Assembly: GCA_965262915.1 (NCBI GenBank) | Contig: OZ253564.1 | Location: 896,001-960,000 of the forward strand | From: Candidatus Spongiisociaceae bacterium | Lineage (GTDB): Bacteria > Actinomycetota > Acidimicrobiia > Spongiisociales > Spongiisociaceae | Length of the DNA stretch: 64,000 bases | Direction: 5' to 3' | Shown here: positions 1-64,000 of the stretch, in pieces | Position numbering within the stretch: position 1 is the stretch's first letter | Layout of the letters: every line of letters begins with the position of its first letter | Translations under genes and position numbers: made by a program | Notes under the pieces: generated by a model | What the model was told of the DNA's origin: nothing | Database searches by the model: none | The model's input: only the letters and a program-made list of their open reading frames with translations

Positions 1-2
1 CC

Positions 3-266
3 TTCTACGACGGGCCTGTGCCGCCCGTCTCGACCGACATGGGGAACGTCTCGCTCCGGTTGCCGACCATCCATCCGTTCATCGGCATCGACTCGCTTCC
101 AGCCGTGAACCACCAGCCGGGTTTCACCGACGCGGCCGCCCGGCCTCCGGCCGACCAAGCGGTCATCGACGGTGCGGTCGCACTCGCCTGGACCGCCATC
201 GACGCGGCGACCGACCCGGACCTGACCGAGGAACTGACAAACGCGACGAGGGCGCGGTTTCCTTGA
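3..266 (+). CDS. C-terminal part of M20 family metallopeptidase/amidohydrolase (5'-truncated by window edge)
   Basis: Frame open from window start; STDMGNVS..P.IHP.I...NH.P.F..AA motif typical of the C-terminus of ACY1L2-like M20 proteins. Confidence 0.8.
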   Translation, partial: FYDGPVPPVSTDMGNVSLRLPTIHPFIGIDSLPAVNHQPGFTDAAARPPADQAVIDGAVALAWTAIDAATDPDLTEELTNATRARFP

Positions 267-354
267 GAAGCCTCAGATCGGTATAGCCACACCCCCGCTG
301 GGGAACGGCGCGATCTACAGATCAACCAGAGGCTTCGGCGCTGGCGGAACCGGT

Positions 355-1209
355 CTACCGCTCGACGGGTAGCCCGACCGCCGACCCCCACTCGGTCCAC
401 GATCCGTCATACACCCGGACGTGGTCCCAGCCCAGTATCCGGGTGGCGGTGAACCAGAGCGAGGATGCCCGATGACTAAGCCGGCAATAGGCGACCACCT
501 CGTCGGTCTGGTCAGGCGCCGCCCCCACCGACCGGAACACCACCTCGAGCTCCTCTGGCGTCTTGAGAGTGTTGTCATCGTTGAACAGTCGTCGCCACAT
601 GAGGTGCCTCGCTCCGGGAATGCGGCCGTGGCGTTCAGCCCCGTAATCGAATCCGGTACCCGGTTTGACCCGCTCGCCCAGATATTCCGATTCGTACCGC
701 CCGTCGAGTATCACCAGTCCCGGTTTCCCCAGATCCTCTTTCAGCTCATGGCAGTAGACCCGCGTCGAATCGTCACGTTCGGCCTGCTGCGGTTCGTAGG
801 GCACGGCGGCGAACGTCGGTGTTTCCTTGGTCAATACCCTTCCGTCGAGCTGCCAGCGCTTCTGGGACCCGTCGAGAATCCGAGCGTCGGGATGGCCGTT
901 CATTACCGCGGTCACCCAGTAGGCGAACATGGCGTACTGGTTGCGCCCGCTGTAGAAGACGACGGTCGTCTCGGGTGAGACCCCCCACGCGCCGAAACGT
1001 TCCGCCATGAGCCGGGGGGTCGGGAACTGGCGCTCCGTGGGGTGCCAGAGCACGTCCTTCCAGTACCAGTTGACCGCGCCCGGGATGTGGCCGTCGCGGT
1101 ACTCGCTGATGTCCGCCTCGTACTGGATCTCGATGATCCGCACCGTGGGATCGTCGAGGCGTGCTTCGAGCCAATCGCCCGAGACGAGGGGGGTGGTGGG
1201 GTCAACCAT
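355..1209 (-). CDS. Two-domain rhodanese/sulfurtransferase
   Basis: Y..GHIPGA, GRIPGA, active-site loop YCRLSHRAS, C-terminal YDGSWTEW signature. Confidence 0.93.
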   Translation of the reverse strand: MVDPTTPLVSGDWLEARLDDPTVRIIEIQYEADISEYRDGHIPGAVNWYWKDVLWHPTERQFPTPRLMAERFGAWGVSPETTVVFYSGRNQYAMFAYWVTAVMNGHPDARILDGSQKRWQLDGRVLTKETPTFAAVPYEPQQAERDDSTRVYCHELKEDLGKPGLVILDGRYESEYLGERVKPGTGFDYGAERHGRIPGARHLMWRRLFNDDNTLKTPEELEVVFRSVGAAPDQTDEVVAYCRLSHRASSLWFTATRILGWDHVRVYDGSWTEWGSAVGLPVER

Positions 1210-1252
1210 CGGGTGAGACCTCCGATCTAGTGGACGTATACATGGTCCGCCT

Positions 1253-1714
1253 TCAAAAGGGTTTGAAGATCATCAAGACCAGGATCACGGTCGCAGTGGC
1301 GCGGAGGTAGATGCCTCCTCGACGTATCCGGGTACGTAGCCGCACGATCTCTGCTGCCTTCTCTCGGGTCGGCTCGCCTGCCTGGGCGGACTCGATTATC
1401 CGTGCCAGGGTCGGGTTCTGGACTGTCACCGAATAGGTGAAGCTCCCGGCGAAGAGGATTATCGACACGAGCAGCCACATCCTGTCGAACAGGGCGTAGC
1501 CCCGTACCACCATGAGCCCGATCCCCGACAGCAGCACCAGTGCCGACAGCGGGATGGCCGTGGTGCTGGTGAGCAGGCGGACCACCCGAGTCGCGAAGAG
1601 GCTGTGTTCGGTGCCGGCGCCCCGCTTGCTGATCCTCCCGAACACGAAGGTGGGGCCGATCCCGGCCATCGCGCCGAACAGGTGCAGGAACAGGAGGATA
1701 CCGAAGAGATCCAC
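1253..1714 (-). CDS. DUF2269-like integral membrane protein
   Basis: About 4 hydrophobic helices, LFLHL.GA...IG near N-terminus, terminal LMIFKPF motif. Confidence 0.75.
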   Translation of the reverse strand: MDLFGILLFLHLFGAMAGIGPTFVFGRISKRGAGTEHSLFATRVVRLLTSTTAIPLSALVLLSGIGLMVVRGYALFDRMWLLVSIILFAGSFTYSVTVQNPTLARIIESAQAGEPTREKAAEIVRLRTRIRRGGIYLRATATVILVLMIFKPF

Positions 1715-1717
1715 GCT

Positions 1718-2572
1718 TCAGCTTCCGTTCCCTCCGGTTACCCGGGGTTGCCACGCCCTCCGTCCGCCCCGGCGTTCGAACCTCCCGAAGGTCGGGTGGT
1801 TCAGATGACCGGCTGCGACGAGGGTGCAGTCCTCTTCCAGCTGCCTGAGTTCCCGTTCTCGCGTCATGACCGCCTCCTCGGGGTCGGCGTCGAACCGGTG
1901 TACCCAACCTGTCTCGGTCGCTATGACCGGATGGTGGATGAGGTCACCGAGGATGAACAGCCGCTCGCCGGCCGAGTGGACTATGAAGCTCGTATGGCCG
2001 GGGGTGTGCCCCGGCGTGGCGACTGCCGTCATAGAACCGGTGAGGCGGTGGCCGTCCGAGAAGGTGTCGAGCACCCCTAAGCGGTCCAAGGGCAGGGCCT
2101 GGCGGGCGATGTTCGGATGGTTTTGGTCCCGGGACGTGAAGAACGCCCAGTCAACCTCGGAGACGAGATAGCGGGCGTTCTCGAAGCGGGGGGAGATCGT
2201 GTCCCCGTCGTAGACCAGATTCCAGCCTACGTGATCGGCGTGTAGATGGGTGAAAGCCACCATATCGATATCTCTCGGGAGCAAGTCCATCTCCCCGAGC
2301 CGATCCAGCAGGGCACCGCGAGCCTTGGGTGCGCCGGGAGGGCCTAGTTCGGGGCCCCAACCGGTGTCGATCAACACGACCCGGTCGTTGCCACGCACCA
2401 CGAAGCAGTGGAAGTTGACCATGGCGTTTCCCGGATCGGTCTCGATCAGATCCAGGTACGGCGCCCATGCCTCTTCGGGAACTCCCGGGTAGTGCCAACT
2501 CCGGTCAAAGCCGTGGGCCTTGTCCTGTATAGCGGTCACCTCGACGTTGCCGACCCGGACAGTCGTTCTCAT
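1718..2572 (-). CDS. MBL-fold metallo-hydrolase
   Basis: LIDTG, THLHADHVGW, PGHTPGH, GD and AGH motifs; ATG at 2572 overlaps the upstream stop (ATGA). Confidence 0.92.
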   Translation of the reverse strand: MRTTVRVGNVEVTAIQDKAHGFDRSWHYPGVPEEAWAPYLDLIETDPGNAMVNFHCFVVRGNDRVVLIDTGWGPELGPPGAPKARGALLDRLGEMDLLPRDIDMVAFTHLHADHVGWNLVYDGDTISPRFENARYLVSEVDWAFFTSRDQNHPNIARQALPLDRLGVLDTFSDGHRLTGSMTAVATPGHTPGHTSFIVHSAGERLFILGDLIHHPVIATETGWVHRFDADPEEAVMTRERELRQLEEDCTLVAAGHLNHPTFGRFERRGGRRAWQPRVTGGNGS

Positions 2573-3975
2573 TGCGAGTTCCGGTGGCCGCCGGCGGGAG
2601 GATGGAAGTCGGCCCGCTTGCACAGATCGGCGAGCCGTGTGTTCGCGTCATCGACGACCGCGGGCGTGTCGACGGTGGTCAGCCGCCCGTGACGCTTCAG
2701 GATCCTTCCGTCGACCATCACGGTGTCGACGTTCGACGGTTGGGCCGAATGCACGATGGCCACCGCGGGATCCCGGACCGGCGCCATGTTCAGAGTGTCG
2801 GTTCTGACCATCATCAGGTCGGCACGTTTCCCGACGGTCAGGGATCCGACCAGATGATCCAGCCCCAGGGCTCGTGCTCCTTCTATCGTCGCCAACTCCA
2901 AGGCTCGGCGAGGACTCAGCGCTTCGGCATCCAGGTTGGCGATGGCCTCCAACCCGACCGCGACCCGCATCGCCGAGAAGACATCCGCGCAGGCCGAGAT
3001 GGCGGTGGTGTCGAGTGACAGGCTGACGGAGATGCCCGCTGCTAGGTGTCCGTTTATCGGCGGGGCGCCCATGCCCAACCGGAGGGAGGACAGGGGGCTC
3101 ATGGTCACCGGGATCCGGTTGGCAGCGAGGTGCTCACGCTCGCGCGGGGAGATGTAGAGGCAGTGGGCCAGGAGCATGTCAGGTCCGAGGAGCCCCTCTT
3201 CGTGAAGTATGTGGACTTGGTGGATCCGTTTCACCTCCGCCTGCGTCCCGGCGCAATGCATAGAGATCGTCAAACCCTGCTCCCGCGCCAACGCCCACTC
3301 CCTGCGATAGACATCGGGAGTCGACCGCGCCGGCCCCCGAACTCCCACGCCGAGCGTCAGAAGGTCTTTCGAGTTCGGCAACCACTCGTCGGCGATCCTA
3401 CGGATGTTTCCGAAGTCCATCACCTCGTCGGGCAGGACACCGCCTTTCTCCAGGATGGCCCGCATCTTTTGCATCGGCATCGAAGGATGCGCCGAAGGTG
3501 CGGAATAGGAGAAATGCACACGGGTGCCCAGTCGACGGTGGACATCGAGGTTGGCCTCGGCGTCGCTGTATCGCATGATGTTGTGTGACCAGTCGTGGAC
3601 GGTCGTGACGCCGGCCGCTATGCCCTCGGCCATTCCGAGAAGCACTCCCGCCGCGAGGTCTCCCGACGTTAAGAAGCTTCCGAGCCTGCCCTTGGTGGCG
3701 AACCACCCATGTTTCTTCCCGTCGCCAACCACACCTCTGAGTAGGGTGGCCCACACGTGCCAATGCGAATCGACGAAACCGGGCAGGGTGATGGTGTTCC
3801 TTCCGTCGATGGTCTCGGCGCCGCCGGCAGCTAGCCGCGACCCGATCGTCACCAGCTTCCCGTTGTCGATTTCGATGTCCGTTCCGGCCAGTTCCCCTGA
3901 AGCCGGATCCATAGTCAGCGCCGTGGTGTCGCGTATGACATAGTGACCGCGCCGGGGAAGGTTCTGAACAGCCAT
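2569..3975 (-). CDS. Amidohydrolase family protein (SsnA/MtaD/AtzA-like deaminase fold)
   Basis: PGFVDSHWH, AGVTT, MHCAG, AHC, SLSLD, AT..GA.ALG, GSL.VGKRAD; start set at 3975 after an AAGGA RBS rather than ORF-track 4239. Confidence 0.9.
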   Translation of the reverse strand: MAVQNLPRRGHYVIRDTTALTMDPASGELAGTDIEIDNGKLVTIGSRLAAGGAETIDGRNTITLPGFVDSHWHVWATLLRGVVGDGKKHGWFATKGRLGSFLTSGDLAAGVLLGMAEGIAAGVTTVHDWSHNIMRYSDAEANLDVHRRLGTRVHFSYSAPSAHPSMPMQKMRAILEKGGVLPDEVMDFGNIRRIADEWLPNSKDLLTLGVGVRGPARSTPDVYRREWALAREQGLTISMHCAGTQAEVKRIHQVHILHEEGLLGPDMLLAHCLYISPREREHLAANRIPVTMSPLSSLRLGMGAPPINGHLAAGISVSLSLDTTAISACADVFSAMRVAVGLEAIANLDAEALSPRRALELATIEGARALGLDHLVGSLTVGKRADLMMVRTDTLNMAPVRDPAVAIVHSAQPSNVDTVMVDGRILKRHGRLTTVDTPAVVDDANTRLADLCKRADFHPPAGGHRNSQ

Positions 3976-4015
3976 GTACGGGATCCTTGTCAGAGCATGG
4001 AGGGCTTGGCCAGCG

Positions 4016-4030
4016 AGCATACCGTATACA
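4016..4030. promoter_or_regulatory. Candidate GntR operator AGCATACCGTATACA
   Basis: Imperfect palindrome 40 bp upstream of the amidohydrolase start; recurs at 4367, 5245 and 47871. Confidence 0.65.
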
Positions 4031-4366
4031 GTCGGACCCGACGGACGGAGCGGGTGCGAGGGGCGGTCCGATTCCGGCATCCTTGCCTGGTCGTCGTTTC
4101 GCATGTGGGCGCGTACTCCCGCAGCCCGATTCCACCGGCAGGGGTGAAACGCCGGGGAGGTGGATACAATCGGTAAGACCTTCTGATCTGCGACAGCAGC
4201 CATAGGTAAGGGTGGCTTGGGGGCGGGGATGAGAAGCAACTGCCTGTGAGTGGAATATCAGGCGGATTGACCGGGCTAGGGCTGGTTTTCGATAGCGAGT
4301 CGGTGGATTCGGGCTGGGACCAGGCCCAGGTTTGTGGGGTTCCTCCCTCCTAACGGAACCCGATCC

Positions 4367-4381
4367 TGCATACAATATGCC
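4367..4381. promoter_or_regulatory. Candidate GntR autoregulatory operator TGCATACAATATGCC overlapping a TACAAT -10-like hexamer
   Basis: Directly upstream of the GntR ATG at 4385; same motif family as 4016, 5245 and 47871. Confidence 0.6.
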
Positions 4382-4384
4382 GCC

Positions 4385-5113
4385 ATGCAAACGGCTGAGG
4401 AGCACTCCGACAACCCGCGTACCGGGGTAAGCGGGTCTCCCCTCCTCGCGGCCGTCGAACCGCTAAGCGCCGAGGAGGCTGTGACGGTTGCTCTGCGGGA
4501 CGCGATCCTCAGCGGACGGTTGGCGCCCGGTGCGCGTCTGGCCCAGGCCGAATTGGCCAGACAACTCGGTGTCAGCCGAATCCCACTACGCGACGCGCTG
4601 CGTCGGCTGGGCGAAGAGGCCCTCGTGAAGATCGACGGGCGGCGGGGCGCCTGGGTGACCGCTCTGTCCAAACGCGACATAGCGGAGATATACGAGCTCA
4701 GGATCATGCTGGAAGGTCGATGCATCCGGTATGCGGTGCGGAACCTGGCCGACGAGGACGAGCGGGAGGCGCTGGTCGAACTGTCCGAGCACATGGACAG
4801 CTCCGACCGGGACGTGATGGAGGGAAGAGCTGCCCGGCGCAAGTTCTACGACGTTCTCTATTCGCATGCCGGCCGACCCCGGATGCACCGCCTCATCATG
4901 CAACTGCGGGACAACGTCGGTCGCTATCACCTGCTCCAGGACACCGACCTGTCCCACGCCGCCCACTCGGAGGTGCGCCACTGTATCAACAGCGGAGATG
5001 TGCCCGGCGCCGCCCTCGCGGTGACCGCCCACCTCGAGGAAGCACGAGACGACCTTCTGGCAACGATGACGGACGAGTCTCCACCTAACACCCCGGCCGC
5101 TTCTCGTAGGTAG
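4385..5113 (+). CDS. GntR family transcriptional regulator (FCD domain)
   Basis: LRDAILSGRLAPGARL..ELA.QLGVSRIPLRDALRRL wHTH; IYELR.MLE and H..V...I..GD FCD motifs. Confidence 0.95.
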   Translation: MQTAEEHSDNPRTGVSGSPLLAAVEPLSAEEAVTVALRDAILSGRLAPGARLAQAELARQLGVSRIPLRDALRRLGEEALVKIDGRRGAWVTALSKRDIAEIYELRIMLEGRCIRYAVRNLADEDEREALVELSEHMDSSDRDVMEGRAARRKFYDVLYSHAGRPRMHRLIMQLRDNVGRYHLLQDTDLSHAAHSEVRHCINSGDVPGAALAVTAHLEEARDDLLATMTDESPPNTPAASRR

Positions 5114-5244
5114 CTCCTCCATTGCCAACCGGAACACCCACACCCGCCTCAGCGGTCTCCATGCCGGACCGCTTGGGTGCCGCTTGGCACTGGCGGCTGC
5201 TCCCGGCGACTGTCGTGCCGGGATCCGCTCGGAATTCGGTTGCT

Positions 5245-5259
5245 TGCATAACGTATACA
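5245..5259. promoter_or_regulatory. Candidate GntR operator TGCATAACGTATACA
   Basis: 56 bp upstream of hydantoinase A start; overlaps a TACAAT hexamer. Confidence 0.65.
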
Positions 5260-5315
5260 ATCTCGGCATGGACCTTACGAACCCCCTTTCAGTATCGCGT
5301 CCGGCGGGAGGTGAC

Positions 5316-7487
5316 ATGTACCGGGTAGCCATCGATGTAGGCGGCACGTTCACCGACTGTCTGGTGCTCGACGAGCGGAGCGGCGACCTGCGCCAGTTCA
5401 AGGCCCCCACAACTCCCGCGGATCCTTCGATCGGCTGTATCAACGGCCTTTCGAAAGCCGCGGCGGCCTACGGACTTTCGCTGCCCGCCTTCCTGGGTCG
5501 GGTGGAACTTCTCATTCACGGCACGACTCTGGCGACCAACACCCTCATCAACGAGGACGGCGCTAAGACCGGGATGATCACGACCAAGCACTTTCGGGAC
5601 ATGCTGGAGATACGGCGCGGCTACAAGAACGTGCGAGTGTCGATGTACAACGTGTTCATCCCGCCTTACAAGCCTTTGATCCCGAGACGTCTGCGGCTCG
5701 AGGCGGAGGAGCGCGTCCTGTACACGGGCGAGGTTCTCACCCCTCTGAACGAGGATGACGTTCGAGAGGCGGCCCGACGGCTCGGCCGCGAGGGGATCGA
5801 GTCGGTCGCGATCGGTTTCCTGCACTCCTATGCCAACCCCGGTCACGAGCTACTCGCGGCCGAGATCGTGCGGGAGGAACTAGGTGACGAGGTCTACGTC
5901 ACGACATCGTCCCAGATCCTCCCGGTCTGGAGAGAGTGGGAGCGCTTCTCGACGATGGCGGTGTCGGCTTACACGGGCCCGGCGGTGAAGCGCTACCTGC
6001 TGGCTCTCGAGAGCCGTCTTGCCGAGAACGGCTTCGCGGGCAGCCTGATGATGATGCTCTCGGATGGTCTCGTGGAGACGGTCGAGAACTGCATTCCTCG
6101 GGCTGTCTACCTGATCGGATCCGGACCGGCGGCCGCACCTGCCGGGGCCGTACACCTAGGGGACGAAACCGGCCACCGGAACCTTCTCAGCTTCGACATG
6201 GGGGGAACGTCTATCGACATCGGGGTGGTGATGGGAGGCGAGATTCCCACCACCTCGGAGGGGTGGGTCCAGGACGAGCGCGTAGCCATCAAGATGGTGG
6301 ACATAGTCTCGGCCGGCGCCGGCGGAGGCTCGATAGCGTGGGTCGATTCGCTGGGCCTGCCGCGGGTCGGTCCGAACTCGGCCGGGAGCGATCCGGGACC
6401 GGCCTGCTACGCCAAGGGCGGTGAGAACCCGACGGTCACCGACGCGGACCTGGTGCTCGGCTACATAGACCCCGGATACTTCCTGGGGGGCGAGATAGAG
6501 CTCGACGTCGAACTGGCCGAGCGCGCTATCAGGCGAAAGGTGGCGGAGCCGCTCGGGATGACCTCAGAGGAGGCTGCCCAGGCGATAATGACCGCGGTCA
6601 GCTCCTTCACAGCCGACGAGATCAACGAAGTATCCACTCGCCGCGGCATAGATATCCGTGATCTCACCCTCGTGGCAGGGGGCGGGGCCGGGCCGGCGCA
6701 CGCGGCGTTCATCGCCGACATTCTGGGCCTCCCGCATGTGATCATTCCCTCGGTGGCCTCGACCTACTCGGCGTTCGGGATGTTCGCCATGGACGTGGGC
6801 CGTAACTACGCCCGTTCCTACATCACCCGCTACGCAGATCTCGATTCTGATCGGGTACAGGTGCTGTACGAGGAGATGGAGCAGGAGGCCATCGCAGGTT
6901 TCGAGGAAATGGGATACGAGGCGAGCGACGTGAGCTTCTTCCGGACCGCCGATCTCCGCTACATAGGCCAGTTTCACGAGGTGGAGGTCGAGATGCCGAT
7001 GGACCCCGGTCAGGATCCGGCCGCGACCGCCGAGAAGACCTTCAGGGCGAGTGTGTTCCGGGACGCCGGCGGAATGAGAATGCTCGACGCAGTCGAGGAA
7101 GCCATCGAGAACTTCCACGCCAAGCACTTCGACCTGTACACCTTCAACATGCCCTGGCAGGGCGTGGAACTGTTGACGTTCCGGTTGCGGGCGACCGTCC
7201 CGAGGGCGCCCTTCGAGCTCCAGCGGATCGCCGAGGGCGGGCCCGATCCGTCGGCCGCGCTCAAGGCGCATCGGAAGTGCTGGTTCGACGGGAAGGCGGT
7301 TCGTACCCCGATCTTCGACGGTGGTCGCCTGCTGGCGGGTAACCGGATCTCCGGTCCGGCGATCATCGAGGAGCCGACGACGACGGTGGTCATTCCCAAG
7401 TCGTACGTCGCTACGGTCGACGCACAACGGAGCTACCACCTAGCCCGCAGTGCAACGGCTGCCAACGTGACAGGAGGCGCGGTATGA
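5316..7487 (+). CDS. Hydantoinase/oxoprolinase subunit A (ATP-binding)
   Basis: IDVGGTFTD, HGTT.ATN, SGPAA, DMGGTS, GAGGGSIA, PGPACY, PTVTDA; GGAGGTG RBS before ATG 5316. Confidence 0.95.
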   Translation: MYRVAIDVGGTFTDCLVLDERSGDLRQFKAPTTPADPSIGCINGLSKAAAAYGLSLPAFLGRVELLIHGTTLATNTLINEDGAKTGMITTKHFRDMLEIRRGYKNVRVSMYNVFIPPYKPLIPRRLRLEAEERVLYTGEVLTPLNEDDVREAARRLGREGIESVAIGFLHSYANPGHELLAAEIVREELGDEVYVTTSSQILPVWREWERFSTMAVSAYTGPAVKRYLLALESRLAENGFAGSLMMMLSDGLVETVENCIPRAVYLIGSGPAAAPAGAVHLGDETGHRNLLSFDMGGTSIDIGVVMGGEIPTTSEGWVQDERVAIKMVDIVSAGAGGGSIAWVDSLGLPRVGPNSAGSDPGPACYAKGGENPTVTDADLVLGYIDPGYFLGGEIELDVELAERAIRRKVAEPLGMTSEEAAQAIMTAVSSFTADEINEVSTRRGIDIRDLTLVAGGGAGPAHAAFIADILGLPHVIIPSVASTYSAFGMFAMDVGRNYARSYITRYADLDSDRVQVLYEEMEQEAIAGFEEMGYEASDVSFFRTADLRYIGQFHEVEVEMPMDPGQDPAATAEKTFRASVFRDAGGMRMLDAVEEAIENFHAKHFDLYTFNMPWQGVELLTFRLRATVPRAPFELQRIAEGGPDPSAALKAHRKCWFDGKAVRTPIFDGGRLLAGNRISGPAIIEEPTTTVVIPKSYVATVDAQRSYHLARSATAANVTGGAV

Positions 7488-9259
7488 AAGCCGACACCAT
7501 CGACCCGATCACCCTGTCGACCATCTGGAACTCCTTCCAGAGCATGGGTCGCGAGATGCGACACGTGATCGACCGCACCGCGCAGAACTACCTGATCGCC
7601 CAACTCCACGACATGGCGGCGGGTATCTGGGATGCGCAGGCCCGTACCATCGCGGTGCCCGAGGGGCCGACCTCCATGTTCCTGTCGCAGCAGTTCTCGG
7701 TCGAGTACATCCTCGACAAGTTCGGCGACGACCTCCACCCGGGGGATGTCATCATCTGCAACGACCCTTATAAGGGGTACTGCAACCACCTTCCGGACTG
7801 GGGCTTCTTCCGGCCCATCTTCTACGAGGACGAGCTGGTCTTCGTAGCCCTCACCCGCGGGCACCAGCTCGACACAGGGGGTGCCTTCCCCGGCGGCTAC
7901 TTCCCCAACGGCTACGACATCCACGCCGAAGGGTTGATGATCCCTCCGACCAAGATCTACGACCGGGGCCGGGAGCGCACCGATGTGCTCGAGCTCATCT
8001 GGAACAACGTCCGCTGGCCCGACGGCGTGAAGATCGACAACTACGCGCTGATGGCCGCGCTGCAGGTCTGCGACAACCGGGTCGTCGCCCTGCTCGACAA
8101 GTACAGCCTCCCGACGGTCAAAGAAGCCGTGGAGGAGATGCTCGACCGTATGGAGACCAACGTTCGTGCCCAGCTGGCCGAGGTTCCCGACGGCACCTAT
8201 TACGGCGAATCGGCAACCGACGACGACGGCACCGTTCTCGACGAGCAAGTGTGGGTCCGGTGCGCGGCGACCATCAAAGGCGACGAGCTCATCCTGGACT
8301 TCTCCGAAAGCGACGCGCAGCGGCGCGGCTTCGTCAACTGTGTATATTCGTCGACCTACAGCCGGGCGGTGGCAGGGAGCTTCCTGTACTTCGATCCCAC
8401 CTACTCGGAGTTCCACAACGAGGGCAGCATGCGCCCCATCACAGTGGTCGCTCCCGAAGGTTCGGTCTGCAATGCCCAGTACCCGGCGACGGTCGGCGGC
8501 TCTCCGGTGAACGTGGGGACGCAGGTGCTCGAGGCGACGGTGAGCGCTCTGTCGAAGGCCATGCCGGACAAGGCGATCGCCGGATGGGGGCGGCGTCGAG
8601 GCCACTACATCGCCGGTGTCGACCCCCGCACGGGGGAGCGGTACGTACAGACCACCACCGACGCGGACGGCGGATCGGGTGCCGTTTGGGGATACGACGG
8701 ATTCGAAGGGGCGATGGGAATGTCCGGCCTTGGTTCGATCCGGAGGGGCAGCGTCGAAGAGATCGAGATCAGGTTCCCGTGGCGGGCCGTGCGCTACCAC
8801 TACGTCCCGGACATGTCCGGCGCCGGTCGCTGGCGGGGAGGATCGGGAATGCTGTGGGAGGTGGAGAACGTCGGCGGGGATGTCGGCGTGGCCACCGGTA
8901 GCTCGGACGGGGATCTCACCCAGCCTCCGGGAGCGGGCGGTGGCGAAGACGGTCCGCTATCGAGGATGTACCTCCGCCGGGGTGATGAGACGATCCCGGC
9001 CCGAACCCACCGGATGGTGCAGGTCAGGACAGGCGAGATCCTCGGAAAGGTCAGCGGCGGCGGTGGTGGGGTAGGGGATCCCACCGAGCGTGAGCCCGAG
9101 AAGGTACTCGATGACGTAATGAACGAGTGGGTGACGCTCGAGCATGCCCGGAACGTCTACAAGGTGGTGATCGACCCTGAATCGATGACCATCGACAGAG
9201 AGCAGACCAGGCTGCTCCGGAGCTCCACCGGCGCTTCCCCAGAGAAGACCGAGACCTAG
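7484..9259 (+). CDS. Hydantoinase B/oxoprolinase family subunit
   Basis: DP.TL, NDPY...NHLPD, H..D.GG..PG, EGL.IPP, G.GR.RGG.G, GGGGG.GDP..R; ATGA-coupled to subunit A. Confidence 0.95.
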   Translation: MKADTIDPITLSTIWNSFQSMGREMRHVIDRTAQNYLIAQLHDMAAGIWDAQARTIAVPEGPTSMFLSQQFSVEYILDKFGDDLHPGDVIICNDPYKGYCNHLPDWGFFRPIFYEDELVFVALTRGHQLDTGGAFPGGYFPNGYDIHAEGLMIPPTKIYDRGRERTDVLELIWNNVRWPDGVKIDNYALMAALQVCDNRVVALLDKYSLPTVKEAVEEMLDRMETNVRAQLAEVPDGTYYGESATDDDGTVLDEQVWVRCAATIKGDELILDFSESDAQRRGFVNCVYSSTYSRAVAGSFLYFDPTYSEFHNEGSMRPITVVAPEGSVCNAQYPATVGGSPVNVGTQVLEATVSALSKAMPDKAIAGWGRRRGHYIAGVDPRTGERYVQTTTDADGGSGAVWGYDGFEGAMGMSGLGSIRRGSVEEIEIRFPWRAVRYHYVPDMSGAGRWRGGSGMLWEVENVGGDVGVATGSSDGDLTQPPGAGGGEDGPLSRMYLRRGDETIPARTHRMVQVRTGEILGKVSGGGGGVGDPTEREPEKVLDDVMNEWVTLEHARNVYKVVIDPESMTIDREQTRLLRSSTGASPEKTET

Positions 9260-9368
9260 GAGAATGCTGAAACACGGTGGTAGCGGTTAGCCCTCCGTCC
9301 GCTGACCAGGTAGTTTGCCATCGGCCGTCGGGCCAACGGGGCGTTTCTCAGCACTCTCCTAGGCCCGT

Positions 9369-10328
9369 ATGAACGAACCGATCCCGCCGACGGATCTGGA
9401 GATCCTGAGGCGAATGTGGCTCATCAGGGTATTCGAAGAGAAGGCCTCGGAGCTCTATGCCAGCGGTCAAGTTGCAGGGTTGCTCCACCTCGGCATCGGT
9501 CAGGAGGGCTCGGCGGTCGGGACCTGTGCCGCCCTCCGGTCCGGCGACTACGTATTCGGTAACCACCGGTCCCACGCGCATGCGATTGCCAAGGGAGCGG
9601 ACCTCCGACGGTTGATGGCCGAGATCGCGGGCCGCTCGACCGGCTACTGCAAGGGCAAGGGCGGATCGATGCACATCTCCGCTCCCGAGGTGGGGTTCAT
9701 CACCGCCACCGGTGTGGTGGCCGGGAACATCCCGCTGGCGTTGGGGGCCGCCCTGACGAGCGCCACGAGGAACGAGGATCGGGTGTCCGTGGCCTTCTTC
9801 GGCGACGGCGCCGGACAGAGCGGTGCCTTCCACGAGAGCCTCAACCTGGCGGCGCTCTGGAAGCTTCCGGTGATCCTCGTCTGCGAGAACAACGGTTACG
9901 TCGAGTTCTCGCCTCTCTCCGCCCATACGGTCGTGGAACGCTTGGCGGACTACGCCTCCGTGTACTCGATTCCGTCCGTCACCGTCGACGGCGGTGATGT
10001 GCTGGCGGTCAGAGGCGCTGTCCAGGATGCGGTAGGCCTTGCCAGAGAGGGTGGCGGACCGTCCTTCGTGGAGGTGCTCACCCACCGCTTGCGCGGTCAT
10101 TACGAAGGCGATCCCGCCACTTACCGGAAGCTGTCGGAACGGGACGAATGGAAACGGAAGGACCCCGTCGCGCGCTTCGCGAGATACCTGCTGGACGGCG
10201 GGGTGACACCGGAGTTCCTGGCGGAGATCGAGATGGAGGCCCGTGCTGCGGTCGCCACGGCCGCCGACCAGGCTCTACGGGATCCGGTTGCCGACCCGCG
10301 GGAGTTGATCAGCGACGTGTACGTCTGA
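9369..10328 (+). CDS. ThDP-dependent dehydrogenase E1 alpha subunit (AcoA/PdhA-like), copy 1
   Basis: HL..GQE, HRSH, GKGGSMH, GDGA...ENN ThDP motif, HRLRGHYEGD. Confidence 0.93.
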   Translation: MNEPIPPTDLEILRRMWLIRVFEEKASELYASGQVAGLLHLGIGQEGSAVGTCAALRSGDYVFGNHRSHAHAIAKGADLRRLMAEIAGRSTGYCKGKGGSMHISAPEVGFITATGVVAGNIPLALGAALTSATRNEDRVSVAFFGDGAGQSGAFHESLNLAALWKLPVILVCENNGYVEFSPLSAHTVVERLADYASVYSIPSVTVDGGDVLAVRGAVQDAVGLAREGGGPSFVEVLTHRLRGHYEGDPATYRKLSERDEWKRKDPVARFARYLLDGGVTPEFLAEIEMEARAAVATAADQALRDPVADPRELISDVYV

Positions 10329-11341
10329 TGACCGCCCGGGTTCGATACATCGAGGCTATCCGGCAGGGGTTGCGGTTCTCCCTGGAGTCCGACCCTTCGG
10401 TTGTCGTGTTGGGCGAGGATGTGCGATACGGAGGACCCTTCGGCGCTACCCGGGGGTTGGCCGACGATTTCGGTAAGGCCCGCATCCTCGACACCCCGAT
10501 CAGCGAGGCCACCGTGATGGGTATGGCAACCGGAGCAGCGACCACCGGTCTGCGACCCGTGGTCGAGATCATGTTCGTCGACTTCGTAACCCTGGCGATG
10601 GACCAGTTGGTCAACCATGCCGCCAAGCTGGGCTTCATGACCGGTGGTGGCCTCCGGGTACCGCTGACTGTCCGGGTCCAGGGTGGTGTCACCGGTCGGT
10701 TCGGTGCCCACCACTCCCAGAGCCTCGAGTCGTGGTTCGTCCATACACCGGGTCTCAAGGTGGTGGCGCCCGCCTTTCCCGGTGACGCCAAGAAACTCCT
10801 CGAGGTAGCGATCGCCGACGACAACCCGGTGGTGTACGTGGAGCACCGGGGTCTGTACTGGAGGAAGGGTGACGTTTCGGGTGATGAGCCCGCATCGGGA
10901 GCGATCGTCCGGCGCTCCGGTGACGATGTGACCCTCATCTCCTACTCGAGGATGGTCCACCAAGCTCTGGAGGCGGCGGATACTCTCTCCGCAGAGGGGA
11001 TCGAGTGCGAGGTGATCGACCTCCGCTGGCTAGCTCCTTTGGATCTGGGACCGGGGCTCGAATCTCTGCACCGCACGGGTCGGGTAGTCGTAGCCCACGA
11101 AGCCGTTACTACGAGCGGGGTGGGGGCTGAGGTGGTCGCCCGTCTGCAGGATGCAGCCTACGGTGAACTGGTCGCCCCGATCGCGCGGGTCGGTGCACCG
11201 TTCGCTCCGGTGGGCGCCGCTCCGGAACTGGAGGACGCGTACCTTCCCGGTAGCGAAGATATCGTAGGGGCGGTTCGTGGGCTACTCGGTCTGGCCGTTC
11301 CCCGAACGGATCGACGAAGGGAGGAAACTCATGATCCCTGA
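10328..11341 (+). CDS. E1 beta subunit (AcoB/PdhB-like), copy 1
   Basis: LGEDV, DTPISE, EIMF.DF, AHHSQS, EVIDLR.L.PLD; TGATG coupling to alpha. Confidence 0.93.
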   Translation: MTARVRYIEAIRQGLRFSLESDPSVVVLGEDVRYGGPFGATRGLADDFGKARILDTPISEATVMGMATGAATTGLRPVVEIMFVDFVTLAMDQLVNHAAKLGFMTGGGLRVPLTVRVQGGVTGRFGAHHSQSLESWFVHTPGLKVVAPAFPGDAKKLLEVAIADDNPVVYVEHRGLYWRKGDVSGDEPASGAIVRRSGDDVTLISYSRMVHQALEAADTLSAEGIECEVIDLRWLAPLDLGPGLESLHRTGRVVVAHEAVTTSGVGAEVVARLQDAAYGELVAPIARVGAPFAPVGAAPELEDAYLPGSEDIVGAVRGLLGLAVPRTDRRREETHDP

Positions 11342-12350
11342 CCTACCCGTTGATCGGCTCGCCGACTACCTGCGCCGGATGCTGGTGATCCGGCGTTTCG
11401 AGGAGGCGCTGATAATGCTGGCCGGCGATTACGACGTCGGTCACTTCCACGTATACATCGGGCAGGAAACCACCGGCGTGGCCGCGTTGGCCCAGCTCGA
11501 GCCGGGAGACCTGGCTTTCACCACCCACAGGAACCACGGCCACCTCCTGGCGAGGGGCACCGATCCGGGGGCCATGTTCGCTGAGATCCTGGGCAAGGGA
11601 ACCGGCACCAACCGTGGCAAGGGAGGCACCCTCCACATCGCCTCGGTCGAGAACGGATTCCCCACCACGTCGGCGGCTACCGGAGGCTGCACGCCGCTGG
11701 CGACCGGCGCCGCTTTCGCATTCTCCCGGCTGGGTAAGGACCGGGTGTCGGTCTGTTTGTTCGGTGACGGGGCTCTCGAGGAGGGCACCTTCCACGAGTC
11801 GATCAACATCGCCGCTCTCGAGTCCCTCCCCGTCATCTACCTGTGCGAGAACAACAGCTTGGAGGCACTCGGTCAGAAGGCCAACGAGTACCCGTCCTCG
11901 ACCATGGCTGCGGCGCCGCTGACCGATCTGGCCGCCGCCTTCAAGGTGCCGACCATCACGGTGGACGGTACCGATGCCGGGGCGGTCCACGATGCGATGG
12001 CCACGGCCATCAGCCGGGCACGCGGCGGCGGGGGACCCACTTTCATAGAAGCCCTCACGGTTCGCTGGCCGGGAAGCCGTCCCCTCTGGCCGCAGCTCCT
12101 GACCGGTCCGACCGACCTCTCCTACGCCTGGGAGGCCTCGGCGGTCCCGGCCGACTACGCGGTCTGGCACACCGAGCAGGACGGCCTGCTCCGGTACGTT
12201 CGGGAACTGGTTGCCGCCGGGGCGCTGACCAGGGACGAGGCCTTGGCGATGGACGAGGAGATCACGGATCAGATGAGGAACGCCGTGCAGTTCGCGCTGG
12301 ACAGCCCGTACCCACCCGCCGCCAGCGCCCTCGAGTCCGTCTACGCATAG
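11331..12350 (+). CDS. Divergent E1 alpha subunit, copy 2
   Basis: GQE, THRNHGH, GKGGTLH, GDGA...ENN; RxxGH loop replaced by RWPGS; GGAGG RBS. Confidence 0.88.
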   Translation: MIPDLPVDRLADYLRRMLVIRRFEEALIMLAGDYDVGHFHVYIGQETTGVAALAQLEPGDLAFTTHRNHGHLLARGTDPGAMFAEILGKGTGTNRGKGGTLHIASVENGFPTTSAATGGCTPLATGAAFAFSRLGKDRVSVCLFGDGALEEGTFHESINIAALESLPVIYLCENNSLEALGQKANEYPSSTMAAAPLTDLAAAFKVPTITVDGTDAGAVHDAMATAISRARGGGGPTFIEALTVRWPGSRPLWPQLLTGPTDLSYAWEASAVPADYAVWHTEQDGLLRYVRELVAAGALTRDEALAMDEEITDQMRNAVQFALDSPYPPAASALESVYA

Positions 12351-12430
12351 TGGTGTGTCTGTGAAATGGCGATGTGGCATGCAGGACACGGCGAATCACT
12401 CTTGCGGACGTACCACTAGGGAGGATGGGA

Positions 12431-13417
12431 ATGCGTGAAATGCTCTACGCCGAGGCGCTGGTCGAGTCGTTGCGTCACCAGCTGGCAACCGACGAGCGGG
12501 TCCACCTGATGGGCCTCTACTTCCTTGGTCTCACCAAGCACCGGGAGATCATGGCGCGCCTGCATGCGGACTATCCGGGCCGGGTATACCACCCACCCAT
12601 CGCTGAGGTGGGGTACGTGGGTGTGGCGATAGGCGCCGCGGTAGCCGGGTTGAGACCGATCGTCGACATCGCCACCGCCAGCTTCATCTTCCAGGCCTTC
12701 CCCCAGATCGTGAACGAGGCGGCCAACATCCACTACATGTCCGGCGGGGCCACGAAGGTGCCGATGATCTTCCACTTCAACCACGGGATCCGGGGCGGGG
12801 GGGCAGCCCAGCACTCGCACAGCCCGCAGGCGATGCTGTGGAACACGCCGGGGTTGGAGATAATGGCCCCCTCCACTCCCCGGGACGTCAAGGGCTTGGT
12901 CAACACCGCTGCCGCATCCGGCAATCCGACCGCCTGGGTGGATCATGTGCGCCTGTTCGACACCCGGGGACCCGTTCCCGACGACGAGGACTTCTCGATC
13001 CCCTTCGGGGTGGCGGATGTCAAGCGCACGGGCGGGGACGTGACCCTGTTCGCGTCGTCCTGGATGGTGCAGCGCGCCCTTGAGGCGGCGGAGACCCTGA
13101 GCGCGGAAGGTATCGAAGCGGAGGTGATCGACCCCCGGACACTTTCCCCGCTGGACGAGCAGGCGATCCTCGAATCGGTCGCCAAGACCGGACGCCTGGT
13201 GGTGGTGGACGAATGCCACCGCCGGTGTGGCGTGGCCGCCGAGATCATGGCGGTGGTCACGGAAAACGCCTTCGGAGATCTGGTGGCGCCTCCGGTGAGG
13301 GTGACGACGGCGGATGTGCCCGTACCGTTCAGCCCCCCGCTGGAGCAGCACATAGAACCGACCACCGACAAGATCGTCGCCGCCGTGCAGGTGGTAGTCG
13401 GCGCCACTGCGGGGTAG
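12431..13417 (+). CDS. Divergent E1 beta subunit, copy 2
   Basis: PPIAE, AQHSHS, EVIDPRTL.PLD, KTGRLVVVDE; GED motif replaced by GLY; GGAGG RBS. Confidence 0.88.
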   Translation: MREMLYAEALVESLRHQLATDERVHLMGLYFLGLTKHREIMARLHADYPGRVYHPPIAEVGYVGVAIGAAVAGLRPIVDIATASFIFQAFPQIVNEAANIHYMSGGATKVPMIFHFNHGIRGGGAAQHSHSPQAMLWNTPGLEIMAPSTPRDVKGLVNTAAASGNPTAWVDHVRLFDTRGPVPDDEDFSIPFGVADVKRTGGDVTLFASSWMVQRALEAAETLSAEGIEAEVIDPRTLSPLDEQAILESVAKTGRLVVVDECHRRCGVAAEIMAVVTENAFGDLVAPPVRVTTADVPVPFSPPLEQHIEPTTDKIVAAVQVVVGATAG

Positions 13418-13647
13418 GCGAGCCTGGAACCCGAGCGGATAGGCAGTCTTAACCCCGGCCAAGGGTCGTCGAAGAGTGGTGTCTGTGCTGTGGTCGAGGA
13501 TTTCGGCCGGTTCGGAGGAGCTGTCAAGCCTCCATGTAGCCTCTGGTCAGCGTTCCCTCGGGTGAAGAGGAGTTGGACGACCGGCGTGACGCCTGATGGA
13601 TACCTGCACCAACGCATGGAGCGTCCTTCCGGAAGAGCTTGCTCGTG

Positions 13648-15900
13648 ATGGACTTGGGCCACGTCTCGGTGCGGCTGGAGGACCGACCGCTGATCACCGG
13701 CGCCGGTCGATATGTGGGCGATCTGGTGGACGCCGATACGCTCCACTGTGCATTCGTCCGTAGCCCGGTCGCCCATGGCAATCCGGCGCCACCGGATCTC
13801 GCCGATGTCCGGGACCTTCCGGGTGTCGTCGCCGTCTTCGGCGCCGACGATCTCGACTTGCCGGATATGCCGTCGTCGCCCGGCCCCGGAGCGCCGGAGG
13901 CCGCCGGTATGGGTCAGCCGCCACTGGCCCGCGACCGTGTGCGTCACGTAGGAGATCCGATCGCGGTCGTGGTCGCCGAGTCGGCTGTGCAGGCAGTGGA
14001 CGCCGCAGACATGGTGTGGGTCGACGTTGAAGAGCTTCCGGCCACCGATGTCGTATCCGCACGGGCCGACGAAGTGTTGCTGTTTCCCGAGAGCGGCACG
14101 AACGTGGTGCATCGCTCAACCATCAGGACCGAAGGGCCTCGTCCCGCCGTCGAGATCGAAGTATTCGTCGAGATAGACATCCCGAGGCTCTCGCCTGTGA
14201 CCATCGAGCCCCTAGCCATCCTCGTGCGTCCGGTGGGCCAAGGACTCGAGGTGTGGTGTGGCCATCAGACGCCTGCCGGTTTTCCGGACCAACTCGGAGC
14301 GATGCTGGGCATCGACCCGTCGACGATCAGGGCCAGGGTGCCGGACGTCGGTGGTGGCTTCGGTGCGAAGGGCCAGTTCTACCCGGAGTATCCGGTCGTC
14401 GCGGCCATCGCTCATGGCCTGGGCAGACCGACGGTCTGGCTGCAGAGCCGGACCGAGCAGCTCATGTGCGGCACGCACGGTCGAGCCCAGCACATCACGA
14501 TGCGGATCGGTGGCGACCGTGACGGGCGAATCCGTTACCTCTTGGCTGATGTGGTGGGCGATGCGGGGGCCTACCCGAGCGCCGGAGCGCGTGTCCCGCT
14601 CTTCACCCGGTCCGTGATCCAGGGCCCCTACGACATCGAGCATCTCGAAGCCACCGCAACAGCGGTGGTCACCAACCGGGCGCCGACCGGTCCGTACCGT
14701 GGCGCCGGCAGGCCGGAGGCAGCCATCGCTATCGAACGCGCCGTGGACGCGTTCGCGGTGGCCGTCGGGCTGCTGCCCGAGCACGTTCGGAAGCGTAACT
14801 TCGTCGATCCGGCCGATTTTCCGTATACGAGTCACACCGGGTCGATCTACGACTCCGGCGACTACGTGGCCGCTCTGGAATTGGCCCTCGAGACGGCCGA
14901 TGTCGGCCGGTGGCGGCGCCTCAAGGAGAAGCGGCGAGCCGATGGCGGGGATCCGATCGGCATCGGTATCGGCTCGTTCATCGAACGCGCCGGGGGTGCG
15001 GTCGGTTCCGGCGAGTACGGGAAGGTCGAGCTCCTGCCCGACGGCGGCGTTGTCGTCCGAACCGGATCCACCGCAGCCGGCCAGGGACATCGGACGGTCT
15101 GGTCCCAGATCGCCGCCGGCGTCTTGTCCGTTCCTGTCCAGCGTGTGACCTTCTACGCGGGCGATACCGGTGAAGTGGCAGGCGGCGTCGGCAGCTTCGC
15201 TAGCCGTTCCGCCCAGTTGGGAGGAACGGCGATCCTACGAACCGCCCGCGAGGTACGGGCCCGGGCCGCCGCGGTGGCCGCCGGCATGCTCGAGGCGTCA
15301 GAGGCGGACCTTGTTCTGGTGGACGGGAGCTTCGGCGTCGTCGGCTCGCCGGGCGCGGGGGTCACGCTCGCCGAGGTGGCGGCCGAGGCAAGAGCCGCCG
15401 GTGTCGAGCTTGCCGCCGAGGAGATGTACGTAGGCAAGGCGCAAACCTTTCCCTTCGGCAGTTACGTGGCGGTGGTCGAGGTCGAGCGTGAGACGGGCCA
15501 AGTCGGGCTTCTGTTGCTCGTCGCGGTCGATGACTGCGGCAACGTGCTCAACCCGATGATCGTTGAGGGTCAGGTGCATGGCTCGATCATGCAGGGGATC
15601 GGCGAGGCGCTGCTGGAGGAGATCGTCTACGACGCCGACGGTCAGCCGATGAACAGCAACATGACGGGATATCTGGTACCCACGGCTACCCAGCCTTTCC
15701 CGCTGACGATCCTGCGGACGACCACTCCGGCGCCCGGCAATCCTCTCGGGGTCAAGGGAACAGGCGAGGCCGGCTGTATCGGCACTCCGGCAGCAATCCT
15801 CAACGCGGTGCACGACGCGTTGCGTGAAGACGGGGTAATGGCCTTGAGCCTCCCTCTCACTCCGGCCCGGGTGTGGGCGGCGATCCGATCAGTCGGATAG
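13648..15900 (+). CDS. Xanthine dehydrogenase-family molybdopterin-binding large subunit (CoxL form II-like)
   Basis: R.ED..L.TG.G.Y..D, VGGGFG.K, PYRGAGRPE, GQGH.T, GSFASRS, NP.IVEGQ.HG, KG.GE.G; start could be 13639-13648. Confidence 0.92.
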   Translation: MDLGHVSVRLEDRPLITGAGRYVGDLVDADTLHCAFVRSPVAHGNPAPPDLADVRDLPGVVAVFGADDLDLPDMPSSPGPGAPEAAGMGQPPLARDRVRHVGDPIAVVVAESAVQAVDAADMVWVDVEELPATDVVSARADEVLLFPESGTNVVHRSTIRTEGPRPAVEIEVFVEIDIPRLSPVTIEPLAILVRPVGQGLEVWCGHQTPAGFPDQLGAMLGIDPSTIRARVPDVGGGFGAKGQFYPEYPVVAAIAHGLGRPTVWLQSRTEQLMCGTHGRAQHITMRIGGDRDGRIRYLLADVVGDAGAYPSAGARVPLFTRSVIQGPYDIEHLEATATAVVTNRAPTGPYRGAGRPEAAIAIERAVDAFAVAVGLLPEHVRKRNFVDPADFPYTSHTGSIYDSGDYVAALELALETADVGRWRRLKEKRRADGGDPIGIGIGSFIERAGGAVGSGEYGKVELLPDGGVVVRTGSTAAGQGHRTVWSQIAAGVLSVPVQRVTFYAGDTGEVAGGVGSFASRSAQLGGTAILRTAREVRARAAAVAAGMLEASEADLVLVDGSFGVVGSPGAGVTLAEVAAEARAAGVELAAEEMYVGKAQTFPFGSYVAVVEVERETGQVGLLLLVAVDDCGNVLNPMIVEGQVHGSIMQGIGEALLEEIVYDADGQPMNSNMTGYLVPTATQPFPLTILRTTTPAPGNPLGVKGTGEAGCIGTPAAILNAVHDALREDGVMALSLPLTPARVWAAIRSVG

Positions 15901-15980
15901 TCGAGGCGAGTGCCGTGCCCAACAGTGGGACGGCTCTCACGATCGCCCCAAGGCGGGTGGGCGGCTCGTTCAGTGGCCCT

Positions 15981-16030
15981 TTACCTGTCCTCGTCCAAGA
16001 CGCGCAGCACGATCTTGCCGACGTTGGGTC
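15981..16030 (-). pseudogene. Orphan 3' tail of an MDR dehydrogenase (PNVGKIVLRVLDEDR*)
   Basis: Homologous to the end of 37275..38339 (RNVGKIVLRVSGKGG*); 21 bp identical and stop codon at the same spacing. Confidence 0.8.
16006..16026 (+). repeat. 21-bp direct repeat AGCACGATCTTGCCGACGTTG (left copy)
   Basis: Identical to 37300-37320. Confidence 0.9.
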
Positions 16031-16031
16031 G

Positions 16032-16151
16032 GGTATCGAGGCGGAGGTGATCGATCCCCGCACCTTGTCCCCGCTGGAGCAGCACATAGAGCCGAGGACC
16101 GACAAGATTATCGCAGCCGCGCGAGCGGCTGCGCGCGTGACCTCCGGTTGA
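16032..16151 (+). pseudogene. Internally deleted remnant of an E1 beta copy 2 homolog
   Basis: GIEAEVIDPRTLSPL fused to EQHIEPRTDKIIAAA; matches 13109-13155 joined to 13335-13417. Confidence 0.85.
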
Positions 16152-16535
16152 CGGGACTGCAAGACGAGCGGACTCGGTCTCGTAACTCCTCCGCAGACCA
16201 GTTCATCGCGAGAGTATCGACGGAGCCGCATGGAATGTAGTACCATATACCCGCCCGGTCTAGAACCGGACATCGTACGGCAGTCCGAGGCATCATGATT
16301 CGGAACTGAGCGAGCCTGCCGGAGCGCCACACCGAACAGCGTGACGCAGCTGCTCACCTCAAGATCACGAACCCTTTCTCGGGCGATGGTCCCACACGCG
16401 CCGGCATCTTGAAATCACAACGGCCGCACCCGGACGACTCCCCGGGTGATTCCAGCCAGGCCTCAAGCTTTCTTCAAGGAGCTCAAAGCCACCCGGCCTT
16501 GGCTATTTCGCGCGCCGCTAGGTCTTACAACATGA

Positions 16536-16578
16536 TGTGTCAAAACGGTTGACACAGTTCTGTGGCTGTGGGTAAGCT
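16536..16578 (+). promoter_or_regulatory. Putative promoter (TTGACA-18-TAAGCT) overlapped by palindrome TGTGTCAA-N5-TTGACACA
   Basis: Perfect 8-bp inverted repeat 16536-16556 containing a consensus -35, upstream of the SBP start at 16615. Confidence 0.55.
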
Positions 16579-16614
16579 GCGATATGAGGGCGTTCGGCAC
16601 CAAGGGAGGGCAGC

Positions 16615-18000
16615 ATGGCCAAAGAGCTTAACTCTGGCAAAATCGGTAAAAGGACGGTGGGGGACTTCGTCCGGCTTCCACTGCGACGACGATGGCTGGC
16701 GGCAGTTGTCGTTATCGCTGGCCTCGCGGCGGTAATTACCGCATGTGGTGACGACGAGGAAGTCGAACCCACGCCTACGACGGCCGCGCCGGCCGCGACA
16801 ACGGCCGCGCCGCCCGCTACGACCGCGGGGCTTTCGGGAACTGTCACGATGATGCGGGGGCCATTTAGTGCGGACGATACGGTTTGGGAGGATCCGCTTG
16901 TCGCCGCATTCAATGCGAACCACCCCGGTGTAGAGATAATCAATACCACCTATGATTGGGCTGCCGCAGACGCGGAAATCGCAGCTGCCTTTGCCAGTGG
17001 TTCACCCCCAGATATCATTTACCTTCCTGACCAATGGTATGGCCAGTACGCGGTGGCCGGTCAACTGGAACCGATCACAGCCCTCGTTAACGACCCCGCA
17101 TTTGCCGACGACTACGCTGCGATTCCTCAGGCTTTCTGGGACGTAGCGACTATCGATGGTGAGGTTTACGGTGTTCCGGCCCTCGGAGTTGTCTTCCCGA
17201 TCTTTGTCAACCTTGACCTGTTGGAGGAGGCTGGCGTGGCAGATACTTGGGATGACTCCTATGAAGCACTCGCTGATGCTGCACGCAAACTGACTACGGA
17301 TGAGGTTTGGGGATTCTCATTCAGGTCTGAATTTATTGACGCTGGATACTGGGATTGGTTTCCCTACATCCAGAATGCAGGCGGCAACGTGCTAAACGAC
17401 GATTGGAGCGCTTGTGGCTTTAACAATCCTGAAGTGGTCACAGGTGTCCAATTCCTGATCGACACCATTGAGGAGGGAATAGCGCTCCCACCCGGCGAAT
17501 ACGACTGGGCTGGTCAAAAGGCTCTGTTCTCGGCAGGTAAGATTGCCATCAACCATAACGAGGGGTCGTTCATCAACGAGCTCCTCACAAACGACCCGGG
17601 CTTCCGATGGGATGTTCGTCCCGCACCGCCCGGACCAGTGACACAAACAATGATGGGTAATTTCGGCTTCTTGTTCATCTCCTCGGCGAGTGAAAACAAG
17701 GAGGCTGCCTGGGAATACATCAAACACTGGACATCTGCGGAAGAGGCTGCGGCATACACTGAGGCGAACAGTCTCTTCTCTATACGATCTGATCTCGTCA
17801 ATCCGTATGCCGATAACCCGTTGATGGCACGAGTGCTACATGACTACGTCCCGATGGTTAAGGGGATTCAGGCTCACCCGAGGATGCGTGAGATCCTGAA
17901 TACCATCTGGCCCACGTTCAGCGCTGCATATCGTGGCCAATACACGGCTCAGGAGGCGGTCGACAAGGCGTGTGCAGATATGGCGAGCCTTTTGGGTTAG
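16615..18000 (+). CDS. Carbohydrate-type ABC substrate-binding lipoprotein
   Basis: Signal peptide with ITAC lipobox, TTAAP linker, PDI, YGVP, N.DLL..AG, F.AGK.A motifs; GGGAGG RBS. Confidence 0.92.
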   Translation: MAKELNSGKIGKRTVGDFVRLPLRRRWLAAVVVIAGLAAVITACGDDEEVEPTPTTAAPAATTAAPPATTAGLSGTVTMMRGPFSADDTVWEDPLVAAFNANHPGVEIINTTYDWAAADAEIAAAFASGSPPDIIYLPDQWYGQYAVAGQLEPITALVNDPAFADDYAAIPQAFWDVATIDGEVYGVPALGVVFPIFVNLDLLEEAGVADTWDDSYEALADAARKLTTDEVWGFSFRSEFIDAGYWDWFPYIQNAGGNVLNDDWSACGFNNPEVVTGVQFLIDTIEEGIALPPGEYDWAGQKALFSAGKIAINHNEGSFINELLTNDPGFRWDVRPAPPGPVTQTMMGNFGFLFISSASENKEAAWEYIKHWTSAEEAAAYTEANSLFSIRSDLVNPYADNPLMARVLHDYVPMVKGIQAHPRMREILNTIWPTFSAAYRGQYTAQEAVDKACADMASLLG

Positions 18001-18984
18001 ATGGATTCAATCTCCGACAGCGTTGTACAGTCAAATACAAGAGCAACCCCGCCGGTTGACCCCGGCGGGGTCGCTCTTCGGTTGACCCCGCAGCAACATG
18101 AACGCCTTGCACGGAAGTACCGGGTACGACGCTGGATTGTAGGCTACGCCTTCATCGCGCCGATTCTGTTCTTCTTCGCACTATTCATGATCGTACCGAT
18201 CGGATGGGTTGTGTACGGAAGCTTCCAACAGGGTGGTATCATCACTCCGAGTGAGTTCGTTGGTCTTGAAAACTGGCAATCGGTTTTTGGCGACGAGCTT
18301 GTCAGGACGACGGTCAGGAACACCGGGTTCTTTGCGTTGCTTGCGATTCCGGGAGTGATCGTCGTCGGCCTCGTTCTGGCCCTCGCTCTCTTGAGAATTC
18401 AAAGGGGAGAATCCGTCTTCCGAGCAGGAATCTTCTTTCCTGTATTGGCTCCTCCTGTAATCGGAGCGCTGATGTTCTTGTTCGTGCTGCATCCGGACTT
18501 TGGTGCTGTTACATTGGCGATGCGTACGGTTGGTCTTTCCTCGCCTTCCTGGCTAGGGGATCCGGCGTACGCTTTGCCGAGTGTCGCCGCGTTTGAGATT
18601 TGGCGGGGCGCTGGGTTCTATGCTCTCGTCTTCCTTGCGGGATTGTTGGCCCTGCCGAAAGAGCTTTATCACGCTGCGGCGCTTGACGGTGCCAATACCA
18701 TTCGTCGTTTCTGGCACGTTACTTTGCCGCTCCTCAAACCGACCGCTCAATTCGTGCTGGTAATGGCGACTATTTGGAACCTGCAGCTGTTCGATTCTGT
18801 CTTCGTGTTGACTGATGGTGGTCCGGTGAACAGGACTGTCACGGTTGTCATGTATGTATATCGGAGTCTCTTTGCCTTTGGGAATGTCGGCTTTGGCTAC
18901 GCTCTCTCCATGGTGCTTCTCATCGTGATCCTTGGAGTATCGCTTGTTCAGTTCCGCCTTCTACGGTCGCGAAGATCATCATGA
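18001..18984 (+). CDS. Carbohydrate ABC permease (MalF-like); true start may be further downstream
   Basis: FVGL.N, LY.AAALDGA....FW.VTLPLL EAA loop, GGP...T; a GC hairpin at about 18046-18070 lies in the 5' part. Confidence 0.92.
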   Translation: MDSISDSVVQSNTRATPPVDPGGVALRLTPQQHERLARKYRVRRWIVGYAFIAPILFFFALFMIVPIGWVVYGSFQQGGIITPSEFVGLENWQSVFGDELVRTTVRNTGFFALLAIPGVIVVGLVLALALLRIQRGESVFRAGIFFPVLAPPVIGALMFLFVLHPDFGAVTLAMRTVGLSSPSWLGDPAYALPSVAAFEIWRGAGFYALVFLAGLLALPKELYHAAALDGANTIRRFWHVTLPLLKPTAQFVLVMATIWNLQLFDSVFVLTDGGPVNRTVTVVMYVYRSLFAFGNVGFGYALSMVLLIVILGVSLVQFRLLRSRRSS

Positions 18985-19895
18985 GGCAGACACAAACTCG
19001 GGCTTCAAGCAATGACACCGATCGCACTCGATGGCCGATTATGACCCCCCCGGGACTCGCTTTCAGGAAGGGCCGCGTAGCGTCGCGTATGACGGCCTAC
19101 TCTATATTGATAATAGCGTCCATTGTTATGGTCGGACCGCTCTTCTATATAGTGTCGACTTCGATTAAGAAGACAACACAGTTGTTTGCGTATCCTCCCG
19201 ACTGGCTTCCCGAGGTTCTATTCTGGGGGAACTACTCGACTCTCCTCGGATCAGATAGTCTTTTCCTAAGGTGGACCCTAAACACACTCCTCGTGGCTGG
19301 AGTTGTTACTGTCCTCAAAGTTATTATTGACTCGATGGCCGGTTACGCCTTCGCCAAGATAGAGTTTCCGGGGAGGAGGATTCTGTTTATCCTCATCCTC
19401 GCAGTCGTCATGGTACCTACTTCGGCAGTCATTATACCGTTGTTCCTTCTCGTTCGGGGAATGGGACTCCTTGACACCTACTGGGCGTTGATACTTCCAC
19501 CTCTAGCTAATCCGGTAGGTGTGTTCTTGATGAGAAACTACATCCAATCTTTGCCACGTGATCTTGAGAACTCGGCTCGACTCGATGGGTGTTCGGAGTT
19601 CAGTGTCTACTTCAGGATCATACTACCCTTGGTTAAGCCGGGCCTAGTCGTACTAGGAATTCTCACCTTTCTTGCTCAGTACACAGCATTCCTATGGCCG
19701 CTGCTGGCTGTTCAAGATGAAAAGCTCCAGGTATTGACTACAGGTGTGGCGGAGATGAAAGCAAGTATCTTTACCATTGATTGGGGGCTCGTCTCCGCCG
19801 CGAGTGTCCTCTCTATGGTTCCGATCACCATTATGTTTTTCATGTTCCAACGGTACTTCAGTGGTGGATCGATAGCAGGAGCGTTGAAGCAATGA
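18981..19895 (+). CDS. Carbohydrate ABC permease (MalG-like)
   Basis: AGYAFAK..FPG, LP.DLE.SARLDG EAA loop, QRYF..G...GA.K. Confidence 0.93.
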   Translation: MRQTQTRASSNDTDRTRWPIMTPPGLAFRKGRVASRMTAYSILIIASIVMVGPLFYIVSTSIKKTTQLFAYPPDWLPEVLFWGNYSTLLGSDSLFLRWTLNTLLVAGVVTVLKVIIDSMAGYAFAKIEFPGRRILFILILAVVMVPTSAVIIPLFLLVRGMGLLDTYWALILPPLANPVGVFLMRNYIQSLPRDLENSARLDGCSEFSVYFRIILPLVKPGLVVLGILTFLAQYTAFLWPLLAVQDEKLQVLTTGVAEMKASIFTIDWGLVSAASVLSMVPITIMFFMFQRYFSGGSIAGALKQ

Positions 19896-21025
19896 CAGAG
19901 TACACAGCATTAGAGAGCGCTATCAACCTGGTGCACGTATCTAAGAGATATGGTGACAATCTTGCGGTGGACGGGTTCACTGCTGCCATGGCCCCGGGGG
20001 ACTTTGTTGTTCTCTTGGGACCGTCTGGTTGTGGGAAGTCAACCATACTCAAGATGATTGCCGGTCTCGAAGATGTGACCGAGGGCGAGATATATATTGC
20101 CGGAGAATTGGCAAACTATATTCCGCCAAAGAACCGTGACGTCGCGATGGTGTTCCAGAACTACGCTCTGTATCCGCATATGATGGTGTCGCGGAATCTG
20201 GCGTTCCCGCTGAAAATGCGAGGGGTAGACCAGGCCAGAATCCGAAAGAGAGTGGACGAGGTGTCTTCGCTACTTGAGTTGTCCTCTTTGCTCGATCGCT
20301 TTCCGGATGAACTCTCTGGCGGCGAGAGGCAGAGGGTCGCTCTAGGCCGGGCGATTATTCGGGATCCGGTCGCCTTCTTGATGGACGAGCCGCTATCAAA
20401 CCTTGACGCGCTACTGCGATTCCAGATGCGGGACGAACTGCTGAAACTTCATAAGCGGGTGGGGCGGACGACAATCTACGTCACTCACGATCAGATCGAG
20501 GCTATGGCCATGGCGGATTCCGTGATCGTGCTGAAGGACGGTCGGATTCAGCAAATCGGTAATCCCCAAGACGTGTACGACAGGCCGGCCAACACGTTCG
20601 TTGCAACCTTCATAGGCAGCCCACCGATGAATCTGCTGCGCGGCCGCACAGAGGTTGGTAGACACGGGTTGATGTTCACTTGGAGGGATCATCGCATTCC
20701 ACTGGACAATGGATCGATACCCGTTGCGCCCGAGTCCATCGTCGGCGTGCGTGCGGAGGATGCAGAGCTAACCCAGGACTCGGGCGATGGCGTGTTGAGG
20801 GGTGTCGTAGGCTTGGTAGAGCCCGTGGGCGCCGATAAATTCATACGTGTTGAGATAGATGTCGATGTGTACTGGTATGTTCGAGTTTCGTCTGTGACCG
20901 ATGTCAGGGAGGGTGAGGCTATAGGGGTGAGAATCTCAGCGGACAGGTACCACCTCTACGACCGTGAGGGTAACCTCTATAGCCGTGAGAGTGGTGCCGG
21001 AGTAACTACGCCGAGTGATAGTTGA
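19892..21025 (+). CDS. ABC ATP-binding protein (MalK/UgpC-like)
   Basis: GPSGCGKS, VFQNYALYPH, LSGGERQRVALGR, DEPLSNLD, HDQ.EAM; ATGA coupling. Confidence 0.95.
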   Translation: MTEYTALESAINLVHVSKRYGDNLAVDGFTAAMAPGDFVVLLGPSGCGKSTILKMIAGLEDVTEGEIYIAGELANYIPPKNRDVAMVFQNYALYPHMMVSRNLAFPLKMRGVDQARIRKRVDEVSSLLELSSLLDRFPDELSGGERQRVALGRAIIRDPVAFLMDEPLSNLDALLRFQMRDELLKLHKRVGRTTIYVTHDQIEAMAMADSVIVLKDGRIQQIGNPQDVYDRPANTFVATFIGSPPMNLLRGRTEVGRHGLMFTWRDHRIPLDNGSIPVAPESIVGVRAEDAELTQDSGDGVLRGVVGLVEPVGADKFIRVEIDVDVYWYVRVSSVTDVREGEAIGVRISADRYHLYDREGNLYSRESGAGVTTPSDS

Positions 21026-21055
21026 TGGGTCGGAGAGCCAGTCGGGAGGACGCGT

Positions 21056-22840
21056 TTGGTCAGTGCGCTAGGTGGAGGGTCGCTAATCCGTCGTAGCGAG
21101 TGGACCGCATCCGCCGGGATCAACGTGGACTATGACGCTGAAATGGTAACGCGAGACGGAACTATCTTGCTGGCCGACGTTTATCGGTCCAAGGAAAGCG
21201 ATCAGCCACGACCGGTCCTGCTGGTACGCACCCCTTACGACAAGACTCATGTACACATGGCAACCTACCTTCATCCCGCTTGGTATGCGAGAGAGGGGTT
21301 CATTGTCGTCATTCAGGATGTTCGAGGCCGCTTTGCATCGGAGGGAAGATTCGATCCCTTCCTGAACGAGGGTGAAGATGGATTCGATGCAGTTGAGTGG
21401 GCCGGGGCACTCGAGGGGTCAAATGGGCGTGTTGGGATGTATGGTGCCTCCTACGCTGGGGCTGTACAATTACTGGCGGCGGCCAAGCACCCTCCTCACC
21501 TCCACGCAATAGCTCCTGCGGTTACAAACGTCGATTTCCACAGTTGGATGTACGAATCGGGTGCCCTTAACCTAGGGTTTGCAGCCACTTGGAGCCTGTT
21601 CCTGGCGCACAACGGTGCAAACCGCCAGGGCGATTCAGAGGAGGCTAGGCGCCTCATCCGGCTCGCTGGAGGCTCTCCGGACTGGTTAATGCATGGTCCG
21701 CCCTCGGAATTAGCTGATATTCTCGGGCCCTACACCCCATTCTTCAAAGAGTGGATCAATCAATCTAGCCAGGGTCCAATTTGGGACCGACTAAGTGGTG
21801 ACGCTGTCCCCGAAACGACGCGAATCCCGACGCTCCACATCACCGGATGGTACGACATTTTCTTGTCCGGCGCACTACGCGCCTACCAAGGCCGTAGTGA
21901 CGCTGTCGATACAAGCCAGCGCCTGGTAATCGGACCTTGGGCACACTATCCGTGGGGTGATCAGTTTGGTACCGATTCGAATGGAACGAGACGAATCGAC
22001 TTGTTGCAGGTCGAGTTCTTCCGTCGGCATTTGTCGGACGGTGTTACGGAGCACGATTCGCCCGTGAACTACTACGTCCTCTTTGAAGGATGGCGTAGAA
22101 GCGATGATTGGCCACCAAGACCGTCGAGAGTCGGTCGGCTGTTCCTGCGAAGTCAAGGTTCAGCGAATACACGCTGGGGAGACGGACGCCTAGATCCAAT
22201 TTCACCGAGTGATCCCGAACCATGTGACATATATCAGTACTATTCTCCAACGCCTGTGCCGGCCGTTGGAGGGCATTCGTGTTGTGACCCGGGGATGGTA
22301 CCCATGGGCTGCGTTAACCAGTTGTCGGTGGAGCAGCTTCCGGACGTTCTCGTATATACGACGGCACCTTTTGCGCGTGACCTGATTGTGGCGGGACCGA
22401 TTGATCTCCAGCTCTACGTTGCAACCGACGCGGACTCAGCTGATTACTTCGCAAGGCTATGTTTGGTTAACGAGAAGGGCTCTTGGAATGTTGCAGAGGG
22501 CATCCGACGGCTTGATACCGAGGAACTTCAGGAGTCGCGCGCTGGTGATGGTGTTACGCCAGTGCTCATCTCCCTCCGTGATACTGCTGTGCAGGTAAGG
22601 AAAGGTGAGCAGCTACGGCTCCACATCACAGGGGGATCCTTTCCGATGTTTGATGTTAATCCACAGACAGGCGAGTCCCCGCTCACAACCCCACGATGGG
22701 AAGGTCGCGGTGCTCTACACGCTATTCTGCACGAACCACGTCACCCTTCCGTCCTGCAATTCCGTGAAGTTTGTGAAACGGATACGAGTCTTATCGAGGA
22801 AGGGCCATCCTCCGAAATATCGAACGCTATAGCCAACTAA
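21056..22840 (+). CDS. CocE/NonD family serine hydrolase
   Basis: RDG..L..D.Y, RTPY, QDVRGR..SEG, GASY nucleophile, GWYD, GPW.H; start uncertain. Confidence 0.92.
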   Translation: MVSALGGGSLIRRSEWTASAGINVDYDAEMVTRDGTILLADVYRSKESDQPRPVLLVRTPYDKTHVHMATYLHPAWYAREGFIVVIQDVRGRFASEGRFDPFLNEGEDGFDAVEWAGALEGSNGRVGMYGASYAGAVQLLAAAKHPPHLHAIAPAVTNVDFHSWMYESGALNLGFAATWSLFLAHNGANRQGDSEEARRLIRLAGGSPDWLMHGPPSELADILGPYTPFFKEWINQSSQGPIWDRLSGDAVPETTRIPTLHITGWYDIFLSGALRAYQGRSDAVDTSQRLVIGPWAHYPWGDQFGTDSNGTRRIDLLQVEFFRRHLSDGVTEHDSPVNYYVLFEGWRRSDDWPPRPSRVGRLFLRSQGSANTRWGDGRLDPISPSDPEPCDIYQYYSPTPVPAVGGHSCCDPGMVPMGCVNQLSVEQLPDVLVYTTAPFARDLIVAGPIDLQLYVATDADSADYFARLCLVNEKGSWNVAEGIRRLDTEELQESRAGDGVTPVLISLRDTAVQVRKGEQLRLHITGGSFPMFDVNPQTGESPLTTPRWEGRGALHAILHEPRHPSVLQFREVCETDTSLIEEGPSSEISNAIAN

Positions 22841-22843
22841 AGA

Positions 22844-24277
22844 GGCTCTTCGGAAATGAGTGGGGAGTCGGGGATCTGCCAGGGGGAGTGGTAATCCACC
22901 AGAAGTGATGGGGGGTCCTCCATAATCGGGTGCTGAGAAAAGACATCCGAGGCAGGAGGACCCCTGTGGAAGCTGATCCTACGCGCATGTGCGAGTTGTT
23001 GGTAGGCCTGGGCGACGTTGATCTGGTAGGGATCAACGACTCGGGCGAGGGTGCACCGCTTGGGGTGGTGATCCGTTCCCGCAAGCCCCGCCCGTTGTGT
23101 GAGTCCTGTGGCGGCCCGGTGTGGTCCAAGGGTCACAGAACGGTTGTGTTGGTGGATCTACCGGCGTTCGGCCGTCCGGTTCGGCTGCGGTGGCGGAAAC
23201 GCCGCTGGACGTGCCCGAACCCCGACTGTGAGATCAGATCGTTCATCGAACAAGACCCCACGATTGGTCCCCAACGGGCGTTGTTGACATCCCGAGCGGC
23301 CCGGTGGGTGACCATCCAGGTGGGTGGGCGGGGCCGTTCGGTCGACGAGGTCGCCGCAGAGCTGGGTTGTGATTGGCATACGGTTAACAACGAGGTCGTC
23401 CGCTGGGGCGAAGCCCTCCTGGGGGCCGACACCGATCGGATAGGCGAGGTCCAAGCTGTGGGCATCGACGAGACGCTGTTCTGGCGGAAAGGCCGGTGGC
23501 GCACCAAGGTTTGGTGCACCTCTGTCGTCGACGTGGGAGGCCACCAGCTGATCGACATAGTCCCTGGTAGAACGGCTGATAGCGCAGCTTCGTGGTTCCG
23601 ATCCCAACCCCCCGAGTGGCTCGACGGGATCCGCTGGGCGGTGTTGGACATGTCCGGTCCTTACCGGAAGGCGTATAACCGGGTGCTCCCGAACGCTCTC
23701 CAGGTAGCAGACCCCTTCCACGTCATCCGCCTCGCCAACCAGCGACTCGACGAAGTACGACGCCGCACCCAGAACGAAACCCTCGGGCATCGAGGCCGCA
23801 AGGATGACCCGCTGTATCGGATACGCCGCCTCCTCACCGCCGCCCACGAGAGGATCAGCGACCGCGGTCAAACACGGCTGCGTGGTCTTTTGGATGCCGG
23901 TGACCCCTACGGGGAGGTACGCACAGCCTGGCACGCGAAGGAAACGGTACGAGGCATCTACGGGATCGAAAGTCCGGTCCTTGCTCTCCGATACACCCTC
24001 CAGCTCGCAGACGACCTCCAACACGAATCCTGCCCACCCGAGATCAACAAGCTCGGTCGCACCATCGCCCGCTGGACCCCCCAGATCACCAACTGGCACA
24101 TCTCGAAGGTAACCAACGGACCCACCGAAGCCCTCAACAACCTCATAAAGCGGATCAAACGCATCGCGTTCGGGTTCCGCAACTTCGCGAACTACCGAAT
24201 CCGCGCCCTTCTCTACGCCGGGAAACCCAACTGGGACCTACTCGCCACCGTCACTCCCCACTGAAATCCGATGAGCC
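22844..24277 (+). mobile_element. Intact ISL3-family insertion sequence (1434 bp)
   Basis: Terminal IRs GGCTCTTCGGAAATGAGTGGGGAGT / GGCTCATCGGATTTCAGTGGGGAGT (21 of 25 match); 8-bp target duplication ACTAAAGA at 22836-22843 and 24278-24285. Confidence 0.95.
22966..24264 (+). CDS. ISL3 family transposase
   Basis: CxxCG zinc finger, GIDE, DMS..Y, D.FHV, TNG.TE.LN..IK.IKR..FGFRN; AGGAGG RBS before GTG. Confidence 0.96.
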   Translation: MEADPTRMCELLVGLGDVDLVGINDSGEGAPLGVVIRSRKPRPLCESCGGPVWSKGHRTVVLVDLPAFGRPVRLRWRKRRWTCPNPDCEIRSFIEQDPTIGPQRALLTSRAARWVTIQVGGRGRSVDEVAAELGCDWHTVNNEVVRWGEALLGADTDRIGEVQAVGIDETLFWRKGRWRTKVWCTSVVDVGGHQLIDIVPGRTADSAASWFRSQPPEWLDGIRWAVLDMSGPYRKAYNRVLPNALQVADPFHVIRLANQRLDEVRRRTQNETLGHRGRKDDPLYRIRRLLTAAHERISDRGQTRLRGLLDAGDPYGEVRTAWHAKETVRGIYGIESPVLALRYTLQLADDLQHESCPPEINKLGRTIARWTPQITNWHISKVTNGPTEALNNLIKRIKRIAFGFRNFANYRIRALLYAGKPNWDLLATVTPH

Positions 24278-24481
24278 ACTAAAGAAGATTGCCCTGCTGA
24301 TTCCGACCGCCGCTTGAGAGTCCAAGACGTGATCGTTTCTTAGCTCTGGCGTACCGGTACCGGCAACGATGCCACCGCTTCGAAGTATGTGTAGATCCAG
24401 CCGTCGGCATGACAAGTCCGTCGGTGTGGATGCCACGCCGGTTGCCGTCCAAATGGGTACAACCACCATTACTTGGAGGAG

Positions 24482-26707
24482 TCAGGAATCAGATGACGCA
24501 CTGATCGAGAATCTGTGGAGTACGTTCTCTGTGATTCGTGACACCGGTCCCTCGTAGTTCTCGACCTCCAAAGCCCCAAGCCAGCACATGGAACTTACAC
24601 TGAAGACAGCACCGCCATTCGGGTATTCCAGATAGACGATGTCTGCACGGATGGGTGGGCGTGTGTGACTCGATTGTGCCCAGTCAGAAGCCTGCAGGTC
24701 TTCAAGCGTCGTATGATACAGACCCGAAAAGCCGTCTGCCGTAGCGAGTATGACCGTATGTGAGGGTGTTCCCTTACGAAGATCCGCATGGTCGATCTCC
24801 CAACCGGCGGCTCCCCCCAAGAACCGTCCTGAGTCACCGAAGGTTGGTGACTCGACTCCGTCGCATATCCAAGCAACCCTAGGGTGATAGCTTGCCGCAG
24901 TCCGTCTGTAGGGTCGAGCAGGACCAGCTCCAAAGGCAGTAAAACCAGTGCCGACAATGCTAGCTGGGTTGTTTCCGTGGTATCTCCAAATGCCCCCAGG
25001 TTCTCCCGTTGTACTGTGTCCTGATTCTCCGGGATCTGCTTCCCACGGGCTGGATCCGTATTGACTTCGACGTACCTCCGATAGGCTTGGGTCGAACTCA
25101 GGGATAGAGGTGACCCAATAGAAGCCATTACCACCGAGGTAGATGAGGCGTCCTCCGTCCAGTAGGTATTCTTGAAGGGCCACCATCATCCGCCGCGTCC
25201 AGTATTCTGGATGGCTTCCTGTCACTATGGTGCGGAAGGGAGCCAGCGCACTAACACCTCGACCGTGCAGAATCTCGTCCGTGATGACCTCGTAGGAGTA
25301 TCCCTTCTCATCCAGCCACCGTAACCCACAGAGGTCTGAGCTGAATCCGTGGTAAGACTGCGTTAGGGGAAATACGTAACCGGGGCGCATGCTAAGGAGT
25401 GGCCGTCGTCGAGACGCATAACATACGCCGCTCCCGTCACTGTGTACCTCGTACTGACTCAGTAGCCCGAGTTTGAGCATCGTATGGTCTGCATCAGTTA
25501 GCAATGGTCGAATATCATCCCATCCACCAAACGTTTTGGCGAGCGATGGATTCTTAACCGCCTCGTGCGAATTGCCATAGGCGATATCGGTAAGCGTACT
25601 CGCCAGAAAGGCGACGTCGGCTCGTTCCTGCCCCGGGATCGGGCAAACCCAAAACGGGATGAAGTCTTCCTCCGATTCGCTGCGGAGATGCGCGGCATAG
25701 GCACCACTCTCCAAGTCTTTAGGGACCTTGAATGTGAAAGAGGGTGACCACCTGGCATCAGCAAGGTCATCGTCGTGAAAGTGGATCGCTCCATATTCCT
25801 CGGGTCTAGACGGCCAATGGGTAACTTCGCCTGACCAATCTCGACCTGTCATAGCTCGGGTCGGCATGTTCACCACCACGCCCGTATTACCATTTCCCGA
25901 AAGATCAACAACATCCCGGGACGATATGGCCTGTGAGAAGTCCCACGCTCCCACAGTGTTGTTTCTCCACCGGCGCCAGCCCTCTCGGTCACCTAAACCG
26001 ACAAGATCGATTTCTCGGAGCGCCAGATTGAGCAGTCGGGGATCCTCGATCTTCCCGTTGAACGACCAGCGCGTATGCCCTCTCCTATCTTGCGCTCCCC
26101 CGATAGTAAAGAAACCAGAGCCGACCGAATGATCGCCTATTCCGATGTTACATCTGTGACCTTCTGGGTAGTCGGGCCACGGACGCGGACGCATAGGGAG
26201 GCTCACAACCTCGGCATCGCCAGTGGTGTGGTCATAGGAACCAGCGATGAAAGTCCATTCTCGCTCACGAAGTCCAGCAGATGGAGTTGTGCTAGCGATT
26301 TCTCCCGTGCGTCCAACACGAAGTGTAGTTCCCGTGGAACTCACAAAGAGGCCAAATCCGGGCTCGTCTCCCCAGCATCCGAGAACCAGTTGCAGGTCCT
26401 TGCCGAGCCTGGTTGGATAGACCCACGCAGAGATAGAGAATGATCGCGGGCATAACGATCCGTGTTGCTGAGGGATGTGGATCCTTGAACCGAGACTCAG
26501 GGTTTGTTCCTCCGGCGGATATGACCCGAGGTTCGCTACGGCTTCTGCCGAGAATCCTTGTGATTCACTATCACTAGGTTCATGTTGAAGACGAACGATC
26601 GAGGCATCGAATGGATCCTGCGAGCTCACCATGAAGTCAAGAGCAGCACCTGGTACAGTTGAGAGTTCACTAGTATAACCAATAAGGCTCTTATACGCTA
26701 TTGTCAT
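24482..26707 (-). CDS. N,N-dimethylformamidase large (beta) subunit-like protein with LamG-like domain
   Basis: FNGKIE.P, P.RA.TG, YGAIHFHDDDL.DA.W, AYGN, S.Y..H.DG, HPEYW, YLGGNGFYW, G.E.D motifs. Confidence 0.88.
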   Translation of the reverse strand: MTIAYKSLIGYTSELSTVPGAALDFMVSSQDPFDASIVRLQHEPSDSESQGFSAEAVANLGSYPPEEQTLSLGSRIHIPQQHGSLCPRSFSISAWVYPTRLGKDLQLVLGCWGDEPGFGLFVSSTGTTLRVGRTGEIASTTPSAGLREREWTFIAGSYDHTTGDAEVVSLPMRPRPWPDYPEGHRCNIGIGDHSVGSGFFTIGGAQDRRGHTRWSFNGKIEDPRLLNLALREIDLVGLGDREGWRRWRNNTVGAWDFSQAISSRDVVDLSGNGNTGVVVNMPTRAMTGRDWSGEVTHWPSRPEEYGAIHFHDDDLADARWSPSFTFKVPKDLESGAYAAHLRSESEEDFIPFWVCPIPGQERADVAFLASTLTDIAYGNSHEAVKNPSLAKTFGGWDDIRPLLTDADHTMLKLGLLSQYEVHSDGSGVCYASRRRPLLSMRPGYVFPLTQSYHGFSSDLCGLRWLDEKGYSYEVITDEILHGRGVSALAPFRTIVTGSHPEYWTRRMMVALQEYLLDGGRLIYLGGNGFYWVTSIPEFDPSLSEVRRSQYGSSPWEADPGESGHSTTGEPGGIWRYHGNNPASIVGTGFTAFGAGPARPYRRTAASYHPRVAWICDGVESPTFGDSGRFLGGAAGWEIDHADLRKGTPSHTVILATADGFSGLYHTTLEDLQASDWAQSSHTRPPIRADIVYLEYPNGGAVFSVSSMCWLGALEVENYEGPVSRITENVLHRFSISASSDS

Positions 26708-26740
26708 TACTGGACCTGCCTCCGTGTGGTGACGCCATAC

Positions 26741-27799
26741 CTATTCCACCGCTCCTCGTGCGGCTATTGGCAGAATCGCCTGTATCAGCCCCGAACGATG
26801 GAGCGCAACAGTGTTGAATAGATTCACCACCGCATTCGCGTTGTTTGGAATGATTGTTATCGTCTCACCGAGTGAGGGCTTCGAAGCGCACATCGACACA
26901 TCTAGGTGTCCGTGCTCTTCTTCAAGCAGGAAGACGTGCGCGTTCGGATACTCAACGACGTAGCCAAACCGGTCATCAGAAAAGCCCTCCGGTGGCTCGG
27001 TTGTCAGTACCTTCGTTCCGGCATCTACGATTACACGATTCTTGGTCGGTGAACTAACAACCGTCGTTCTCACCCGAAGCGCGCAGGAATCAAGCTGACT
27101 TGTGTCTTTAATGATCGCTGATCGATCCCCATAGACGTAGGTACCGGCGCGGATCTCGCCGATCTCAGAGACATCATGAGTCTCATAAACGCCCGGTGTT
27201 CCCCCTCCGCAGGCGATGCCCCTTGACAATCCGATGCGGTCCAAGCCTTCGAACACCTCTCTGAACCACGGCCCGACGTGTGGACTCGTAGGGTATGTCA
27301 GCAACCCGGCAAACGAAAGGGCCGGTAGGCGGTGAACTGCATCTGCGAGCATAATCGCGGCTGCCGGTGTCTGTACTCCGGTTCGCTTCCAACCCGTATC
27401 GCAATCGACATAGAAATCGATCTGTGCACCATGTGTTTCTGCTGATTGAGAGATCGCACTCGCTACTTGGAACGAGTCCGCCGCTATCGAGAGGTTCACG
27501 AGCCTTGCCAAAGAAGCCACCCGCCTCGCTTTTCGAGTGCCGATCACAGGAAAGACGATCTGGATATCTTGAATGCCGGCCGCGCCCATGATCTCAGCCT
27601 CAGAGAGTTTCTGGCACGCGATGCCAACCGCACCGGCTCGGACCTGCATATGTGCAAGAAACGGAAGTTTGTGTGTCTTGATGTGAGGACGATTTCGGAG
27701 TCCATGTCGGTCGGCATATGACTGCAAGCGGCTGATGTTCGTCTCGACGGCATCCAAATCAACTGTCAACAGTGGTGTGTCGAGGTCGTCGATGGTCAA
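26741..27799 (-). CDS. D-threonine aldolase/D-serine dehydratase-like PLP enzyme (alanine racemase fold)
   Basis: LDTP.L..DLD, RPHIKTHK (PLP Lys), RTGV, GGGTP, E.RAGTY, DAG.K, EEHG; TTG start at 27799 after AGGAAGGA. Confidence 0.88.
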   Translation of the reverse strand: MTIDDLDTPLLTVDLDAVETNISRLQSYADRHGLRNRPHIKTHKLPFLAHMQVRAGAVGIACQKLSEAEIMGAAGIQDIQIVFPVIGTRKARRVASLARLVNLSIAADSFQVASAISQSAETHGAQIDFYVDCDTGWKRTGVQTPAAAIMLADAVHRLPALSFAGLLTYPTSPHVGPWFREVFEGLDRIGLSRGIACGGGTPGVYETHDVSEIGEIRAGTYVYGDRSAIIKDTSQLDSCALRVRTTVVSSPTKNRVIVDAGTKVLTTEPPEGFSDDRFGYVVEYPNAHVFLLEEEHGHLDVSMCASKPSLGETITIIPNNANAVVNLFNTVALHRSGLIQAILPIAARGAVE

Positions 27800-27813
27800 G
27801 TGGATGTCCTTCC

Positions 27814-28400
27814 TGAACCGCGCCTTGGGTTTAGCGGAGACCGGTTTGTTTGTGTACAGTTCGCCGAACTGGGTTCTGTTGACTGTAGCATTTGGCTTCT
27901 CTTTCGGTGTGTGGGATGTTCCCGATCGATTCGAGGGAGTCTTCGGTTGTTGAGCCAGTGGACAAATCCGAGGGTGGAGTAGTCGAGATGATGGAGATCC
28001 CCCACGGCGGGCCTTTCTCTCGGACGAGCTTGATCTTGTACGCTCCGATGATCGCTTCGGTGAGGGGGTTATCGTAAGAATCGCCGACTGGTCTGACCGT
28101 ACGTTCGATGCGGGCCTGGGTGGCTGTACTCTGCCTGGGCTACATACGCAGACGCTCCGCAGGATCTCTTTGGCCCGGCGGAACTCACGAACGTCCCGGT
28201 GCAACTTTGTGAGTTCCACCACCTGCTCTTACGGCAATCCCGACCGCAGACCCTGATCGCGTCTCCGACTTCCGCACCCATTTGGGTAACGTCGCTGACG
28301 AACACTCCACGATTGTCGCCGTTGGTCGAACAGATGGTCGCCCACTCCGAGCAGTGCTCGCCCCGCTGCACGGATACCAGACGCACGGCTCGCTCCCGAA
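27814..28400 (-). mobile_element. Degenerate, internally deleted IS3-family element
   Basis: IR TGAACCGCGCCTTGGGTTTAGCGGAGAC at 27814; frameshifted OrfB pieces (GDSYDNPLTEAIIGAYK, FVHWLNNRRL) and an OrfA piece (ELTKLHRDVREFRRAKEILR); distal end approximate. Confidence 0.8.
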
Positions 28401-28506
28401 CCTCCCGTGTGGCCTTACGTTCTCAGTGGCACCAGCCTTGTTTGCGTATCATTCCTCCCCATGTTCGAGTATCATTCGATACACGCTGTTCGAGAGCCGT
28501 ATTGAA

Positions 28507-28896
28507 GTGAAACCCGAGTACTTGAACCCCGACACTCTGGCACCGCCGGCGGCACCCTTCACCTATGTGGTCAAGTGTGGAAGCGTGGTCTATCTATCCG
28601 GTCATGTTGCCTTCGACGAGAACAACAAAGTGGTCGGTCCTGGAGATCCTCGACGCCAGGCGGAACAATGCTGGGACAATATCGAACTTGCCGTAGAAGG
28701 CGCTGGTGGCACACTCGCGAACGTCGTGAAGATTCAGGTGTTTCTCAAAGATATTCGATTTGCGGAGGCCGAACAAGCAGTAAGAGTTGAGAGGTTCCAG
28801 GGAATGCGGCTCCCGGCGTGCACTCTTGTGGAAGTGTCGAATCTCGGGATGCCTGAGCTGCTCATGGAGATCGATACTGTTGCCGTCCTCGACTGA
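28507..28896 (+). CDS. Rid (YjgF/YER057c/UK114) family protein
   Basis: YLSG, Q..Q...NI...VE.AG..L..VVK, EID..A; PAC instead of PAR at the catalytic Arg position. Confidence 0.88.
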   Translation: MKPEYLNPDTLAPPAAPFTYVVKCGSVVYLSGHVAFDENNKVVGPGDPRRQAEQCWDNIELAVEGAGGTLANVVKIQVFLKDIRFAEAEQAVRVERFQGMRLPACTLVEVSNLGMPELLMEIDTVAVLD

Positions 28897-30943
28897 ATCC
28901 GCGAGAGGCCGCTGGTTCACCGGCATCGATTCGGGCGGGACGTTCACCGACACGGTTGCAATCGACACGGAGTCCAGGGCGATTCAGGTGGCGAAGGTCC
29001 CCTCGACTCCATTGAGGCCGGTCGTCGCTGTCGTCGAGTCCCTGGAACAGCTCAACTCTCGTCGAATCGCCCGCCTTGTTCATGGCACCACGGTCGCGAC
29101 AAACGCTGTTCTACAGCGCAATGGCGCACGCTTGGCTCTCCTGGTCACCAAGGGGTTCGAAGATGTGGCGTACATACAACGTATCAACAGACCTCGCGCA
29201 TACGATTTGCTCTGGCAGAAACCAGATCCGCTTGTCGCGAAGCGCCACTGTTACGGAATCAGCGAACGTATCGGATCTGAGGGTGAGATCCTGTTGCCCC
29301 TCACTGAGGATGCCGTGTCGGCGGTCGTCGCGCATCTGAAAGACATAGTCTCAGCGGGCGAGATTGATGCGATAGCCGTCTGTCTCCTCTTCAGCTACGC
29401 GAACGACGCTCACGAGCAGCTTTTAGGCCGGCGCCTCCGTGAAGCCCTTCCCGACACGCCGGTGTCGGTCTCGAGTGAGGTGAGCCCGATCTGGAGAGAA
29501 TACGAGCGAACGAGTACGGTTCTCGCTGACGCCTACATCAAGCCGCTGATGTCCCGCTACTTCGGCGATCTTGCTGTCGAGACAGGTCCATTTCTCAAAG
29601 GCTCACCGCTCACTATCCTCAAGTCGAACGGTGGGACCGGCAACGTCTCCACAATTGCGCCGAAGCCGGTGACATCGATTCTGTCGGGTCTCGCCGGTGG
29701 CGTTGTCGGGGGAGCGTTCTTTGCCGCAGCTGAGAATGAGCCCCTCGCGATCACCTTCGACATGGGTGGGACGAGTACAGATATCGGGCTGGTACGCGAT
29801 GGCCAAGTGGGACACGTCAACGAGTACGAAGTCGAGTGGGGTCTACCGGTGGTCACCCCGGTCGTCGATGTGCACACAATTGGTGCGGGTGGTGGATCGA
29901 TAGCGGCAATTGACAGCGGTAGCCTTCTCCAGGTCGGCCCCCGTAGCGCCGGAGCACGGCCCGGTCCCTCGTGCTATGGGCTTGGCGGATCAAAGCCCAC
30001 GGTAACGGATGCGAACCTGGTCCTAGGCCGGCTGAATCCGCACTACTTTCTCGGCGGCAAGGTGAAGCTTGAACCGCAAGCGTCCTTCGATGCGTTGTCA
30101 GAGCTTGCTTCGCAATTGCAGCTCTCGACCGTCGACGCTGCGACCGCTGTAGTGGCTGTTGCCGACGAGAACATGGCGAACGCCATTCGGCTGGTTACGA
30201 TCGAGCGCGGTGTCGACCCACGGGGCTTCGCTCTGATAGCGTTCGGTGGTGCCGGGCCCCTTCACGCGTGCGGAGTCGCTGATGCGGTCGGGATCCGGCG
30301 GATAGTGGTTCCGCCCAATCCAGGTCTATGCTCCGCGTTCGGTGCAGCGATCGCGCGCTTACGCACCGATCGGGTCTGGAGCATCGGCAAGCGAATCGAC
30401 GACATCAACGAAGAGGTGCTGCAGGCCGAATTCCAGGCGTCAGTGGGTGCTGTCAGCAATCAGTTGTACAGAGATGGCGCAACGGGCTCCGAACGGTTAT
30501 CACTGTTCGCATCATGCCGCTACTACCTCCAGAACCATGAGCATGAGATACACCTTGGAGCGGATCTGGTGCCCGGCTTCCTAGCGCGGCTGCGCGACGC
30601 ATTCGACCGGGCACACGAAGCAGCCTACGGCTACTCGTTTCCATCCGATCCGGTCGAAGTGGTTCATTGTCGGGTTACTGCTCTGGAACCCTACGATGCA
30701 TCCCTGGATATCGATTTCGCCCATCAAGATGGCCTCAGTGCTCGGGGTCCAAGGTCTGATCGAGTCCTCACTTTTGCCGGCGGCGAGGAATCGCTGGTTC
30801 CGGTCTACGAGCGTGCGAGTCTCACCGAACTGGTGGGGCCGGCTGTCATCGACGAGCCGGACTCGACAACCCTTGTTAGTCCGGGCTGGCTGGCACGTTT
30901 GACAGAGCGAGGCAGCATCCTTATGGAAAAGGAGCAGCTATGA
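28880..30943 (+). CDS. Hydantoinase/oxoprolinase subunit A, copy 2
   Basis: GIDSGGTFTD, HGTT.ATNA, EYERTST, DMGGTSTD, GAGGGSIA, FGGAGPLH; TTG start inferred after GGAGA. Confidence 0.93.
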   Translation: MPSSTESARGRWFTGIDSGGTFTDTVAIDTESRAIQVAKVPSTPLRPVVAVVESLEQLNSRRIARLVHGTTVATNAVLQRNGARLALLVTKGFEDVAYIQRINRPRAYDLLWQKPDPLVAKRHCYGISERIGSEGEILLPLTEDAVSAVVAHLKDIVSAGEIDAIAVCLLFSYANDAHEQLLGRRLREALPDTPVSVSSEVSPIWREYERTSTVLADAYIKPLMSRYFGDLAVETGPFLKGSPLTILKSNGGTGNVSTIAPKPVTSILSGLAGGVVGGAFFAAAENEPLAITFDMGGTSTDIGLVRDGQVGHVNEYEVEWGLPVVTPVVDVHTIGAGGGSIAAIDSGSLLQVGPRSAGARPGPSCYGLGGSKPTVTDANLVLGRLNPHYFLGGKVKLEPQASFDALSELASQLQLSTVDAATAVVAVADENMANAIRLVTIERGVDPRGFALIAFGGAGPLHACGVADAVGIRRIVVPPNPGLCSAFGAAIARLRTDRVWSIGKRIDDINEEVLQAEFQASVGAVSNQLYRDGATGSERLSLFASCRYYLQNHEHEIHLGADLVPGFLARLRDAFDRAHEAAYGYSFPSDPVEVVHCRVTALEPYDASLDIDFAHQDGLSARGPRSDRVLTFAGGEESLVPVYERASLTELVGPAVIDEPDSTTLVSPGWLARLTERGSILMEKEQL

Positions 30944-32676
30944 CCGACCACGTGGACACTGTAACCATGACGGTCGTAAGCAACTATCTCCGTAACGTCT
31001 GTCAAGAGATGGGCGTTGCCATGATGAGAACCTCGTTCTCCACCATCTTCAATGAAGGCCTCGACTTCTCCTGCGTGGTCTTCGATGCAGCGGGGCGAGC
31101 CATAGGAACCGGTGAATTCTGCCCGGCGCAGATCGGCGCCATCAACTTCGTGGTGGCCTGGTGCATCGAAGAACTCGGCGTCGAAGCTTTCAACGAGGGA
31201 GACGTCGTGATCCACAACGACCCCTATCGCGGAAACTGCCACATGCCAGAGCACATGGTGATGAAGCCGGTCTTCTTTGACGGCGAGCTCGTTGCCTTTG
31301 CAGCGACCATCGCCCATATGGCTGAAATCGGCGGAAAGGCTCCTGGAGGATTTGCGGCCGATGCCGTGGACGTGTACCAGGAAGGGCTGCGGCTACCGCC
31401 CATCAAGCTGATGGAGCGTGGAGAGCGAAACGAAGACGTCTGGAAGCTGGTTCTCATGAACCATAGGACGCCGCGGAGCACATGGGGCGATCTGCATGCG
31501 ATGGTTGGTGCGTTGAATGTTGGTGAGCAACGACTCAAGTCGCTTTTCGGGCGCTACGGAACAGATCGTGTCGCCTCGATCAACGATGCTCTATTCGACT
31601 ATTCGGAGCGCCGGATGCGCGAGGAGATTGCGGCGATTCCCGACGGCGAGTATCTGTGGGAAGACGTTGTTGAGGACGACGGCGTGGTGGCGGACAAGTC
31701 TTATTGGATCCGAGCCAGAATATTCGTCGACGGTAGCGACATCATCCTCGATTTTCGAGAGAGTGACGATCAGGCCCAAGGACCGTGCAACATGACCTTC
31801 GGTTCTACCATGTCAGCGGCTTATAACGCGATGCTCCAGGTGACCGATCCCACGATTCCCAAGAACGCCGGATGTTACCGACCTATCCACGTCATCACTC
31901 GTCACGGCAGCATCGTGAACGTCCAGCCTCCGGGGCCGTCTGTCGGCGGTAACTCCGAGATCCATCCCCGCGTGGTCGATCTGATCCTCGCTGCTTTGGC
32001 GCCCGCGATACCTGACCGTGTTGCGGCGAGTTCTGGGGGCAATAGCTGTAGCTTCTTGTTCGGAGGTTGGCATCCGAAGACAGGCGAGTACTTCACCAAC
32101 TACCACATCGAAGGCATCGGCTGGGGTGGAACCGTAGCGGGAAACGGTAACAACTCGCAGAACGTCATCAACGGCAATTGTCGCAACACACCAATCGAGG
32201 TTTTCGAAACCCGGTTTCCCGTCCGCGTGGGATGGCTCCGGCTCGTCCCTGACTCCGGAGGTGCCGGCCAGACGCGTGGCGGCCTCGCGTGTGAGCGTAT
32301 GCTCGAGGTTCTGTCCCCTGAACTCACCGTCGCCGAATTCACCGATCGGATGACAACACAGGCATGGGGCCTTTTCGGAGGATCACCCGGCTCGAGCACA
32401 GCGACATTTATGAGACTGCGTGGAACTGATGAGTGGGCAACGGTGGGAAACATGTTCGGTACAGTCTCGAACAGCAAGTATTCCGGCATCAAGCTGAAGG
32501 AAGGTGATTGCGTATTGCTACGGACTGCCGGCGGGGGAGGATACGGCCCGCCGACGAATCGCGATCAGGCCCTTGTGGCAGCGGACGTTGCCGACGGATT
32601 TATTACTCCCGAGGCGGCCCTCCGCTATTACGGCGTTCGGATTGCCACTGATCACCAATCGAGACAAGCACCGTGA
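30940..32676 (+). CDS. Hydantoinase B/oxoprolinase subunit, copy 2
   Basis: EMG....RTSFS...E..DFSC, NDPY...H.P, EGLRLPP, NTPIE..E, DSGGAG..RGG, GGGGYG.P. Confidence 0.95.
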   Translation: MTDHVDTVTMTVVSNYLRNVCQEMGVAMMRTSFSTIFNEGLDFSCVVFDAAGRAIGTGEFCPAQIGAINFVVAWCIEELGVEAFNEGDVVIHNDPYRGNCHMPEHMVMKPVFFDGELVAFAATIAHMAEIGGKAPGGFAADAVDVYQEGLRLPPIKLMERGERNEDVWKLVLMNHRTPRSTWGDLHAMVGALNVGEQRLKSLFGRYGTDRVASINDALFDYSERRMREEIAAIPDGEYLWEDVVEDDGVVADKSYWIRARIFVDGSDIILDFRESDDQAQGPCNMTFGSTMSAAYNAMLQVTDPTIPKNAGCYRPIHVITRHGSIVNVQPPGPSVGGNSEIHPRVVDLILAALAPAIPDRVAASSGGNSCSFLFGGWHPKTGEYFTNYHIEGIGWGGTVAGNGNNSQNVINGNCRNTPIEVFETRFPVRVGWLRLVPDSGGAGQTRGGLACERMLEVLSPELTVAEFTDRMTTQAWGLFGGSPGSSTATFMRLRGTDEWATVGNMFGTVSNSKYSGIKLKEGDCVLLRTAGGGGYGPPTNRDQALVAADVADGFITPEAALRYYGVRIATDHQSRQAP

Positions 32677-32900
32677 GTGGAGACTGGGTCACCCTTGATC
32701 GCCCGCTCTATGAGACGGAGATACAGGCTTGCTCTGCGTGCGGTGCGATGATTGCCGGACGCGGTTGGTGGACTGCCTCACCTGAGGGGCGCCTTTTATG
32801 CGGACCGGAATGCGAGCAACTCGAGGTTCGTGTGTCCGAGTTGCGAGAGCGCTATCGAAGCGACGGAAGGCAGTTTGCTTCGTTGAGTATGGAGCCGTGA
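32673..32900 (+). CDS. Small Cys-rich protein, possible Zn-binding accessory subunit
   Basis: 75 aa, CxxC...CxxxC, overlaps both neighbours by GTGA coupling. Confidence 0.7.
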   Translation: MSGDWVTLDRPLYETEIQACSACGAMIAGRGWWTASPEGRLLCGPECEQLEVRVSELRERYRSDGRQFASLSMEP

Positions 32901-33796
32901 GCGTGGCTGAGCACGTCATAAGCCTGGGCCCACTCCTATACGAGATTAGCCGGCTCCGCGAGCCGATGATAACGATCGACCCTGGGGATAGCGTCGTGGT
33001 TGAGACGGAAGACGCGTTCTCCGGACAGGTTCGGTTGCCCGGGGATGTCCGAGATCGCACGGCCCTACCGCTCAGTGATCCCGTCGCCGGGCCCATCGTC
33101 GTAAGCGGGGCTGAACCAGGGGATTCGCTACGCGTGTACATCGTTGACATCGAGCCACTTCTCGGCCAATGCGCGACCTACGTACTGCCTGCCCCGCCTG
33201 TTGTAGCCGCGCTCGCATCGCCAGTGCCGGATATGACGCGAATTTGCCAGATTGTGGATGGTCAGATCCTCTGGAGCGAGGACTTCACAATCCCGTATCG
33301 CCCTATGATCGGAACAATCGCTTGTGCTCCGGCCATGGGGGCCGCAACGACAGTATCCGCTGGCGACTATGGGGGCAACATGGACCTCCGCGAGGTTGCT
33401 CCTGGGTCTACTGTGATGCTTCCGGTGTTCGTTCCCGGTGGATTCCTGTACCTGGGGGATTGCCACGCCGCGCAAGGTGCGGGCGAGGTAAGCGGTATCG
33501 GGTTGGAGATGCCTGCACGAAGCCGGATCGTCGTTGATCTGGAGAAGAGCATCGAGTTGCGGTGGCCACGGATCGAGACGGAGAGCGATCTAATGGCTGT
33601 AGCGTGTGGGAGACCGCTCGATGAGGCAGTTGGCGTAGCGTTCAGTCGGCTCGCAGTGTGGATGGAGAGAAGCTATGGCTGGGCCTGCTGGGAGGCATTG
33701 AGCCTGCTCTCACAGGTGGGCGAGGTCAGCGTTGGCTACTACTGGGGTGGCGGCGTTGCTGCGAAGGTATCCAAGTCGTATGTCCAACGAACCTAG
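32897..33796 (+). CDS. Acetamidase/formamidase (FmdA/AmdA) family protein
   Basis: GPI.V.GAEPGD.L.V, PMIG.I, GGNMD, GDCHA.QG.GE; start 32897 or 32903. Confidence 0.9.
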   Translation: MSVAEHVISLGPLLYEISRLREPMITIDPGDSVVVETEDAFSGQVRLPGDVRDRTALPLSDPVAGPIVVSGAEPGDSLRVYIVDIEPLLGQCATYVLPAPPVVAALASPVPDMTRICQIVDGQILWSEDFTIPYRPMIGTIACAPAMGAATTVSAGDYGGNMDLREVAPGSTVMLPVFVPGGFLYLGDCHAAQGAGEVSGIGLEMPARSRIVVDLEKSIELRWPRIETESDLMAVACGRPLDEAVGVAFSRLAVWMERSYGWACWEALSLLSQVGEVSVGYYWGGGVAAKVSKSYVQRT

Positions 33797-33830
33797 GCAG
33801 TGAGTCGAAATGAGGAAGTGAGTTCGCAAT

Positions 33831-34682
33831 ATGAACACACCTCGACCGAAGATTGGTAGCATGAACGATTCACGCGACGTTTCATTCGAGTTCCCATCGA
33901 TAGAACATCCGGCGTTGCTTCAAGTACTTCTCGAAGAGGCCAAGCGACGCAGTGTTCCTATCCACCGTATATCTATGGGTGGTGGAACCCGCATGCTGAC
34001 GAATGGCGAACGCGAGGACATGCTCAGTCAAGCGCACGAGCACGGTATCGACGTCTACTCATTCATATCGTCCCGCAACTCGTTCGAGCCTCTCGTTGAC
34101 AAAGGAGCAGGCGACCAGTTGCGAGGTGAAGTCGCGTTCCAAGATGCTATTGAAGAACTCCATCGATGCTCTGAATGGGGAATCGATGGAGTTCTCGTCG
34201 CAGACCTGGGGCTTCTCGATGCCGCGAACAAACTACGTATGAGCGGTGATCTGCTCGGACTCGCCTTCAAGACATCCGTAGTAATAGCTCCAACGAACGC
34301 CGCTACCGCCCAGCTGTATGAGAGGCTTGGGGCTACAAGTATCAATGTATCCGGTTCGTCGACGATCGATGATCTGGCTGCGATGCGCTCCCGGCTCTCA
34401 AGTTCCACCAGTCTCGATATCTACATCGAGATCTCTGCCGATTTGGCCGGAGGACTCCGCTACCGAGATGCTGCTGCTCTCGTGGAAGAGGCTGCTCCCG
34501 TGCATCTCAAGTTCGGGTTGCTAAACGCACCGACGCTATATCCGTATGGAGCGCATCTCGAGGCTATCGCACAGCAAACCGCCCGCGAGAAGGTCCGACG
34601 CGCCCAGCTCGTATGCGAAGACCTCGCCAGAGCAGGAGTCAATATACAAGCCGCAGTAGGCGCGAAGGCTAACAGCGTTTGA
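33831..34682 (+). CDS. U32-peptidase-like TIM-barrel protein of unknown function
   Basis: E.PS.E.P, HRIS.G.G..ML, G....LVAD.G, K.SV, LGA.S.NV, D.Y.E, P..LKFGL.NAP.LYP.G.H pattern of the actinobacterial U32-like family. Confidence 0.7.
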   Translation: MNTPRPKIGSMNDSRDVSFEFPSIEHPALLQVLLEEAKRRSVPIHRISMGGGTRMLTNGEREDMLSQAHEHGIDVYSFISSRNSFEPLVDKGAGDQLRGEVAFQDAIEELHRCSEWGIDGVLVADLGLLDAANKLRMSGDLLGLAFKTSVVIAPTNAATAQLYERLGATSINVSGSSTIDDLAAMRSRLSSSTSLDIYIEISADLAGGLRYRDAAALVEEAAPVHLKFGLLNAPTLYPYGAHLEAIAQQTAREKVRRAQLVCEDLARAGVNIQAAVGAKANSV

Positions 34683-35121
34683 ATGTCAGTGACCTTGTAA
34701 CATCCGTGCCTACCATCGATCTTGGCCAAGTAGAGGTGAACATTTCCCAGCCCCAAATGTCCGCTGATGAACGTAGGCTCAGAAACAGACCTGACTCCAA
34801 GGCCCACAAACTGCCGTGCAGAGCCCATATGCAAGTCCAGGCCAGCACAGTAGTAATCGCCTCCCGGAGTAGTGTGAAACGCCTTCCGACACTGTCGGAA
34901 GCTGAGTTTATGGCTGCCGCGGCTATTCGTAACTTTCAGATCCTCTTGTCCGTGATCGGGTGCCGGATTGTCGAACGCTGTGCGGCTGTGGTTGATCGCG
35001 TGGGTTACAAACCACGATTCGAGAAGAACCCTACGAGGAAGAGGGCATTCCCAGAGTTCGATTTGCTGGCTGCCCAAGGCAGCCATCTACAGAATTCAGA
35101 AGCGACGGGAGGCCGTTTTCG

Positions 35122-36174
35122 ATGACACACGGCCGACGACTGTCCCCATCGGTATTGCACGGCTGGGCGACCGAGATCGTACGTTCGGCGGGAGCCTCCG
35201 TACCAGCAGCAGAGGCAACAGCGACAGCGCTGATTGACGCCAACCTACGCGGCCTGGACACACACGGCCTCGTCCTGCTCAGGTTGTATCTGCCTCGACT
35301 GAGAAGCGGGACAATCGATGGGCAGGCGAAACCCGAGGTTATCAACGACCTTCCGGGTGCGGTAGTAGTCGATGCTCGAAACGCACTTGGTCCATACGCA
35401 GCGACAATCGCAACCGAACTCTGCTGTGACAAGGCCGAGAGCAGCGGTGCTGCTGTCGCGCTCGTTCGGAGATCGAACCACTTCGGAGCGGCGTCGGTGT
35501 ACTCGGAGCAAGCGGTTCGGCGAGGCTGCGCGGCCATTGTTTTTTCGAATAGCGACCCGGGTTTAGCTCCACGGGGAGCTCTCGGTCCGATTCTTGGAAC
35601 CAATCCTCTGGCAATCGCCGTGCCCGCGCACGCCGAAGAGATCGCCCCTTCCCTCGATATCGCCACCAGCGTCGTCGCTCTCGGTCGAGTCCGAGCCGCG
35701 GCGCGAGCCGGAGACCGTCTCCCACCAGGATGGGCGATAGGGCCCGATGGAGCGCCGACCGAGGAGCCCGAACTCGCTCTTGCCGGCAGTCTGCTCCCTT
35801 TCGGAGAGCACAAGGGATTCGCGCTTGCCTTCATGATTGACACGTTGGCCGGATGTCTGGCAGGGGCACGAACAAGCCCGTCGATAAGTGCCGATCCGGT
35901 TGGGCTCAAGCCCCAACATCTAGGTCACTTCATCCTGGCCATCAGCCTTGGAGCCGTGGGCAACATGGCGGGTATTCTATCCTGTGTCGAAGCACTGACA
36001 GACACAGTGCATACGGCGGGGAGAGCTAAGGAGGTTCGACCATTCCTGATCCCCGGAGAACGTGAAGCACGGTTGGCCGCCGAGCGTCGCACGAGGATCC
36101 CAATCGGATCTGGAGATCTCGCCTTGCTCGAGGGTCTCGGCCGTGATTTCAACGTGACCTTCCCGAGTCGCTAG
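35122..36174 (+). CDS. Ldh_2 family NAD(P)-dependent oxidoreductase (AllD/ComC/DpkA-like)
   Basis: RG.DTHG, SNHFG, GTNP.A, LDIATS, LLPFG.HKG, PGERE. Confidence 0.93.
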   Translation: MTHGRRLSPSVLHGWATEIVRSAGASVPAAEATATALIDANLRGLDTHGLVLLRLYLPRLRSGTIDGQAKPEVINDLPGAVVVDARNALGPYAATIATELCCDKAESSGAAVALVRRSNHFGAASVYSEQAVRRGCAAIVFSNSDPGLAPRGALGPILGTNPLAIAVPAHAEEIAPSLDIATSVVALGRVRAAARAGDRLPPGWAIGPDGAPTEEPELALAGSLLPFGEHKGFALAFMIDTLAGCLAGARTSPSISADPVGLKPQHLGHFILAISLGAVGNMAGILSCVEALTDTVHTAGRAKEVRPFLIPGEREARLAAERRTRIPIGSGDLALLEGLGRDFNVTFPSR

Positions 36175-36176
36175 CC

Positions 36177-36983
36177 GTGGAAACACGAGCCTTCGGTTCC
36201 ACCGGCCTGAACCTCCCTGTCGTAGGTCTGGGCACATGGTCAACGTTTGATCTCCCGGCGTCTCGCGAGGCCACCGCCTCCGGAGTTGTAGCGGAAGCAT
36301 TGGGCGCAGGCACTCGCCTCTTTGACACCTCTCCGATGTATGGGCGCTCGGAAGCCGTCTTATCGAGAGCGCTTGCCGATCGCCGGGCTGACAGCATCGT
36401 CGCCACCAAGATATGGGCACAATCCGAGACCGAGGGACATCACCAGTTCGCCCGGCAAGTCGAACTATTCGGTGGTTGGATCGACCTGGAGCAGGTGCAC
36501 AACCTTGTCGCCTGGAGAGCACACCTCTCATTCCTTGAGAAGGAACGAGACCGGGGTCGAATCGGGCTCATCGGTGCCACCCATCTCGATTCTGGCGCAT
36601 TCGACGAACTCGAAGTGGTGATGAATACCGGCCGGATCGACGCTATCCAGATCCCGTACAATCCATGGGAGCGGGTTGTTGAACAGAGGATCCTCCCACT
36701 CGCAGAAGAACTCGGCCTCGGTGTCATCGTCATGCGACCCTTCGCAGAAGGCGCGCTTTTCCACCAACCCGACTCATCCGAGATCGAAAGGCTGGGAGTC
36801 CGTTCGTGGTCGGAGGCGTTACTCAAGTGGGTGTTGTCGGACAGCCGCGTGCATGTTGTCATACCCGCCACAAGCAAGCGAGACCACGCGCGACTCAACG
36901 CGATTGCGGGGAGCGCTCCGTACCTACATGCCGACCAGCGTGCCGCTGTCGAGCGCCTCGCAGGCGATTGGGAGACCGCGTGA
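36177..36983 (+). CDS. Aldo/keto reductase
   Basis: GLGTW, FDTSPMYG.SE, ATKI, DL.QVHN, Q.PYN, IPATS. Confidence 0.92.
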   Translation: METRAFGSTGLNLPVVGLGTWSTFDLPASREATASGVVAEALGAGTRLFDTSPMYGRSEAVLSRALADRRADSIVATKIWAQSETEGHHQFARQVELFGGWIDLEQVHNLVAWRAHLSFLEKERDRGRIGLIGATHLDSGAFDELEVVMNTGRIDAIQIPYNPWERVVEQRILPLAEELGLGVIVMRPFAEGALFHQPDSSEIERLGVRSWSEALLKWVLSDSRVHVVIPATSKRDHARLNAIAGSAPYLHADQRAAVERLAGDWETA

Positions 36984-37108
36984 CGGAGGGGGCTCTCGCG
37001 ATTCTCGTGGATTGCCGACGGTCGTGGACTCCGATCCTGGAGCCCGGAGCTTGCCACAAACCCAGACGTGCCGGCGTCGGCCCGGCACACCACCAGTCAA
37101 AACATCCC

Positions 37109-37162
37109 GACTCCACGAAACCAGGGCATCACCCCACTCTCCGATAGACCCGAGGCGGTTCA
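37109..37162 (+). mobile_element. Isolated IS3-like terminal inverted repeats
   Basis: Reverse complements TGAACCGCCTCGGGTCTATCGGAG (ending at 37162) and TGATGCCCTGGTTTCGTGGAG (ending at 37131) resemble the IR at 27814. Confidence 0.55.
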
Positions 37163-37274
37163 TACTCCAAGATCGGGTAATTGTTGACCCCCAAGGTTTC
37201 TGGATACCTCAACCGCTCAGCGGTGGATTACCACCCGTACCCCTCGGAATTACTCCTCTAGGCCGGCTCTCCCC

Positions 37275-38339
37275 TTATCCGCCCTTGCCCGAGACCCGTA
37301 GCACGATCTTGCCGACGTTGCGTCTCGACCGGAGGTCGGCATAGGCCTCCCGGATGCGGCGTAGGGGCCGGACGGAGTCGATTCCGGGATGGATCCTGCT
37401 TGCTGCCGCCAGGTCGAGACACCGCCGCATACCTCGGCTGGTGGATCCCGAACTGCCGTAGATCGCCACCCGCGATCTGAACAGCCAGTTGTTGTTGAGC
37501 TGAACGAGGGGTCCCGCATGCGATCCGCATACGACGACCCTCGCCCGGTTGCGCAAGGTCTTGAGGGCCTCATTCCACACCGTCGGGTTACTGGCCGGTT
37601 CCAGGTACACGGTGACCCCTTCCGGGGCGATCTCGCGGACCGAATCCGAGAATTCGGGCTCCGCCGTGTAGTCGATGGTCGCATCGGCGCCCGCCGCGGC
37701 TGCCTGCGATGCCCGGTCGGGTGACCCGGCGGCTCCGATCACGATGGCACCTGCGAGTTTGGCGAGTTGCACCGCGGCGAAGCCGATAGCGCCCGACGCT
37801 CCGGTCACGAGCACGACATCCTCTCCGGTAAGGCTCACACGCGTGAACATCTGCTCCGCCACGGGAAAGGAGTGGGCGAGCGCGGTGGCCTGCGCATGGC
37901 CGAGGCTGTCTGCGATGGGAAATACGCTGCGTTCGGGGACGGTCACGTACTCGGCATGTCCGCCCCATCGGTGAACCCCCACGTTGTGCAGGGACGGGCA
38001 GGAGTCGTCCTCACCGCGTTCGCAGGATTCACAGATGCCGCACGCTATCGGCGGTTTCACGACCACGCGCCGGCCGACATCGAGAGAGGAGACCTCCGAA
38101 CCGCGGCCCGCGACCACTCCCGACGGGTCGATACCCATCACATGGGGGAAGGACAGGTTGGCCTTGTGAGCCCGTCCGGACATGGTGAAGAGGTCCTGGT
38201 GGTTGACCGCAACCGTCCGAACCCGGATCAACACCTCGTCCGCGGCCGGTGCCGGCACCGGCAAGCGGGTTTCGACGATGTGCTGGGGGCCTCCCACCTC
38301 CACCAGCGCCATCACGTGCATGGTGTCCGGTACGTTCAC
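37275..38339 (-). CDS. MDR superfamily (Zn-ADH-like) oxidoreductase
   Basis: Structural-Zn CGICESC..G....C, GASGAIG nucleotide-binding motif, GKIVL; catalytic-Zn positions read VNHQD and GID. Confidence 0.92.
   Translation of the reverse strand: MNVPDTMHVMALVEVGGPQHIVETRLPVPAPAADEVLIRVRTVAVNHQDLFTMSGRAHKANLSFPHVMGIDPSGVVAGRGSEVSSLDVGRRVVVKPPIACGICESCERGEDDSCPSLHNVGVHRWGGHAEYVTVPERSVFPIADSLGHAQATALAHSFPVAEQMFTRVSLTGEDVVLVTGASGAIGFAAVQLAKLAGAIVIGAAGSPDRASQAAAAGADATIDYTAEPEFSDSVREIAPEGVTVYLEPASNPTVWNEALKTLRNRARVVVCGSHAGPLVQLNNNWLFRSRVAIYGSSGSTSRGMRRCLDLAAASRIHPGIDSVRPLRRIREAYADLRSRRNVGKIVLRVSGKGG
37300..37320 (+). repeat. 21-bp direct repeat (right copy), inside the 3' end of the MDR gene
   Basis: Identical to 16006-16026. 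Confidence 0.9.
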
Positions 38340-38364
38340 GGCGTCCTACCCGAAAGGCGGCTCA

Positions 38365-39867
38365 TCAGCTCGGCATCTCGTCCTTGCCGGAGGGGTCTTG
38401 GGCTTTCGAGGATACCGGGCGCCTTCCGGAAATCGGTGCGGGTCGATTCCGGGAGCCTGGCCACACTCCATCCGGGCCAGGATTTCTGATGAGGTACCGG
38501 GCAATGATGGCGGCCCCGGCCAGAGCCAGGAGGGAGAGCCCGGTTTCGCCCACCGGGAATCCGGAACCGATCATCGGAAGGGAAAGGTCACGCTGGATGA
38601 TTCCTGTCGTCACCGCGCCCCCTGCAGACCCGCCTAGGAAGAATCCAAGGTAGAAGAGGCCGATGGCTATCGACTGGGAGGGCCCCTCGAAGCGCTGCGT
38701 CACGGCATCCACCAGTGGCGGTGTCAGAAGCCCGAACCCGATTCCCAGAGGTATCACGATCACGGCCACCGAAGCGAGGCTGCGGTCTATACCGAGCACA
38801 GCTAGCAAACCGGTTCCCGCGAATAGGAACAGTAAGGACACCAATGTGGTGGCGCTATGACCCAACCGTCGTACCAAGACGCCGTTGACGGTGGATGCGA
38901 TGGCAACCGACGCGGCCGTCGGCACGATGACAAGCCCGATCCCCACCGCGTCGATCGTATGAACCCTCGACAGTGCGGAAGGCAGTGCCACGATCGTTCC
39001 CAGATAGGCAGCGCTCCCCACCAGACCTGCGGCCGCCAATGGGAGAAACGCCGGATCACGCACAACCGACAGCGGAATGAACGGGGCCGGATGCCGTCTC
39101 GCCCGGGTGGCGGAGAGCAGAGCGCCCAGCATGGCCATCACAACGGCACCCCCCGTCACGAGGGTGGCGCCCTCGACGGGGAACCGGTTCATCGCGAATA
39201 CAAAGCTGCCGATCATCAGGATTGCAGATCCGGCTCCGGCGTAGTCGAGTTGACGGGTCCGGTCCCCACGCTGCGGCTGGTCGTACCAGACGAAGACCGC
39301 GACCGGGGAGATCAGCATTCCAATCGCTACGGCGGCTCGCCAGCTGACGAGGTCTACGAGCAGGCCTCCGATAATAGGGCCGAGTGCCTGGGCGATGCCC
39401 ACCACCGCGGTGATGATCCCGTAGGCGAACTGGCGCCGTTCGGGCGGGAATCTCGTGGCGAGGATGGCCACCGAGAGCGTTGGTATCGCGCCCGAGCCTG
39501 CGCCCTGGATCACCCGGGCCCCGATCAGAACAGGCAGCGTCGGGGCAACGACCGCTACCAGAGACCCGAACGCCAGGAGCAGGATCCCGAACGAGAGGGT
39601 CCTTCCCAGCCCGAAGCGGGCGGCGAGCCTCCCGTAGAGAGCGGTGGCCACCGCGAACGTCCCGGAGTATCCGAAGACGACCCACCCGACATCCGCCGGG
39701 CCGGCGCCGAAGGCCTGCCCGATGGCGGGTTGGGAGACTGCCGACGCCGACGTGTTGGCCACGGTCAGGAACACGGCCGCGGCCACCATCGCCAGGATGG
39801 CGGCGGGGGACAGGCGACCTTTAGCGGCGGTCACGAAGCGGATCCGTTGTACGCGTCCGGAAGACAT
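38365..39867 (-). CDS. MFS transporter (14-TM DHA2/TetK-like)
   Basis: W....Y, YGRLA.RFG, ARVIQGAG, GP.IGG.L....WR, D..G motifs; many TM helices. Confidence 0.92.
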   Translation of the reverse strand: MSSGRVQRIRFVTAAKGRLSPAAILAMVAAAVFLTVANTSASAVSQPAIGQAFGAGPADVGWVVFGYSGTFAVATALYGRLAARFGLGRTLSFGILLLAFGSLVAVVAPTLPVLIGARVIQGAGSGAIPTLSVAILATRFPPERRQFAYGIITAVVGIAQALGPIIGGLLVDLVSWRAAVAIGMLISPVAVFVWYDQPQRGDRTRQLDYAGAGSAILMIGSFVFAMNRFPVEGATLVTGGAVVMAMLGALLSATRARRHPAPFIPLSVVRDPAFLPLAAAGLVGSAAYLGTIVALPSALSRVHTIDAVGIGLVIVPTAASVAIASTVNGVLVRRLGHSATTLVSLLFLFAGTGLLAVLGIDRSLASVAVIVIPLGIGFGLLTPPLVDAVTQRFEGPSQSIAIGLFYLGFFLGGSAGGAVTTGIIQRDLSLPMIGSGFPVGETGLSLLALAGAAIIARYLIRNPGPDGVWPGSRNRPAPISGRRPVSSKAQDPSGKDEMPS

Positions 39868-39972
39868 ACGATGGCTGTCGAAGTGGATCCGGGTCGTGTA
39901 CGGTGAAGTGGGCGGGCCGGATGCGCCAGTCGGAGGGAGAATTGCCCGTGAGCTCTATGTGTGCCTCCGCTA

Positions 39973-40000
39973 ACGTGTATACAGAGCACTGTATACACGT
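39973..40000. promoter_or_regulatory. Perfect inverted repeat ACGTGTATACAG-N4-CTGTATACACGT, candidate GntR operator
   Basis: In the divergent MFS / ABC-ATPase intergenic region; contains two TGTATACA cores. Confidence 0.7.
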
Positions 40001-40061
40001 GAACCCGGGGATATGACGATGCAAGCCGTATCCCTCCTCGGGTTCGAAGGGGAGCGCGGCG

Positions 40062-40880
40062 TTGGCTAACCCGAAGATCGAGATCGAGCACGTCGACAAG
40101 TATTACCGGTCGACCGGCACATCATCGAAGCGCCTCGGCAGGCGGGGGAGGATGCATACGGCGGTCCAGGCGCTGCGCGACGCCAACCTGACTGTGGCCG
40201 AGGGAGAATTCGTCAGCTTGATCGGACCGAGCGGATGTGGCAAGACCACTCTCTTGAAGGTGCTGGACGGCTTGGTGCCCTACGACACAGGATCCGTGAG
40301 GGTATCGGGAAGGCCGGTAACAGGACCCGGTCGCGACCGGGCGTTCGTGTTCCAACACTTCGGCTTGTTCCCTTGGCGGACCGTGATGGGGAACGTGACG
40401 CTTCCTCTGGAGGCCGCCGGGAAGTCAAGGGCCGAGCGTGAGGAGACTGCCTGGAATTACATACGCATGGTGGGCCTCGAGAGCTTCGCCAACCATCACC
40501 CCCACGAGTTGTCGGGTGGTATGCAGCAGCGGGTCGGGATTGCCAGAGCCTTGGCGGTGGATCCGGAGATCCTGCTCATGGACGAGCCGTTCGGCGCGCT
40601 GGACGCCCAGACCCGCGAGTTGATGCAGATCGAGCTCCTCAGGATCTGGGAGAAGACTCGCAAGACGGTCGTGTTCGTCACCCACAGCGTGGACGAGGCT
40701 ATCTTCCTGTCCAGGCGGGTAGCGATCATGTCGGCCCATCCGGGGACGATCAGCGAAGTCATCGAAGTCCCCTTCGGATATCCGAGGACCGAAGGGGACC
40801 TGAAGCGGGATCCGGTTTTCGCCGACATGCGGTACGACATCTGGAATAAACTGCTGCCGGGCAAGTCCGCCACCGTCTGA
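40062..40880 (+). CDS. ABC ATP-binding protein (NitT/TauT/SsuB type)
   Basis: GPSGCGKT, FQ...L.PW, LSGGMQQRV, DEPFGALD, THSVDEA. Confidence 0.95.
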   Translation: MANPKIEIEHVDKYYRSTGTSSKRLGRRGRMHTAVQALRDANLTVAEGEFVSLIGPSGCGKTTLLKVLDGLVPYDTGSVRVSGRPVTGPGRDRAFVFQHFGLFPWRTVMGNVTLPLEAAGKSRAEREETAWNYIRMVGLESFANHHPHELSGGMQQRVGIARALAVDPEILLMDEPFGALDAQTRELMQIELLRIWEKTRKTVVFVTHSVDEAIFLSRRVAIMSAHPGTISEVIEVPFGYPRTEGDLKRDPVFADMRYDIWNKLLPGKSATV

Positions 40881-41369
40881 TACGCTCTTCCGATCCAGAC
40901 GACAAGCGGTGCCGGTCAGCGAGTATCCCCGGCGCTCGGGGGTTTCCGGATTTCGAGAACTGATCGACCCCTTTGGGGGCTTTCAGCCGCGGTTAGCCGG
41001 AACGCGAAAATCCATGGTCGTCGGGATTCACCCATTCGGGCCCTCCCCCGCTGCCACCTCCTCGATCTCGGAGCGTGTTCATGTACGCCTCTAGTTAGGG
41101 CTCGCTCCGGCAACATGATCCCTGCCACGGCCCGATCGACGCCGAAGAACCTGACCGTTGGTGAATATGGCTACCTAACAATATACAACGGACCACTGAC
41201 AGGAATACCCCCTTGCACCCGGCTCGGATGGGTCAATACACGCCTCCGGTTCGAAACCCCATGAGATCAAATGCTGATCGGGAGATTCCGGCTCAGGTCA
41301 GATCCGGCTGCGAAACTCGGAAGACCGGAGAACCGGCGAACACCGAAGAGCAAGAGAGGTGGACATTCA

Positions 41370-41660
41370 ATGCCAAGATTGAGATTGGAACTGAGTTGGG
41401 AGCCTCGACCCGCAACGAAGAGAGAGGCTGCTGTCAACACCCTAATATGGACGGGGCGGGTCCTGATTCTCCTTTCCCTCGTCGTAGGGTTCTTTGGAAT
41501 CCCCATGGTGTGGTTGGCAGTAGCGATGCTGATGATCTACCCGCTCTACGTTGCGATCTACTGGCGGGCTATCAGCGTCAGGCGGCCGGAGGTTGTCACC
41601 TTGGTGGTAATCGCCGTGGCGCTCGCGGCCTTGTTCATCATTGCAATCGGTCTTCGGTGA
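41370..41660 (+). CDS. Small hypothetical membrane protein (about 3 TM)
   Basis: GAGGTGG RBS before ATG; 96 aa with hydrophobic segments; no recognised family. Confidence 0.6.
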   Translation: MPRLRLELSWEPRPATKREAAVNTLIWTGRVLILLSLVVGFFGIPMVWLAVAMLMIYPLYVAIYWRAISVRRPEVVTLVVIAVALAALFIIAIGLR

Positions 41661-41819
41661 ATTGTCCGATGTAACCAGGCCTTTCAACAGCCTTTCCGTT
41701 CATCGAACGTGGGTAAGCAGGATCGTCGCGCGTCCGGTGAGGTACGCGGAGCATTCGATCGTCGTTCCGGGTCTCCCGGGACGACGATCGACCGGGGTTC
41801 CCCTTGACCTACGATCCGG

Positions 41820-42383
41820 TTATTCCACTCCGCGGGGAACCGTGTCTCGGATAACGGCACCATTGTGGTTGACGACTGTGTACACCGGAACCGCCCGGCG
41901 CGAGAATGCTCCGAGAGGGCAACGAGCATCGCCCCATTCGATCATGGCGAGGACGGCGCTGGCTGATGAGGGACTATCCACGTGTACGTCGAACACCAAC
42001 CACTGGATATGGACCGGCTTGTCGTCGAAACCATGCTCCCCACGCAGATCAAGGTGGGTGGTGATGTTCATTCGCATCCCTTGGACATCACAACCTGCGA
42101 AGGCGGCCCCCTTGGCGTACCAGCCGAGCATGCAGAAGGCGATCCCGCTGAGAAAATACCTGATCGGGCTCGGACCCCGCTCGTGCCCTCCCCGGTCGAA
42201 GGCTTCATCCCCGAAGAAGGTGAACTCCCGGTCGTACTGGATGAAGGAGGACTGGACGCTCACATTCTCGATAACCTCGGCAGACACGTAGGGATGAACC
42301 AGACCGGCCGCGTGGTTGCCTCCGAGCTTCTCCACCACGCCCAAGTAGTTGGACTTCAGCTTTCCGTGATCAACGATTCCCAT
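41820..42383 (-). CDS. OsmC/Ohr-like protein
   Basis: DE....GG...GPSP..YFLSG.AFC and RCP (two Cys); AGGAG RBS. Confidence 0.85.
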   Translation of the reverse strand: MGIVDHGKLKSNYLGVVEKLGGNHAAGLVHPYVSAEVIENVSVQSSFIQYDREFTFFGDEAFDRGGHERGPSPIRYFLSGIAFCMLGWYAKGAAFAGCDVQGMRMNITTHLDLRGEHGFDDKPVHIQWLVFDVHVDSPSSASAVLAMIEWGDARCPLGAFSRRAVPVYTVVNHNGAVIRDTVPRGVE

Positions 42384-42386
42384 CGT

Positions 42387-43436
42387 CTAGCTCCTCCTAT
42401 CGGCTTGCGGCACGTTCGACCGGGCGATCTCGGCCCGCACGATCGGTAGAACGGACCGGCTGATCTCCTCGATGGTCTCCTCGAACCGGTCGAACTGGTT
42501 ACGCACGTCGAACGTGAAATGGTCGAACCCTCGGTTGTAGTACTCCAGGACGCCGGTCGCTACGTCGGCGGCGTCACCGACTAGCACCACGCCCCGGATG
42601 TCCTCGATGGTGCGGAAGCCGCCCCCGGGTGGGGTAACCCAGTTGCGCTTGCCATCTCTCGACATCCGGTCCACGTCTACCCCGCTCCGAGCCCGTTCCC
42701 GGTCGTCGTCGAGGATCGTGCGGGGGGTGGCCGAGAGGAAGAGCCGGTCGATGCCGCCGAGGAGTTCGCGCATGTAGGCGAGCCGGGCATCGACGGTCGT
42801 CAGCGGAACCGTGCCGGCCAGCCACCCGTCCGCATGGCAGGCCGCGATCCGGGCCGCCCGCCGGGACGGTCCCCCGTACAGGATGGGTAACGGGGATTGG
42901 AGCTTGGGTTCGAGGGATGCCTTGTGGACTCGGAATATCTCCCCCTCGAAGGTCACCCCGTTCTCGGTCCACAACCGGCGGACGATGTCGATCATCTCGA
43001 CGACCGCCTGGTGTTTCCGGCGAGGGTCGATGCCAGCGGCGCGCAGCTCGCCGCCGTGGCCGGCCCCGAAGCCTGCGATGACCCGTCCCCCGGTGAGGTA
43101 GGAGAGCGTCATGTACTGCTGGGCGACCCGGATCGGGTGGCGCACCGGGATCATCACCCCGGTTCCGATGACCACCCGTTCCACGAGGGTTCCCAACCCG
43201 ACCAGGGTGGTGAACGGTTCGAGGAAGGTCATATCGGAATGGTCCTCATGGCTGTGCGGGTGCCAGAGGAGGTGATCCCGGGCCCACACCGCATCGAACC
43301 CCAGACGTTCGATGAGCTTGATGCCATCGATCAGGCGGGTACGGGAGGCGTGGGGACCGAAGTGCGGGAGCAGAATCCCGAATGTCATCCCCGTTTCGGG
43401 TCTCCGGAGGGGATGGCTGTCCAGATGCCGGCTCAC
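42387..43436 (-). CDS. LLM class flavin-dependent oxidoreductase
   Basis: GFD.VW..DH, EP...L, R.P, GR...G.G.G, P...GG.S, A...DGW; start may be 43388 (MTFG). Confidence 0.9.
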   Translation of the reverse strand: MSRHLDSHPLRRPETGMTFGILLPHFGPHASRTRLIDGIKLIERLGFDAVWARDHLLWHPHSHEDHSDMTFLEPFTTLVGLGTLVERVVIGTGVMIPVRHPIRVAQQYMTLSYLTGGRVIAGFGAGHGGELRAAGIDPRRKHQAVVEMIDIVRRLWTENGVTFEGEIFRVHKASLEPKLQSPLPILYGGPSRRAARIAACHADGWLAGTVPLTTVDARLAYMRELLGGIDRLFLSATPRTILDDDRERARSGVDVDRMSRDGKRNWVTPPGGGFRTIEDIRGVVLVGDAADVATGVLEYYNRGFDHFTFDVRNQFDRFEETIEEISRSVLPIVRAEIARSNVPQADRRS

Positions 43437-43548
43437 GTCGGCCCCGGAGTCGGCGGGTGGGATGGCATCCCGGCACCGGGCCGCTCTCGGGCGATAGGCA
43501 TGCTTCCGTGTCTGCTGGATCGCACCGCGTCTCGTCGGCCCCGGTCTC

Positions 43549-44565
43549 TCAGAATGCTTTGGGCCGCCAGGAGGACAACCGGGCTTCCACCGCCTTGGTG
43601 ATAGCGATCATGATCGCTCCCAGCACCATCAGCAGAAAGGCCATGGCAAAGAGCCGGTCGGTGTGGTAGGCGGCCCTCGCGTCCCGGATCACGAATCCCA
43701 ACCCCGGTACACCGATCAGGAACTCCGCCACTATCACCGCAATGAGGGCCCGCTGCACCGCAATGCGAAGACCGGAGGCGAGAAAAGGGACGGCCCCGGG
43801 CAGGAGGATCTTCCAGAACATGTGCCGGTCCCTGATGACGAGCAGCACCACGGTGGCGAACAGCAGCACCACGCCCTGTACCACGGTGAGCCATCCCGCC
43901 GCGGTGGCCAGGAATGCAACGATGAGCACGATCGCTCCCGTCCATTCGTCGACTGCGCCCTTGCCTGCCCGGAGGTTGAAGGCGTAGGAGACCTCGTTGT
44001 ATTCCTTCATCAACTCGTGCACACCCGCCGCTGTGGAGAAAGCGATCAGGACCGAGCAGGCCACCACGACGCTGGCGATCACGAATTTGGACAGGGGAAC
44101 CTGGACCCCCGCCGCTACGAAGCGGGTCCCGATACCGAACCAGATCACCATGATCGGCACGAAAGCCACCCGGGGCACCGAATAGATAGCTGCGAGGTAG
44201 GGATCGAGTGCCACCCGGAAGACCCGGTACCGGCCGATCAGGAAGCCGATCGTCACCCCGACGATGAACGAGAGAACGATGCCCACCACCAGCGCCCCCA
44301 ACGACTTGCCGAGCAGTTCCCAGAAGCTCCCCTCGATGTACGGGAGCACCTCTTCGGCTCCCAGCAGCCTCCAGAGTTCGCTGACCGTCCTGGTGGGCTG
44401 CGAATACCACTCGGGTTTGCGACCTCCGAACACCTGCCAGAAGGCCAGGAACAGCACCACGCCGATAACCTGAAAAACCCTTATCCGGTTGATCGGGAAT
44501 GAGAACCGGGTAGGTCCGCCCGGTGGTGAGGTGTCCACCAGGTCCGGCGAGCGGGCGCCGGTCAT
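43549..44565 (-). CDS. ABC permease (TauC/SsuC type) with extra hydrophobic insert
   Basis: P..A..P....WFG.G, LPGA.P....GLR, AEF, GLG; AGGAG RBS. Confidence 0.9.
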   Translation of the reverse strand: MTGARSPDLVDTSPPGGPTRFSFPINRIRVFQVIGVVLFLAFWQVFGGRKPEWYSQPTRTVSELWRLLGAEEVLPYIEGSFWELLGKSLGALVVGIVLSFIVGVTIGFLIGRYRVFRVALDPYLAAIYSVPRVAFVPIMVIWFGIGTRFVAAGVQVPLSKFVIASVVVACSVLIAFSTAAGVHELMKEYNEVSYAFNLRAGKGAVDEWTGAIVLIVAFLATAAGWLTVVQGVVLLFATVVLLVIRDRHMFWKILLPGAVPFLASGLRIAVQRALIAVIVAEFLIGVPGLGFVIRDARAAYHTDRLFAMAFLLMVLGAIMIAITKAVEARLSSWRPKAF

Positions 44566-45407
44566 ATCGACTCCTTGATGCTCCACGGGGTGACCCAGCG
44601 CTCGAGCAGCCGCAGACCGATGTTGATGGAGACTCCCACCGCCATGACGGTCAGCATCGCGGCGAAGGTCGTGTCCATCCGGAACTCGTTGGTCGCGTTG
44701 CCTATCAGGCCGCCGATGCCCTTCGCCTCCAGGAAGAACCCGGCCAGCACCACTCCGACCATACCGTGGAGGAGGCCCAGCCGTAGACCGGTGATGATGT
44801 AGGGAGCGGTTGCCGGTGCCACGATCTTGGTGAGCATCATGGCTTCGGGGATGGAATAGGACCTTGCCACGTCCACGTATTCGGCGTTGGTCACCTTTAT
44901 GCCGTCCCTAACGGTGAAGAAGACCTCGAAGAAGCTGAAGAGGATCACGACCAGCACCTTGGCGTTGAACTGGTAGCCGAGCCAGAGGGCGATGATCGGA
45001 AGCAGGGCAATCTTGGGCGTCATGAAGACCCCCACGAAGACCGGCTCGACGGTGTTGTCGATCGACCGGTAGCGTCCGAGGAGAAACCCCAGCAGGATAC
45101 CGGCCACGGCCGAAATGGCCAGGGCGGTGAACATGATCGCCAGGTCGGCTCGCCAGGCTTTCCACAACTCGCCGTTGACGGTCATCTCCCGGAGGGCTTC
45201 CCATGTCCTGGTCGCCGATGCGAAAGTGGCGGTGTGGGTGCGCCTTCCGAAGACCTCCCAGCCGGTGAGGATGACCGCCAGGGTGAGTACCCGTATCGTC
45301 CAACTCGACTGGAAGAGGTCCAGTGCACGCCCGAGAGGACCAGCGACTCCGGAAGCCAGGTAAGTAGAACCCCGCTCCCGGGCGGTCAGTGTCTTGACTG
45401 CGGCCAT
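44562..45407 (-). CDS. ABC permease (TauC/SsuC type)
   Basis: PKIALLP....W.G, ARSY, P...PYI.TGLRLG, G.G; GGAG RBS before ATG 45407. Confidence 0.92.
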   Translation of the reverse strand: MAAVKTLTARERGSTYLASGVAGPLGRALDLFQSSWTIRVLTLAVILTGWEVFGRRTHTATFASATRTWEALREMTVNGELWKAWRADLAIMFTALAISAVAGILLGFLLGRYRSIDNTVEPVFVGVFMTPKIALLPIIALWLGYQFNAKVLVVILFSFFEVFFTVRDGIKVTNAEYVDVARSYSIPEAMMLTKIVAPATAPYIITGLRLGLLHGMVGVVLAGFFLEAKGIGGLIGNATNEFRMDTTFAAMLTVMAVGVSINIGLRLLERWVTPWSIKESI

Positions 45408-45552
45408 ATGCGTTTGCTCCCCGTCCGAACAATCCGGCCAGGAGAATGCCGACCATCCGATCGTCGCCCCAGTCTTCCAACCGCGACATCGGGTGTCCAG
45501 CACCCTCCGGGAACCTTAGCGCCAGGTCCTCGCAAACGTTCGGTTACCCGGC

Positions 45553-45604
45553 GGCCTGCAGGCCTGCCAAGCCCCCTGAGGGGAGCTAGCAGGCCCGCAG
45601 GTCC
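45553..45604 (-). terminator. Strong GC hairpin after the SBP gene (attenuator or mRNA-stabilising stem)
   Basis: Long imperfect inverted repeat with a 3-nt loop between SBP stop and first permease; no U-tract. Confidence 0.55.
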
Positions 45605-45628
45605 GTTCCTATGTTCCCTCCGTCCGGC

Positions 45629-47776
45629 CTATGCCGAGCCGAGGATTTCGAGTGCTTTGTCCTGGAACTCGAAGGTGACGAGTTCTTCGACGGTGTACTC
45701 ACGGTCGACCGCTTCGAATGAGAAGGAGGTGTCCAGGGTGGTCTGCATGAGGTCGTAGTCGAGCGATCCGTTTACGGGCCACATGTCGAGCTCATCGATG
45801 AGGTTGTCGTAGTCAAGCGAAGCAGCTTCGGGGGTGAGCCGTTCGTTCACGGACATGGCGTAATCGATCCACCGCTGCTTGTCGTCCTGCGCCCAGCGGG
45901 CCGACTTCAGCGAAGCGATGTTGAACGCCAGCGCGATGTCGGGGTTGGCCTCCACCCAGTCCCGCTCGGCATACCAGATCGAGGAGATCTGGGGGTTGGA
46001 CTCCCAGCCGGCGCAAAGCATGTTGTAGGCGCCTTCGCCTTCGTTGAGGGTGAGCTGGGTAAGACGCCAAGTTGCTGAGATTCCCCCGACGACCTGCCCC
46101 GACGTGATCGCCTGGGTCGCTTCACCGGTGTGCGCCAGGCGCACCAGCTGCACGTCGTCGACGGTCATTCCCACGTCAGCCAAACACTTCTGGAGGGTCT
46201 GGCCGGTGATCTGGTTCAGGCTCTGGGTCGCTGCCACGGGCTGGCCGCGCAACTCCTCCATCGACGATATCGGCGCCTTGGCGGCGATGATGAACGAGTT
46301 CTTCTGGTCGTCACCACCGAACGCTACGAAGTCCGAACCCGCCGACACCGCATTGGCCATACCGGCCAAAGACAGCTGACCGACCGCTACTTCACCGGCG
46401 ATAGTCGCCGCTACCAGCGGATCCGAGTCCAGAAGCCGGAACTCAACATCGAGACCGAAATCATCCCGCAGGAAGTCCATCGTCCGGAACGCCCCTGTCA
46501 ACGAAGCGTTCGGGAACCCCGAACTACCGACCACCACCGACTGGCCCTCGATACGAGACCGGATATCGGCGATCGTCGCTTCCGCATCCATCATCTCATC
46601 CTCAGGCATTGCGCCCATGGATCCGACATCAGGGTTGCGTTCGGCGACGCCGAGGATTTCGACTGCTTTGTCCTGGAACTCGAAGGTGACGAGTTCTTCG
46701 ACGGTGTACTCACGGTCGACCGCTTCGAATGAGAAGGAGGTGTCCAGGGTGGTCTGCATGAGGTCGTAGTCGAGCGATCCGTTTACGGGCCACATGTCGA
46801 GCTCACCTAGGAGGTTGTCGTAGTCAAGCGAAGCAGCTTCGGGGGTGAGCCGTTCGTTCACGGACATGGCGTAATCGATCCACCGCTGCTTGTCGTCCTG
46901 CGCCCAGCGGGCCGACTTCAGCGAAGCGATGTTGAACGCCAGCGCGATGTCGGGGTTGGCCTCCACCCAGTCCCGCTCGGCATACCAGATCGAGGAGATC
47001 TGGGGGTTGGACTCCCAGCCGGCGCAAAGCATGTTGTAGGCGCCTTCGCCTTCGTTGAGGGTGAGCTGGGTAAGACGCCAAGTTGCTGAGATTCCCCCGA
47101 CGACCTGCCCCGACGTGATCGCCTGGGTCGCTTCACCGGTGTGCGCCAGGCGCACCAGCTGCACGTCGTCGACGGTCATTCCCACGTCAGCCAAACACTT
47201 CTGGAGGGTCTGGCCGGTGATCTGGTTCAGGCTCTGGGTCGCTGCCACGGGCTGGCCGCGCAACTCCTCCATCGACGATATCGGCGCCTTGGCGGCGATG
47301 ATGAACGAGTTCTTCTGGTCGTCACCACCGAACGCTACGAAGTCCGAACCCGCCGACACCGCATTGGCCATACCGGCCAAAGACAGCTGACCGACCGCTA
47401 CTTCACCGGCGATAGTCGCCGCTACCAGCGGATCCGAGTCCAGAAGCCGGAACTCAACATCGAGACCGAAATCATCCCGCAGGAAGTCCATCGTCCGGAA
47501 CGCCCCTGTCAACGAAGCGTTCGGGAACCCCGAACTACCGACCACCACCGACTGGCCCTCGATACGAGACCGGATATCGGCGATCGTCGCTTCCGCATCC
47601 ATCATCTCATCCTCAGGCGGGGCGGTCTCGGTGGGCGTCTCCGTGGGTGCCGTTTCCTGGGTAGCCTGCGTTGTCACGGTTGCTTGGCTGGTCGCGGCGG
47701 GTTCGTCGTCTCCGCCGCAGGCCACGACGAGCAATGCGAACCCGAGTAGCAACGCCAACAGCCTCTTGTGTTTCAT
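45629..47776 (-). CDS. ABC substrate-binding lipoprotein (NMT1/SsuA-like) with two near-identical binding domains
   Basis: VVAC lipobox, Thr/Pro linker, about 323-aa unit repeated twice; GGAGG RBS. Confidence 0.9.
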   Translation of the reverse strand: MKHKRLLALLLGFALLVVACGGDDEPAATSQATVTTQATQETAPTETPTETAPPEDEMMDAEATIADIRSRIEGQSVVVGSSGFPNASLTGAFRTMDFLRDDFGLDVEFRLLDSDPLVAATIAGEVAVGQLSLAGMANAVSAGSDFVAFGGDDQKNSFIIAAKAPISSMEELRGQPVAATQSLNQITGQTLQKCLADVGMTVDDVQLVRLAHTGEATQAITSGQVVGGISATWRLTQLTLNEGEGAYNMLCAGWESNPQISSIWYAERDWVEANPDIALAFNIASLKSARWAQDDKQRWIDYAMSVNERLTPEAASLDYDNLLGELDMWPVNGSLDYDLMQTTLDTSFSFEAVDREYTVEELVTFEFQDKAVEILGVAERNPDVGSMGAMPEDEMMDAEATIADIRSRIEGQSVVVGSSGFPNASLTGAFRTMDFLRDDFGLDVEFRLLDSDPLVAATIAGEVAVGQLSLAGMANAVSAGSDFVAFGGDDQKNSFIIAAKAPISSMEELRGQPVAATQSLNQITGQTLQKCLADVGMTVDDVQLVRLAHTGEATQAITSGQVVGGISATWRLTQLTLNEGEGAYNMLCAGWESNPQISSIWYAERDWVEANPDIALAFNIASLKSARWAQDDKQRWIDYAMSVNERLTPEAASLDYDNLIDELDMWPVNGSLDYDLMQTTLDTSFSFEAVDREYTVEELVTFEFQDKALEILGSA
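45638..47618. repeat. 970-bp direct repeat (45638-46607 and 46649-47618), period 1011 bp
   Basis: Only 4 nucleotide differences found by eye (AVE/ALE, LLGE/LIDE); 41-bp unique spacer. Confidence 0.95.
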
Positions 47777-47870
47777 TTGAACTCCCTCCTGTAGATGCAG
47801 GGTGCGCGAGGAGCCCCGCCACCACTTGTTTCAATGCACTGCACATGTTGCACATGCAGCATCCAAGGTT

Positions 47871-47885
47871 CGCATAATGTATACA
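47871..47885. promoter_or_regulatory. Candidate GntR operator CGCATAATGTATACA
   Basis: 95 bp upstream of the SBP start; matches the sites at 4016, 4367 and 5245. Confidence 0.65.
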
Positions 47886-48030
47886 GAGTCGCCAACCGTC
47901 GCAACTAACGGACAGCCGGCCGGTTCCTTCGATATGACGATTTGGGTGATAGCCATAGTTTCAGATCGGTAGCGGCACGTAGACACCAATATGGCTGAAC
48001 GCCCTACAGATTTGTGATCGCTCTACGTGT

Positions 48031-49011
48031 CTATTGTCGTAGCCGGGTCCTACCAAATGCGGGGATGACCTCTGAGCCGAGTTGCTCGATACCGTCTTCG
48101 AAGGCGTCCATCCTCTCTCGCAGATCGAGAACCACCTCATCCACCCCTCGGCCCTCCAATTCATGGAGGTCTGTGATCACATCGTCGGCATTCCCGGCGA
48201 TCAGCGCCCCGCGCAGGTCATCCGCCGAGTCGAAGGGCCCATCCGGGCGCCAGGCCGGCTTCCGACGCGACTCCTCGAGAATCCCCTCGACGTTGACTTT
48301 GGCCAGGGCGCGCTCCCGGTTCCGGTCGAGGGAGACCAACGGGACGATGGCGACCCGCATCTTCTTGTCGGTGGCTTCGGCCTCTCCCCGGAGGCGTGCG
48401 GACAATCGATCGAAGACCCGCAGAGGGCACCGGCCGGGGAACCATCCGTCGGCGAAACGGACGGCCCGCCGTATTGCCGCCAGGCTGGATCCGCAATAGA
48501 GCAGCTCCAAGTCTCTCGGTGGGGCCGGGTCCAGCGTGAGATCATCGAATCCGATGAGTGACCCTCGATGGGATGCATGGGGCTGGGACGTGGCCCGCAG
48601 AACCGTCACCATCTCCTCGAACAGGGCCAGGCGATCGTCGATCGAGAGTCCGGCCAGCCGGAAGGCGTTGGGCTGACCGCCCAGCCCGACGCCGAGCACC
48701 AGCCTCCCGCGAGCCAGGTAGGCGAGCGACCCGACCATCTGGGAAAGCACCACGGGCGGGCGTATGGGAACGAGGGTCGCCATCCCCACGGTGAGGTCGG
48801 TGGTTGCCGCCACGGCGCTCATGGCTATGAAAGGATCGACGAAGTGGTGGCTGGGGTTCTCGAACGACACGCCGCCGGCGAAACCCAACTGATCCCGGAA
48901 GTAGACGCTCGAGAATCCGAGTTCCTGCAGGCGCGGGCCGATCCCGAACACCCGATCCCAGGTCGAGTGCGGGCCGAAGTGCGGTATCAGGAGACCGAAG
49001 CGGAGGCTCAT
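48031..49011 (-). CDS. LLM class flavin-dependent oxidoreductase, paralog 2
   Basis: FGLLIPHFGPH N-terminus like 42387..43436, DP, GRL.LGVG.G, ADGW; start 49011 or 49041. Confidence 0.9.
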   Translation of the reverse strand: MSLRFGLLIPHFGPHSTWDRVFGIGPRLQELGFSSVYFRDQLGFAGGVSFENPSHHFVDPFIAMSAVAATTDLTVGMATLVPIRPPVVLSQMVGSLAYLARGRLVLGVGLGGQPNAFRLAGLSIDDRLALFEEMVTVLRATSQPHASHRGSLIGFDDLTLDPAPPRDLELLYCGSSLAAIRRAVRFADGWFPGRCPLRVFDRLSARLRGEAEATDKKMRVAIVPLVSLDRNRERALAKVNVEGILEESRRKPAWRPDGPFDSADDLRGALIAGNADDVITDLHELEGRGVDEVVLDLRERMDAFEDGIEQLGSEVIPAFGRTRLRQ

Positions 49012-49052
49012 TGCTGTCGGATGTTCATCGGTACCGGACATCGTATACGATC

Positions 49053-50237
49053 ATGCCCGTGCCTCCCGGATCTGACGGACCCGTCCGGGTAGCCGCGGTT
49101 CAGGCGGCCCCGGTATTTCTCGACCGGGCTGCGTCCTTGCAGAAGGCTTGCAGTCTGATAAGCGAGGCCGCGGCTGCCGGCGCCCGGCTGATCGCCTTCG
49201 GTGAGAACTTCCTCCCGGGACATCCGATCTGGTTCCACGCGCTGCCGCCCACCGCCGGTCGTTCGAGGGAACTCGCCACCGCCATGGTGGAGAACGCTCT
49301 GACCGTCCCGGGCCCGGAGAGCGACCTTCTGTGCGAGGCCGCTCGCAGTGCCGGAGCGATGCTGGTCATCGGATTCGTCGAACGTCCCGACCCTCGGGTG
49401 AGCGTGGTGTTCGACAGCCAGCTGGTCGTGGCGCCGGACGGCGAGCTGCTCGGCGTGAGGAGAAAGCTGGTGCCCGCCGTGGGCGAGCGGGTCTTCTTCC
49501 ATCCGGGGGGAGAGGAGTCGATCCGGATATTCGATTCGCCGTGGGGACCGGTGAGCGTGCTGGCGGGAGGGGAGAACTCCAATCCGCTCCTCACGTATGC
49601 GATGCGCGGTCTGGGCGCCCGGATCCATGTGGCTCTCTGGCCGCCTCATTTCCATGCCCCCGGCGTGATGCACAACGTCGTGTCGATCACGGGACGGGCT
49701 ATCGCGTACCAGAACACGGCCCACGTGCTCTCCGTGGCAGCTTCATCCGACCTAGCAGCCGTGGCTCGCGTGGAGGCCGGAGCCGATCACCGGGGCAACC
49801 TCGAAGCCATGACCGAGGAGCCGGGGTCCATGATCTACGCACCTCGCGGCACCGTTCTGGCCGGCCCGCAGCGCGGCGAAGGCATCCTGTATGCGGACAT
49901 CGACCCGAATGCCGGAACCTGGGCGCAGCTCGTGAACCGTCAATACGATCGTCCCGATCTCCTGCGGCTCGCCTGGGGTCGGGAAGATGAGCCGCAGGCG
50001 GAGAGCCCACGTGTCGGGGCGGGCACGGACCCCGGGGACTCTTGCACCGGGCAGGATTCTTGGTCGGGGCGTGCCCGGCGACTGATACAGGACCGGTTCG
50101 GGGACGCGCTCGAACCTGCTGATACCGAGGCCCTGGTTCCCTACGTGGTCCAGATCCTCCGTAGGACGGAGAAGCTTGCGCAGCTTGTCCCGGCCTCGGT
50201 CGATCCCCGCACTGCCATGTATGCGGGTGGGCGGTGA
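49053..50237 (+). CDS. Nitrilase-superfamily protein lacking the catalytic Cys, with C-terminal extension
   Basis: VAAVQAAP, F.E.FLPG.P.W, RRKL.P...ER, LAGGEN (Cys replaced by Gly), EGILYADID, Y.RPD. Confidence 0.88.
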   Translation: MPVPPGSDGPVRVAAVQAAPVFLDRAASLQKACSLISEAAAAGARLIAFGENFLPGHPIWFHALPPTAGRSRELATAMVENALTVPGPESDLLCEAARSAGAMLVIGFVERPDPRVSVVFDSQLVVAPDGELLGVRRKLVPAVGERVFFHPGGEESIRIFDSPWGPVSVLAGGENSNPLLTYAMRGLGARIHVALWPPHFHAPGVMHNVVSITGRAIAYQNTAHVLSVAASSDLAAVARVEAGADHRGNLEAMTEEPGSMIYAPRGTVLAGPQRGEGILYADIDPNAGTWAQLVNRQYDRPDLLRLAWGREDEPQAESPRVGAGTDPGDSCTGQDSWSGRARRLIQDRFGDALEPADTEALVPYVVQILRRTEKLAQLVPASVDPRTAMYAGGR

Positions 50238-51691
50238 GCGACAACGTAGCCTTTGTCCCGATCAGTGATTTGGCGCCCCGAGTCTCGTCCCGGGAGGTCT
50301 CCCCGGTCGAGTTGGTCTCCGTGGCCCTCGAACGCATCGACACCCTCGACGCCCGGCTGCGCTCCTACATCACTGTGTTCGAAAAGGAGGCCATGGCCGC
50401 GGCCCGAGCGGCCGAAGATGCGATAGCGAGCGGTAACTATCTAGGTCCGCTCCACGGTATTCCGGTCGCGGTCAAGGACAACATCGCCGTTGCGGGATTT
50501 CCCACCACCAACGGGTCGGTTTTCTGGGAAGACCACACGACGGACTTCGATGCCGAGGTCGTGATCCGTCTCCGCCGAGCCGGGGCCATCATCCTCGGGA
50601 AGAACAACATGCACGAATGGGGTATGGGAGGTACTTGCAAAGGTATGTACTTCGGCACTGTGCGTAACCCCTGGGATCCGTCGCGCATCCCCGGCGGTTC
50701 GAGTGGCGGCTCGGCGGCGGCGGTAAGCGCCGGGATGGCCTGGGCTGCCGTCGGTACCGACGGATGGGGGTCGATCCGGACCCCGGCGTCCTACTGCGGG
50801 GTGGTCGGCTTGATGCCCACCCATGGGCTCGCCAGCCGTTTCGGGGAGTTGCCACCGACCAGCTCGTGGCATCACACCATCGGCCCGATCGCCCGCACCG
50901 TTCGGGACGTTGCAACCCTGCTCGACGCGATGGCCGGACATGACCCGAAGGATCCGACATCTATCCACTGCGGATTCGAGGGCTCCTACCGTGACGGTCT
51001 CGAATCCGGGGTCAGCGGTATGAGGGTGGGTGTGCCCACGTCGTTCTTCTTCGACGACGCGCTGCCCGAGGTGGAGGGCGCGGTTCGGAAAGCCGCCCGG
51101 ACCTTCGAGGATCTGGGTGCGGTGCTGGTTGAGGTTGACCTGTCGGCCTCCTACAACACGCCTCTGGCTTTGGCGGCCGCCCAGCACGAGTCGCAGTCCG
51201 TCCTTCTCCCATACGCCCTCGGCCATCCGGATGGTTTTGCCACCCCCGAGATCCGCTACCGCATCCTGGCCGGGGAGTTCGTCTCCGCGGCCGATCACCG
51301 GAGAGGCATGCAGGTGCGCAACGAGATGCGCACCAAGGTTATGAAAGTGTTCGAGACCGCAGATGTCGTGCTGACACCCTGCAATTCGACGGTGGCTTTC
51401 CCCATCGATGCCAGACAGGTGAGGATCGGTGACGGAACCCACGTCGATCTGGGCGATCCCGGCGGACAGAGCAGGCTCACCACCAGACTCACCCTGCCCT
51501 GGAACCTGGTCGGGGTTCCGGCCATCTCCATACCTTCCGGGAGCCACCTCGACGGCCTGCCGGTGGGGCTGCAGCTGGCCGCCGGCCCGCTGCGGGAGCC
51601 CCAGCTGCTGAGGGTCGCGGCGGCCTACGAAGCCGCGGCCGGCGGTTACCAGGTACCGGGTCTAGTGAACGCCGGTGGGCTTCCGGAGTAG
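50234..51691 (+). CDS. Amidase signature family protein (GatA/AtzE-like)
   Basis: GPLHGIP.AVKD, GK.N.HE, GGSSGGSAAAV, GTD..GSIR.PA, GLP.GLQ; GTGA coupling. Confidence 0.95.
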   Translation: MSDNVAFVPISDLAPRVSSREVSPVELVSVALERIDTLDARLRSYITVFEKEAMAAARAAEDAIASGNYLGPLHGIPVAVKDNIAVAGFPTTNGSVFWEDHTTDFDAEVVIRLRRAGAIILGKNNMHEWGMGGTCKGMYFGTVRNPWDPSRIPGGSSGGSAAAVSAGMAWAAVGTDGWGSIRTPASYCGVVGLMPTHGLASRFGELPPTSSWHHTIGPIARTVRDVATLLDAMAGHDPKDPTSIHCGFEGSYRDGLESGVSGMRVGVPTSFFFDDALPEVEGAVRKAARTFEDLGAVLVEVDLSASYNTPLALAAAQHESQSVLLPYALGHPDGFATPEIRYRILAGEFVSAADHRRGMQVRNEMRTKVMKVFETADVVLTPCNSTVAFPIDARQVRIGDGTHVDLGDPGGQSRLTTRLTLPWNLVGVPAISIPSGSHLDGLPVGLQLAAGPLREPQLLRVAAAYEAAAGGYQVPGLVNAGGLPE

Positions 51692-51695
51692 TTGG

Positions 51696-52637
51696 GTGGC
51701 CGCTCCCGTCCCGCTCCGAGTGTGTCTGTTCAATGGCGCCTCCTCGCTGCCGATCCGCATCGCCGACCATCTCGGGTTGCTGTCGGCTGCCGGCTTCGCG
51801 ACCGAACTGCACCTGACAAAGGGCTCGAAGCAGCTGATGGAGGGTCTGCTGGACGGCCGGTATGACGTGGTGCATGCCGCCCCGGACAACTTCATCGAGT
51901 GGCGAGACCGGACCGGAGCGGACATCGTGGCCTGGATCGGAGGTACCAGCGGACCGCTGCAGCTCATCGGCGCGCCCGAACTGTTGAAAGTCGATGACCT
52001 GGCCGGACACGAGATAGCGGTGGACTCGCCGACATCAGGGTTCGTCTCGGTGTTGAGAAAGATCCTCCGTGCCGGCGGTTTGGCAACCGAGGAGGTCACC
52101 TTCGTACAACGGGGAAGCACGCAGATCCGCTACGAGGTGCTGATGTCCGGTGAGACCTCTGCCACGATGCTGGCCCTGCCCTGGTCTGCCCAGGCTCTCG
52201 AGGCCGGTTTCCGCCTTCTGGGGGACAGAGATCAGGTTCTTCCCGGGATGCAGGGATCGTGCGGAGCGTCGCTCGGAACGTGGCTGGACGCGCAGCCCAA
52301 CCTGGCGGATGCTTATCTGAAGGCGTTGTGCGCCGCCATCACCTGGCTCAACCACTCCGACAATCTCGATGAGGCCAACCGATACATCTCCGAGACCTAC
52401 GACACGAGCGACGCACTCGCCGATACGATCCGGCGCTCCATCATGGATCCCCGGACCGGGTGGTCACCTTCGGCGTTCATCGATCCCGCCGGGATCGACA
52501 TCGTGTGCCAACTACGCGCCGAGAACGGTCGACCTCCTGCCGGGCCGCCCACTTCCTACTACACGCTGGACCCGTACCGCCGGGTGTTCGGATTCGGACT
52601 GACGGAGTGCATAGAACGGCGTGTCTCAGCCGTCTAG
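51696..52637 (+). CDS. NMT1/THI5/SsuA-like binding-protein fold, no signal peptide seen
   Basis: A...G.....G, G.YD......DN, DL.G..IAVD...SG, G.T..R...L..G...AT.L..P. Confidence 0.8.
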   Translation: MAAPVPLRVCLFNGASSLPIRIADHLGLLSAAGFATELHLTKGSKQLMEGLLDGRYDVVHAAPDNFIEWRDRTGADIVAWIGGTSGPLQLIGAPELLKVDDLAGHEIAVDSPTSGFVSVLRKILRAGGLATEEVTFVQRGSTQIRYEVLMSGETSATMLALPWSAQALEAGFRLLGDRDQVLPGMQGSCGASLGTWLDAQPNLADAYLKALCAAITWLNHSDNLDEANRYISETYDTSDALADTIRRSIMDPRTGWSPSAFIDPAGIDIVCQLRAENGRPPAGPPTSYYTLDPYRRVFGFGLTECIERRVSAV

Positions 52638-52679
52638 ATGGTTAATTCCAAGAAGTTAGTAGAGGCTCGGTTCGTACTT

Positions 52680-52880
52680 GGTCGTCACCTTGGCCGAGGC
52701 AAGACGCAACGTGCTCGCGGACCGAAGGGCCATCGAATTGGGCTGCGACCCGCGAGGTGGCCGCATACCGACCTCCGACCAGGCCGCGGAGAAGGTGATC
52801 GCGCTTCACGCGGCGGATTGGAAACCGGGAGGCAAAGCCGAGGCCCAATGGCGGTTGTCGCTTACCGTCTACACGATTGG
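52680..52880 (+). pseudogene. Remnant of P4-like tyrosine integrase (arm/core-binding region)
   Basis: VTLAEARR.....R.AI..G.DP....PT...AA...I..H...WK......QW..SL..Y; no catalytic domain follows. Confidence 0.7.
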
Positions 52881-53532
52881 TCTTCCTGTCGCTCCATCCT
52901 CCCCAACAAATCAAGTCGCCGAAGTAACCGGTGCGGTTCAAACCTTCCATTGTTGTTATCGAATTGTGAGCACATCGAGGATGCCTTGCAGTCCTGGTGC
53001 TAGTGTCCTGAATCAGAAAATCGTTACAGATACCCGGAAGCGGGCTGAGCAACCCACCCGCCCGATTCCCAATAACGAGAACGCCGAAAAACGCCCGAAC
53101 GGACCACTTCCGTGGGCCCGCCCCCGCCGCCACCTCCATCGGTCCCCGACCGCGCTCCCCTCATCCCCCGGGAGGGTCGGCGCGAAGCATTGTGATCCCT
53201 GCCCCGGTCCGCTTGACGTCGGAACCGAACCGGTGGTGTATACGGCTATCAAACATTATACAACGTGGGTGTGACAGGATCAACCCTTTCGTGGCAGCCG
53301 GTTACCTGGAGAGGGAGGACCGGGGTCCGGTCGGGGCCGTCGGCAGTCCGATGAAGCTGTATTCACCACAACGAACTTGAGATTCGGGACACTAGAAGCT
53401 CGTACTGCAAAAGGCATGGTCCTCCGTAAACCTGTATAGTGAACCGCCATGGCTTCGTCGGGTTCGCGGACGCATGCCGACACACGGTGCCACACATCCA
53501 CGACGGCGCCGGACTTCAACTTGGAGGAGAGT

Positions 53533-54921
53533 ATGAGAAGCATTGCACGTCAGAACAAGGGGTGGGTTGCACTCACCGTTGTACTCGTCCTGATCGCCGC
53601 TGCGTGCGGAGGCGACGACGCTCCGGCGACGACCGCGGCCACAACTGCGGCGCCCACCACTGCAGCGACGACGGCCGCACCCACGACGGCCGTTGCAGGA
53701 CCAACGGGCGAGATAACGGTGGCTGTCCACCCTGACTGGGACTTCATACGTGACGGCGCCGACCAATACATGGCCGCGAACCCGGGGACCACGATCATTC
53801 TGGAGTCCATAGTCGGCGGAAACGACTATTTCCCGACCTTGCCGCGGATTCTCTCGACTGACGAGGCACCGGACGTGACCGTGCTCCAGGTAGGATTCGC
53901 CGGAACCTGGGAAGACCTCGTGAATACGGGGACTCTGGCGGATCTCAGCGGCGTATACGCTGAGGATGGCCTTGAGGACGCCTTTCTCGGTCCCGTGGTT
54001 GCGACCTACACCGATGCAGATGGAGGGCATTCTGCGATAAACGTCGGGCTCAACTGGATTCCGGTCGTCTATTACAACGAGGACATGTTCACCGACCTTG
54101 GGATTGAGGCTCCCGATGGCGGTCGAGTCGCCTCAATGGAAGACTGGTATGCAATCACGGATGCTCTGAAGGATGCGGGTAAGACACCCCTAGCGCTAGC
54201 CGTCAGCGGATTCAGAGCCACAATGTGGTTTACGGGCCAGTATATGGCGAGCAACTGCGGGACCGAATGGGCTCTGGCGCTGGAGCAAGGGTGGCTGCCC
54301 GGAGCAACTCCAACAGCTAGGTTCACGGATGCCTGCGCCGTAGAAGCATTTGAGGTCATTAATACCGATTGGAATGATCGGGGAGTCTACGGAGATTCTC
54401 CGTCGACCGTGACTCGGGATATCGGCCAGACCCTGTTCTTCACGGAAGAAGCAGGGATGTTCATGAGCGGCAGCTGGGAGGTGGCGGCAATTAACGCCGC
54501 GGACCTGCCCTTCGACGGGAGTTGGCTGCTGTTGCCTTCGTTGGCAGTTGAGCCGACCCATTTCCAGTTGGCAACGATTGACGGCTTGGGAGTTGCAGCC
54601 AATAGCGACAATCCAGAGTTGGCCGCAGACTTCATTTCCTACATTGCCGGCGCGGAATTTCAGACATATATGGCCCAGTACTCCCGGTTCTCGGGCCGGA
54701 AAGATGTTGTCCCGGATCCAGCGACGGTTCCCCCACTTGCCCTGAGTCAACTCGCAGCACTTGATGAGTTCGCGGGTCAGCCGGCACCGAACACGTTGCT
54801 ACACATCCGGCTTCGAGATCGAATTGCGGAAGGCTGGGTGGAGATGCTGGTAGGGACGACAACTGCCACGGAGCTCGCTGCGGATCTAGAGCGCATTGCA
54901 GATGAGCTCAGGGCGGGTTAG
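53533..54921 (+). CDS. Carbohydrate-type ABC substrate-binding lipoprotein
   Basis: IAAAC lipobox, TTAA repeats, PDV, YYN.D.F..LG, F....A.M...GSW; GGAGGAG RBS. Confidence 0.92.
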   Translation: MRSIARQNKGWVALTVVLVLIAAACGGDDAPATTAATTAAPTTAATTAAPTTAVAGPTGEITVAVHPDWDFIRDGADQYMAANPGTTIILESIVGGNDYFPTLPRILSTDEAPDVTVLQVGFAGTWEDLVNTGTLADLSGVYAEDGLEDAFLGPVVATYTDADGGHSAINVGLNWIPVVYYNEDMFTDLGIEAPDGGRVASMEDWYAITDALKDAGKTPLALAVSGFRATMWFTGQYMASNCGTEWALALEQGWLPGATPTARFTDACAVEAFEVINTDWNDRGVYGDSPSTVTRDIGQTLFFTEEAGMFMSGSWEVAAINAADLPFDGSWLLLPSLAVEPTHFQLATIDGLGVAANSDNPELAADFISYIAGAEFQTYMAQYSRFSGRKDVVPDPATVPPLALSQLAALDEFAGQPAPNTLLHIRLRDRIAEGWVEMLVGTTTATELAADLERIADELRAG

Positions 54922-54960
54922 GAGACGGCTAACTACCAGCGTACCGGAACTCAGATGTAA

Positions 54961-55887
54961 TTGGTGATTTCGCCTTCTCGCCAAACTAGTCGGACACCTC
55001 CACCCAGTGGAGGTGTCCGACGTTGGCCGGTGTGGCTCGTGTTTGCCCTACCCGCCGTCTCTCTGTCGGCCTTCCTTCTCTTATATCCATTCCTAGATTC
55101 GGCGCGAATCTCATTGCTCGATTGGACAGGCGCCGGTCAGGGGACCTTTGTCGGACTTGACAATTACTCCGACCTGGCACGTGACCCAATTGCTAGATTG
55201 GCGATTCGGAATACCCTCGTCTATTCAATTGGAATGACGATCGGAACTGTCGGGATAGGCGGTGCCATCGCTTTAGCGATCGACCGGAGAATCCCAGGCT
55301 CGTCCGCATTCAAATTCCTTATCTTCCTGCCTGTATTGCTGCCGATCGTCTTCACCAGTCTTGTGTGGGCCTTCTTCCTTGATGGTAACTTCGGGGGGAT
55401 CAACGACATTCTTGGATGGATACATCCGGCCCTTCCGCGCCCCTGGCTTGGCGATCCTGCCACGGTCAACATCATGATCATTCTTGTTAGTGTTCTCCAG
55501 TTCACCGGCTTTCCGATGGTTATACTGATCGCTGCATTGCGGGATATACCGCGCGCCATCCATGAGGCCGCGACCATTGATGGAGTATCCGCACTGCAGC
55601 GTGTTCGACACATCAGCATTCCGTCTATCCGAGATGTCATTGCAACTATTACCCTCATCCAGTTCATGTTTGGCTTTCGAGTATTCGATCAGGTTTTTGT
55701 CATGACTCGAGGCGGGCCGGGCCGCCTCTCGGAAGTCGCAGCGACGTTTGTCTGGCGCGAGGCGTTCGTCAACAGAAGGTTCGGCTACGCAACAGCCCAG
55801 GCGATTGTTACGAGTTTGGTCATAGCCATAATATCAATGGCTTATCTCACCATTCTTAGGCCAAGACGCCTTGAGCAAGCCGGATAG
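54961..55887 (+). CDS. Carbohydrate ABC permease
   Basis: FVGLDNY, IP..IHEAA.IDG, F.VFD.V..MT.GGP, GYA.A. Confidence 0.92.
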   Translation: MVISPSRQTSRTPPPSGGVRRWPVWLVFALPAVSLSAFLLLYPFLDSARISLLDWTGAGQGTFVGLDNYSDLARDPIARLAIRNTLVYSIGMTIGTVGIGGAIALAIDRRIPGSSAFKFLIFLPVLLPIVFTSLVWAFFLDGNFGGINDILGWIHPALPRPWLGDPATVNIMIILVSVLQFTGFPMVILIAALRDIPRAIHEAATIDGVSALQRVRHISIPSIRDVIATITLIQFMFGFRVFDQVFVMTRGGPGRLSEVAATFVWREAFVNRRFGYATAQAIVTSLVIAIISMAYLTILRPRRLEQAG

Positions 55888-55898
55888 CGCCTACTAAC

Positions 55899-56750
55899 AT
55901 GTCGCAACGATGGAGCATACCAGCAAGTGTCCTCAAGGTTCTCGGCTTCGCTTGCCTAGTTCTATGGACCTTGGCGACGATCGTACCGGTCCTAGGAAGC
56001 TTGCTCTCCTCGGTCAAGTCACAGACTGAGATCATCGCCGAACCACTGAACTCCCCATCGAGACTCCTCTTTGACAACTACGGCAGAGCTTGGGAGGGCA
56101 CCAACCTTGGGGAGCCATTGGTTGTATTTGCACGCAACAGCGTCATCGCAACCAGCGTAGGAGTTGTGCTCGGGGTTGGAGCGGGCGTGCTTGCCGGATA
56201 TGCGATCGCCAGAAGCCGAACAAGGTTCGGTGGGCTCCTGAATCGCTATTTCGTCCTCCTGATCACACTGCCGTTCATAGTGACATGGATACCGCTCTTC
56301 GTACTCTCAGACCGCCTTGGGGTCCTGAGCAACCCGTTAGTACTTGGCGTGATGTACGGTGCCCGGCTCATTCCTTTCGCGGCCGTCATGATGCGCGCCT
56401 ACTTTTCCTCGTTTCCTCTGGACCTTATCGAAGCGGCTCAGATCGATGGAGCGACCGAGTTCTCGGCCTTCCGGCGCATCGTATTGCCGCTATCCTGGGG
56501 AGGTGTGCTCGCAATTGCCCTCGTTCAAGTCATCTTTATTTGGAATGAACTCGGACTCGGACAAGTTCTCTTGTTGAGTCCCGATAGCCGAACACTACCG
56601 GTTGGATTGACACAATTTCGAGGCCAGTATGGTGCTGACTATGGGGCACTCTTCGCTTCGCTCGTGCTCACTATATCTCCGATAATAGTCCTCTATACCT
56701 TCACTGAGAGAAGACTTACGGAGGGCCTCCGAATAGGAGCCATAAAGTGA
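55899..56750 (+). CDS. Carbohydrate ABC permease
   Basis: NY..AW, LIEAA.IDGA, WNE, TLPVGL, G...GA.K. Confidence 0.92.
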   Translation: MSQRWSIPASVLKVLGFACLVLWTLATIVPVLGSLLSSVKSQTEIIAEPLNSPSRLLFDNYGRAWEGTNLGEPLVVFARNSVIATSVGVVLGVGAGVLAGYAIARSRTRFGGLLNRYFVLLITLPFIVTWIPLFVLSDRLGVLSNPLVLGVMYGARLIPFAAVMMRAYFSSFPLDLIEAAQIDGATEFSAFRRIVLPLSWGGVLAIALVQVIFIWNELGLGQVLLLSPDSRTLPVGLTQFRGQYGADYGALFASLVLTISPIIVLYTFTERRLTEGLRIGAIK

Positions 56751-56904
56751 CAAGTCATATAGATCATGGACTCTGTGGCCCTGGGCTAGGGAGAATACCT
56801 GACTCGACCAAAGTTTACCCAGGACCTTCACAAGGGTACTCATCTAGATACGTCTACGTTTTGGCATCCTTATCCGACGCCGCTTGGTCGAGTAAGGAAG
56901 CACC

Positions 56905-57400
56905 GTGAAAACAATTGCAGTCAACAACGCTAGTCGCCTCTTCGGAACCGCTGGTGTCTACTTCGGCGTCGAAGGGCCTTCAAGACCGTTGTTGCCGGTT
57001 CCTTCGGAATCCGTTGGGGTGAGGTTCTTGTCACAACCAAGTTCGGAGAACTCCATCCCGAGGGTGACGAAGGCTCGTGAGGCATCCACCGCGATTGATC
57101 AAACCGCTGTGGAGAACAGTCTTCGGCGGTTCGAAACAGAGTGGATCGATCTCTATCAACTCCGTGTGCCCGATCCATCGCGGCCGTGGAGGAGCCTCTT
57201 TGGTTCGGCTCAAGAACTTGTGGATACCCACAAGTGCGAGAGATCGGGAACGCTGGAGTCAACGTGGAACAGATGAAATACGCAGATCAGGCCGCCAGCG
57301 ACAGTGCCCAGGCAAGAGTCGGTACGAGGCAGTTCGAATGGGACCTGCTCACCTGGAGCGCGATGGCTCCAGAGGACGGTGCGCTGATGACGCGCTGATG
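56905..57400 (+). pseudogene. Aldo/keto reductase pseudogene
   Basis: Pieces in different frames: LFGTAGVY, EVLVTTKFG, ENSLRRFETEWIDLYQL..PD, REIG; boundaries approximate. Confidence 0.75.
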
Positions 57401-57613
57401 ACGAACCGTCCCCTCGACGTGCGCCTCGACAGTGCTGGGGAGGGTCGACATGGTCTTTGCAAGCAGGCCGCCTAGGTCCTGTTCGATGTGAGACGGCGTA
57501 CCACGTGAGGGGTCATCGACCCCCAGCCCGGTGTCAGCGATAGCCACTTTGGCTATAGGTCCGGCGCAGCCTGGTCCGCGTCTGCAACGGTTTTCCTAGA
57601 GGAGGGATTCATC

Positions 57614-58663
57614 GTGGGAACACAGTCAATGGGGGTGGGTATTCTTGGCGCGGGGGAGGTCGCGAGTCAATATGTGCGGAACTTGGTGGCTAGCGATGAG
57701 ATTGAACTGATCGGTGTTGGCGACCTAAACTACCGCGCGGCTGAGCAGTTGGCTCAGAAGTATCACATCCCTAAGGTGTTCTCTGGTGAAGATATCCTTG
57801 GCTGCAAGGAGATCGAGCTTGTCGTCAATCTTACGCCTATTCAATCTCACTTCGAGACAAATCTACGTATCTTAGAATCCGGAAAGCATGTCTATAGCGA
57901 GAAACCTCTTGCGTTAACTACAAGGAGTTCCGCCGCATTGCTGGCGACCGCGGAGCAATCAGGGTTGAGCGTCGGTTGCGCACCGGACACAGTACTCGGT
58001 CCCGGGTTCCAAGCCGGTCGCCGAGCAATAGATCGGGGCTTAATCGGTAAGCCTCTTTTGGGGTTTGCCTCCATGTTGCGGCCTTTACCTGTGCTCGAAC
58101 GAAACCGCACCGGAGCGATTCCGCTCTTTGACATGGCGCCATATTATCTTTCCGCGCTTGTAAATCTCTTTGGTTCTGCCACATGGGTGTCGGGGATCAC
58201 GCGACTTTCTTCTGTCGCACCACGGACGGATCAGTCGGCGATTTTTACTTCCTGCAGTATAAGGTTTATGGACGATGTTCTGTGCACACTAACGCTACGC
58301 TGGGGTGACACGCCTTCAGACGAAGTTCCGATTCTGCAAATATTCGGTACCCAGGGGGTGCTCTGCCTGCCCAATCCCGACACGTTCTCGGCTTTTGCTC
58401 GCTGGCGGAGGCATGGCGAACTCTCTTGGCATCGGGTCGCGGAAGCGCACGGACATGGTAATGATACTCCGAATCTACGCGGGATCGGAGTCGCAGATAT
58501 GGCGCAGGCTATACGTCAGGGGAGGACTCCGCGTTCGGCGCCCGATGTCGCCCTTCATGTAGTCGAAATTCTTGAAACGTTGAGTCTGACTGACCCTAGT
58601 ACCGATGGTGTGGGCGGTCGCCTACAAACGGCTTGCAGCAAGCCAAGCCTGTTGCGGTCCTGA
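57614..58663 (+). CDS. Gfo/Idh/MocA family oxidoreductase
   Basis: GILGAG, NLTP...H, GKHVYSEKPLA, APDT.LG, D.APYY, A.HV.E. Confidence 0.92.
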   Translation: MGTQSMGVGILGAGEVASQYVRNLVASDEIELIGVGDLNYRAAEQLAQKYHIPKVFSGEDILGCKEIELVVNLTPIQSHFETNLRILESGKHVYSEKPLALTTRSSAALLATAEQSGLSVGCAPDTVLGPGFQAGRRAIDRGLIGKPLLGFASMLRPLPVLERNRTGAIPLFDMAPYYLSALVNLFGSATWVSGITRLSSVAPRTDQSAIFTSCSIRFMDDVLCTLTLRWGDTPSDEVPILQIFGTQGVLCLPNPDTFSAFARWRRHGELSWHRVAEAHGHGNDTPNLRGIGVADMAQAIRQGRTPRSAPDVALHVVEILETLSLTDPSTDGVGGRLQTACSKPSLLRS

Positions 58664-58708
58664 ATGCGGGTTGAGGTCGGTGGAAATCGCGACAGAGGAA
58701 CTTCTTCG

Positions 58709-58900
58709 ATGGGAGATTGGTTGAGGGTGGGCTGTGTTCGTGAGGCATGGCGTCGTTTCAATATTTCTGAAGATACAGTGCTGTCAGAGATAGCACTGGC
58801 GGGTTACGAGGGAATTCCGCTCGCGCTCGCGAGGTACGAGCAGGCAGATCAAGAACGTCATCGATCCCTGGGCGAATCAGAGCCGTCGGACACGTTTCTG
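58709..58900 (+). pseudogene. Possible N-terminal relic of a sugar-phosphate isomerase/epimerase (IolE-like)
   Basis: W......VLSEIALAGYEG motif, then similarity is lost. Confidence 0.45.
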
Positions 58901-59046
58901 AACTCGACGATGGGAGGGAGAGGATCGCAAAGACGAGCCAGATGCAAGGGATATATCATATGTGGCCGGAGAGTACGACGGGTTCCGGAGAATCCGCAGC
59001 AGTCGGGCCGCGTGGCGGCGTCGGCCGCTCGGAAGGAGAGAGCACA

Positions 59047-60315
59047 ATGAGCGATCAGATGGGGTTCAGCGAGTTCCCTGTGGCGACCAGCCCCTCTCCG
59101 GGGGTCATGGCCGTCGACTGGGAAGAACGCGTCAACTACGAACGGCTTCGCTCCTACCGGCTCGACCGTGTACGAAAGGCACTCGATGCCTCCGAGCTCG
59201 GGGCCTTACTCGTCTTCGATACCGCCAACATCCGCTATCTGACGGCGACGCACATCGGGTATTGGGCTTTCAACAAGATGGAGCGATGGGGACTCATCAC
59301 CCGCAACGGCGATCCGTGGATCTGGGACTTCGGTTCGGCGGCAAGGGTGCACAAACTGCAGGCGCCGTGGCTCAACCCCGAGCAATCCATCGGTGGCAAC
59401 ACCGGACTTGCCGGGTCCATCGCCCCCACGTCGGGCCTGGTGACGCGGGCCGCTGAGGAGATCAAAGGCGTTCTCGAAGATGAGGGAGTCGCCGAGATGC
59501 CACTCGGCGTTGACATGGCCGAGACCGAGATGTTCCTTGAGTTGACCAGGGCCGGGATCGACGTGCGCAACGGGCAGCAAACCATGCTCAAGGCCCGTGA
59601 GATCAAGTCGGAGGATGAGCTGATGCTGCTGACGCAGGCATCGGCGATGGTCGACGGCGTTTACCAGGACATCTACGAAGCCCTCAAGCCTGGGGTTCGG
59701 GAAAGCGATATCGTCGCATTGGCCATCGCTCGTCTGCACGAGATGGGCTCGGAGCAGGTTGAGGCCGTCAACTCGATCGCTGGAGAGCGCTGCAGCCCTC
59801 ACCCGCACGTATTCTCCGATCGGCTCATCCGCCCTGGGGACACCGCCTACTTCGACATCATCCACTCGTTCAACGGATATCGCACGTGCTACTACCGCAC
59901 CTTTGCGGTCGGCAGGGCAACCCAGGCCCAGCGCGACGCGTACAAACAGGCCCGGGAGTGGATGGACGTTGCTCTCGCCATGGTGAAGCCCGGCGTGACG
60001 ACGGACGAGATTGCCAAGCTGTGGCCCAAGGCCGAGGAGTTCGGCTTTCAGAACGAGATGGAGGCCTTCGGCCTGCAGTTCGGTCACGGAGTCGGCGTAG
60101 CGGTCCACGAGCGACCGGTTATCAGCCGGCTCAACTCGCTCGACGACCCCATCGAGCTGCAGGAGGGCATGTTCTTCGCACTGGAGACATTCTGTCCCGC
60201 GGCCGATGGACGCTCGGCGGCCCGCATCGAGGAGCAGGTGATCTGCACGCCCGAAGGACCCAAGGTCGTAACCCTGTTCCCCGCAGAGGAGTTGATGGTT
60301 GCCAACGCGTACTAG
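59047..60315 (+). CDS. M24 (Xaa-Pro peptidase/creatinase fold) protein
   Basis: NIRYLT, R.IKS..E, YFDI, GYRTCYYRT, GHGVG...HE.P, LET, RIEE. Confidence 0.92.
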   Translation: MSDQMGFSEFPVATSPSPGVMAVDWEERVNYERLRSYRLDRVRKALDASELGALLVFDTANIRYLTATHIGYWAFNKMERWGLITRNGDPWIWDFGSAARVHKLQAPWLNPEQSIGGNTGLAGSIAPTSGLVTRAAEEIKGVLEDEGVAEMPLGVDMAETEMFLELTRAGIDVRNGQQTMLKAREIKSEDELMLLTQASAMVDGVYQDIYEALKPGVRESDIVALAIARLHEMGSEQVEAVNSIAGERCSPHPHVFSDRLIRPGDTAYFDIIHSFNGYRTCYYRTFAVGRATQAQRDAYKQAREWMDVALAMVKPGVTTDEIAKLWPKAEEFGFQNEMEAFGLQFGHGVGVAVHERPVISRLNSLDDPIELQEGMFFALETFCPAADGRSAARIEEQVICTPEGPKVVTLFPAEELMVANAY

Positions 60316-60344
60316 ACAACCCACGTTCCGACCGAAAGGCATGG

Positions 60345-60542
60345 ATGACCACGGGGCCGACCGCCGCCATCGACGAGCAAACCCAGATGAGGCCATACCG
60401 CATGATGGTGGAGGCGCGCGGCCTGGAGCAGCGTGCGTGCGACCTGTTCATGCAGGGGCTCGTCAAGTGGGAGGGGCTCCGGTGTGCGCTCGAAGAGATG
60501 ACGGAGCCCCGCATCTTCATCTTCTCGGACGTCCGACGATGA
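60345..60542 (+). pseudogene. Deletion scar fusing the N-termini of an E1 alpha and an E1 beta gene
   Basis: YRMMVEARGLEQRACDLFMQGLVK (alpha start) joined to WEGLRCALEEMTEPRIFIFSDV (beta start). Confidence 0.7.
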
Positions 60543-60570
60543 TCGGTCTACCGAGTTGGGGTGACTCTGC

Positions 60571-61461
60571 ATGGCAATGAACGTCGCCTTCTTGGGCGTG
60601 GGCACCATGGGCAGTCGCATGGCCGGCAACCTCGTGGACGCCGGTCACCGGTTGGCGGTCTACAACCGCACGGCTGCCAAGGCCGAGGAGTTCGCCGCCG
60701 TCCACGACGCGGCCCACGCGAGTTCGCCTGCGGCAGCAGCAGCACAGGCCGAGGTGCTCATCACTATGGTGTCCGACGCTTCGGCCGTGAACGAGCTCTA
60801 CGACGGGGAGGCTGGCGCATTGGTCGGCTTGCAGCCCGGGGCGCTCTGTATCGACATGAGCACCATCGCTCCCTCGGATGTGGAGGTTCTCGCGACAAAG
60901 GCGGCAAGCCGCGGCGCGGCCTTCGTTGATGCACCCGTCTCGGGCAGCGTCGCGCTGGCGGAGGCCGGCACACTCACCATCATGGCCGGGGGAGATGCTC
61001 CCGAGGTCGAGCGCGCTCGACCTTTGTTCGAGGCGATGGGCTCGAAGCTGTATCACGTCGGGCCGCTAGGTAGTGGCGCCACCATCAAACTGGCGGTCAA
61101 TTCGATCATCTATGGGTTGAGTGAGGCACTGTCGGAGGCCCTGGTCCTTGCCGAGCGCGCAGGAATGACGCGGGAGATGGCGTACGAGGTCTTCGCCAAC
61201 AGCGCCATCGCGGCTCCATTCGTGCAATATCGGCGCGAGGCGTTCGAACATCCAGGGACCGTGCCTGTGGCGTTTCGCCTCGTGCTCGCCCGGAAGGATC
61301 TCCGGCTGGCTCTCGATCTCGCAGAGAGCTTGGGCATGGACATGGCGCAGGCCAGAGTCAACCTCGAGGTCACCGAGGCCGCCATCGCCGGAGGCTACGG
61401 CGACCACGACATGTCCGCGGTGGCGGAGTATCTGCGGCACCACAGCCAGGAGGTCGATTGA
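60571..61461 (+). CDS. Beta-hydroxyacid dehydrogenase (3-hydroxyisobutyrate dehydrogenase family)
   Basis: [32 protein letters not shown]. Confidence 0.95.
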
Positions 61462-62475
61462 ACGCCGTGCGCACGCTCCCACTCAGCGACATCCGCGTTA
61501 TCGACGCTGCCAACGTTATCGACGCTGCCAACGTGATCGGCGGCCCGAGCGCCGCCGCTCGACTGGGGGACTTTGGCGCCGAGGTGGTCAAGATCGAGCA
61601 TCCCAGCCTTGGAGGTCCAACCCGGCGGATGGGCTGGGAGGTGATGGCACCGCAATGTGGTGGCGGTCGCTCTCGAGGAACAAGCGGCCGGTGACCTCAA
61701 CCTCGGCCACCCCGAAGACCCAGATACCTTGTTGAGGCTCGCAGATACAGCGGACGTGGTCGTCGAATCGTTCCGGCCGGGGACGCTGGAGAAATGGTAG
61801 ATTGGTCCTGACCGGCTTCCCGACCGCAACCTGCGTTTGGTAATCTTGCGCATCTCTGGATTTGGCCAGACGGGCCCATATCGCCGCCCCCTCGGCTTCG
61901 GTACCCTTGCCGAGGCCATGTCCCGGTTCGTGCACACGAAAGGCGTTCCCGATGAGCCCCCGCTGTTACCGGCAATAGCGCTCGCGGATGACATGTTTCG
62001 CTGCAGCGACGGACAATGGATCGCCATCTCCGGCATTGCTCAGTCGATCGTGGAGCGTATCTTCAAAGCCATCGGCCAGCCCGAACTTGCTCAGGACCCG
62101 AGGTTCGTCACCAACGAACGTCGATTGGAGAACTCCGAGGAGCTCGATGGTTGCATCCAGGCCTGGATCAGCAACCGCCCCCTCTCCGAGGTGATAGACG
62201 TCTTCGAACGCCACGAGGTTGCGGCGGCTCCCGTGTGCGACATCCGCATGATCCTCGAGGACGAGCAGCATCGGGAGCGCAACACATTGGTCCGGGTGCC
62301 CGACGAAGACCGCGAGAGCATTCTGCTGCCCGATGTCCAGCCTCGTCTTTCCGTCTCGCCCGGAGAGTTGCGCCACTCCGGCGGCAACCGCGGGTCGGCC
62401 AACAAGGACGTATATGGGGAGCTCGGGATCACAGCGGAGCACCACCTCCGCTTGCACGACGCGGGCGTTGTCTGA
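61458..62475 (+). pseudogene. CaiB/BaiF family III CoA-transferase pseudogene
   Basis: PL..IRVID, GP.A...L.D.GAEV.KIE.P, ADVVVESFRPG, SGFGQTGPY; frameshift, TAG at 61798, internal deletion near 61990, 18-bp tandem duplication. Confidence 0.88.
61496..61531 (+). repeat. 18-bp tandem duplication CGTTATCGACGCTGCCAA x2
   Basis: Gives [12 protein letters not shown] in the CoA-transferase pseudogene. Confidence 0.9.
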
Positions 62476-62963
62476 TGGCAACGGTCGGCGCCATCCACGG
62501 TGTCTGGCATTTCAGTTTTACCGTGTCCGACATGGATCGCTCTCTCGAGTTCTACGTGGGATTGCTCTCGTTCGAGCTGGTCCATCGTCAGGTTCAAGAC
62601 AACCCGTACACGCGACGCCTGGTCGGCTATCCGGACGCCCGGCTCGTCGTTGCCCAGTTGGCGGTGCCCGGCCAGCCGCGTCACCTCTCTACGCACGACC
62701 TCGAGCTCGTGCAGTACGTGAGGCCGTTGGGACAGCGAGGGGACTTCAGCATTGCCAATCCTGGCGCCGCCCACCTAGCGGTGACGGTCGACGACATTGA
62801 TGGGTGGTACGAGCGACTGAGCGCCGCGGGTGTCTCCTTCTTCTCAGAGCCGAACCGCATCATGGCGGGCGTCAACGAGGGCGGTTATGCAGTCTACTTC
62901 CACGATCCAGACCAGATCGTCCTGGAGTTGCTGCAACCGCCACCGGGACGGCTCTCGCAATAG
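62475..62963 (+). CDS. VOC (glyoxalase-like) family protein
   Basis: H.SFTVSD..RS..FY, LELVQY, HLA..VDD, YF.DPD...LEL; TGATG coupling. Confidence 0.92.
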   Translation: MATVGAIHGVWHFSFTVSDMDRSLEFYVGLLSFELVHRQVQDNPYTRRLVGYPDARLVVAQLAVPGQPRHLSTHDLELVQYVRPLGQRGDFSIANPGAAHLAVTVDDIDGWYERLSAAGVSFFSEPNRIMAGVNEGGYAVYFHDPDQIVLELLQPPPGRLSQ

Positions 62964-63085
62964 GGGGAATAGGGGGAGGTGTGGTTGAAGCGGGCATCAC
63001 ATTTCCCATAGGATATATCTTTGTGAGGGGAGCCCTCCTTCAGGTCGCCGCCCCTGCACGGAACCAGACTGGTAGGAGGCTCAAC

Positions 63086-63232
63086 ATGCACAAGAGGTGG
63101 GTGACCCTGATCGGGCTGCTCGCTGCGCTGCTTGCCCGCCACCCTGTCGTGGAATTGTTCGTCAATCAAAGTGAGCTGCGAGATCGACTCCGCGAAAGGC
63201 GACGACGACGCGCTCAGGCCACCCTCACCTAA
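63086..63232 (+). pseudogene. Possible orphan signal-peptide remnant of a deleted secreted or binding protein
   Basis: GGAGG RBS plus MHKRWVTLIGLLAALLA, then nothing recognisable. Confidence 0.35.
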
Positions 63233-63241
63233 GGACAGATC

Positions 63242-64000
63242 ATGCGAATCCGCAACTACGAAACCGGTCCGTTCACCGCTCAACGCGTGAGGGGAGGCGC
63301 CGGCGAGGTTGGGATGCTTCACGTGCTGGACCGATCGGACTTCGAGACCTCGTTCGCGTTCATCAAGGCGGGCCGCCTCGGTCCCGGAGTCAGCGTCGGC
63401 CTCCATCGCCACGAACGGTCCGAGGAATGCCTACTAGTGCTCGACGGTCCGTTGACAGTGGCGCACAACGAGCACTTCGGAGTCGTCGAGCCACCCTCGA
63501 TCGCGCTGTGCCGGGCCGGCGACGCCCACGGTATCCTCAATCACACCAACCGCTCGGCCAGCTTCATCGGGATCGGTGTGGCTCCGCAGGATGGACCGTT
63601 CGACGCGGTGCAGCTGGACGATGATCTCACCGGCCGGGAGCCCTACGATGGTGAGCTTGAGCTTGTCCAACGTCTCGATCCGGCTTTGCTCTCGCCTGGG
63701 CGCCCCCATCTCGGCCTGGGGGAGATCCTCTTTCGACGCGTCTTCGACCACGACGTGTTCACGACGAATTGGGGTTTCGTCGACCACGCTTTCATGCCTC
63801 CCGGCACCTCCGTCGGCTATCACCGTCACGACACCATCCAGGAGTGCTACGTGATCATCGGCGGTCGGGGGCGGATGAAAGTCGACGGTGAGGTCGGCGA
63901 CGTGACCAAAGGTGACTGCATCCCAAATCGGATCGGAGGTTCGCACGGGATCATCAACCACACAGACGCCCCTTTGGAGTACCTCAACATCGCCGTGTGC
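63242..64000 (+). CDS. Bicupin protein (3'-truncated; absent from ORF track because there is no stop in the window)
   Basis: Manual translation from ATG 63242: GLHRHERSEE...GDAHGI and GYHRHDTIQE...GGSHGI, two cupin motif pairs; AAGGA RBS. Confidence 0.88.
   Translation, partial: MRIRNYETGPFTAQRVRGGAGEVGMLHVLDRSDFETSFAFIKAGRLGPGVSVGLHRHERSEECLLVLDGPLTVAHNEHFGVVEPPSIALCRAGDAHGILNHTNRSASFIGIGVAPQDGPFDAVQLDDDLTGREPYDGELELVQRLDPALLSPGRPHLGLGEILFRRVFDHDVFTTNWGFVDHAFMPPGTSVGYHRHDTIQECYVIIGGRGRMKVDGEVGDVTKGDCIPNRIGGSHGIINHTDAPLEYLNIAVC

Follow-up and report, generated by a model that had tools for sequence, protein, structure and literature searches.

A putative GntR-controlled catabolic regulon bisected by an unrelated island in a sponge-type Acidimicrobiia chromosome

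On balance, the window (the whole stretch of 64,000 nucleotides analysed, from a sponge-type Acidimicrobiia chromosome) is best read as carrying a predicted GntR/FCD-controlled catabolic regulon of ~25 genes, bisected by an unrelated catabolic island of 20.5 kb. The parts of this reading differ in strength: the insertion of the island into the cluster is held with high confidence, membership of both cluster halves in one regulon is likely, and a nitrogen-ring substrate (a small N-heterocyclic or lactam compound) is suggested tentatively. The reading draws on gene families, synteny, the insertion itself, and the specificity and conservation of a sequence motif, all observed directly. New here are the anatomy of the insertion and the regulon link that joins the halves on either side of it. 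The initial annotation had called the system undescribed, and literature searches likewise found no description of this gene combination; every gene family that it named was found by Pfam profile search of the window ORFs.

Two layers can be distinguished. Judged by sequence family, the core comprises HydAB, two E1-type ThDP pairs without E2, an alcohol dehydrogenase (ADH), a rhodanese, an amidohydrolase, an MBL hydrolase, DUF2269, a NitT/TauT-type ABC importer and GntR. The accessory module would comprise two LLM oxidoreductases, which are probably F420-dependent, OsmC, a Cys-less nitrilase-like protein, an amidase, an MFS exporter and a lone CoxL-type subunit. One regulon with a cross-phylum core and a family-specific accessory module fits better than one indivisible pathway, because the core is found in loci that lack the LLM/OsmC/nitrilase/amidase module, and because 625-680 kb separate the two parts in two related genomes (G005, G006), where the module is far from gntR. 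The left half of the cluster reads as follows:

355-1209, minus strand, two-domain rhodanese with active-site loop CRLSHRA, last gene of a leftward operon (Pfam, translation)
1253-1714, minus strand, DUF2269 membrane protein (Pfam), present in 9 of 51 related loci
1718-2623, minus strand, MBL-fold hydrolase of lactonase / methyl-parathion-hydrolase type (Pfam, PDB comparison)
2569-4020, minus strand, amidohydrolase of AtzA / 8-oxoguanine-deaminase / TRZ-ATZ type (Pfam, PDB comparison)
4385-5113, plus strand, GntR-family regulator with FCD effector domain (Pfam)
5268-7487 and 7484-9259, plus strand, HydA and HydB, a pair of ATP-dependent hydantoinase / oxoprolinase / caprolactamase type (Pfam)
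9369-10328 and 10328-11341, plus strand, E1alpha and E1beta of E1 pair 1, ThDP enzymes (Pfam)
11331-12350 and 12374-13417, plus strand, E1alpha and E1beta of E1 pair 2 (Pfam)
13639-15900, plus strand, Mo-cofactor large subunit of CoxL / quinoline-oxidoreductase type (Pfam, PDB comparison)

No NCBIfam family model reaches its equivalog cut-off, so no enzymatic step can be assigned. The amidohydrolase, which starts at ATG 4020 or 3975, scores 390.3 bits with PRK08204 (cut-off 391), the MBL hydrolase 115.9 bits with an AidB-like model (cut-off 360), and HydA and HydB 591.6 and 350.8 bits with caprolactamase (cut-off 1000), while E1 pair 1 stays under the PDH cut-offs. E1 pair 2 has the 339-aa form typical among homologues (115 bits to a PDH E1alpha in the PDB) and is the one kept in single-pair clusters (L029, L030, L058). 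Orthologues of GntR adjoin the core in 16 of 51 loci, and the copies of L035 and L059 are reciprocal best hits. The Mo-hydroxylase had been called an orphan, and no FeS/FAD subunit lies near the CoxL-type gene; of 18 genomic Fer2_2 (CoxS) matches, none falls inside the 64-kb window. The Mo subunit is found in 7 of 51 loci, and in this position only in the clusters of the closest relatives. Its tie to the pathway is weak, since in G007 it survives alone, with mere fragments of the neighbouring genes.

Between the Mo subunit and the ADH lie the following features:

15977-16122, junction scar: a 54-nt remnant of the ADH 3' end, then two fragments of the E1beta-2 3' end (16032-16122, 85-87%)
~16533 to ~37001, inserted lower-GC catabolic island, 20.5 kb, limits taken from the block common to G001
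22844-24277, plus strand, ISL3-family insertion sequence within the island, with an 8-bp target duplication ACTAAAGA (Pfam)

The GC content is 0.52-0.61 at 16-37 kb against 0.64-0.67 in the flanks. The island, which lies outside the catabolic system, encodes a sugar-type ABC system, an S15 peptidase, a DMFA2-like protein, a D-Ser-dehydratase-like protein, a second HydAB pair, an FmdA-like protein, U32, Ldh_2 and AKR (Pfam). The proposal of a split cluster is borne out by G001, in which the rhodanese-to-amidase cluster is contiguous, as are the two halves in G002 and G023. G001 carries the island, without the insertion sequence, in synteny on another contig (C72), and that locus is an empty site with adjacent flanks in the source genome (G000). 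The ISL3 element missing from the G001 copy has 34 other near-full-length copies in G000 (88-99.9% identity). Among the seven relatives with the Mo-subunit/ADH junction visible (G001, G002, G005, G006, G021, G023 and the L020 genome), none has the island there: the gap measures 34 nt in G023, 87 nt in G021, 431 nt in G001 and 511 nt in G006, and the junction holds 2.1 and 5.2 kb of other cargo in G005 and G002 (LytB and a pentapeptide-repeat protein). Contigs from three runs of three studies span the left junction, which is therefore no misassembly. The insertion point is the convergent Mo-subunit/ADH junction, and no operon is broken. The direct repeat that the initial annotation saw bounding the insert is real (15977-16030 and 37271-37324, 54 nt, 81% identical), but it is not an insertion signature; its interpretation as a target-site duplication or att site was rejected, the repeat being a diverged remnant of the ADH gene 3' end. 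The junction stretches, of 0.63 kb and 0.27 kb, consist of scars and dispersed repeats.

To the right of the island, the cluster continues:

37275-38339, minus strand, Zn-dependent ADH, core gene (Pfam)
38365-39867, minus strand, MFS transporter of DHA2 (efflux) type (Pfam)
40062-40880, plus strand, ABC ATPase of a NitT/TauT-type importer (Pfam)
41820-47776, minus strand, binding-protein operon: doubled binding protein, two permeases, LLM1 and OsmC, read right to left (Pfam, NCBIfam)
41820-42383, minus strand, OsmC
42387-43436, minus strand, LLM1
43549-44586 and 44562-45503, minus strand, permeases
45629-47776, minus strand, doubled NMT1/SsuA-type binding protein, 715 aa, lipoprotein signal
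48031-49041, minus strand, LLM2, luciferase-like oxidoreductase (Pfam, NCBIfam)
49053-50237, plus strand, nitrilase-superfamily protein with the catalytic Cys replaced by Gly
50234-51691, plus strand, amidase-signature enzyme, GatA/AtzE-like (Pfam), under all NCBIfam family cut-offs
51675-52637, plus strand, second NMT1-like binding protein (Pfam)

The ADH, which is convergent with the Mo subunit in relatives, is the best hit of six Chloroflexota cluster ADHs (129-322 bits vs at most 116). In Chloroflexota its orthologue lies directly 3' of E1beta-2; in this genome the gene sits right of the insert. The MFS transporter scores 148.6 bits with the EmrB subfamily (NCBIfam cut-off 230), and its efflux type counts against the preferred reading. 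The doubling of the binding protein was described correctly: a 1011-nt unit is repeated in tandem and in frame, and its two copies are 99.6% alike. The loss of the nitrilase nucleophile also holds, for alignment with NitA (6zby) places the Gly of 'LAGGEN' opposite the catalytic Cys of 'LCCAEH', and the Cys-to-Gly change is invariant in all six orthologues. A nitrilase without its nucleophile likewise counts against the preferred reading; the protein has a conserved C-terminal tail of ~55 aa, which in G005 and G006 is encoded by its own reading frame.

The link between the halves comes from palindromic motifs at the following places:

4017-4029, putative operator GCATACCGTATAC, overlapping the amidohydrolase ATG 4020
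4368-4380, perfect palindrome GCATACAATATGC, 4 nt 5' of the gntR ATG
5246-5259, putative operator GCATAACGTATACA, ending 9 nt 5' of the hydA ATG 5268
39974-39999, palindrome with 10-nt arms, GTGTATACAG-AGCA-CTGTATACAC, between MFS and ATPase, with two TGTATACA boxes
47872-47885, putative operator GCATAATGTATACA, 96 nt 5' of the binding-protein operon
49037-49048, palindrome ATCGTATACGAT, taking up most of the 11-nt gap that separates the start codons of the divergent LLM2 (49041) and nitrilase-like (49053) genes

Across all 5.06 Mb of the genome, the motif GCATA-N3-TAT(G/A)C has five sites against a mononucleotide expectation of 3.7, and the cluster holds four of the five; the claim that one palindrome stands on both sides of the insert is confirmed by the sites at 4017, 4368 and 5246 (left) and 47872 (right). 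The 14-mer G[CT]ATA[AC]NGTATACA has three matches genome-wide, all within the cluster, and TGTATACA has ten, three of them in the cluster, including the pair at 39976 and 39990 between MFS and ATPase. A pattern search allowing two mismatches found no enrichment of the motif in the window (12 found vs 10.9 expected), and a window scan for exact arms of at least 6 nt did not find the shared palindrome. The hydA operator, which overlaps a TACAAT -10-like box and partly coincides with it, is present in all eight closest-relative loci (L019-L026). The gntR palindrome, presumed to be an autoregulatory operator, is conserved in five of six relatives, with a variant in G023. Conservation extends to the MFS/ATPase palindrome (G002, G021, G023), to the LLM2/nitrilase palindrome (G002, G005, G006, G023) and to the operator of the binding-protein operon (G002 and G023, and also G005 and G006, with the module unlinked). 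Two of six motif places are not conserved in relatives, namely 1235 (CGTATACA) and 4017, where GTATAC is absent from G002, G005, G006 and G021. The TGTATACA and ATCGTATACGAT candidate sites are unlike the 13-bp palindrome in form, so one protein may not bind all of them. Pfam found no second regulator gene among the cluster ORFs scanned, right half included, which leaves GntR as the sole regulator. The idea of a single regulator is thus supported rather than refuted by separate ones: the same putative operator precedes hydA, gntR, the binding-protein operon and the MFS/ATPase divergon, and is conserved in two genera.

The halves also co-occur elsewhere: of 41 related genomes, the same 8 yielded orthologues of both HydB (at least 92% identity) and the Cys-less nitrilase (at least 72%), and the remaining 33 yielded neither; the eight belong to two genera and, being kin, are not independent. 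Across phyla the core is recurrent. Where there is room downstream of HydB (33 loci), 28 loci have at least two E1 genes and 23 have all four. For ADH, rhodanese, amidohydrolase, MBL hydrolase and DUF2269, the Chloroflexota cluster copies and the window genes are reciprocal best hits, with 312-396 bits for the rhodanese vs 148-170 for the next best. In Chloroflexota and Proteobacteria the core has NitT/TauT parts next to it, which links left- and right-half families across phyla. Cluster ATPases of L030 and L038 have the ABC ATPase at 40062-40880 as their best match in G000, narrowly (223-225 vs 212-221 bits), and the binding protein beside hydA in L059 (Chloroflexia) has the gene at 51675-52637 as its sole G000 match (47.8% identity).

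The LLM/OsmC/Cys-less-nitrilase/amidase module is found only in the family of the source bacterium. None of the 51 cross-phylum loci has a CN-hydrolase, OsmC or LLM2 within ±10 kb, and this absence, together with the unlinked arrangement in G005 and G006, suggests that the module may serve a different substrate. In the strongest alternative, which is unlikely though worth serious weight, two separate systems would simply be neighbours under a common regulator: the HydAB-double-E1 core, equipped with an ABC importer of its own, would be a full pathway, and the LLM/OsmC/nitrilase-like/amidase/doubled-binding-protein module would import and oxidise a different, perhaps related, compound. A GntR paralogue, 40% identical, lies ~6 kb from the unlinked module in G005 and G006, and the Chloroflexota cores have their own NitT/TauT permeases, just 25-34% identical to those of the window, both of which favour separation. 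However, the same 14-mer operator precedes the module operon even where the module is unlinked, core and module have identical presence and absence over the 41 genomes, the module ATPase gene adjoins the core ADH under the paired operator, and the module in the window has no regulator gene of its own.

It is improbable that the core degrades a ketone or diol, with HydAB as an acetone-carboxylase-like ATP-dependent carboxylase and with ADH and E1 acting as in acetoin or butanediol cleavage. HydAB does belong to one superfamily with acetone and acetophenone carboxylases, and acetoin-cleaving systems combine a Zn-ADH with E1alpha/beta. Nevertheless, HydB is much nearer to lactam hydrolases in the PDB (273 bits to caprolactamase 6yra_B, 266 to N-methylhydantoinase) than to acetophenone carboxylase (106 bits), which argues for HydAB as a lactamase rather than a carboxylase. 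The third, small carboxylase subunit was not seen among the ORFs scanned, and the genes conserved alongside HydAB encode a deaminase-type amidohydrolase and, in the source bacterium's family, an amidase. About as improbable is Ssu/Tau-like organosulfur scavenging, in which the NitT/TauT importer would feed LLM monooxygenases that release sulfite and the rhodanese would handle the sulfur: the binding protein's sole NCBIfam and PDB matches are SsuA-type (75.8 bits; 3uif, E 2.8e-5), LLM1 weakly matches SsuD and SfnG and the core retains its rhodanese across phyla, but the sulfonate models stay far under their cut-offs (SsuA family 75.8 vs 163.5, SsuD 48.8 vs 518.2, SfnG 54.7 vs 383), F420-type families score above them for the LLMs, no flavin reductase is found among the ORFs scanned, and this reading would not account for twelve other catabolic enzymes.

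Under the preferred reading of a single regulon with core and accessory module, a GntR dimer would occupy the GCATA-N3-TAT(G/A)C and TGTATACA operators while inducer is absent. For hydA, gntR and the amidohydrolase operon, the occupied site would overlap either the -10 region or the start codon; the binding-protein operon and the MFS/ATPase and LLM2/nitrilase divergons would have operators within their promoters. A pathway metabolite binding the FCD domain would release the repressor. The ABC system might take up a small N-heterocyclic or lactam compound, maybe sulfur-bearing, whose exocyclic amino group the amidohydrolase would convert to an oxo (lactam) group. The LLMs would adjust the redox state of the ring, HydAB would open the lactam at the cost of ATP, the amidase would remove the amide nitrogen, and the 2-oxo or hydroxy-keto chain so formed would be decarboxylated or cleaved by the E1 pairs.

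The best sub-threshold NCBIfam matches of LLM2 are F420-type families. L030 and L035 also link left- and right-half families, with HydAB-E1 genes intermixed with LLMs and genes of F420 biosynthesis (FbiC, CofD), and G000 has CofG/CofH homologues. Against the preferred reading, the core-adjacent LLMs of L030 and L059 resemble a third LLM, at 984 kb in G000 (75% and 44% identity), more than LLM1/LLM2 (38% and 35%).

The structure and regulation of the cluster are well supported as those of one predicted operator-linked regulon, divided by the later insertion of an island. The host genome (G000) is a single contig of 5.06 Mb with 64.4% G+C, and its nearest public relatives are metagenome-assembled Acidimicrobiia. 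Every gene family named for the cluster in the initial annotation is present in Pfam scans of the window ORFs, which give the following arrangement.

Gene content of the cluster and the island, in window coordinates (Pfam)
355-15900 (left half), leftward operon: amidohydrolase, MBL hydrolase, DUF2269, two-domain rhodanese
355-15900 (left half), rightward: gntR (GntR and FCD; 4385-5113), hydA, hydB, two E1alpha/beta pairs, CoxL-type Mo subunit
16-37 kb, island, first cargo: sugar-type ABC system, S15 peptidase, DMFA2-like, D-serine-dehydratase-like
16-37 kb, island, further cargo: second HydAB pair, FmdA-like, U32, Ldh_2, AKR, ISL3 transposase
37275-52637 (right half), first genes past 37.27 kb: Zn-ADH, DHA2-type MFS, ABC ATPase
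37275-52637 (right half), next operon: 715-aa doubled NMT1/SsuA-type lipoprotein, two permeases, luciferase-like oxidoreductase (LLM), OsmC
37275-52637 (right half), after the OsmC operon: second LLM, CN-hydrolase, amidase, second NMT1-like binding protein

The regulator combines a GntR domain (PF00392, 2e-15) with a FadR-like FCD domain (PF07729, 2.3e-14), the same domain pair as in the catabolic repressors of the GntR/FadR subfamily. As in that subfamily, a short AT-rich palindrome with GT..AC, a candidate operator, stands both at targets and at the regulator's own promoter. The motif was found by reading intergenic regions and was then counted genome-wide: GCATA-N3-TAT(G/A)C has five matches in the whole genome, four of them in the cluster, and its 14-mer form has three, all in the cluster. 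What sets this case apart from the subfamily is that the candidate operator word, GCATA-N3-TATRC, is cluster-specific in G000. The variant TGTATACA has 10 genome-wide sites, three of them in the cluster.

Candidate operator sites, in window coordinates
4017: GCATA-N3-TAT(G/A)C
4368: the same word, 4 nt upstream of the gntR ATG
5246: the same word; the 14-mer form ends 9 nt upstream of the hydA ATG
39974-39999: two TGTATACA sites paired within a palindrome with 10-nt arms, in the MFS/ATPase interval
47872: GCATA-N3-TAT(G/A)C, 96 nt upstream of the binding-protein operon
49037: ATCGTATACGAT, a further palindrome occupying most of the 11 nt between the divergent LLM2 and nitrilase-like start codons

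Among related genomes, the hydA site is kept in all eight of the closest-relative loci and the gntR site in five of six relatives. The MFS/ATPase pair is kept in G002, G021 and G023, while the binding-protein and LLM2/nitrilase sites are both kept in G002, G005, G006 and G023; neither the 4017 site nor the 1235 site is conserved in the relatives compared. More distant clusters carry related words upstream of hydA (TTGTATCCAA, TGTATGCA and GTATACAA), and orthologous GntR genes lie beside the core at 16 of 51 loci. Exact palindromes with arms of at least 6 nt are not shared beyond the binding-protein duplication, and a loose GCATANNNTATGC pattern with two mismatches allowed shows no enrichment.

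The distribution of the genes gives the regulon two layers. Orthologues of HydB and of the Cys-less nitrilase are present in the same eight of 41 genomes; this tally includes G028 and G039 (flagged unpublished), which lack both and underlie no positive claim. The right module of G005 and G006 is located 625-680 kb away from the left half but retains the candidate operator. Of 33 loci from several phyla that extend far enough downstream of HydB, 28 contain two or more E1 genes and 23 contain all four; the amidohydrolase, MBL hydrolase, DUF2269, rhodanese, ADH and NitT/TauT parts also recur across phyla. Six Chloroflexota clusters carry an ADH after E1beta-2, and its reciprocal best hit is the window ADH lying to the right of the insert; the insert therefore separates core genes. 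At one compared locus (L059), the orthologue of the binding protein at 51675-52637 adjoins hydA. The nitrilase, OsmC, LLM2 and amidase were found beside the core only in the Spongiisociaceae (51-locus comparison). The proposal that the two halves form one pathway is better put as a conserved core with a family-specific accessory module, both under the same predicted control. Clustering of neighbourhood ORFs for new conserved neighbours returned mostly antisense artefacts of high-GC loci. LLMs and F420-biosynthesis genes are interspersed with the core in two proteobacterial loci (L030 and L035), and CofG/CofH homologues are present in G000; CofD was discarded as an F420 marker because control genomes match it as well, and CofG/CofH were used instead. 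The L030 LLM and its adjoining amidohydrolase have their orthologues at G000 982.6-985.0 kb (75% and 62% identity) rather than in LLM1 or LLM2.

The island has a G+C content of 0.52-0.61 and is absent from the Mo-subunit/ADH junction in all seven relatives where this junction is visible. The gap between the two genes is 34-511 nt in G023, G021, G001 and G006; in G005 it is filled by 2.1 kb of other cargo (LytB) and in G002 by 5.2 kb (a pentapeptide-repeat protein). G001 carries the whole cluster, from rhodanese to amidase, on a single contig, and the block on a different one; this copy of the block lacks the IS and shares 76-92% protein identity. The block common to G000 and G001 spans ~16533-37001, and the sequences flanking it in G001 are neighbours in G000 (3.8286-3.8295 Mb). 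This empty site, G000:C1:3828596-3829492, is ~0.9 kb long and, judged by eye, would encode a putative pair of small helix-turn-helix proteins. Contigs in three runs from three studies bridge the left junction. A run guessed to be RNA (X19) gave only scattered low-depth contigs and is possibly DNA. Since the insertion lies between two convergent transcription units, no operon is broken. Catabolic islands and IS elements can thus land between the transcription units of such clusters and leave every unit intact.

The insert lacks the hallmarks of a site-specific integrative island: none of the 15 island ORFs encodes an integrase, and the sole flanking repeat is 54 nt at 81%, not an exact att site. 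This direct repeat (15977-16030 versus 37271-37324), first taken to bound the insert, is real but represents an ADH 3'-end remnant beside E1beta-2 fragments. The best matches of relatives to these junction remnants reach only 79-93% over short stretches, and the remnants may stem from an old duplication at this site or from a recombination event involving a foreign copy. Terminator scans of both junctions gave one weak match each, no more than in shuffled sequence. Inside the island, at 22844-24277, lies an IS of 1434 nt that belongs to the ISL3 family by its DDE_Tnp_ISL3 transposase, terminal inverted repeats, 8-bp target duplication (ACTAAAGA) and many copies. G000 holds 34 other near-full-length copies of this element (88-99.9% identity), a marked IS expansion.

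None of the 20 proteins tested reaches an NCBIfam equivalog cut-off; the nearest is the amidohydrolase (390.3 against 391 bits, PRK08204, an uncharacterised subfamily). Among solved structures, the amidohydrolase neighbours atrazine chlorohydrolase and 8-oxoguanine deaminase, the MBL hydrolase neighbours methyl-parathion-hydrolase-type lactonases, and LLM1 neighbours an F420-dependent dehydrogenase. HydAB has the make-up of the hydantoinase/oxoprolinase superfamily (Hydant_A_N, Hydantoinase_A and Hydant_A_C plus HydB; E-values 1.5e-23 to 1.7e-136). It shares the two-subunit HydA/HydB form, full-length matches and Pfam domains with caprolactamase CapAB (PDB 6yra) and N-methylhydantoinase (PDB 7hk5). 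However, it scores 591.6 and 350.8 bits against the CapAB equivalogs NF050156/NF050157, far below the cut-off of 1000. HydB matches caprolactamase at 273 bits, N-methylhydantoinase at 266 bits and acetophenone carboxylase at 106 bits. We know of no E1-pair neighbours of characterised ATP-dependent lactam or hydantoin hydrolases.

The E1 pairs have the E1_dh alpha and Transket_pyr/Transketolase_C beta composition (Pfam) of the PDH, BCKDH and acetoin dehydrogenase E1 enzymes, and the nearest solved structure to the cluster E1alpha is human PDH E1alpha. Unlike PDH- and acetoin-type complexes, the cluster has two different E1 pairs in tandem and neither E2 nor E3, and its E1 scores fall under the cut-offs of the NCBIfam PDH models. 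A cognate E2 acyltransferase (PF00198) is absent from the window; G000 has 11 E1alpha genes and three E2 genes, the latter matching only at 2.23, 3.05 and 4.24 Mb. The Mo subunit has the hammerhead domain and two MoCo-binding domains of the xanthine-dehydrogenase/CoxL family, and among solved structures matches CoxL at 413 bits and quinoline 2-oxidoreductase at 393 bits. None of the 18 Fer2_2 (CoxS-type) matches in the genome lies inside the window, and no FAD_binding_5 partner was found among the window ORFs scanned, which makes the Mo subunit an orphan. Genome-wide, 31 CoxL-type matches stand against 18 CoxS-type, and 11 E1alpha against only three E2, so many Mo-hydroxylase and E1 genes of G000 lack their usual partners nearby. 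In another related genome (G007), the Mo-subunit gene at locus L005 is flanked only by fragments of E1beta-2 (139 aa) and ADH (102 aa); G007 has no HydB or nitrilase orthologue, and the locus is a decayed cluster.

From family membership, we infer that the chemistry would comprise deamination, redox adjustment, ATP-driven lactam opening, amide hydrolysis and ThDP cleavage. A nitrogen-ring compound is the favoured candidate substrate, because the cluster encodes a deaminase-type amidohydrolase, a lactamase-type HydAB, an amidase and a quinoline-oxidoreductase-like Mo subunit. Breakdown of creatinine/N-methylhydantoin and hydantoin-type compounds proceeds from a deaminase to an ATP-dependent hydantoinase and then a decarbamoylase. 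The order proposed here, deaminase-type amidohydrolase, HydAB and amide-cleaving enzyme, presumably matches the creatinine-type route. However, the proteins tested match no creatinine-specific family model, and that route has no counterpart of the E1 pairs, ADH, rhodanese and LLMs of the cluster. The Ssu/Tau sulfonate system is a poorer fit, with scores far below the cut-offs of its models (SsuA, 75.8 against 163.5 bits; SsuD, 48.8 against 518.2 bits).

The nitrilase-like protein lacks the Glu-Lys-Cys triad of active nitrilase superfamily enzymes: aligned to NitA, the catalytic Cys is replaced by Gly ('LAGGENSNPL'), while the Glu and Lys align. The Gly is unchanged in all six orthologues, from two genera. 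In an alignment of 151 sequences (the query and its best 150 library representatives), the Cys is kept in 127, and Gly or Ala takes its place only in the query and the representatives closest to it (56-79% identity). A conserved tail of ~55 residues follows the nitrilase fold at the C-terminus; it is fused in four orthologues, whereas G005 and G006 encode it in a reading frame of its own. The tail has no Pfam match at E up to 1, and homology to GatC/AtzG found no support (hhalign probability of 0.3% against G000's own GatC). The doubled binding protein of the OsmC operon is an in-frame tandem of 1011 nt. Its copies are 99.6% alike at the nucleotide level in G000, 99.7% in G005 and G006, 95.1% in G023 and 91.8% in G002. 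G001 has only one copy, although the repeat could have collapsed in this short-read assembly. Orthologues in different genomes share 88-90% protein identity. Copies within a genome thus look more alike than orthologues, which points to gene conversion, with the nucleotide and protein figures being on different scales.

A joint reading can be offered tentatively, as possible rather than probable. The HydAB and double-E1 core would be an undescribed cross-phylum route for the ATP-dependent opening of a small marine heterocycle containing N (possibly N and S), followed by chain cleavage by two E2-independent ThDP enzymes; the route would make use of F420-dependent LLM reductases. The sponge-associated family would extend it with an amidase, whose partner subunit would be the catalytically dead nitrilase together with the conserved tail, all under one GntR repressor acting through the cluster-specific 13-bp palindrome. 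A search of the literature, covering its sources in part, found no description of the cluster. If true, this reading would assign a widespread enzyme set without a characterised member, known from Acidimicrobiia, Chloroflexota, Proteobacteria and Binatia-type lineages, to a defined, testable regulon with a single regulator, a single operator word and a pair of binding proteins open to screening. Because members of the set are common in sponge and marine metagenomes, knowing the substrate would reveal a nutrient that symbionts draw from their host or from the seawater. The reading would also supply a clear example of E1-type ThDP enzymes acting without E2, and one of a nitrilase-fold protein that stayed conserved once its nucleophile was lost.

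Several further features surround the cluster. The ATPase/OsmC junction (window 40881-41819) is a second variable spot, with sizes of 0.3 kb in G002, 1.3 kb in G001, 3.4 kb in G023 and 13.5 kb in G021. It contains another CN-hydrolase-like gene in G023 and a Bmp-type ABC system, LacI, MFS and DUF4143 in G021; the 129-aa ORF in the window's copy has no family match. A second catabolic cluster (L087, G000:C1:980315-990209) lies 20-30 kb past the window and encodes an M20 peptidase, alpha/beta hydrolase, amidohydrolase, LLM, MFS, class-III aminotransferase, NMT1 binding protein and permease. Its hydrolase-amidohydrolase-LLM trio adjoins HydAB-E1 in the proteobacterial locus L030. The right flank of the window (53449-64000) is a further lower-GC stretch (0.54-0.60) with sugar-type ABC, GFO/IDH/MocA, M24/creatinase-like, 3-hydroxyisobutyrate-dehydrogenase-like, CoA-transferase III, glyoxalase and cupin genes (Pfam). 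Upstream of its sugar-type ABC operon (53449-56750), at 53228-53255, stands a 28-nt word containing TGTATACG, which recurs at five other places in G000 (six in all) and is probably a separate dispersed operator or repeat.

Follow-up and report, generated by a model that had tools for sequence, protein, structure and literature searches.

The window, the 64,000-nucleotide stretch analysed here (C1:896001-960000), contains on the plus strand at 9369-13417 a run of four genes that, in the ORF list, encode the alpha1, beta1, alpha2 and beta2 chains of E1-type thiamine enzymes. The genes of this run and its neighbours are as follows.

4334..5113, plus strand: GntR/FCD-family regulator (Pfam GntR 2e-15 and FCD 2e-14)
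5184..7487, plus strand: HyuA-like subunit of an ATP-dependent hydantoinase/lactamase (Pfam Hydant_A_N, Hydantoinase_A and Hydant_A_C)
7484..9259, plus strand: HyuB-like subunit (Pfam Hydantoinase_B 1.7e-136); its ATG overlaps the HyuA stop
9369..10328, plus strand: E1 alpha1, canonical type (Pfam E1_dh 2e-73); THRLRGHYEGDPATYRK loop retained
10328..11341, plus strand: E1 beta1, canonical type (Pfam Transket_pyr and Transketolase_C); GEDV, PISE, EIMFVDF and HHSQ retained
11331..12350, plus strand: E1 alpha2, 'WPG' type (Pfam E1_dh 6e-53); 339 aa
12374..13417, plus strand: E1 beta2 (Pfam Transket_pyr and Transketolase_C); PPIAE and QHSHSP retained
13639..15900, plus strand: lone large (molybdopterin-binding) subunit of the xanthine dehydrogenase/CO dehydrogenase family (Pfam Ald_Xan_dh_C, MoCoBD_1 and MoCoBD_2)

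The ATG of beta1 overlaps the stop codon of alpha1, and the start of alpha2 overlaps the 3' end of beta1 by 11 bases. Homology of beta2 begins at 12431 within its ORF, which is likely the true start (MREMLY...), and HyuA probably starts near 5310. Both alphas and both betas carry the Pfam domains expected of a heterotetrameric E1, the match of alpha2 to E1_dh stopping at position 227 of 300 in the profile. All four chains scored under the NCBIfam equivalog or subfamily cut-offs for PDH E1 alpha or beta: 322 bits for alpha1 and 232 bits for alpha2 with PDH_E1_alph_y (cut-off 394), 308 against 321 for beta1, and 284 against 454 and 279 against 321 for beta2.

HyuA and HyuB form an adjacent Hydantoinase_A (with N and C domains)/Hydantoinase_B pair, and the ORF list showed no third small subunit gene of the carboxylase gamma type between 5184 and 9369. 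HyuA matched N-methylhydantoinase (PDB 7HK5, 4e-126) and 6YRA_A (5e-120), and HyuB matched caprolactamase 6YRA_B with 273 bits, N-methylhydantoinase with 266 bits and acetone carboxylase alpha with only 25 bits. Judged by these matches, HyuB is lactamase-like rather than carboxylase-like. Neither subunit matched a member with a known substrate at equivalog level; the caprolactamase models gave about 591-592 bits for HyuA (alpha) and 351 bits for HyuB, each with a cut-off of 1000. The GntR/FCD protein is likely the regulator of the operon, and its homolog occupies the same position in the close relatives L001-L005, L022, L032 and L033. The xanthine/CO dehydrogenase-type subunit follows beta2 in the close Acidimicrobiia relatives L001-L003, L005, L022, L032 and L033 and is not found there in other phyla.

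The two E1 pairs differ at the active site. E1 alpha subunits carry an R..GH loop whose His (Geobacillus H271, human PDH H263, BCKDH H291) serves in the reductive acylation of lipoamide; alpha2 reads TVRWPGS there. In pairwise alignment, YRYHGHS of human PDH E1 alpha lies over VRWPGSR of alpha2, so the loop His is absent from alpha2, and about 14 additional residues follow. The change goes beyond a single residue, since the whole R..GH...D....YR loop is replaced by TVRWPGSRPLWPQLLTGPTDLSYAW. At the position of the His, the window alpha2 has Ser and all 71 members of its clade have S, N, G or T, whereas alpha1 has His; by this residue pair 1 (alpha1/beta1) belongs with the known E1s and pair 2 (alpha2/beta2) does not. 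The thiamine diphosphate (ThDP) motif GDG...ENN is retained in alpha2, with a 5-residue insert after ENN. Beta2 lacks GED and EIMFxDF and reads RPIVDIATASFIFQAFPQ; aligned to human E1 beta, GEE becomes GLY and EFMTFNF becomes DIATASF, but PISE becomes PIAE with the Glu retained and QHSQ becomes QHSH with the His retained. These alignments bear out the original prediction of an altered R..GH loop beside an intact ThDP motif in alpha2, and of the loss of GED and EIMFxDF from a beta2 that keeps its activating Glu and QHS.

The residues for ThDP binding are conserved on both sides, GDG-X(25-30)-NN in both alpha clades and the activating Glu in both beta clades. Common to both alpha clades at 90% or more are G145/G147 of GDG, E173-N174-N175, H40, H66-R67, H69, H71 and H102, and common to both beta clades are E78, the ThDP-activating Glu, and H147-S148. 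The alpha2 clade also has a conserved H38, a position at which GH-type alphas carry a residue other than His. A monomer model of alpha2 without cofactor (pLDDT 79.7) adopted the E1-alpha fold, with a TM of about 0.74 in Foldseek. The active-site His of the beta subunit (H128 in Geobacillus, H146' in BCKDH) is retained in beta1 and beta2, and the Asp equivalent to human D91 is lost from the beta2 clade, 70% of which has Pro. According to PMC2663715, E59-beta activates ThDP, H271-alpha is proposed to help pass acetyl to lipoate, and H128-beta is proposed as the proton donor to lipoate; the titles of PDB entries link His291-alpha and His146-beta' to reductive acylation, and D91 is listed among proton-wire positions in bioRxiv 10.1101/2022.05.17.492373.

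Pair 2 is a conserved, selected and remodelled E1. Among 120 alphas compared, 71 of WPG type separated from 49 of GH type (alpha1 sequences of the cassettes and nine paralogs from the window's own genome) with an SH-aLRT of 100 and a branch length of 0.90. In the best 150 representatives at 50% identity, 144 cover the loop, which is W-P-G in 36 and of GH type in 77. Alpha2 has more than 120 homologs at 65% identity or higher, nearly all of the same 339 aa, and dN/dS was 0.09-0.17 in all nine pairwise comparisons, indicating purifying selection. The changes in alpha2 and beta2 co-vary as a pair throughout the clade, and a natural fusion of the two types exists in P0121 (683 aa), to whose C-terminal half beta2 is 56% identical. 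By its motifs, pair 2 belongs to a large family without the histidine normally used in product hand-over to lipoate.

With about 11 E1 alpha/beta pairs in the genome, redundancy is conceivable, and the odd motifs might be ascribed to decay of a recently duplicated pair. The reading frames of pair 2 are intact, its many homologs are of equal length, its motifs recur across phyla, dN/dS is low, and alpha2 is farther from alpha1 (39% identity) than alpha1 is from other paralogs (42-46%), which together rule out decay peculiar to this genome. Pair 2 could instead be catalytically silent and serve pair 1 or HyuAB as a scaffold, a regulator or a partner that binds substrate, as the missing catalytic His and its surrounding loop, the lost GED of beta2 and the lost proton-wire Asp would allow. 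However, within a clade that reaches down to 40% identity, GDG...NN, the activating Glu and several His of the active site do not vary, and alpha2 is under strong selection; because a non-catalytic protein is not expected to keep the residues of a ThDP site, we consider a silent paralog quite improbable.

Of 78 related loci, 29 had HyuA/HyuB-alpha1-beta1-alpha2(-beta2) on a single strand; they belong to Acidimicrobiia, Chloroflexota (including Limnocylindrales), Lysobacterales, Burkholderiales, Alphaproteobacteria and 'Deltaproteobacteria' MAGs. The two pairs occurred together in at least 37 loci and in three arrangements, and the four genes of the window are translationally coupled through the overlaps at 10328 and 11331-11341. 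Such linkage would suit a joint, asymmetric E1 tetramer of all four chains (alpha1-beta1 with alpha2-beta2, or crossed pairs) having one lipoate-competent and one incompetent site, as the original prediction had offered among its readings. The 22 classifiable loci in which alpha2/beta2 stand without alpha1/beta1 and the fusion in P0121 speak against it; the clade-wide co-variation of alpha2 with beta2 and the loci L047, L062 and L066, where pair 1 lies on the opposite strand several kb away, also argue against a mixed tetramer, which we regard as very improbable. The linkage to HyuAB persists without pair 1, HyuAB lying directly upstream of alpha2/beta2 in L013, L037, L040 and L045 and flanking them in L077.

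The window has 57 non-overlapping ORFs of 100 aa or more. Of these, 53 were scanned with Pfam (including ORF 5-400 at the window start, with beta2 in its true frame, and leaving out the short end ORFs 60312-60629, 61395-62036, 62894-63412 and 63434-63961), and no lipoyl, E2 or E3 gene was found among them. In whole-genome searches, the three E2 cores lay at 2.23, 3.05 and 4.24 Mb, and all 11 lipoyl/biotinyl domains and the single true lipoamide dehydrogenase were outside the window. We then compared related loci by tblastn with six lipoyl domains of the same genome (E <= 1e-4), a search that divergent domains could escape. Of the 37 loci with alpha1/beta1, 19 had a lipoyl ORF downstream, as did none of the 22 without and 2 of the 9 in which pair 1 was undecidable; the association of this ORF with pair 1 gave a Fisher p of 2e-5, with loci that are not independent of one another. 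In most of the 19 loci a gene for a small lipoyl protein lies 33-150 bp downstream of beta2, usually followed by an E2 core, often as a separate gene; Pfam verified the lipoyl ORFs of L006 and L021. Where the order is alpha2-beta2-alpha1-beta1 (L049 and L065), E2 comes after pair 1. All 22 pair-2-only loci were free of lipoyl and E2 genes within the stretch examined, and three of them have after beta2 an alpha/beta-hydrolase resembling the C-terminal part of an AcoC-type E2 (79 bits, cut-off 307). Lipoyl and E2 genes thus track pair 1, not pair 2.

Since a lipoyl gene, mostly with an E2 core, follows beta2 in half of the two-pair loci, the absence of E2/E3 is local to the sponge-type Acidimicrobiia clade, that is, to the window and its close relatives. 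The claim that the tandem pairs stand without E2/E3 therefore holds for the window and its close relatives and fails as a general trait; the objection that homologs usually come with E2/E3 is half borne out, a lipoyl gene being present in about half of the two-pair loci and in none with pair 2 only. The 18 two-pair loci without a lipoyl gene show that it is not obligatory even for pair 1, and a missing nearby E2 gene is no proof of independence because E2 can act in trans. No orthologs of the relatives' cassette lipoyl protein or E2 core were found in the genome of the window.

These positions bear on whether alpha2/beta2 is still a lipoate-dependent E1 whose acyl acceptor is the small free lipoyl protein with its gene after beta2, with the retained beta His or the clade-specific H38 as proton donor and a loop that recognises a free rather than E2-tethered carrier. 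Most of the 19 loci have the lipoyl ORF beside pair 2, the QHS His is invariant in the beta2 clade and, its counterpart being the proposed proton donor, loss of the alpha His alone does not exclude lipoyl acylation; H38 is likewise conserved. Against this, lipoyl and E2 genes are missing from every pair-2-only locus, E2 follows pair 1 where the order is reversed, and the entire R..GH...D....YR motif is replaced, making a lipoate-dependent pair 2 rather unlikely.

We propose that GntR, HyuA, HyuB, alpha1, beta1, alpha2 and beta2 form a single conserved catabolic unit combining HyuAB, a lipoate-dependent pair 1 and a self-sufficient, lipoate-independent pair 2, a reading to which we assign a probability of about 0.5. 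HyuAB would be an ATP-dependent hydrolase of a cyclic amide (lactam or hydantoin), the substrate presumably being a small carboxylated N-heterocycle. Alpha1/beta1 would act as an ordinary E1 that transfers the acyl group from its thiamine onto a lipoyl group. In many relatives this acceptor may sit on the small free lipoyl protein, beta2 having a separate E2 core gene just downstream; in this genome it would be supplied in trans, or there may be none. Alpha2/beta2 would assemble as its own alpha2-beta2 enzyme that still binds and activates ThDP. Since alpha2 has lost the whole loop with the lipoamide-acylating His, pair 2 most likely dispenses with the customary acylation of lipoamide and carries out a non-oxidative, lipoate-free C-C cleavage, decarboxylation or carboligation of a keto compound that comes from, or is bound for, the ring-opening step; this sequence of steps is tentative. 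Of the earlier idea that pair 2 is a lipoate-independent ThDP lyase or hydrolase, the conserved, His-less state stood in 71 of 71 members, and lipoate independence itself is suggested by it. The product of a lactam hydrolase, an amino or carbamoyl acid, is no obvious substrate of a thiamine enzyme, which counts against this reading of how HyuAB and the E1s are chemically linked.

These genes constitute a widely conserved bacterial operon, so far unstudied, with an apparent ATP-driven ring-opening enzyme followed by an ordinary and a remodelled E1; we found no description of HyuAB with a double E1 in the literature. To our knowledge, no known ATP-dependent lactam or hydantoin hydrolase is encoded together with E1 genes. 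Caprolactamase CapAB (PDB 6YRA), N-methylhydantoinase (PDB 7HK5) and 5-oxoprolinase agree with HyuA/HyuB in every Pfam domain and in being built of two subunits; the first two are its best PDB matches, but HyuAB falls far under the caprolactamase cut-offs. Heterotetrameric E1s (human and Geobacillus PDH E1 and BCKDH E1; PDB 1NI4, 3EXE, 1W85, 1UM9 and 1DTW) have the two-gene architecture and fold of pair 2 (phmmer 3e-32 for alpha2 and 2.5e-61 for beta2) and share its ThDP motif, activating Glu and beta His, and alpha1/beta1 agree with them in every motif checked. Unlike them, alpha2 lacks the loop His and the following D and YR and has the two inserts, beta2 lacks GED and EIMFxDF, and the window has neither the lipoyl-bearing E2 nor the E3 with which such E1s operate and whose genes usually lie nearby.

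Some alpha2 homologs carry the name acetoin dehydrogenase E1 in JGI annotation, and the nearest GH-type representatives share with alpha1 and alpha2 the motif THR.H.H, which we take to be a mark of AcoA. AcoAB (acetoin dehydrogenase E1, acetoin:DCPIP oxidoreductase) has the same alpha/beta architecture as alpha2/beta2, has a neutral acyloin, acetoin, in place of a 2-oxoacid as the compound it cleaves and, according to PMC12247030, performs lyase and carboligase chemistry in vitro without E2. In vivo, however, it passes acetyl to lipoyl-E2 (AcoC) and has AcoL as a further partner; its likeness to alpha2 is one of description. The same paper describes alpha-KADH2-type enzymes, E1-like alpha/beta proteins that are physiologically lipoate-free and move a C2 unit from pyruvate onto a ketone, as in KbDH-alpha/beta of kibdelomycin and the aldgamycin, kosinostatin, paulomycin and avilamycin systems. 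Compared by description, these belong to antibiotic deoxysugar clusters, whereas the operons of alpha2/beta2 look catabolic and contain HyuAB, GntR/LysR regulators, transporters, amidohydrolases and oxidoreductases, and no glycosyltransferase or NDP-sugar gene that would mark a deoxysugar or natural-product cluster was present among the families scanned around them. An E1 pair that needs no lipoate has its known precedent in such sugar-branching carboligases.

Seven genes lie head to tail on the plus strand at 4334-13417 in the window, and an eighth follows them. The HyuA-like and HyuB-like proteins (together HyuAB) are ATP-dependent hydantoinase/lactamase-type subunits, and the two E1 pairs, thiamine (ThDP) components, are called pair 1 (alpha1/beta1) and pair 2 (alpha2/beta2).

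Genes of the window operon
4334-5113, plus strand, regulator, GntR/FCD
5184-7487, plus strand, HyuA-like, Hydantoinase_A with N and C domains
7484-9259, plus strand, HyuB-like, Hydantoinase_B
9369-10328, plus strand, E1 alpha1, E1_dh
10328-11341, plus strand, E1 beta1, Transket_pyr and Transketolase_C
11331-12350, plus strand, E1 alpha2, E1_dh
12374-13417 (likely start 12431), plus strand, E1 beta2, Transket_pyr and Transketolase_C
13639-15900, eighth gene, large subunit, a lone xanthine-dehydrogenase-family subunit

Neighboring genes overlap by 4 bases (HyuA/HyuB), 1 base (alpha1/beta1) and 11 bases (beta1/alpha2). A pattern scan of the operon for promoters and terminators gave no match exceeding chance. 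Short exact contigs lie over 9151-9371 and 12191-12373, among others (runs X19 and X20, whose RNA nature is only guessed).

According to the original prediction, the second pair has a remodeled active site, and the motifs on which this was based proved correct. VRWPGSR of alpha2 was aligned with YRYHGHS of human PDH E1 alpha and is followed by about 14 extra residues, with GDG...ENN intact; relative to human E1 beta, beta2 has GLY at GEE and DIATASF at EFMTFNF, and keeps PIAE and QHS. Every one of these motifs is canonical in alpha1 and beta1. An alignment of 17 sequences gave TVRWPG[SN]RP.WP..L.TG plus the insert ENNSLEALGQ as the conserved pattern of the alpha2 family. Among 120 alphas taken from 78 related loci (numbered L001 to L078) and the window's own genome, all 71 of alpha2 type carry T..W[PA]G followed by S, N, G or T, plus the insert; the other 49, which are cassette alpha1 proteins and nine own-genome paralogs, keep the canonical loop, mostly R..GH, a few of the paralogs being without its Gly or His. 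The beta2-type sequences co-vary: they have no GED, read RPIVD.(A/G)T(A/G)SF...(A/P)..Q, and keep the Glu and the QHS His. Both clades share, among other positions, the GDG glycines, E-N-N and five His residues of alpha and, in the beta subunit, the activating Glu and His-Ser. The AlphaFold model of alpha2 (pLDDT 79.7, pTM 0.85) has the E1-alpha fold, with a TM of ~0.74 to human PDH and BCKDH E1 alpha; its confidence is middling to good in the new loop and poor in the insert after ENN and in the 99-118 loop. GED and EIMFxDF were also considered as "proton wire" acids and rejected, as the cited passage of bioRxiv 10.1101/2022.05.17.492373 names other positions, human beta E59, Q88 and D91; only D91 of these is altered in beta2 (to Pro), a minor point.

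A word-indexed search with alpha2 returned 3388 matches, the best 120 of which are 65-90% identical and nearly all exactly 339 aa long. Alpha2-type and other alphas formed the two sides of one branch (SH-aLRT 100, length 0.90) in a quick IQ-TREE tree of the 120 alphas (LG+G4, the loop's own columns included). An exhaustive search over 1.84 billion cluster representatives gave 14006 matches at E <= 0.001. Among the best 150 of these, the loop is covered in 144 and is GH-type in 77 and W-P-G in 36; by a stricter criterion, 35 of the 144 have no His and carry the insert. The 36 W-P-G representatives indicate that the WPG clade spans dozens of 50%-identity clusters. The alternative that pair 2 is decaying, its substitutions being unique to this genome, is contradicted by the presence of the motifs across homologs and by the dN/dS of alpha2, which is 0.09-0.17 against nine relatives. 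Pair 2 is a family, not a wreck. An ESM Atlas search found only generic E1 clusters, and tblastn of alpha2 against a plasmid collection gave 649 records, all below 60% identity (<=39% among the 25 listed); these matches are ordinary E1 alphas, and a cultured carrier was not found in that collection.

Gene order was compared by tblastn of the window proteins. HyuA/HyuB-alpha1-beta1-alpha2(-beta2) stands on one strand in 29 of the 78 loci, with identities down to 55%, in Acidimicrobiia, several Chloroflexota classes, Lysobacterales, Burkholderiales, an alphaproteobacterium and groundwater "Deltaproteobacteria". In L013, L037, L040 and L045, alpha2/beta2 directly follow HyuAB and pair 1 is absent, and in L077 they are flanked by HyuAB pairs; the L013-type context includes an LLM oxidoreductase, a cyclic amidohydrolase and an FbiC-like radical SAM protein. 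Pair 2 is more tightly tied to HyuAB than pair 1. Distant alpha2/beta2 (40-47% identity) from Binatia and delta-proteobacterial MAGs occur without HyuAB, beside genes for NMT1-type binding proteins, TctC, amidohydrolases, RidA-like proteins and alpha/beta-hydrolases. HyuB scores 273 bits against caprolactamase and 266 bits against N-methylhydantoinase, whereas its likeness to acetophenone carboxylase (106 bits) and acetone carboxylase (25 bits) is far weaker. Since HyuB is closer to the lactamases than to the carboxylases, the predicted activity of HyuAB is more likely ATP-dependent amide hydrolysis than carboxylation. In full-text literature searches, neither the operon of HyuAB plus double E1 nor the WPG clade was found described, and papers elsewhere could exist.

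Several features of the surroundings were recorded. The only cultured organism among the 78 loci, Pigmentiphaga humi (L049, NZ_UWPJ01000013.1), is a possible genetic model; its gene order is FAD-binding (fumarate-reductase-like), NitT/TauT-type ABC transporter, alpha2, beta2, alpha1, beta1, complete E2, LysR. Three loci with pair 2 only (L046, L063, L073) have, directly 3' of beta2, a 260-aa alpha/beta-hydrolase closest to 3-oxoadipate enol-lactonase and less like the hydrolase-fold part of AcoC-type acetoin E2. In the window, the gene after beta2 encodes a CoxL/XdhA-type molybdopterin subunit (13639-15900) with no adjoining small (Fe-S) or medium (FAD) subunit gene, and a molybdoenzyme subunit was found at this place in close Acidimicrobiia relatives only. 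Divergent from the operon, at 355-4239 on the minus strand, are genes for a rhodanese, a metallo-beta-lactamase-fold protein weakly like AidB lactonases and a TRZ/ATZ-type amidohydrolase/deaminase (390.3 bits, the cut-off of PRK08204 being 391); the last two are kept at the same place in Acidimicrobiia relatives, and L011 and L012 have a rhodanese-domain protein 3' of beta2. The stretch 16000-37200 is lower in GC (52-60% versus about 65%) and contains an ISL3-family transposase (22930-24264), an ABC sugar-type transporter, an S15 peptidase, a dimethylformamidase-like protein and a second HyuAB pair. It parts the molybdoenzyme gene from ZnADH/MFS/ABC genes that come directly after it in L003 and L005, and looks like an insertion into the ancestral locus. 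The second HyuA/HyuB pair (28787-32676), ~32% identical to the first, adjoins a formamidase/acetamidase-family gene, Ldh_2, an aldo-keto reductase and a RidA-like gene.

One of two proposals had been that all four E1 chains form one asymmetric tetramer. The best representative from the exhaustive search, P0121 (683 aa), is alpha2-type in residues 1-340 (51% identity) and beta2-type in residues 357-669 (56% identity to beta2, beta2 motifs included), and 22 loci have alpha2/beta2 without alpha1/beta1 within the examined stretch. Because of this fusion and the occurrence of pair 2 alone in 22 loci, an obligatory four-chain tetramer is disfavored, and pair 2 probably assembles with itself.

The claim that the E1 genes come without E2 (lipoyl-acyltransferase) or E3 (lipoamide dehydrogenase) holds in the window but not for the family. 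No E2, lipoyl or E3 domain was found by Pfam in 53/57 non-overlapping window ORFs; the 5.06-Mb genome has three E2 cores, 11 lipoyl/biotinyl domains and one true lipoamide dehydrogenase, all of them outside the window. When the 78 loci were searched by tblastn with six lipoyl domains, two E2 cores and the E3 of the own genome, lipoyl ORFs were found in 21. The ORF lies 1-150 bp after beta2 in 14 of the 21, ~1.1 kb after beta2, past an alcohol dehydrogenase gene, in five, and after alpha1/beta1, pair 1 being last, in L049 and L065. An E2 core follows it in 16 and an E3 in one (L030); in L044 and L049 the E2 is complete and includes a subunit-binding domain. In L021 and L014, an 80-aa ORF directly after beta2 is a lipoyl domain (Pfam 3.5e-21, motif ETEKV), and the E2 catalytic domain is encoded by a 233-aa ORF in another frame that lacks lipoyl and subunit-binding domains. 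In L006, the closest relative beyond the clade of the window (80% identity in alpha2), the ATG of the 80-aa lipoyl ORF overlaps the beta2 stop. Such a split E2 (a ~80-aa lipoyl protein plus a ~230-aa core in another frame, no peripheral-subunit-binding domain) is located at 12019-12971 in L021 and 3095-4024 in L014 and was also seen in L007, L008, L015, L019 and L020; its presence in several phyla indicates that it is not one MAG's sequencing error, and the lack of a subunit-binding domain makes the assembly of such systems a point of interest.

Lipoyl ORFs were present in 19 of 37 loci with alpha1/beta1, none of 22 without, and two of nine with the upstream part cut off (Fisher p = 2e-5, related loci not being independent); nine loci with <300 bp after beta2 and no match, and the unclassifiable L056, were left out of this tally. 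In the window's clade (L001-L003, L005, L022, L032, L033), tblastn detected a lipoyl ORF in none. The 220-bp gap after beta2 has no lipoyl remnant, and neither the cassette lipoyl protein nor the E2 core has a close relative in the window's genome, the best match to the core being 32% identity to housekeeping E2s. This genome has ~11 E1 alpha/beta pairs and ~13 HyuA/HyuB pairs, and for at least three further E1 pairs the gene that comes next is a stand-alone lipoyl-domain ORF of 84-93 aa, not a full E2 (loci including 870529-872900, 1018260-1021254 and 1588949-1591115 of its contig G000:C1). The organism seems to favor free lipoyl carrier proteins next to its E1 pairs.

The E1 of 2-oxoacid dehydrogenase complexes is a textbook case of substrate channeling through lipoate. 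According to PMC2663715, E59-beta activates ThDP and H128-beta acts in both half-reactions, and for H271-alpha a switch toward the dithiolane in the acetyl-transfer step is proposed; the titles of PDB 1OLS, 1OLU and 1OLX refer to roles of His291-alpha and His146-beta' in reductive acylation. Judging by their motifs, alpha2/beta2 keep all that should be needed for the thiamine-bound carbanion/enamine and have lost the alpha His with its whole loop. Because of this loss, and because lipoate-free E1-type enzymes are known, pair 2 would be a lipoate-independent thiamine enzyme, and pair 1 would be a lipoate-dependent E1. The retained beta His leaves room for a different role, and pair 2 may still acylate a lipoyl carrier, against which stands the same loss of the alpha loop. 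Taken together, the observation behind the original prediction is borne out and its interpretation partly so: pair 2 is a remodeled, conserved E1, the four-chain tetramer is disfavored, and the lack of E2/E3 does not extend to the family as a whole.

The regulators (GntR/FCD and LysR types), transporters (TRAP, TctC, NitT/TauT-type), deaminase-type and cyclic amidohydrolases and F420/FMN-type oxidoreductases near the operon and related loci suggest a carboxylated N-heterocycle as the kind of substrate, and no more. Creatinine/N-methylhydantoin, 5-hydroxyhydantoins, alpha-keto-lactams, sulfur heterocycles, and purine or pyrimidine products were dropped as guesses, since nothing discriminated among them. 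The operon, carried by sponge symbionts and by bacteria of soil, groundwater and freshwater, has the look of a catabolic route not yet described, and the pair-2 enzyme is a putative variant of the E1 fold in this widespread operon. Our tentative joint reading, to which we give a probability of about 0.3 as a whole, is that alpha2/beta2 are the founders of a large "WPG E1" clade, nearly all of it uncultured, that no longer uses lipoate. In this reading the clade would carry out a new type of thiamine-dependent C-C cleavage or ligation; its substrate would be what an ATP-driven lactamase releases on ring opening, and its partner in a relay would be a canonical E1 that relies on a free lipoyl carrier and a stand-alone E2 core. 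The WPG motif provides a simple annotation rule against the label "pyruvate dehydrogenase E1 alpha".

Among E1-type enzymes, passages of PMC12247030 describe acetoin:DCPIP oxidoreductase as a lyase or carboligase without lipoate in vitro and the alpha-KADH2 enzymes of antibiotic sugar branching as working without lipoate in vivo. The WPG clade, in which the thiamine machinery is kept and the lipoate-acylation loop discarded across several phyla, would widen the chemistry of the E1 fold beyond those few sugar-branching enzymes. If the joint reading is true, the operon would encode a counterpart of the 2-oxoacid dehydrogenase complexes that is soluble and modular and serves an environmentally common N-heterocyclic carboxylate.

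Follow-up and report, generated by a model that had tools for sequence, protein, structure and literature searches.

The locus described here raises the question of how a long block of catabolic genes came to separate two convergent genes, with a direct repeat at each border, both neighbouring genes intact and no integrase on board. It lies in a stretch of 64 kb, the whole of which is called the window below. The first-pass annotation of the window had proposed that an integrative element entered the 3' end of an MDR dehydrogenase gene by a single crossover, bringing its own replacement tail and leaving the displaced one at the far border, and had set an old duplication against this as the alternative. 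The two genes that border the segment are:

13639-15900, plus strand: Mo gene, molybdopterin-binding large subunit of the xanthine/CO/aldehyde dehydrogenase family (Pfam MoCoBD_1, MoCoBD_2, Ald_Xan_dh_C)
37275-38339, minus strand: intact MDR gene, zinc-type alcohol dehydrogenase family (Pfam ADH_N, ADH_zinc_N)

Both belong to the native locus. The Mo gene, with orthologs at 78-82% nucleotide identity in eight relatives, forms the left flank, while the MDR gene and the MFS and ABC genes on its right form the right flank, the MDR protein being 66-83% identical to the relatives' orthologs in conserved synteny. The gene order conserved among relatives is E1a-E1b-Mo→ ←MDR-MFS-ABC. At seven of the eight relatives' loci examined, which represent two genera, Mo adjoins MDR (or its 3' part) in convergent orientation with gaps of 36, 95, 104, 433, 513, 2075 and 5214 nt, and cluster genes are absent from all eight. 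The empty site that the first reading had asked for, a Mo gene converging on an MDR gene without the cluster, is thus found in these seven loci, and the segment is extra DNA at this site. The convergent gap between Mo and MDR is, in its own right, a recurrently variable spot in the host's family.

The core of the segment spans about 20.5 kb and carries a catabolic cluster of 14 genes, laid out as follows:

16532-37005: island core, collinear with contigs C72 of genome G001 and C86 of genome G165
16615-21025, plus strand: ABC importer genes for a solute-binding protein, two permeases and an ATPase (Pfam SBP_bac_1, BPD_transp_1 twice, ABC_tran, TOBE_2)
21056-22840, plus strand: CocE/NonD-family (S15) hydrolase gene (Pfam Peptidase_S15, PepX_C; NCBIfam TIGR00976 above cutoff)
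24482-26707, minus strand: N,N-dimethylformamidase-beta-like gene (Pfam DMFA2_C)
26741-28222, minus strand: PLP enzyme gene, D-serine dehydratase / D-threonine aldolase type (Pfam Ala_racemase_N, D-ser_dehydrat)
28282-36983, plus strand: nine genes including RidA, hydantoinase/oxoprolinase A and B and an FmdA/AmdA-like amidase, along with a U32-like protein, a 148-aa protein of unknown function, an Ldh_2 dehydrogenase and an aldo-keto reductase (Pfam/NCBIfam)

Judged from these domain matches, the cluster would encode an ABC importer together with hydrolases of amide, lactam and amino-acid type and dehydrogenases; the hydantoinase/oxoprolinase A and B proteins are caprolactamase-like, with matches below cutoff. 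The true start of the PLP enzyme gene probably lies further downstream than annotated, and the alignment of the minus-strand entry at 24482-28222 to G001 and G165 starts at residue 106/135. In 1-kb windows the GC content is 0.51-0.61 within the segment (0.644 over an ISL3 element) and 0.64-0.67 in the flanks, GC3 is 0.54-0.67 in the inner genes against 0.77-0.86 in the flanking ones, and the island as a whole has a GC content of 0.569 against 0.644 for the genome. These sliding-window and gene-wise counts bear out the AT-richer DNA remarked on between the borders at first reading. The lack of an integrase was equally well observed: no integrase or recombinase was matched by Pfam among the 23 open reading frames of and around the segment or the 31 further ones of the window. 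ARAGORN found no tRNA or tmRNA, and Rfam gave no match at gathering thresholds over the whole window.

DNA searches of 400 other genomes of the order returned long collinear matches in two only, G001 and G165. With ISL3 excluded, the core is 81.3% identical at the nucleotide level to each of them, close to the figure for the divergence of the flanks in those genomes (80.2-80.5%), and of 16 proteins, 14 have counterparts in unchanged order at 74-92% identity. In each of the three carrier genomes the cluster has a GC content of 0.57-0.60, between flanks of 0.655-0.68. In G001 and on contig C86 of G165 the cluster sits elsewhere, between a RecD-like helicase gene and an acyltransferase gene, and a search for repeats flanking the island in these two genomes found none. 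That second site lacks the cluster in the host genome (G000) and in 12 of 28 other genomes of the family; altogether the cluster is present in three of 29 family genomes, at two different sites. Scanning a genome collection with HydB yielded one close locus (L032, 92%) and one distant one (51%); in a metagenome scan for the MDR protein, one locus was close (83%) and six lay at 33-37%. Neither these two scans nor the 400 genomes brought to light a closer relative or an intermediate arrangement, and none of the matches is near enough for the events to be dated or put in order. Absent at this site in relatives, deviant in composition and patchy in distribution, the segment is a genomic island in the broad sense.

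The two borders carry related pieces of the MDR gene:

15977-16030, minus strand: orphan 3' fragment of the MDR gene, left copy of a 54-nt repeat, reading NVGKIVLRVLDEDR and then stop, with a 21-nt block at 16006-16026
37271-37324, minus strand: right copy of the 54-nt repeat, now serving as 3' end of the MDR gene, reading NVGKIVLRVSGKGG and then stop, with the 21-nt block at 37300-37320

The 21-nt block is exact at both borders, as first reported, and occurs nowhere else in the window; two 21-mer matches were seen in none of 100 dinucleotide-preserving shuffles. It is nested in the longer repeat, whose copies are identical at 44 of 54 positions, and no residual similarity was found past either end of these 54 nt. 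The two tails also read as originally described. The left one (stop codon at 15981-15983) is an orphan with stops further upstream of it, and the right one (stop codon at 37275-37277) closes an intact reading frame of 354 aa; the orphan occupies the place expected of the native MDR end. Similarity between the copies ends 4 nt beyond the stop codon. Eight of the ten differences between them are transitions, and in simulation a perfect run of 21 nt in a 54-nt repeat with ten mismatches is marginally longer than expected (P = 0.043). Two bases are common to both copies and missing in all seven relatives compared.

Immediately inside the left copy lies a second displaced piece of the neighbourhood, followed by repeat debris that has a counterpart of a different kind on the right:

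12374-13417, plus strand: resident E1-beta (transketolase-like) gene (Pfam Transket_pyr, Transketolase_C; NCBIfam E1 beta-like, below cutoff)
16032-16122, plus strand: decayed E1-beta relic, recognised by its sequence match to the resident gene
16237-16316: fragment of a dispersed repeat of about 250 nt with at least 23 genome copies
37085-37162: fragment of a repeat of about 300 nt with three longer copies elsewhere in the genome

The resident E1-beta gene is the parent sequence of the relic, which matches it at 13109-13161 (45 of 53 positions identical) and 13335-13388 (47 of 54); the two pieces are separated by an in-frame deletion of 189 nt at a 16-nt direct repeat. The E1-beta genes of seven relatives match the relic less well, at 39-43 of 53 and 37-42 of 54 positions; by our own reading the first 22 nt of its second piece equal the resident gene, whereas each relative differs there at four or more positions. 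Together with the two bases shared by the MDR copies, this identifies the duplicated border pieces as the host lineage's own DNA. The orphan MDR fragment joins the relic at 16030|16032, and this joint is head-to-tail, as at the junction of a tandem duplication or of a circle, since the sequence from 16032 onward matches E1-beta stretches that normally lie 2.9 kb to the left. No microhomology is clearly visible at it, and a search of the borders for relics of another Mo gene or Mo-MDR spacer found none; nor does the debris of the left and right borders have any sequence in common. By our count nine of the 13 differences between relic and resident gene are synonymous, a hint that the relic diverged for some time while still functional, as it might have done in a sister strain, rather than simply decaying in place.

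Contigs from four studies, one of which may have supplied the window, bridge the same left junction. In the contigs of four runs, among those that contain this organism (X1-X7), only the inserted form was seen at that junction and neither an empty-site nor a circular joint, which is to be read in the knowledge that contigs drop rare variants and that the right junction lay outside the compared stretch. Two apparent joints were discarded as alignment echoes, one (35000→15998) of the right repeat copy and the other (16119→15001) of the resident E1-beta gene. A contig of run X2 at about 91% identity and a contig of 156 nt in X1 whose end falls at 16030 hint at related strains in the range of 90-98% identity.

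Three further mobile or repeated sequences lie inside the segment:

16325-16466, minus strand: decayed second ISL3-type element (ISL3-B), IS positions ~16-34 and 162-291
22844-24277, plus strand: intact ISL3-family element (ISL3-A) with imperfect terminal inverted repeats and a transposase gene at 22930-24264
28129-28405: dispersed repeat in a divergent intergenic region, 14 genome copies by blastn

ISL3-A is flanked by an 8-bp target duplication (ACTAAAGA, at 22836-22843 and 24278-24285), has a 99.93%-identical copy elsewhere in a genome that holds more than 40 ISL3 copies, is missing from the G001 and G165 clusters, and is skipped precisely by contigs of three runs (X1, X3, X5). It is thus a secondary, recent insertion, missing from some population contigs. 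The alignment of the cluster to G001 and G165 is interrupted at the dispersed repeat. The ISL3-B relic, 72-76% identical to genome copies, has lost an internal stretch at a CTGGAATC repeat and lies some 65 nt from the left edge of the cluster; an IS relic was sought at the right border of the island and none was found. The first-pass statement that the segment holds all IS elements of the window stands for the sole intact transposase gene (ISL3) and the ISL3-type relic, but small dispersed repeats (14-39 genome copies) also occur outside it, at 4179-4315, 9255-9367, 41037-41215 and 53000-53395.

The explanation that we favour, at a probability of roughly 0.55, is an old, non-site-specific insertion of a horizontally acquired catabolic cluster, linked to a duplication of host DNA at the locus; how the DNA recombined, and in what order the steps took place, is what we infer from the anatomy of the junctions. 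The cluster of ~20.5 kb would have landed in the normally short gap between the Mo and MDR genes and would now sit within a head-to-tail duplication of the recipient lineage's own DNA, the duplicated stretch comprising the 3' part of E1-beta, the Mo gene and the last 54 nt of MDR. Of the second copy there would remain, on the left, the 91-nt E1-beta relic and, on the right, the 54-nt MDR tail, which now completes the MDR gene. Two histories would account for this: either a tandem duplication came first and the incoming DNA subsequently took the place of its redundant Mo copy, or the cluster entered in one step, by illegitimate recombination or template switching, with short fragments from nearby copied along the way. 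Deletions at microhomologies, insertions of small repeats and the recent ISL3 insertion would have followed. The event is old, judging from the 13-19% divergence of the border duplicates and the decayed state of the IS relic.

The old duplication named at first reading as the competing explanation thus returns as a local component of the preferred one, although it is not shared by relatives. As in tandem duplications and Campbell-type structures, sequences normally 2.9 kb apart meet in a head-to-tail joint in the same order, and the duplicated pieces are each other's closest relatives; a whole second copy is not present. Duplications are generally unstable and usually reversed. Here, in contrast, a divergence of 13-19% between the copies points to an old event that was not reversed, and nearly all of the second copy is gone, with 20.5 kb of foreign DNA in its stead. 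With no trace of a second Mo gene in the borders, a full tandem duplication is a reconstruction rather than something seen. Moreover, simple duplication does not predict that similarity should end 4 nt past the stop codon, and a coincidental breakpoint is therefore required. The avoidance of the 21-nt block by the mismatches would also fit a crossover or gene conversion there.

A more specific version of one-step entry, by replication template switching or break repair, would make the locus an integrase-free island assembled as an MMBIR-like patchwork. Synthesis would have left the chromosome in the 3' end of MDR, copied a short nearby piece of E1-beta, then pieces of dispersed repeats, an IS and the 20.5 kb of incoming DNA, and returned 54 nt upstream of its point of departure, thereby regenerating the end of the MDR gene. 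We regard this as an outside chance; if true, it would be a natural bacterial case of a large acquired segment fixed by a patchwork mechanism. Homology-facilitated illegitimate recombination (HFIR), which has been described for small linear DNAs, could similarly join foreign DNA through the homologous MDR gene on one side and an illegitimate joint on the other, and would leave the recipient's own gene end beside the foreign DNA. An illegitimate joint is present at 16030|16032. Compared with HFIR as described, however, the segment here is 21 kb long, its illegitimate end bears host-lineage E1-beta sequence, and microhomology is not evident.

In islands, ICEs and prophages that carry an integrase and occupy gene 3' ends, direct repeats at the borders, a look-alike replacement end, a displaced native end and deviant composition are likewise found, and a tyrosine or serine recombinase, since lost or acting in trans, may have joined a 21-bp attP core to the 3' end of MDR, the element giving the replacement tail and the native tail remaining as attL. 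In its favour stand the exact direct repeat at both borders, the restored MDR frame with its stop at the same aligned position, the empty sites in relatives, and mismatches that avoid the 21-nt block; and of the original integrative-element interpretation, the extra DNA with its empty site, the deviant composition and the orphan tail in the place of the native MDR end all hold. What is not borne out is the single crossover by an element bringing its own tail, for the supposed replacement tail is host-lineage DNA: the two lineage-specific bases stand in both repeat copies, and the arm of the "element" beside the core consists of a decayed piece of the host's E1-beta gene. That the cluster recurs in G001 and G165 at an unrelated site, with no att-like or other repeats flanking it, also speaks against an integrative element, as do the absence of a recombinase from the island and the whole 64-kb window and of any further copy of the core from the genome, and no excision joint appears in the contigs of the four runs, though contigs cannot reveal rare forms. 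Site-specific integration thus seems decidedly unlikely. A circular, non-replicating DNA in which an E1-beta fragment and an MDR tail flanked the cluster, integrated by one homologous crossover within the short MDR-tail homology, would give exactly the insertion-duplication structure observed (tail-core | E1-beta relic … cluster … tail-core-MDR). The identical block of 21 nt could be a mark of where the exchange took place, and the circle could derive, by looping out or by cutting, from a sister strain with the cluster in place of Mo, a functional allele of which the mostly synonymous differences of the relic would suit. It nevertheless requires both a circle and a Mo-less allele (E1-beta-cluster-MDR) that are unobserved, the latter having appeared in none of the 400 genomes of the order, the metagenome scan or the genome-collection scan, and an imperfect homology of 21-54 nt is a poor substrate for RecA; we consider this Campbell-type route rather unlikely.

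Another possibility is movement within the genome: the cluster may formerly have occupied the site between the RecD-like and acyltransferase genes and been carried to the Mo|MDR gap, for instance by recombination between IS copies. The cluster's flanks in G001 and on C86 of G165 adjoin each other in G000 (C1:3828596-3828824), the cluster is as diverged as those flanks, and both the ISL3-type relic near its left edge and the abundance of ISL3 in the genome recall composite transposons or IS-mediated translocation. Adjacency of the flanks in G000, once taken as proof of relocation, was withdrawn as such, since the site is also empty in the 12 other family genomes; emptiness is therefore the common state and uninformative on the past of G000. 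There is neither an IS nor a scar at that site, the right border has no IS relic, no IS-type target-site duplication surrounds the cluster, the intact internal ISL3 is a separate, later insertion, and the E1-beta and MDR duplicates would be left unexplained, so that relocation appears very doubtful. That nothing was inserted and the relatives lost an ancestral cluster from between Mo and MDR is scarcely credible: the divergence of the cluster does resemble core divergence, but seven of the eight relatives, in two genera, have Mo next to MDR with differing short spacers, the composition of the cluster is foreign, and the orphan tail and the E1-beta relic are products of duplication.

The locus is thus best read as ordinary genome plasticity with an instructive junction, and as the biology is ordinary, its value is mainly methodological. 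Genomic islands are mostly identified through their integrase and att repeats. In the present case a metabolic cluster of 20 kb has been fixed in the chromosome with att-like repeats but no recombinase, and at its junction the repeats would be leftovers of a duplication of host DNA, which is a caution for island-calling rules that take a direct repeat plus a restored gene end as proof of site-specific integration. On the preferred reading of an old, non-site-specific insertion, the locus would be a clean case from nature of foreign operons being added to a genome by illegitimate recombination while both neighbouring genes stay intact.

A horizontally acquired gene cluster (16532–37005) was inserted long ago at a permissive gap between two convergent genes, the molybdopterin-binding large-subunit gene Mo on the left (13639–15900, plus strand) and the zinc-type alcohol dehydrogenase family gene MDR on the right (37275–38339, minus strand). 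Short head-to-tail copies of DNA from the host lineage bound the insertion, and site-specific machinery is absent. An exact 21-mer occurs at 16006–16026 and 37300–37320 and nowhere else within the window (two matches were seen in 0/100 shuffles). Extended without gaps it becomes a 54-nt direct repeat, 15977–16030 versus 37271–37324, identical at 44/54 positions; the sequence adjoining either end gives local alignment scores no better than shuffles. A 21-nt identical run with 10 mismatches in 54 positions is only marginally unusual (P = 0.043). On the minus strand the right copy (…NVGKIVLRVSGKGG*) ends an intact 354-aa ORF with ADH_N and ADH_zinc_N domains, and the left copy (…NVGKIVLRVLDEDR*) has stops further upstream and is therefore an orphan tail, confirming the border repeat and the paired tails described in the first-pass annotation. 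The borders hold the following relics.

15977–16030: orphan MDR fragment, first left of the core
91 nt from 16032: relic of E1-beta (resident transketolase-like gene, 12374–13417, plus strand), matching 13109–13161 (45/53) and 13335–13388 (47/54)
16237–16316: fragment of a dispersed repeat of about 250 nt, at least 23 genome copies
16325–16466, minus strand: relic of a second ISL3-type element, 72–76% identical to genome copies
37085–37162: fragment of a repeat of about 300 nt, within the 270 nt that separate the core from the MDR stop

The overlap between the two E1-beta pieces is a 16-nt direct repeat, which indicates a 189-nt in-frame deletion, and the ISL3-type relic has lost internal sequence at a CTGGAATC repeat. 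At the joint 16030/16032 the end of a segment comprising the E1-beta 3' part, Mo and the MDR tail is linked back to its own beginning, a geometry that is that of a tandem-duplication join point or a circle, not a deletion. The left junction is bridged at approximately 99.7–99.9% identity in contigs from four studies (sequencing runs X1, X2, X3 and X5, X1 possibly being the source of the window); an assembly artefact can therefore be dismissed, and the arrangement is a genuine, shared one. A separate 156-nt contig in X1 covers 15881–16030 at approximately 94% identity with roughly half of the main depth, stopping within 5 nt of the joint; it could represent a related strain with another continuation, or just a graph break.

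Both MDR copies were aligned with seven relatives. Two bases are common to the copies and absent from 7/7 relatives, namely the C in AGCACG and a T located four bases beyond the 21-nt block, the latter indicating that the MDR homology of the orphan reaches 16030. The E1-beta relic is likewise closer to the resident gene than to the seven relatives (39–43/53 and 37–42/54), and shares with it a 22-nt stretch at which every relative differs at four or more positions. The border duplicates therefore derive from the recipient's own lineage or a very close sister; a distant genome that once hosted a mobile element is not their source. Each is 13–19% diverged from its partner; transitions account for 8/10 differences in the MDR repeat, and 9/13 in the E1-beta relic, counted from its alignment to the resident gene, are synonymous, so that the second copy may for a while have been a functional allele of a sister strain.

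Between the repeats GC falls from 0.64–0.67 in the flanks to 0.51–0.61, and GC3 from 0.77–0.86 (E1a, E1b, Mo, MDR, MFS, ABC) to 0.54–0.67 (15 inner genes, transposase excepted), bearing out at the borders the suspected AT-rich interior for which GC and codon usage had been suggested as a check. The inner genes, assigned by Pfam and NCBIfam, are in order:

ABC importer (solute-binding protein, two permeases, ATPase)
CocE/NonD hydrolase
ISL3 transposase
N,N-dimethylformamidase-beta-like protein, opposite strand
PLP enzyme of D-serine-dehydratase / D-threonine-aldolase type, opposite strand
RidA
hydantoinase/oxoprolinase A and B (closest models caprolactamase, scores far below cutoffs)
FmdA/AmdA-like amidase, U32-like protein, 148-aa unknown
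Ldh_2 dehydrogenase, aldo-keto reductase

Such a content points to a catabolic cluster for some nitrogen-containing compound. The landing neighbourhood is already rich in amide-hydrolysis genes, with one hydantoinase A/B pair outside the island (5184–9259) in addition to that inside (28787–32676), and several amidase, amidohydrolase and nitrilase-type genes (2569–4239, 49011–51691). A second GC-poor stretch (54000–59000, 0.54–0.57) encodes a further ABC importer together with a GFO/IDH/MocA oxidoreductase. Short dispersed, possibly MITE-like repeats (4179–4315, 9255–9367, 28129–28405, 41037–41215, 53000–53395) have 14–39 blastn matches elsewhere in the genome; that at 28129–28405 lies in a divergent promoter region inside the cluster, where alignment to the related genomes G001 and G165 breaks.

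The intact ISL3 element (22844–24277) has terminal inverted repeats, an 8-bp target duplication (ACTAAAGA), host-like GC3 (0.75) and more than 40 relatives in the genome, the closest 99.93% identical (G000:C1:474769–476202). In contigs of X1, X3 and X5, 22835 is joined exactly to 24278, and the 8 nt of the target duplication can be placed on either side. A contig of X2 that is more divergent likewise lacks the element; its insertion is therefore recent and not fixed.

Orthologs of the Mo 3' kilobase were found in 8/40 related genomes (78–82% nucleotide identity; this tally and the 400-genome search below include G028, G039 and G196, which are flagged as unpublished and on which no individual claim depends). 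Among the eight loci fetched the order E1a-E1b-Mo→ ←MDR-MFS-ABC is conserved, and MDR converges on Mo in 7/8, the empty site that the first-pass annotation had proposed looking for; G003 has no MDR in its available 8.7 kb. Spacers between aligned gene ends are 36, 95, 104, 433, 513, 2075 and 5214 nt and none of the eight loci contains cluster genes; the 21.3 kb is therefore additional DNA, at a spot variable across the family. The gap in G002 (L011 11435–16648, 5.2 kb) holds a large ORF (at least 795 aa) and IS-like ORF fragments, and that in G005 (L014 4951–7025, 2 kb) a 362-aa ORF; in G007 (L012 16115–16420) just the last 102 MDR codons align. The replaced MDR tail is unlikely to matter for function, because tails vary among relatives (…LSVAEGDW*, …LIVDS*, …LRGADGDGQRGS* and, translated from locus DNA, …LRVSGGDNPAGG* and …LRVSNGDGQESP*).

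When a 20-kb stretch of DNA was searched against 400 other genomes of the order, only G001, of the same genus, and G165, of a different genus in the family, showed long collinear matches, the remaining matches being the ISL3 element or short conserved parts of the ABC-transporter ATPase or hydantoinase B genes. Both retain 14/16 cluster proteins in order (74–92% identity), with homology from approximately 16532 to 37005; ISL3 is absent and the sole match of the 148-aa ORF is paralogous. The window cluster is 81.3% identical in nucleotides to each, and they are 86.4% identical to one another, compared to 80.2–80.7% for the flanks of their cluster loci; cluster GC in the three genomes is 0.569, 0.586 and 0.604 versus 0.655–0.68 in flanks. 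On contig C86 of G165, as in G001, the cluster has a RecD-like helicase gene on one side, with a small HTH gene after it in some genomes, and an acyltransferase/ankyrin gene on the other; no flanking repeats were found around the cluster in either. With copies in 3/29 family genomes, at two different sites, it best fits the description of an accessory island of patchy distribution. G165 holds the RecD-like/acyltransferase locus twice, empty (C22:127348–131577) and cluster-bearing (C86:109484–131049); the bin, with 5% contamination, may combine two organisms, C86 deriving from the second, or the region may be duplicated. In G001 (contig C72, L027 ~27900–29080) approximately 1.1 kb between helicase-side flank and cluster carries ORFs of 94–183 aa lacking in G000 and G165:C86, including a 118-aa candidate that is toxin-like (PemK/MazF-type) by eye.

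We give a non-site-specific origin of the insertion a probability of roughly 0.55. The E1-beta-3' to MDR-tail segment would have been tandemly duplicated and the redundant Mo copy then replaced by incoming DNA, or template switching or end joining could have produced a patchwork insertion in one step. Against this reading stand the absence from the borders of any relic of a second Mo copy, the end of the repeat 4 nt past the stop codon, and mismatches that avoid the 21-nt block. A Campbell-type crossover of a circle from a sister allele without Mo is an unlikely alternative.

Integration by an integrase since lost or acting in trans we consider more doubtful still. The insertion looks like an integrase-borne island in which the 3' end of the target is restored, yet, unlike such islands, the cluster carries no recombinase and its other copies do not share the att site or target, two defining properties on which the earlier integrative-element reading failed. 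Its remark that no integrase was on board held: Pfam found no integrase, recombinase, relaxase or phage genes in the segment or among another 31 ORFs elsewhere in the window, which also lacks tRNA and tmRNA genes and Rfam families. Relocation from the RecD site is similarly improbable; it concerns the source of the DNA and leaves the duplicates unexplained. The RecD-like and acyltransferase genes adjoin in G000 (C1:3828596–3828824), which could be read as a sign of relocation, but the site is equally empty (genes at most 1.3 kb apart) in 12/28 other family genomes, including G165:C22, emptiness being the common state. That the arrangement is ancestral is hardly credible.

The cluster fits the broad-sense definition of a genomic island, and its junction resembles duplication join points and the products of homology-facilitated illegitimate recombination (as defined in PMC3240628; tandem duplications next to transferred genes are a topic of PMC11111574). 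A direct repeat plus a restored gene tail should thus not, on its own, be equated with site-specific integration.
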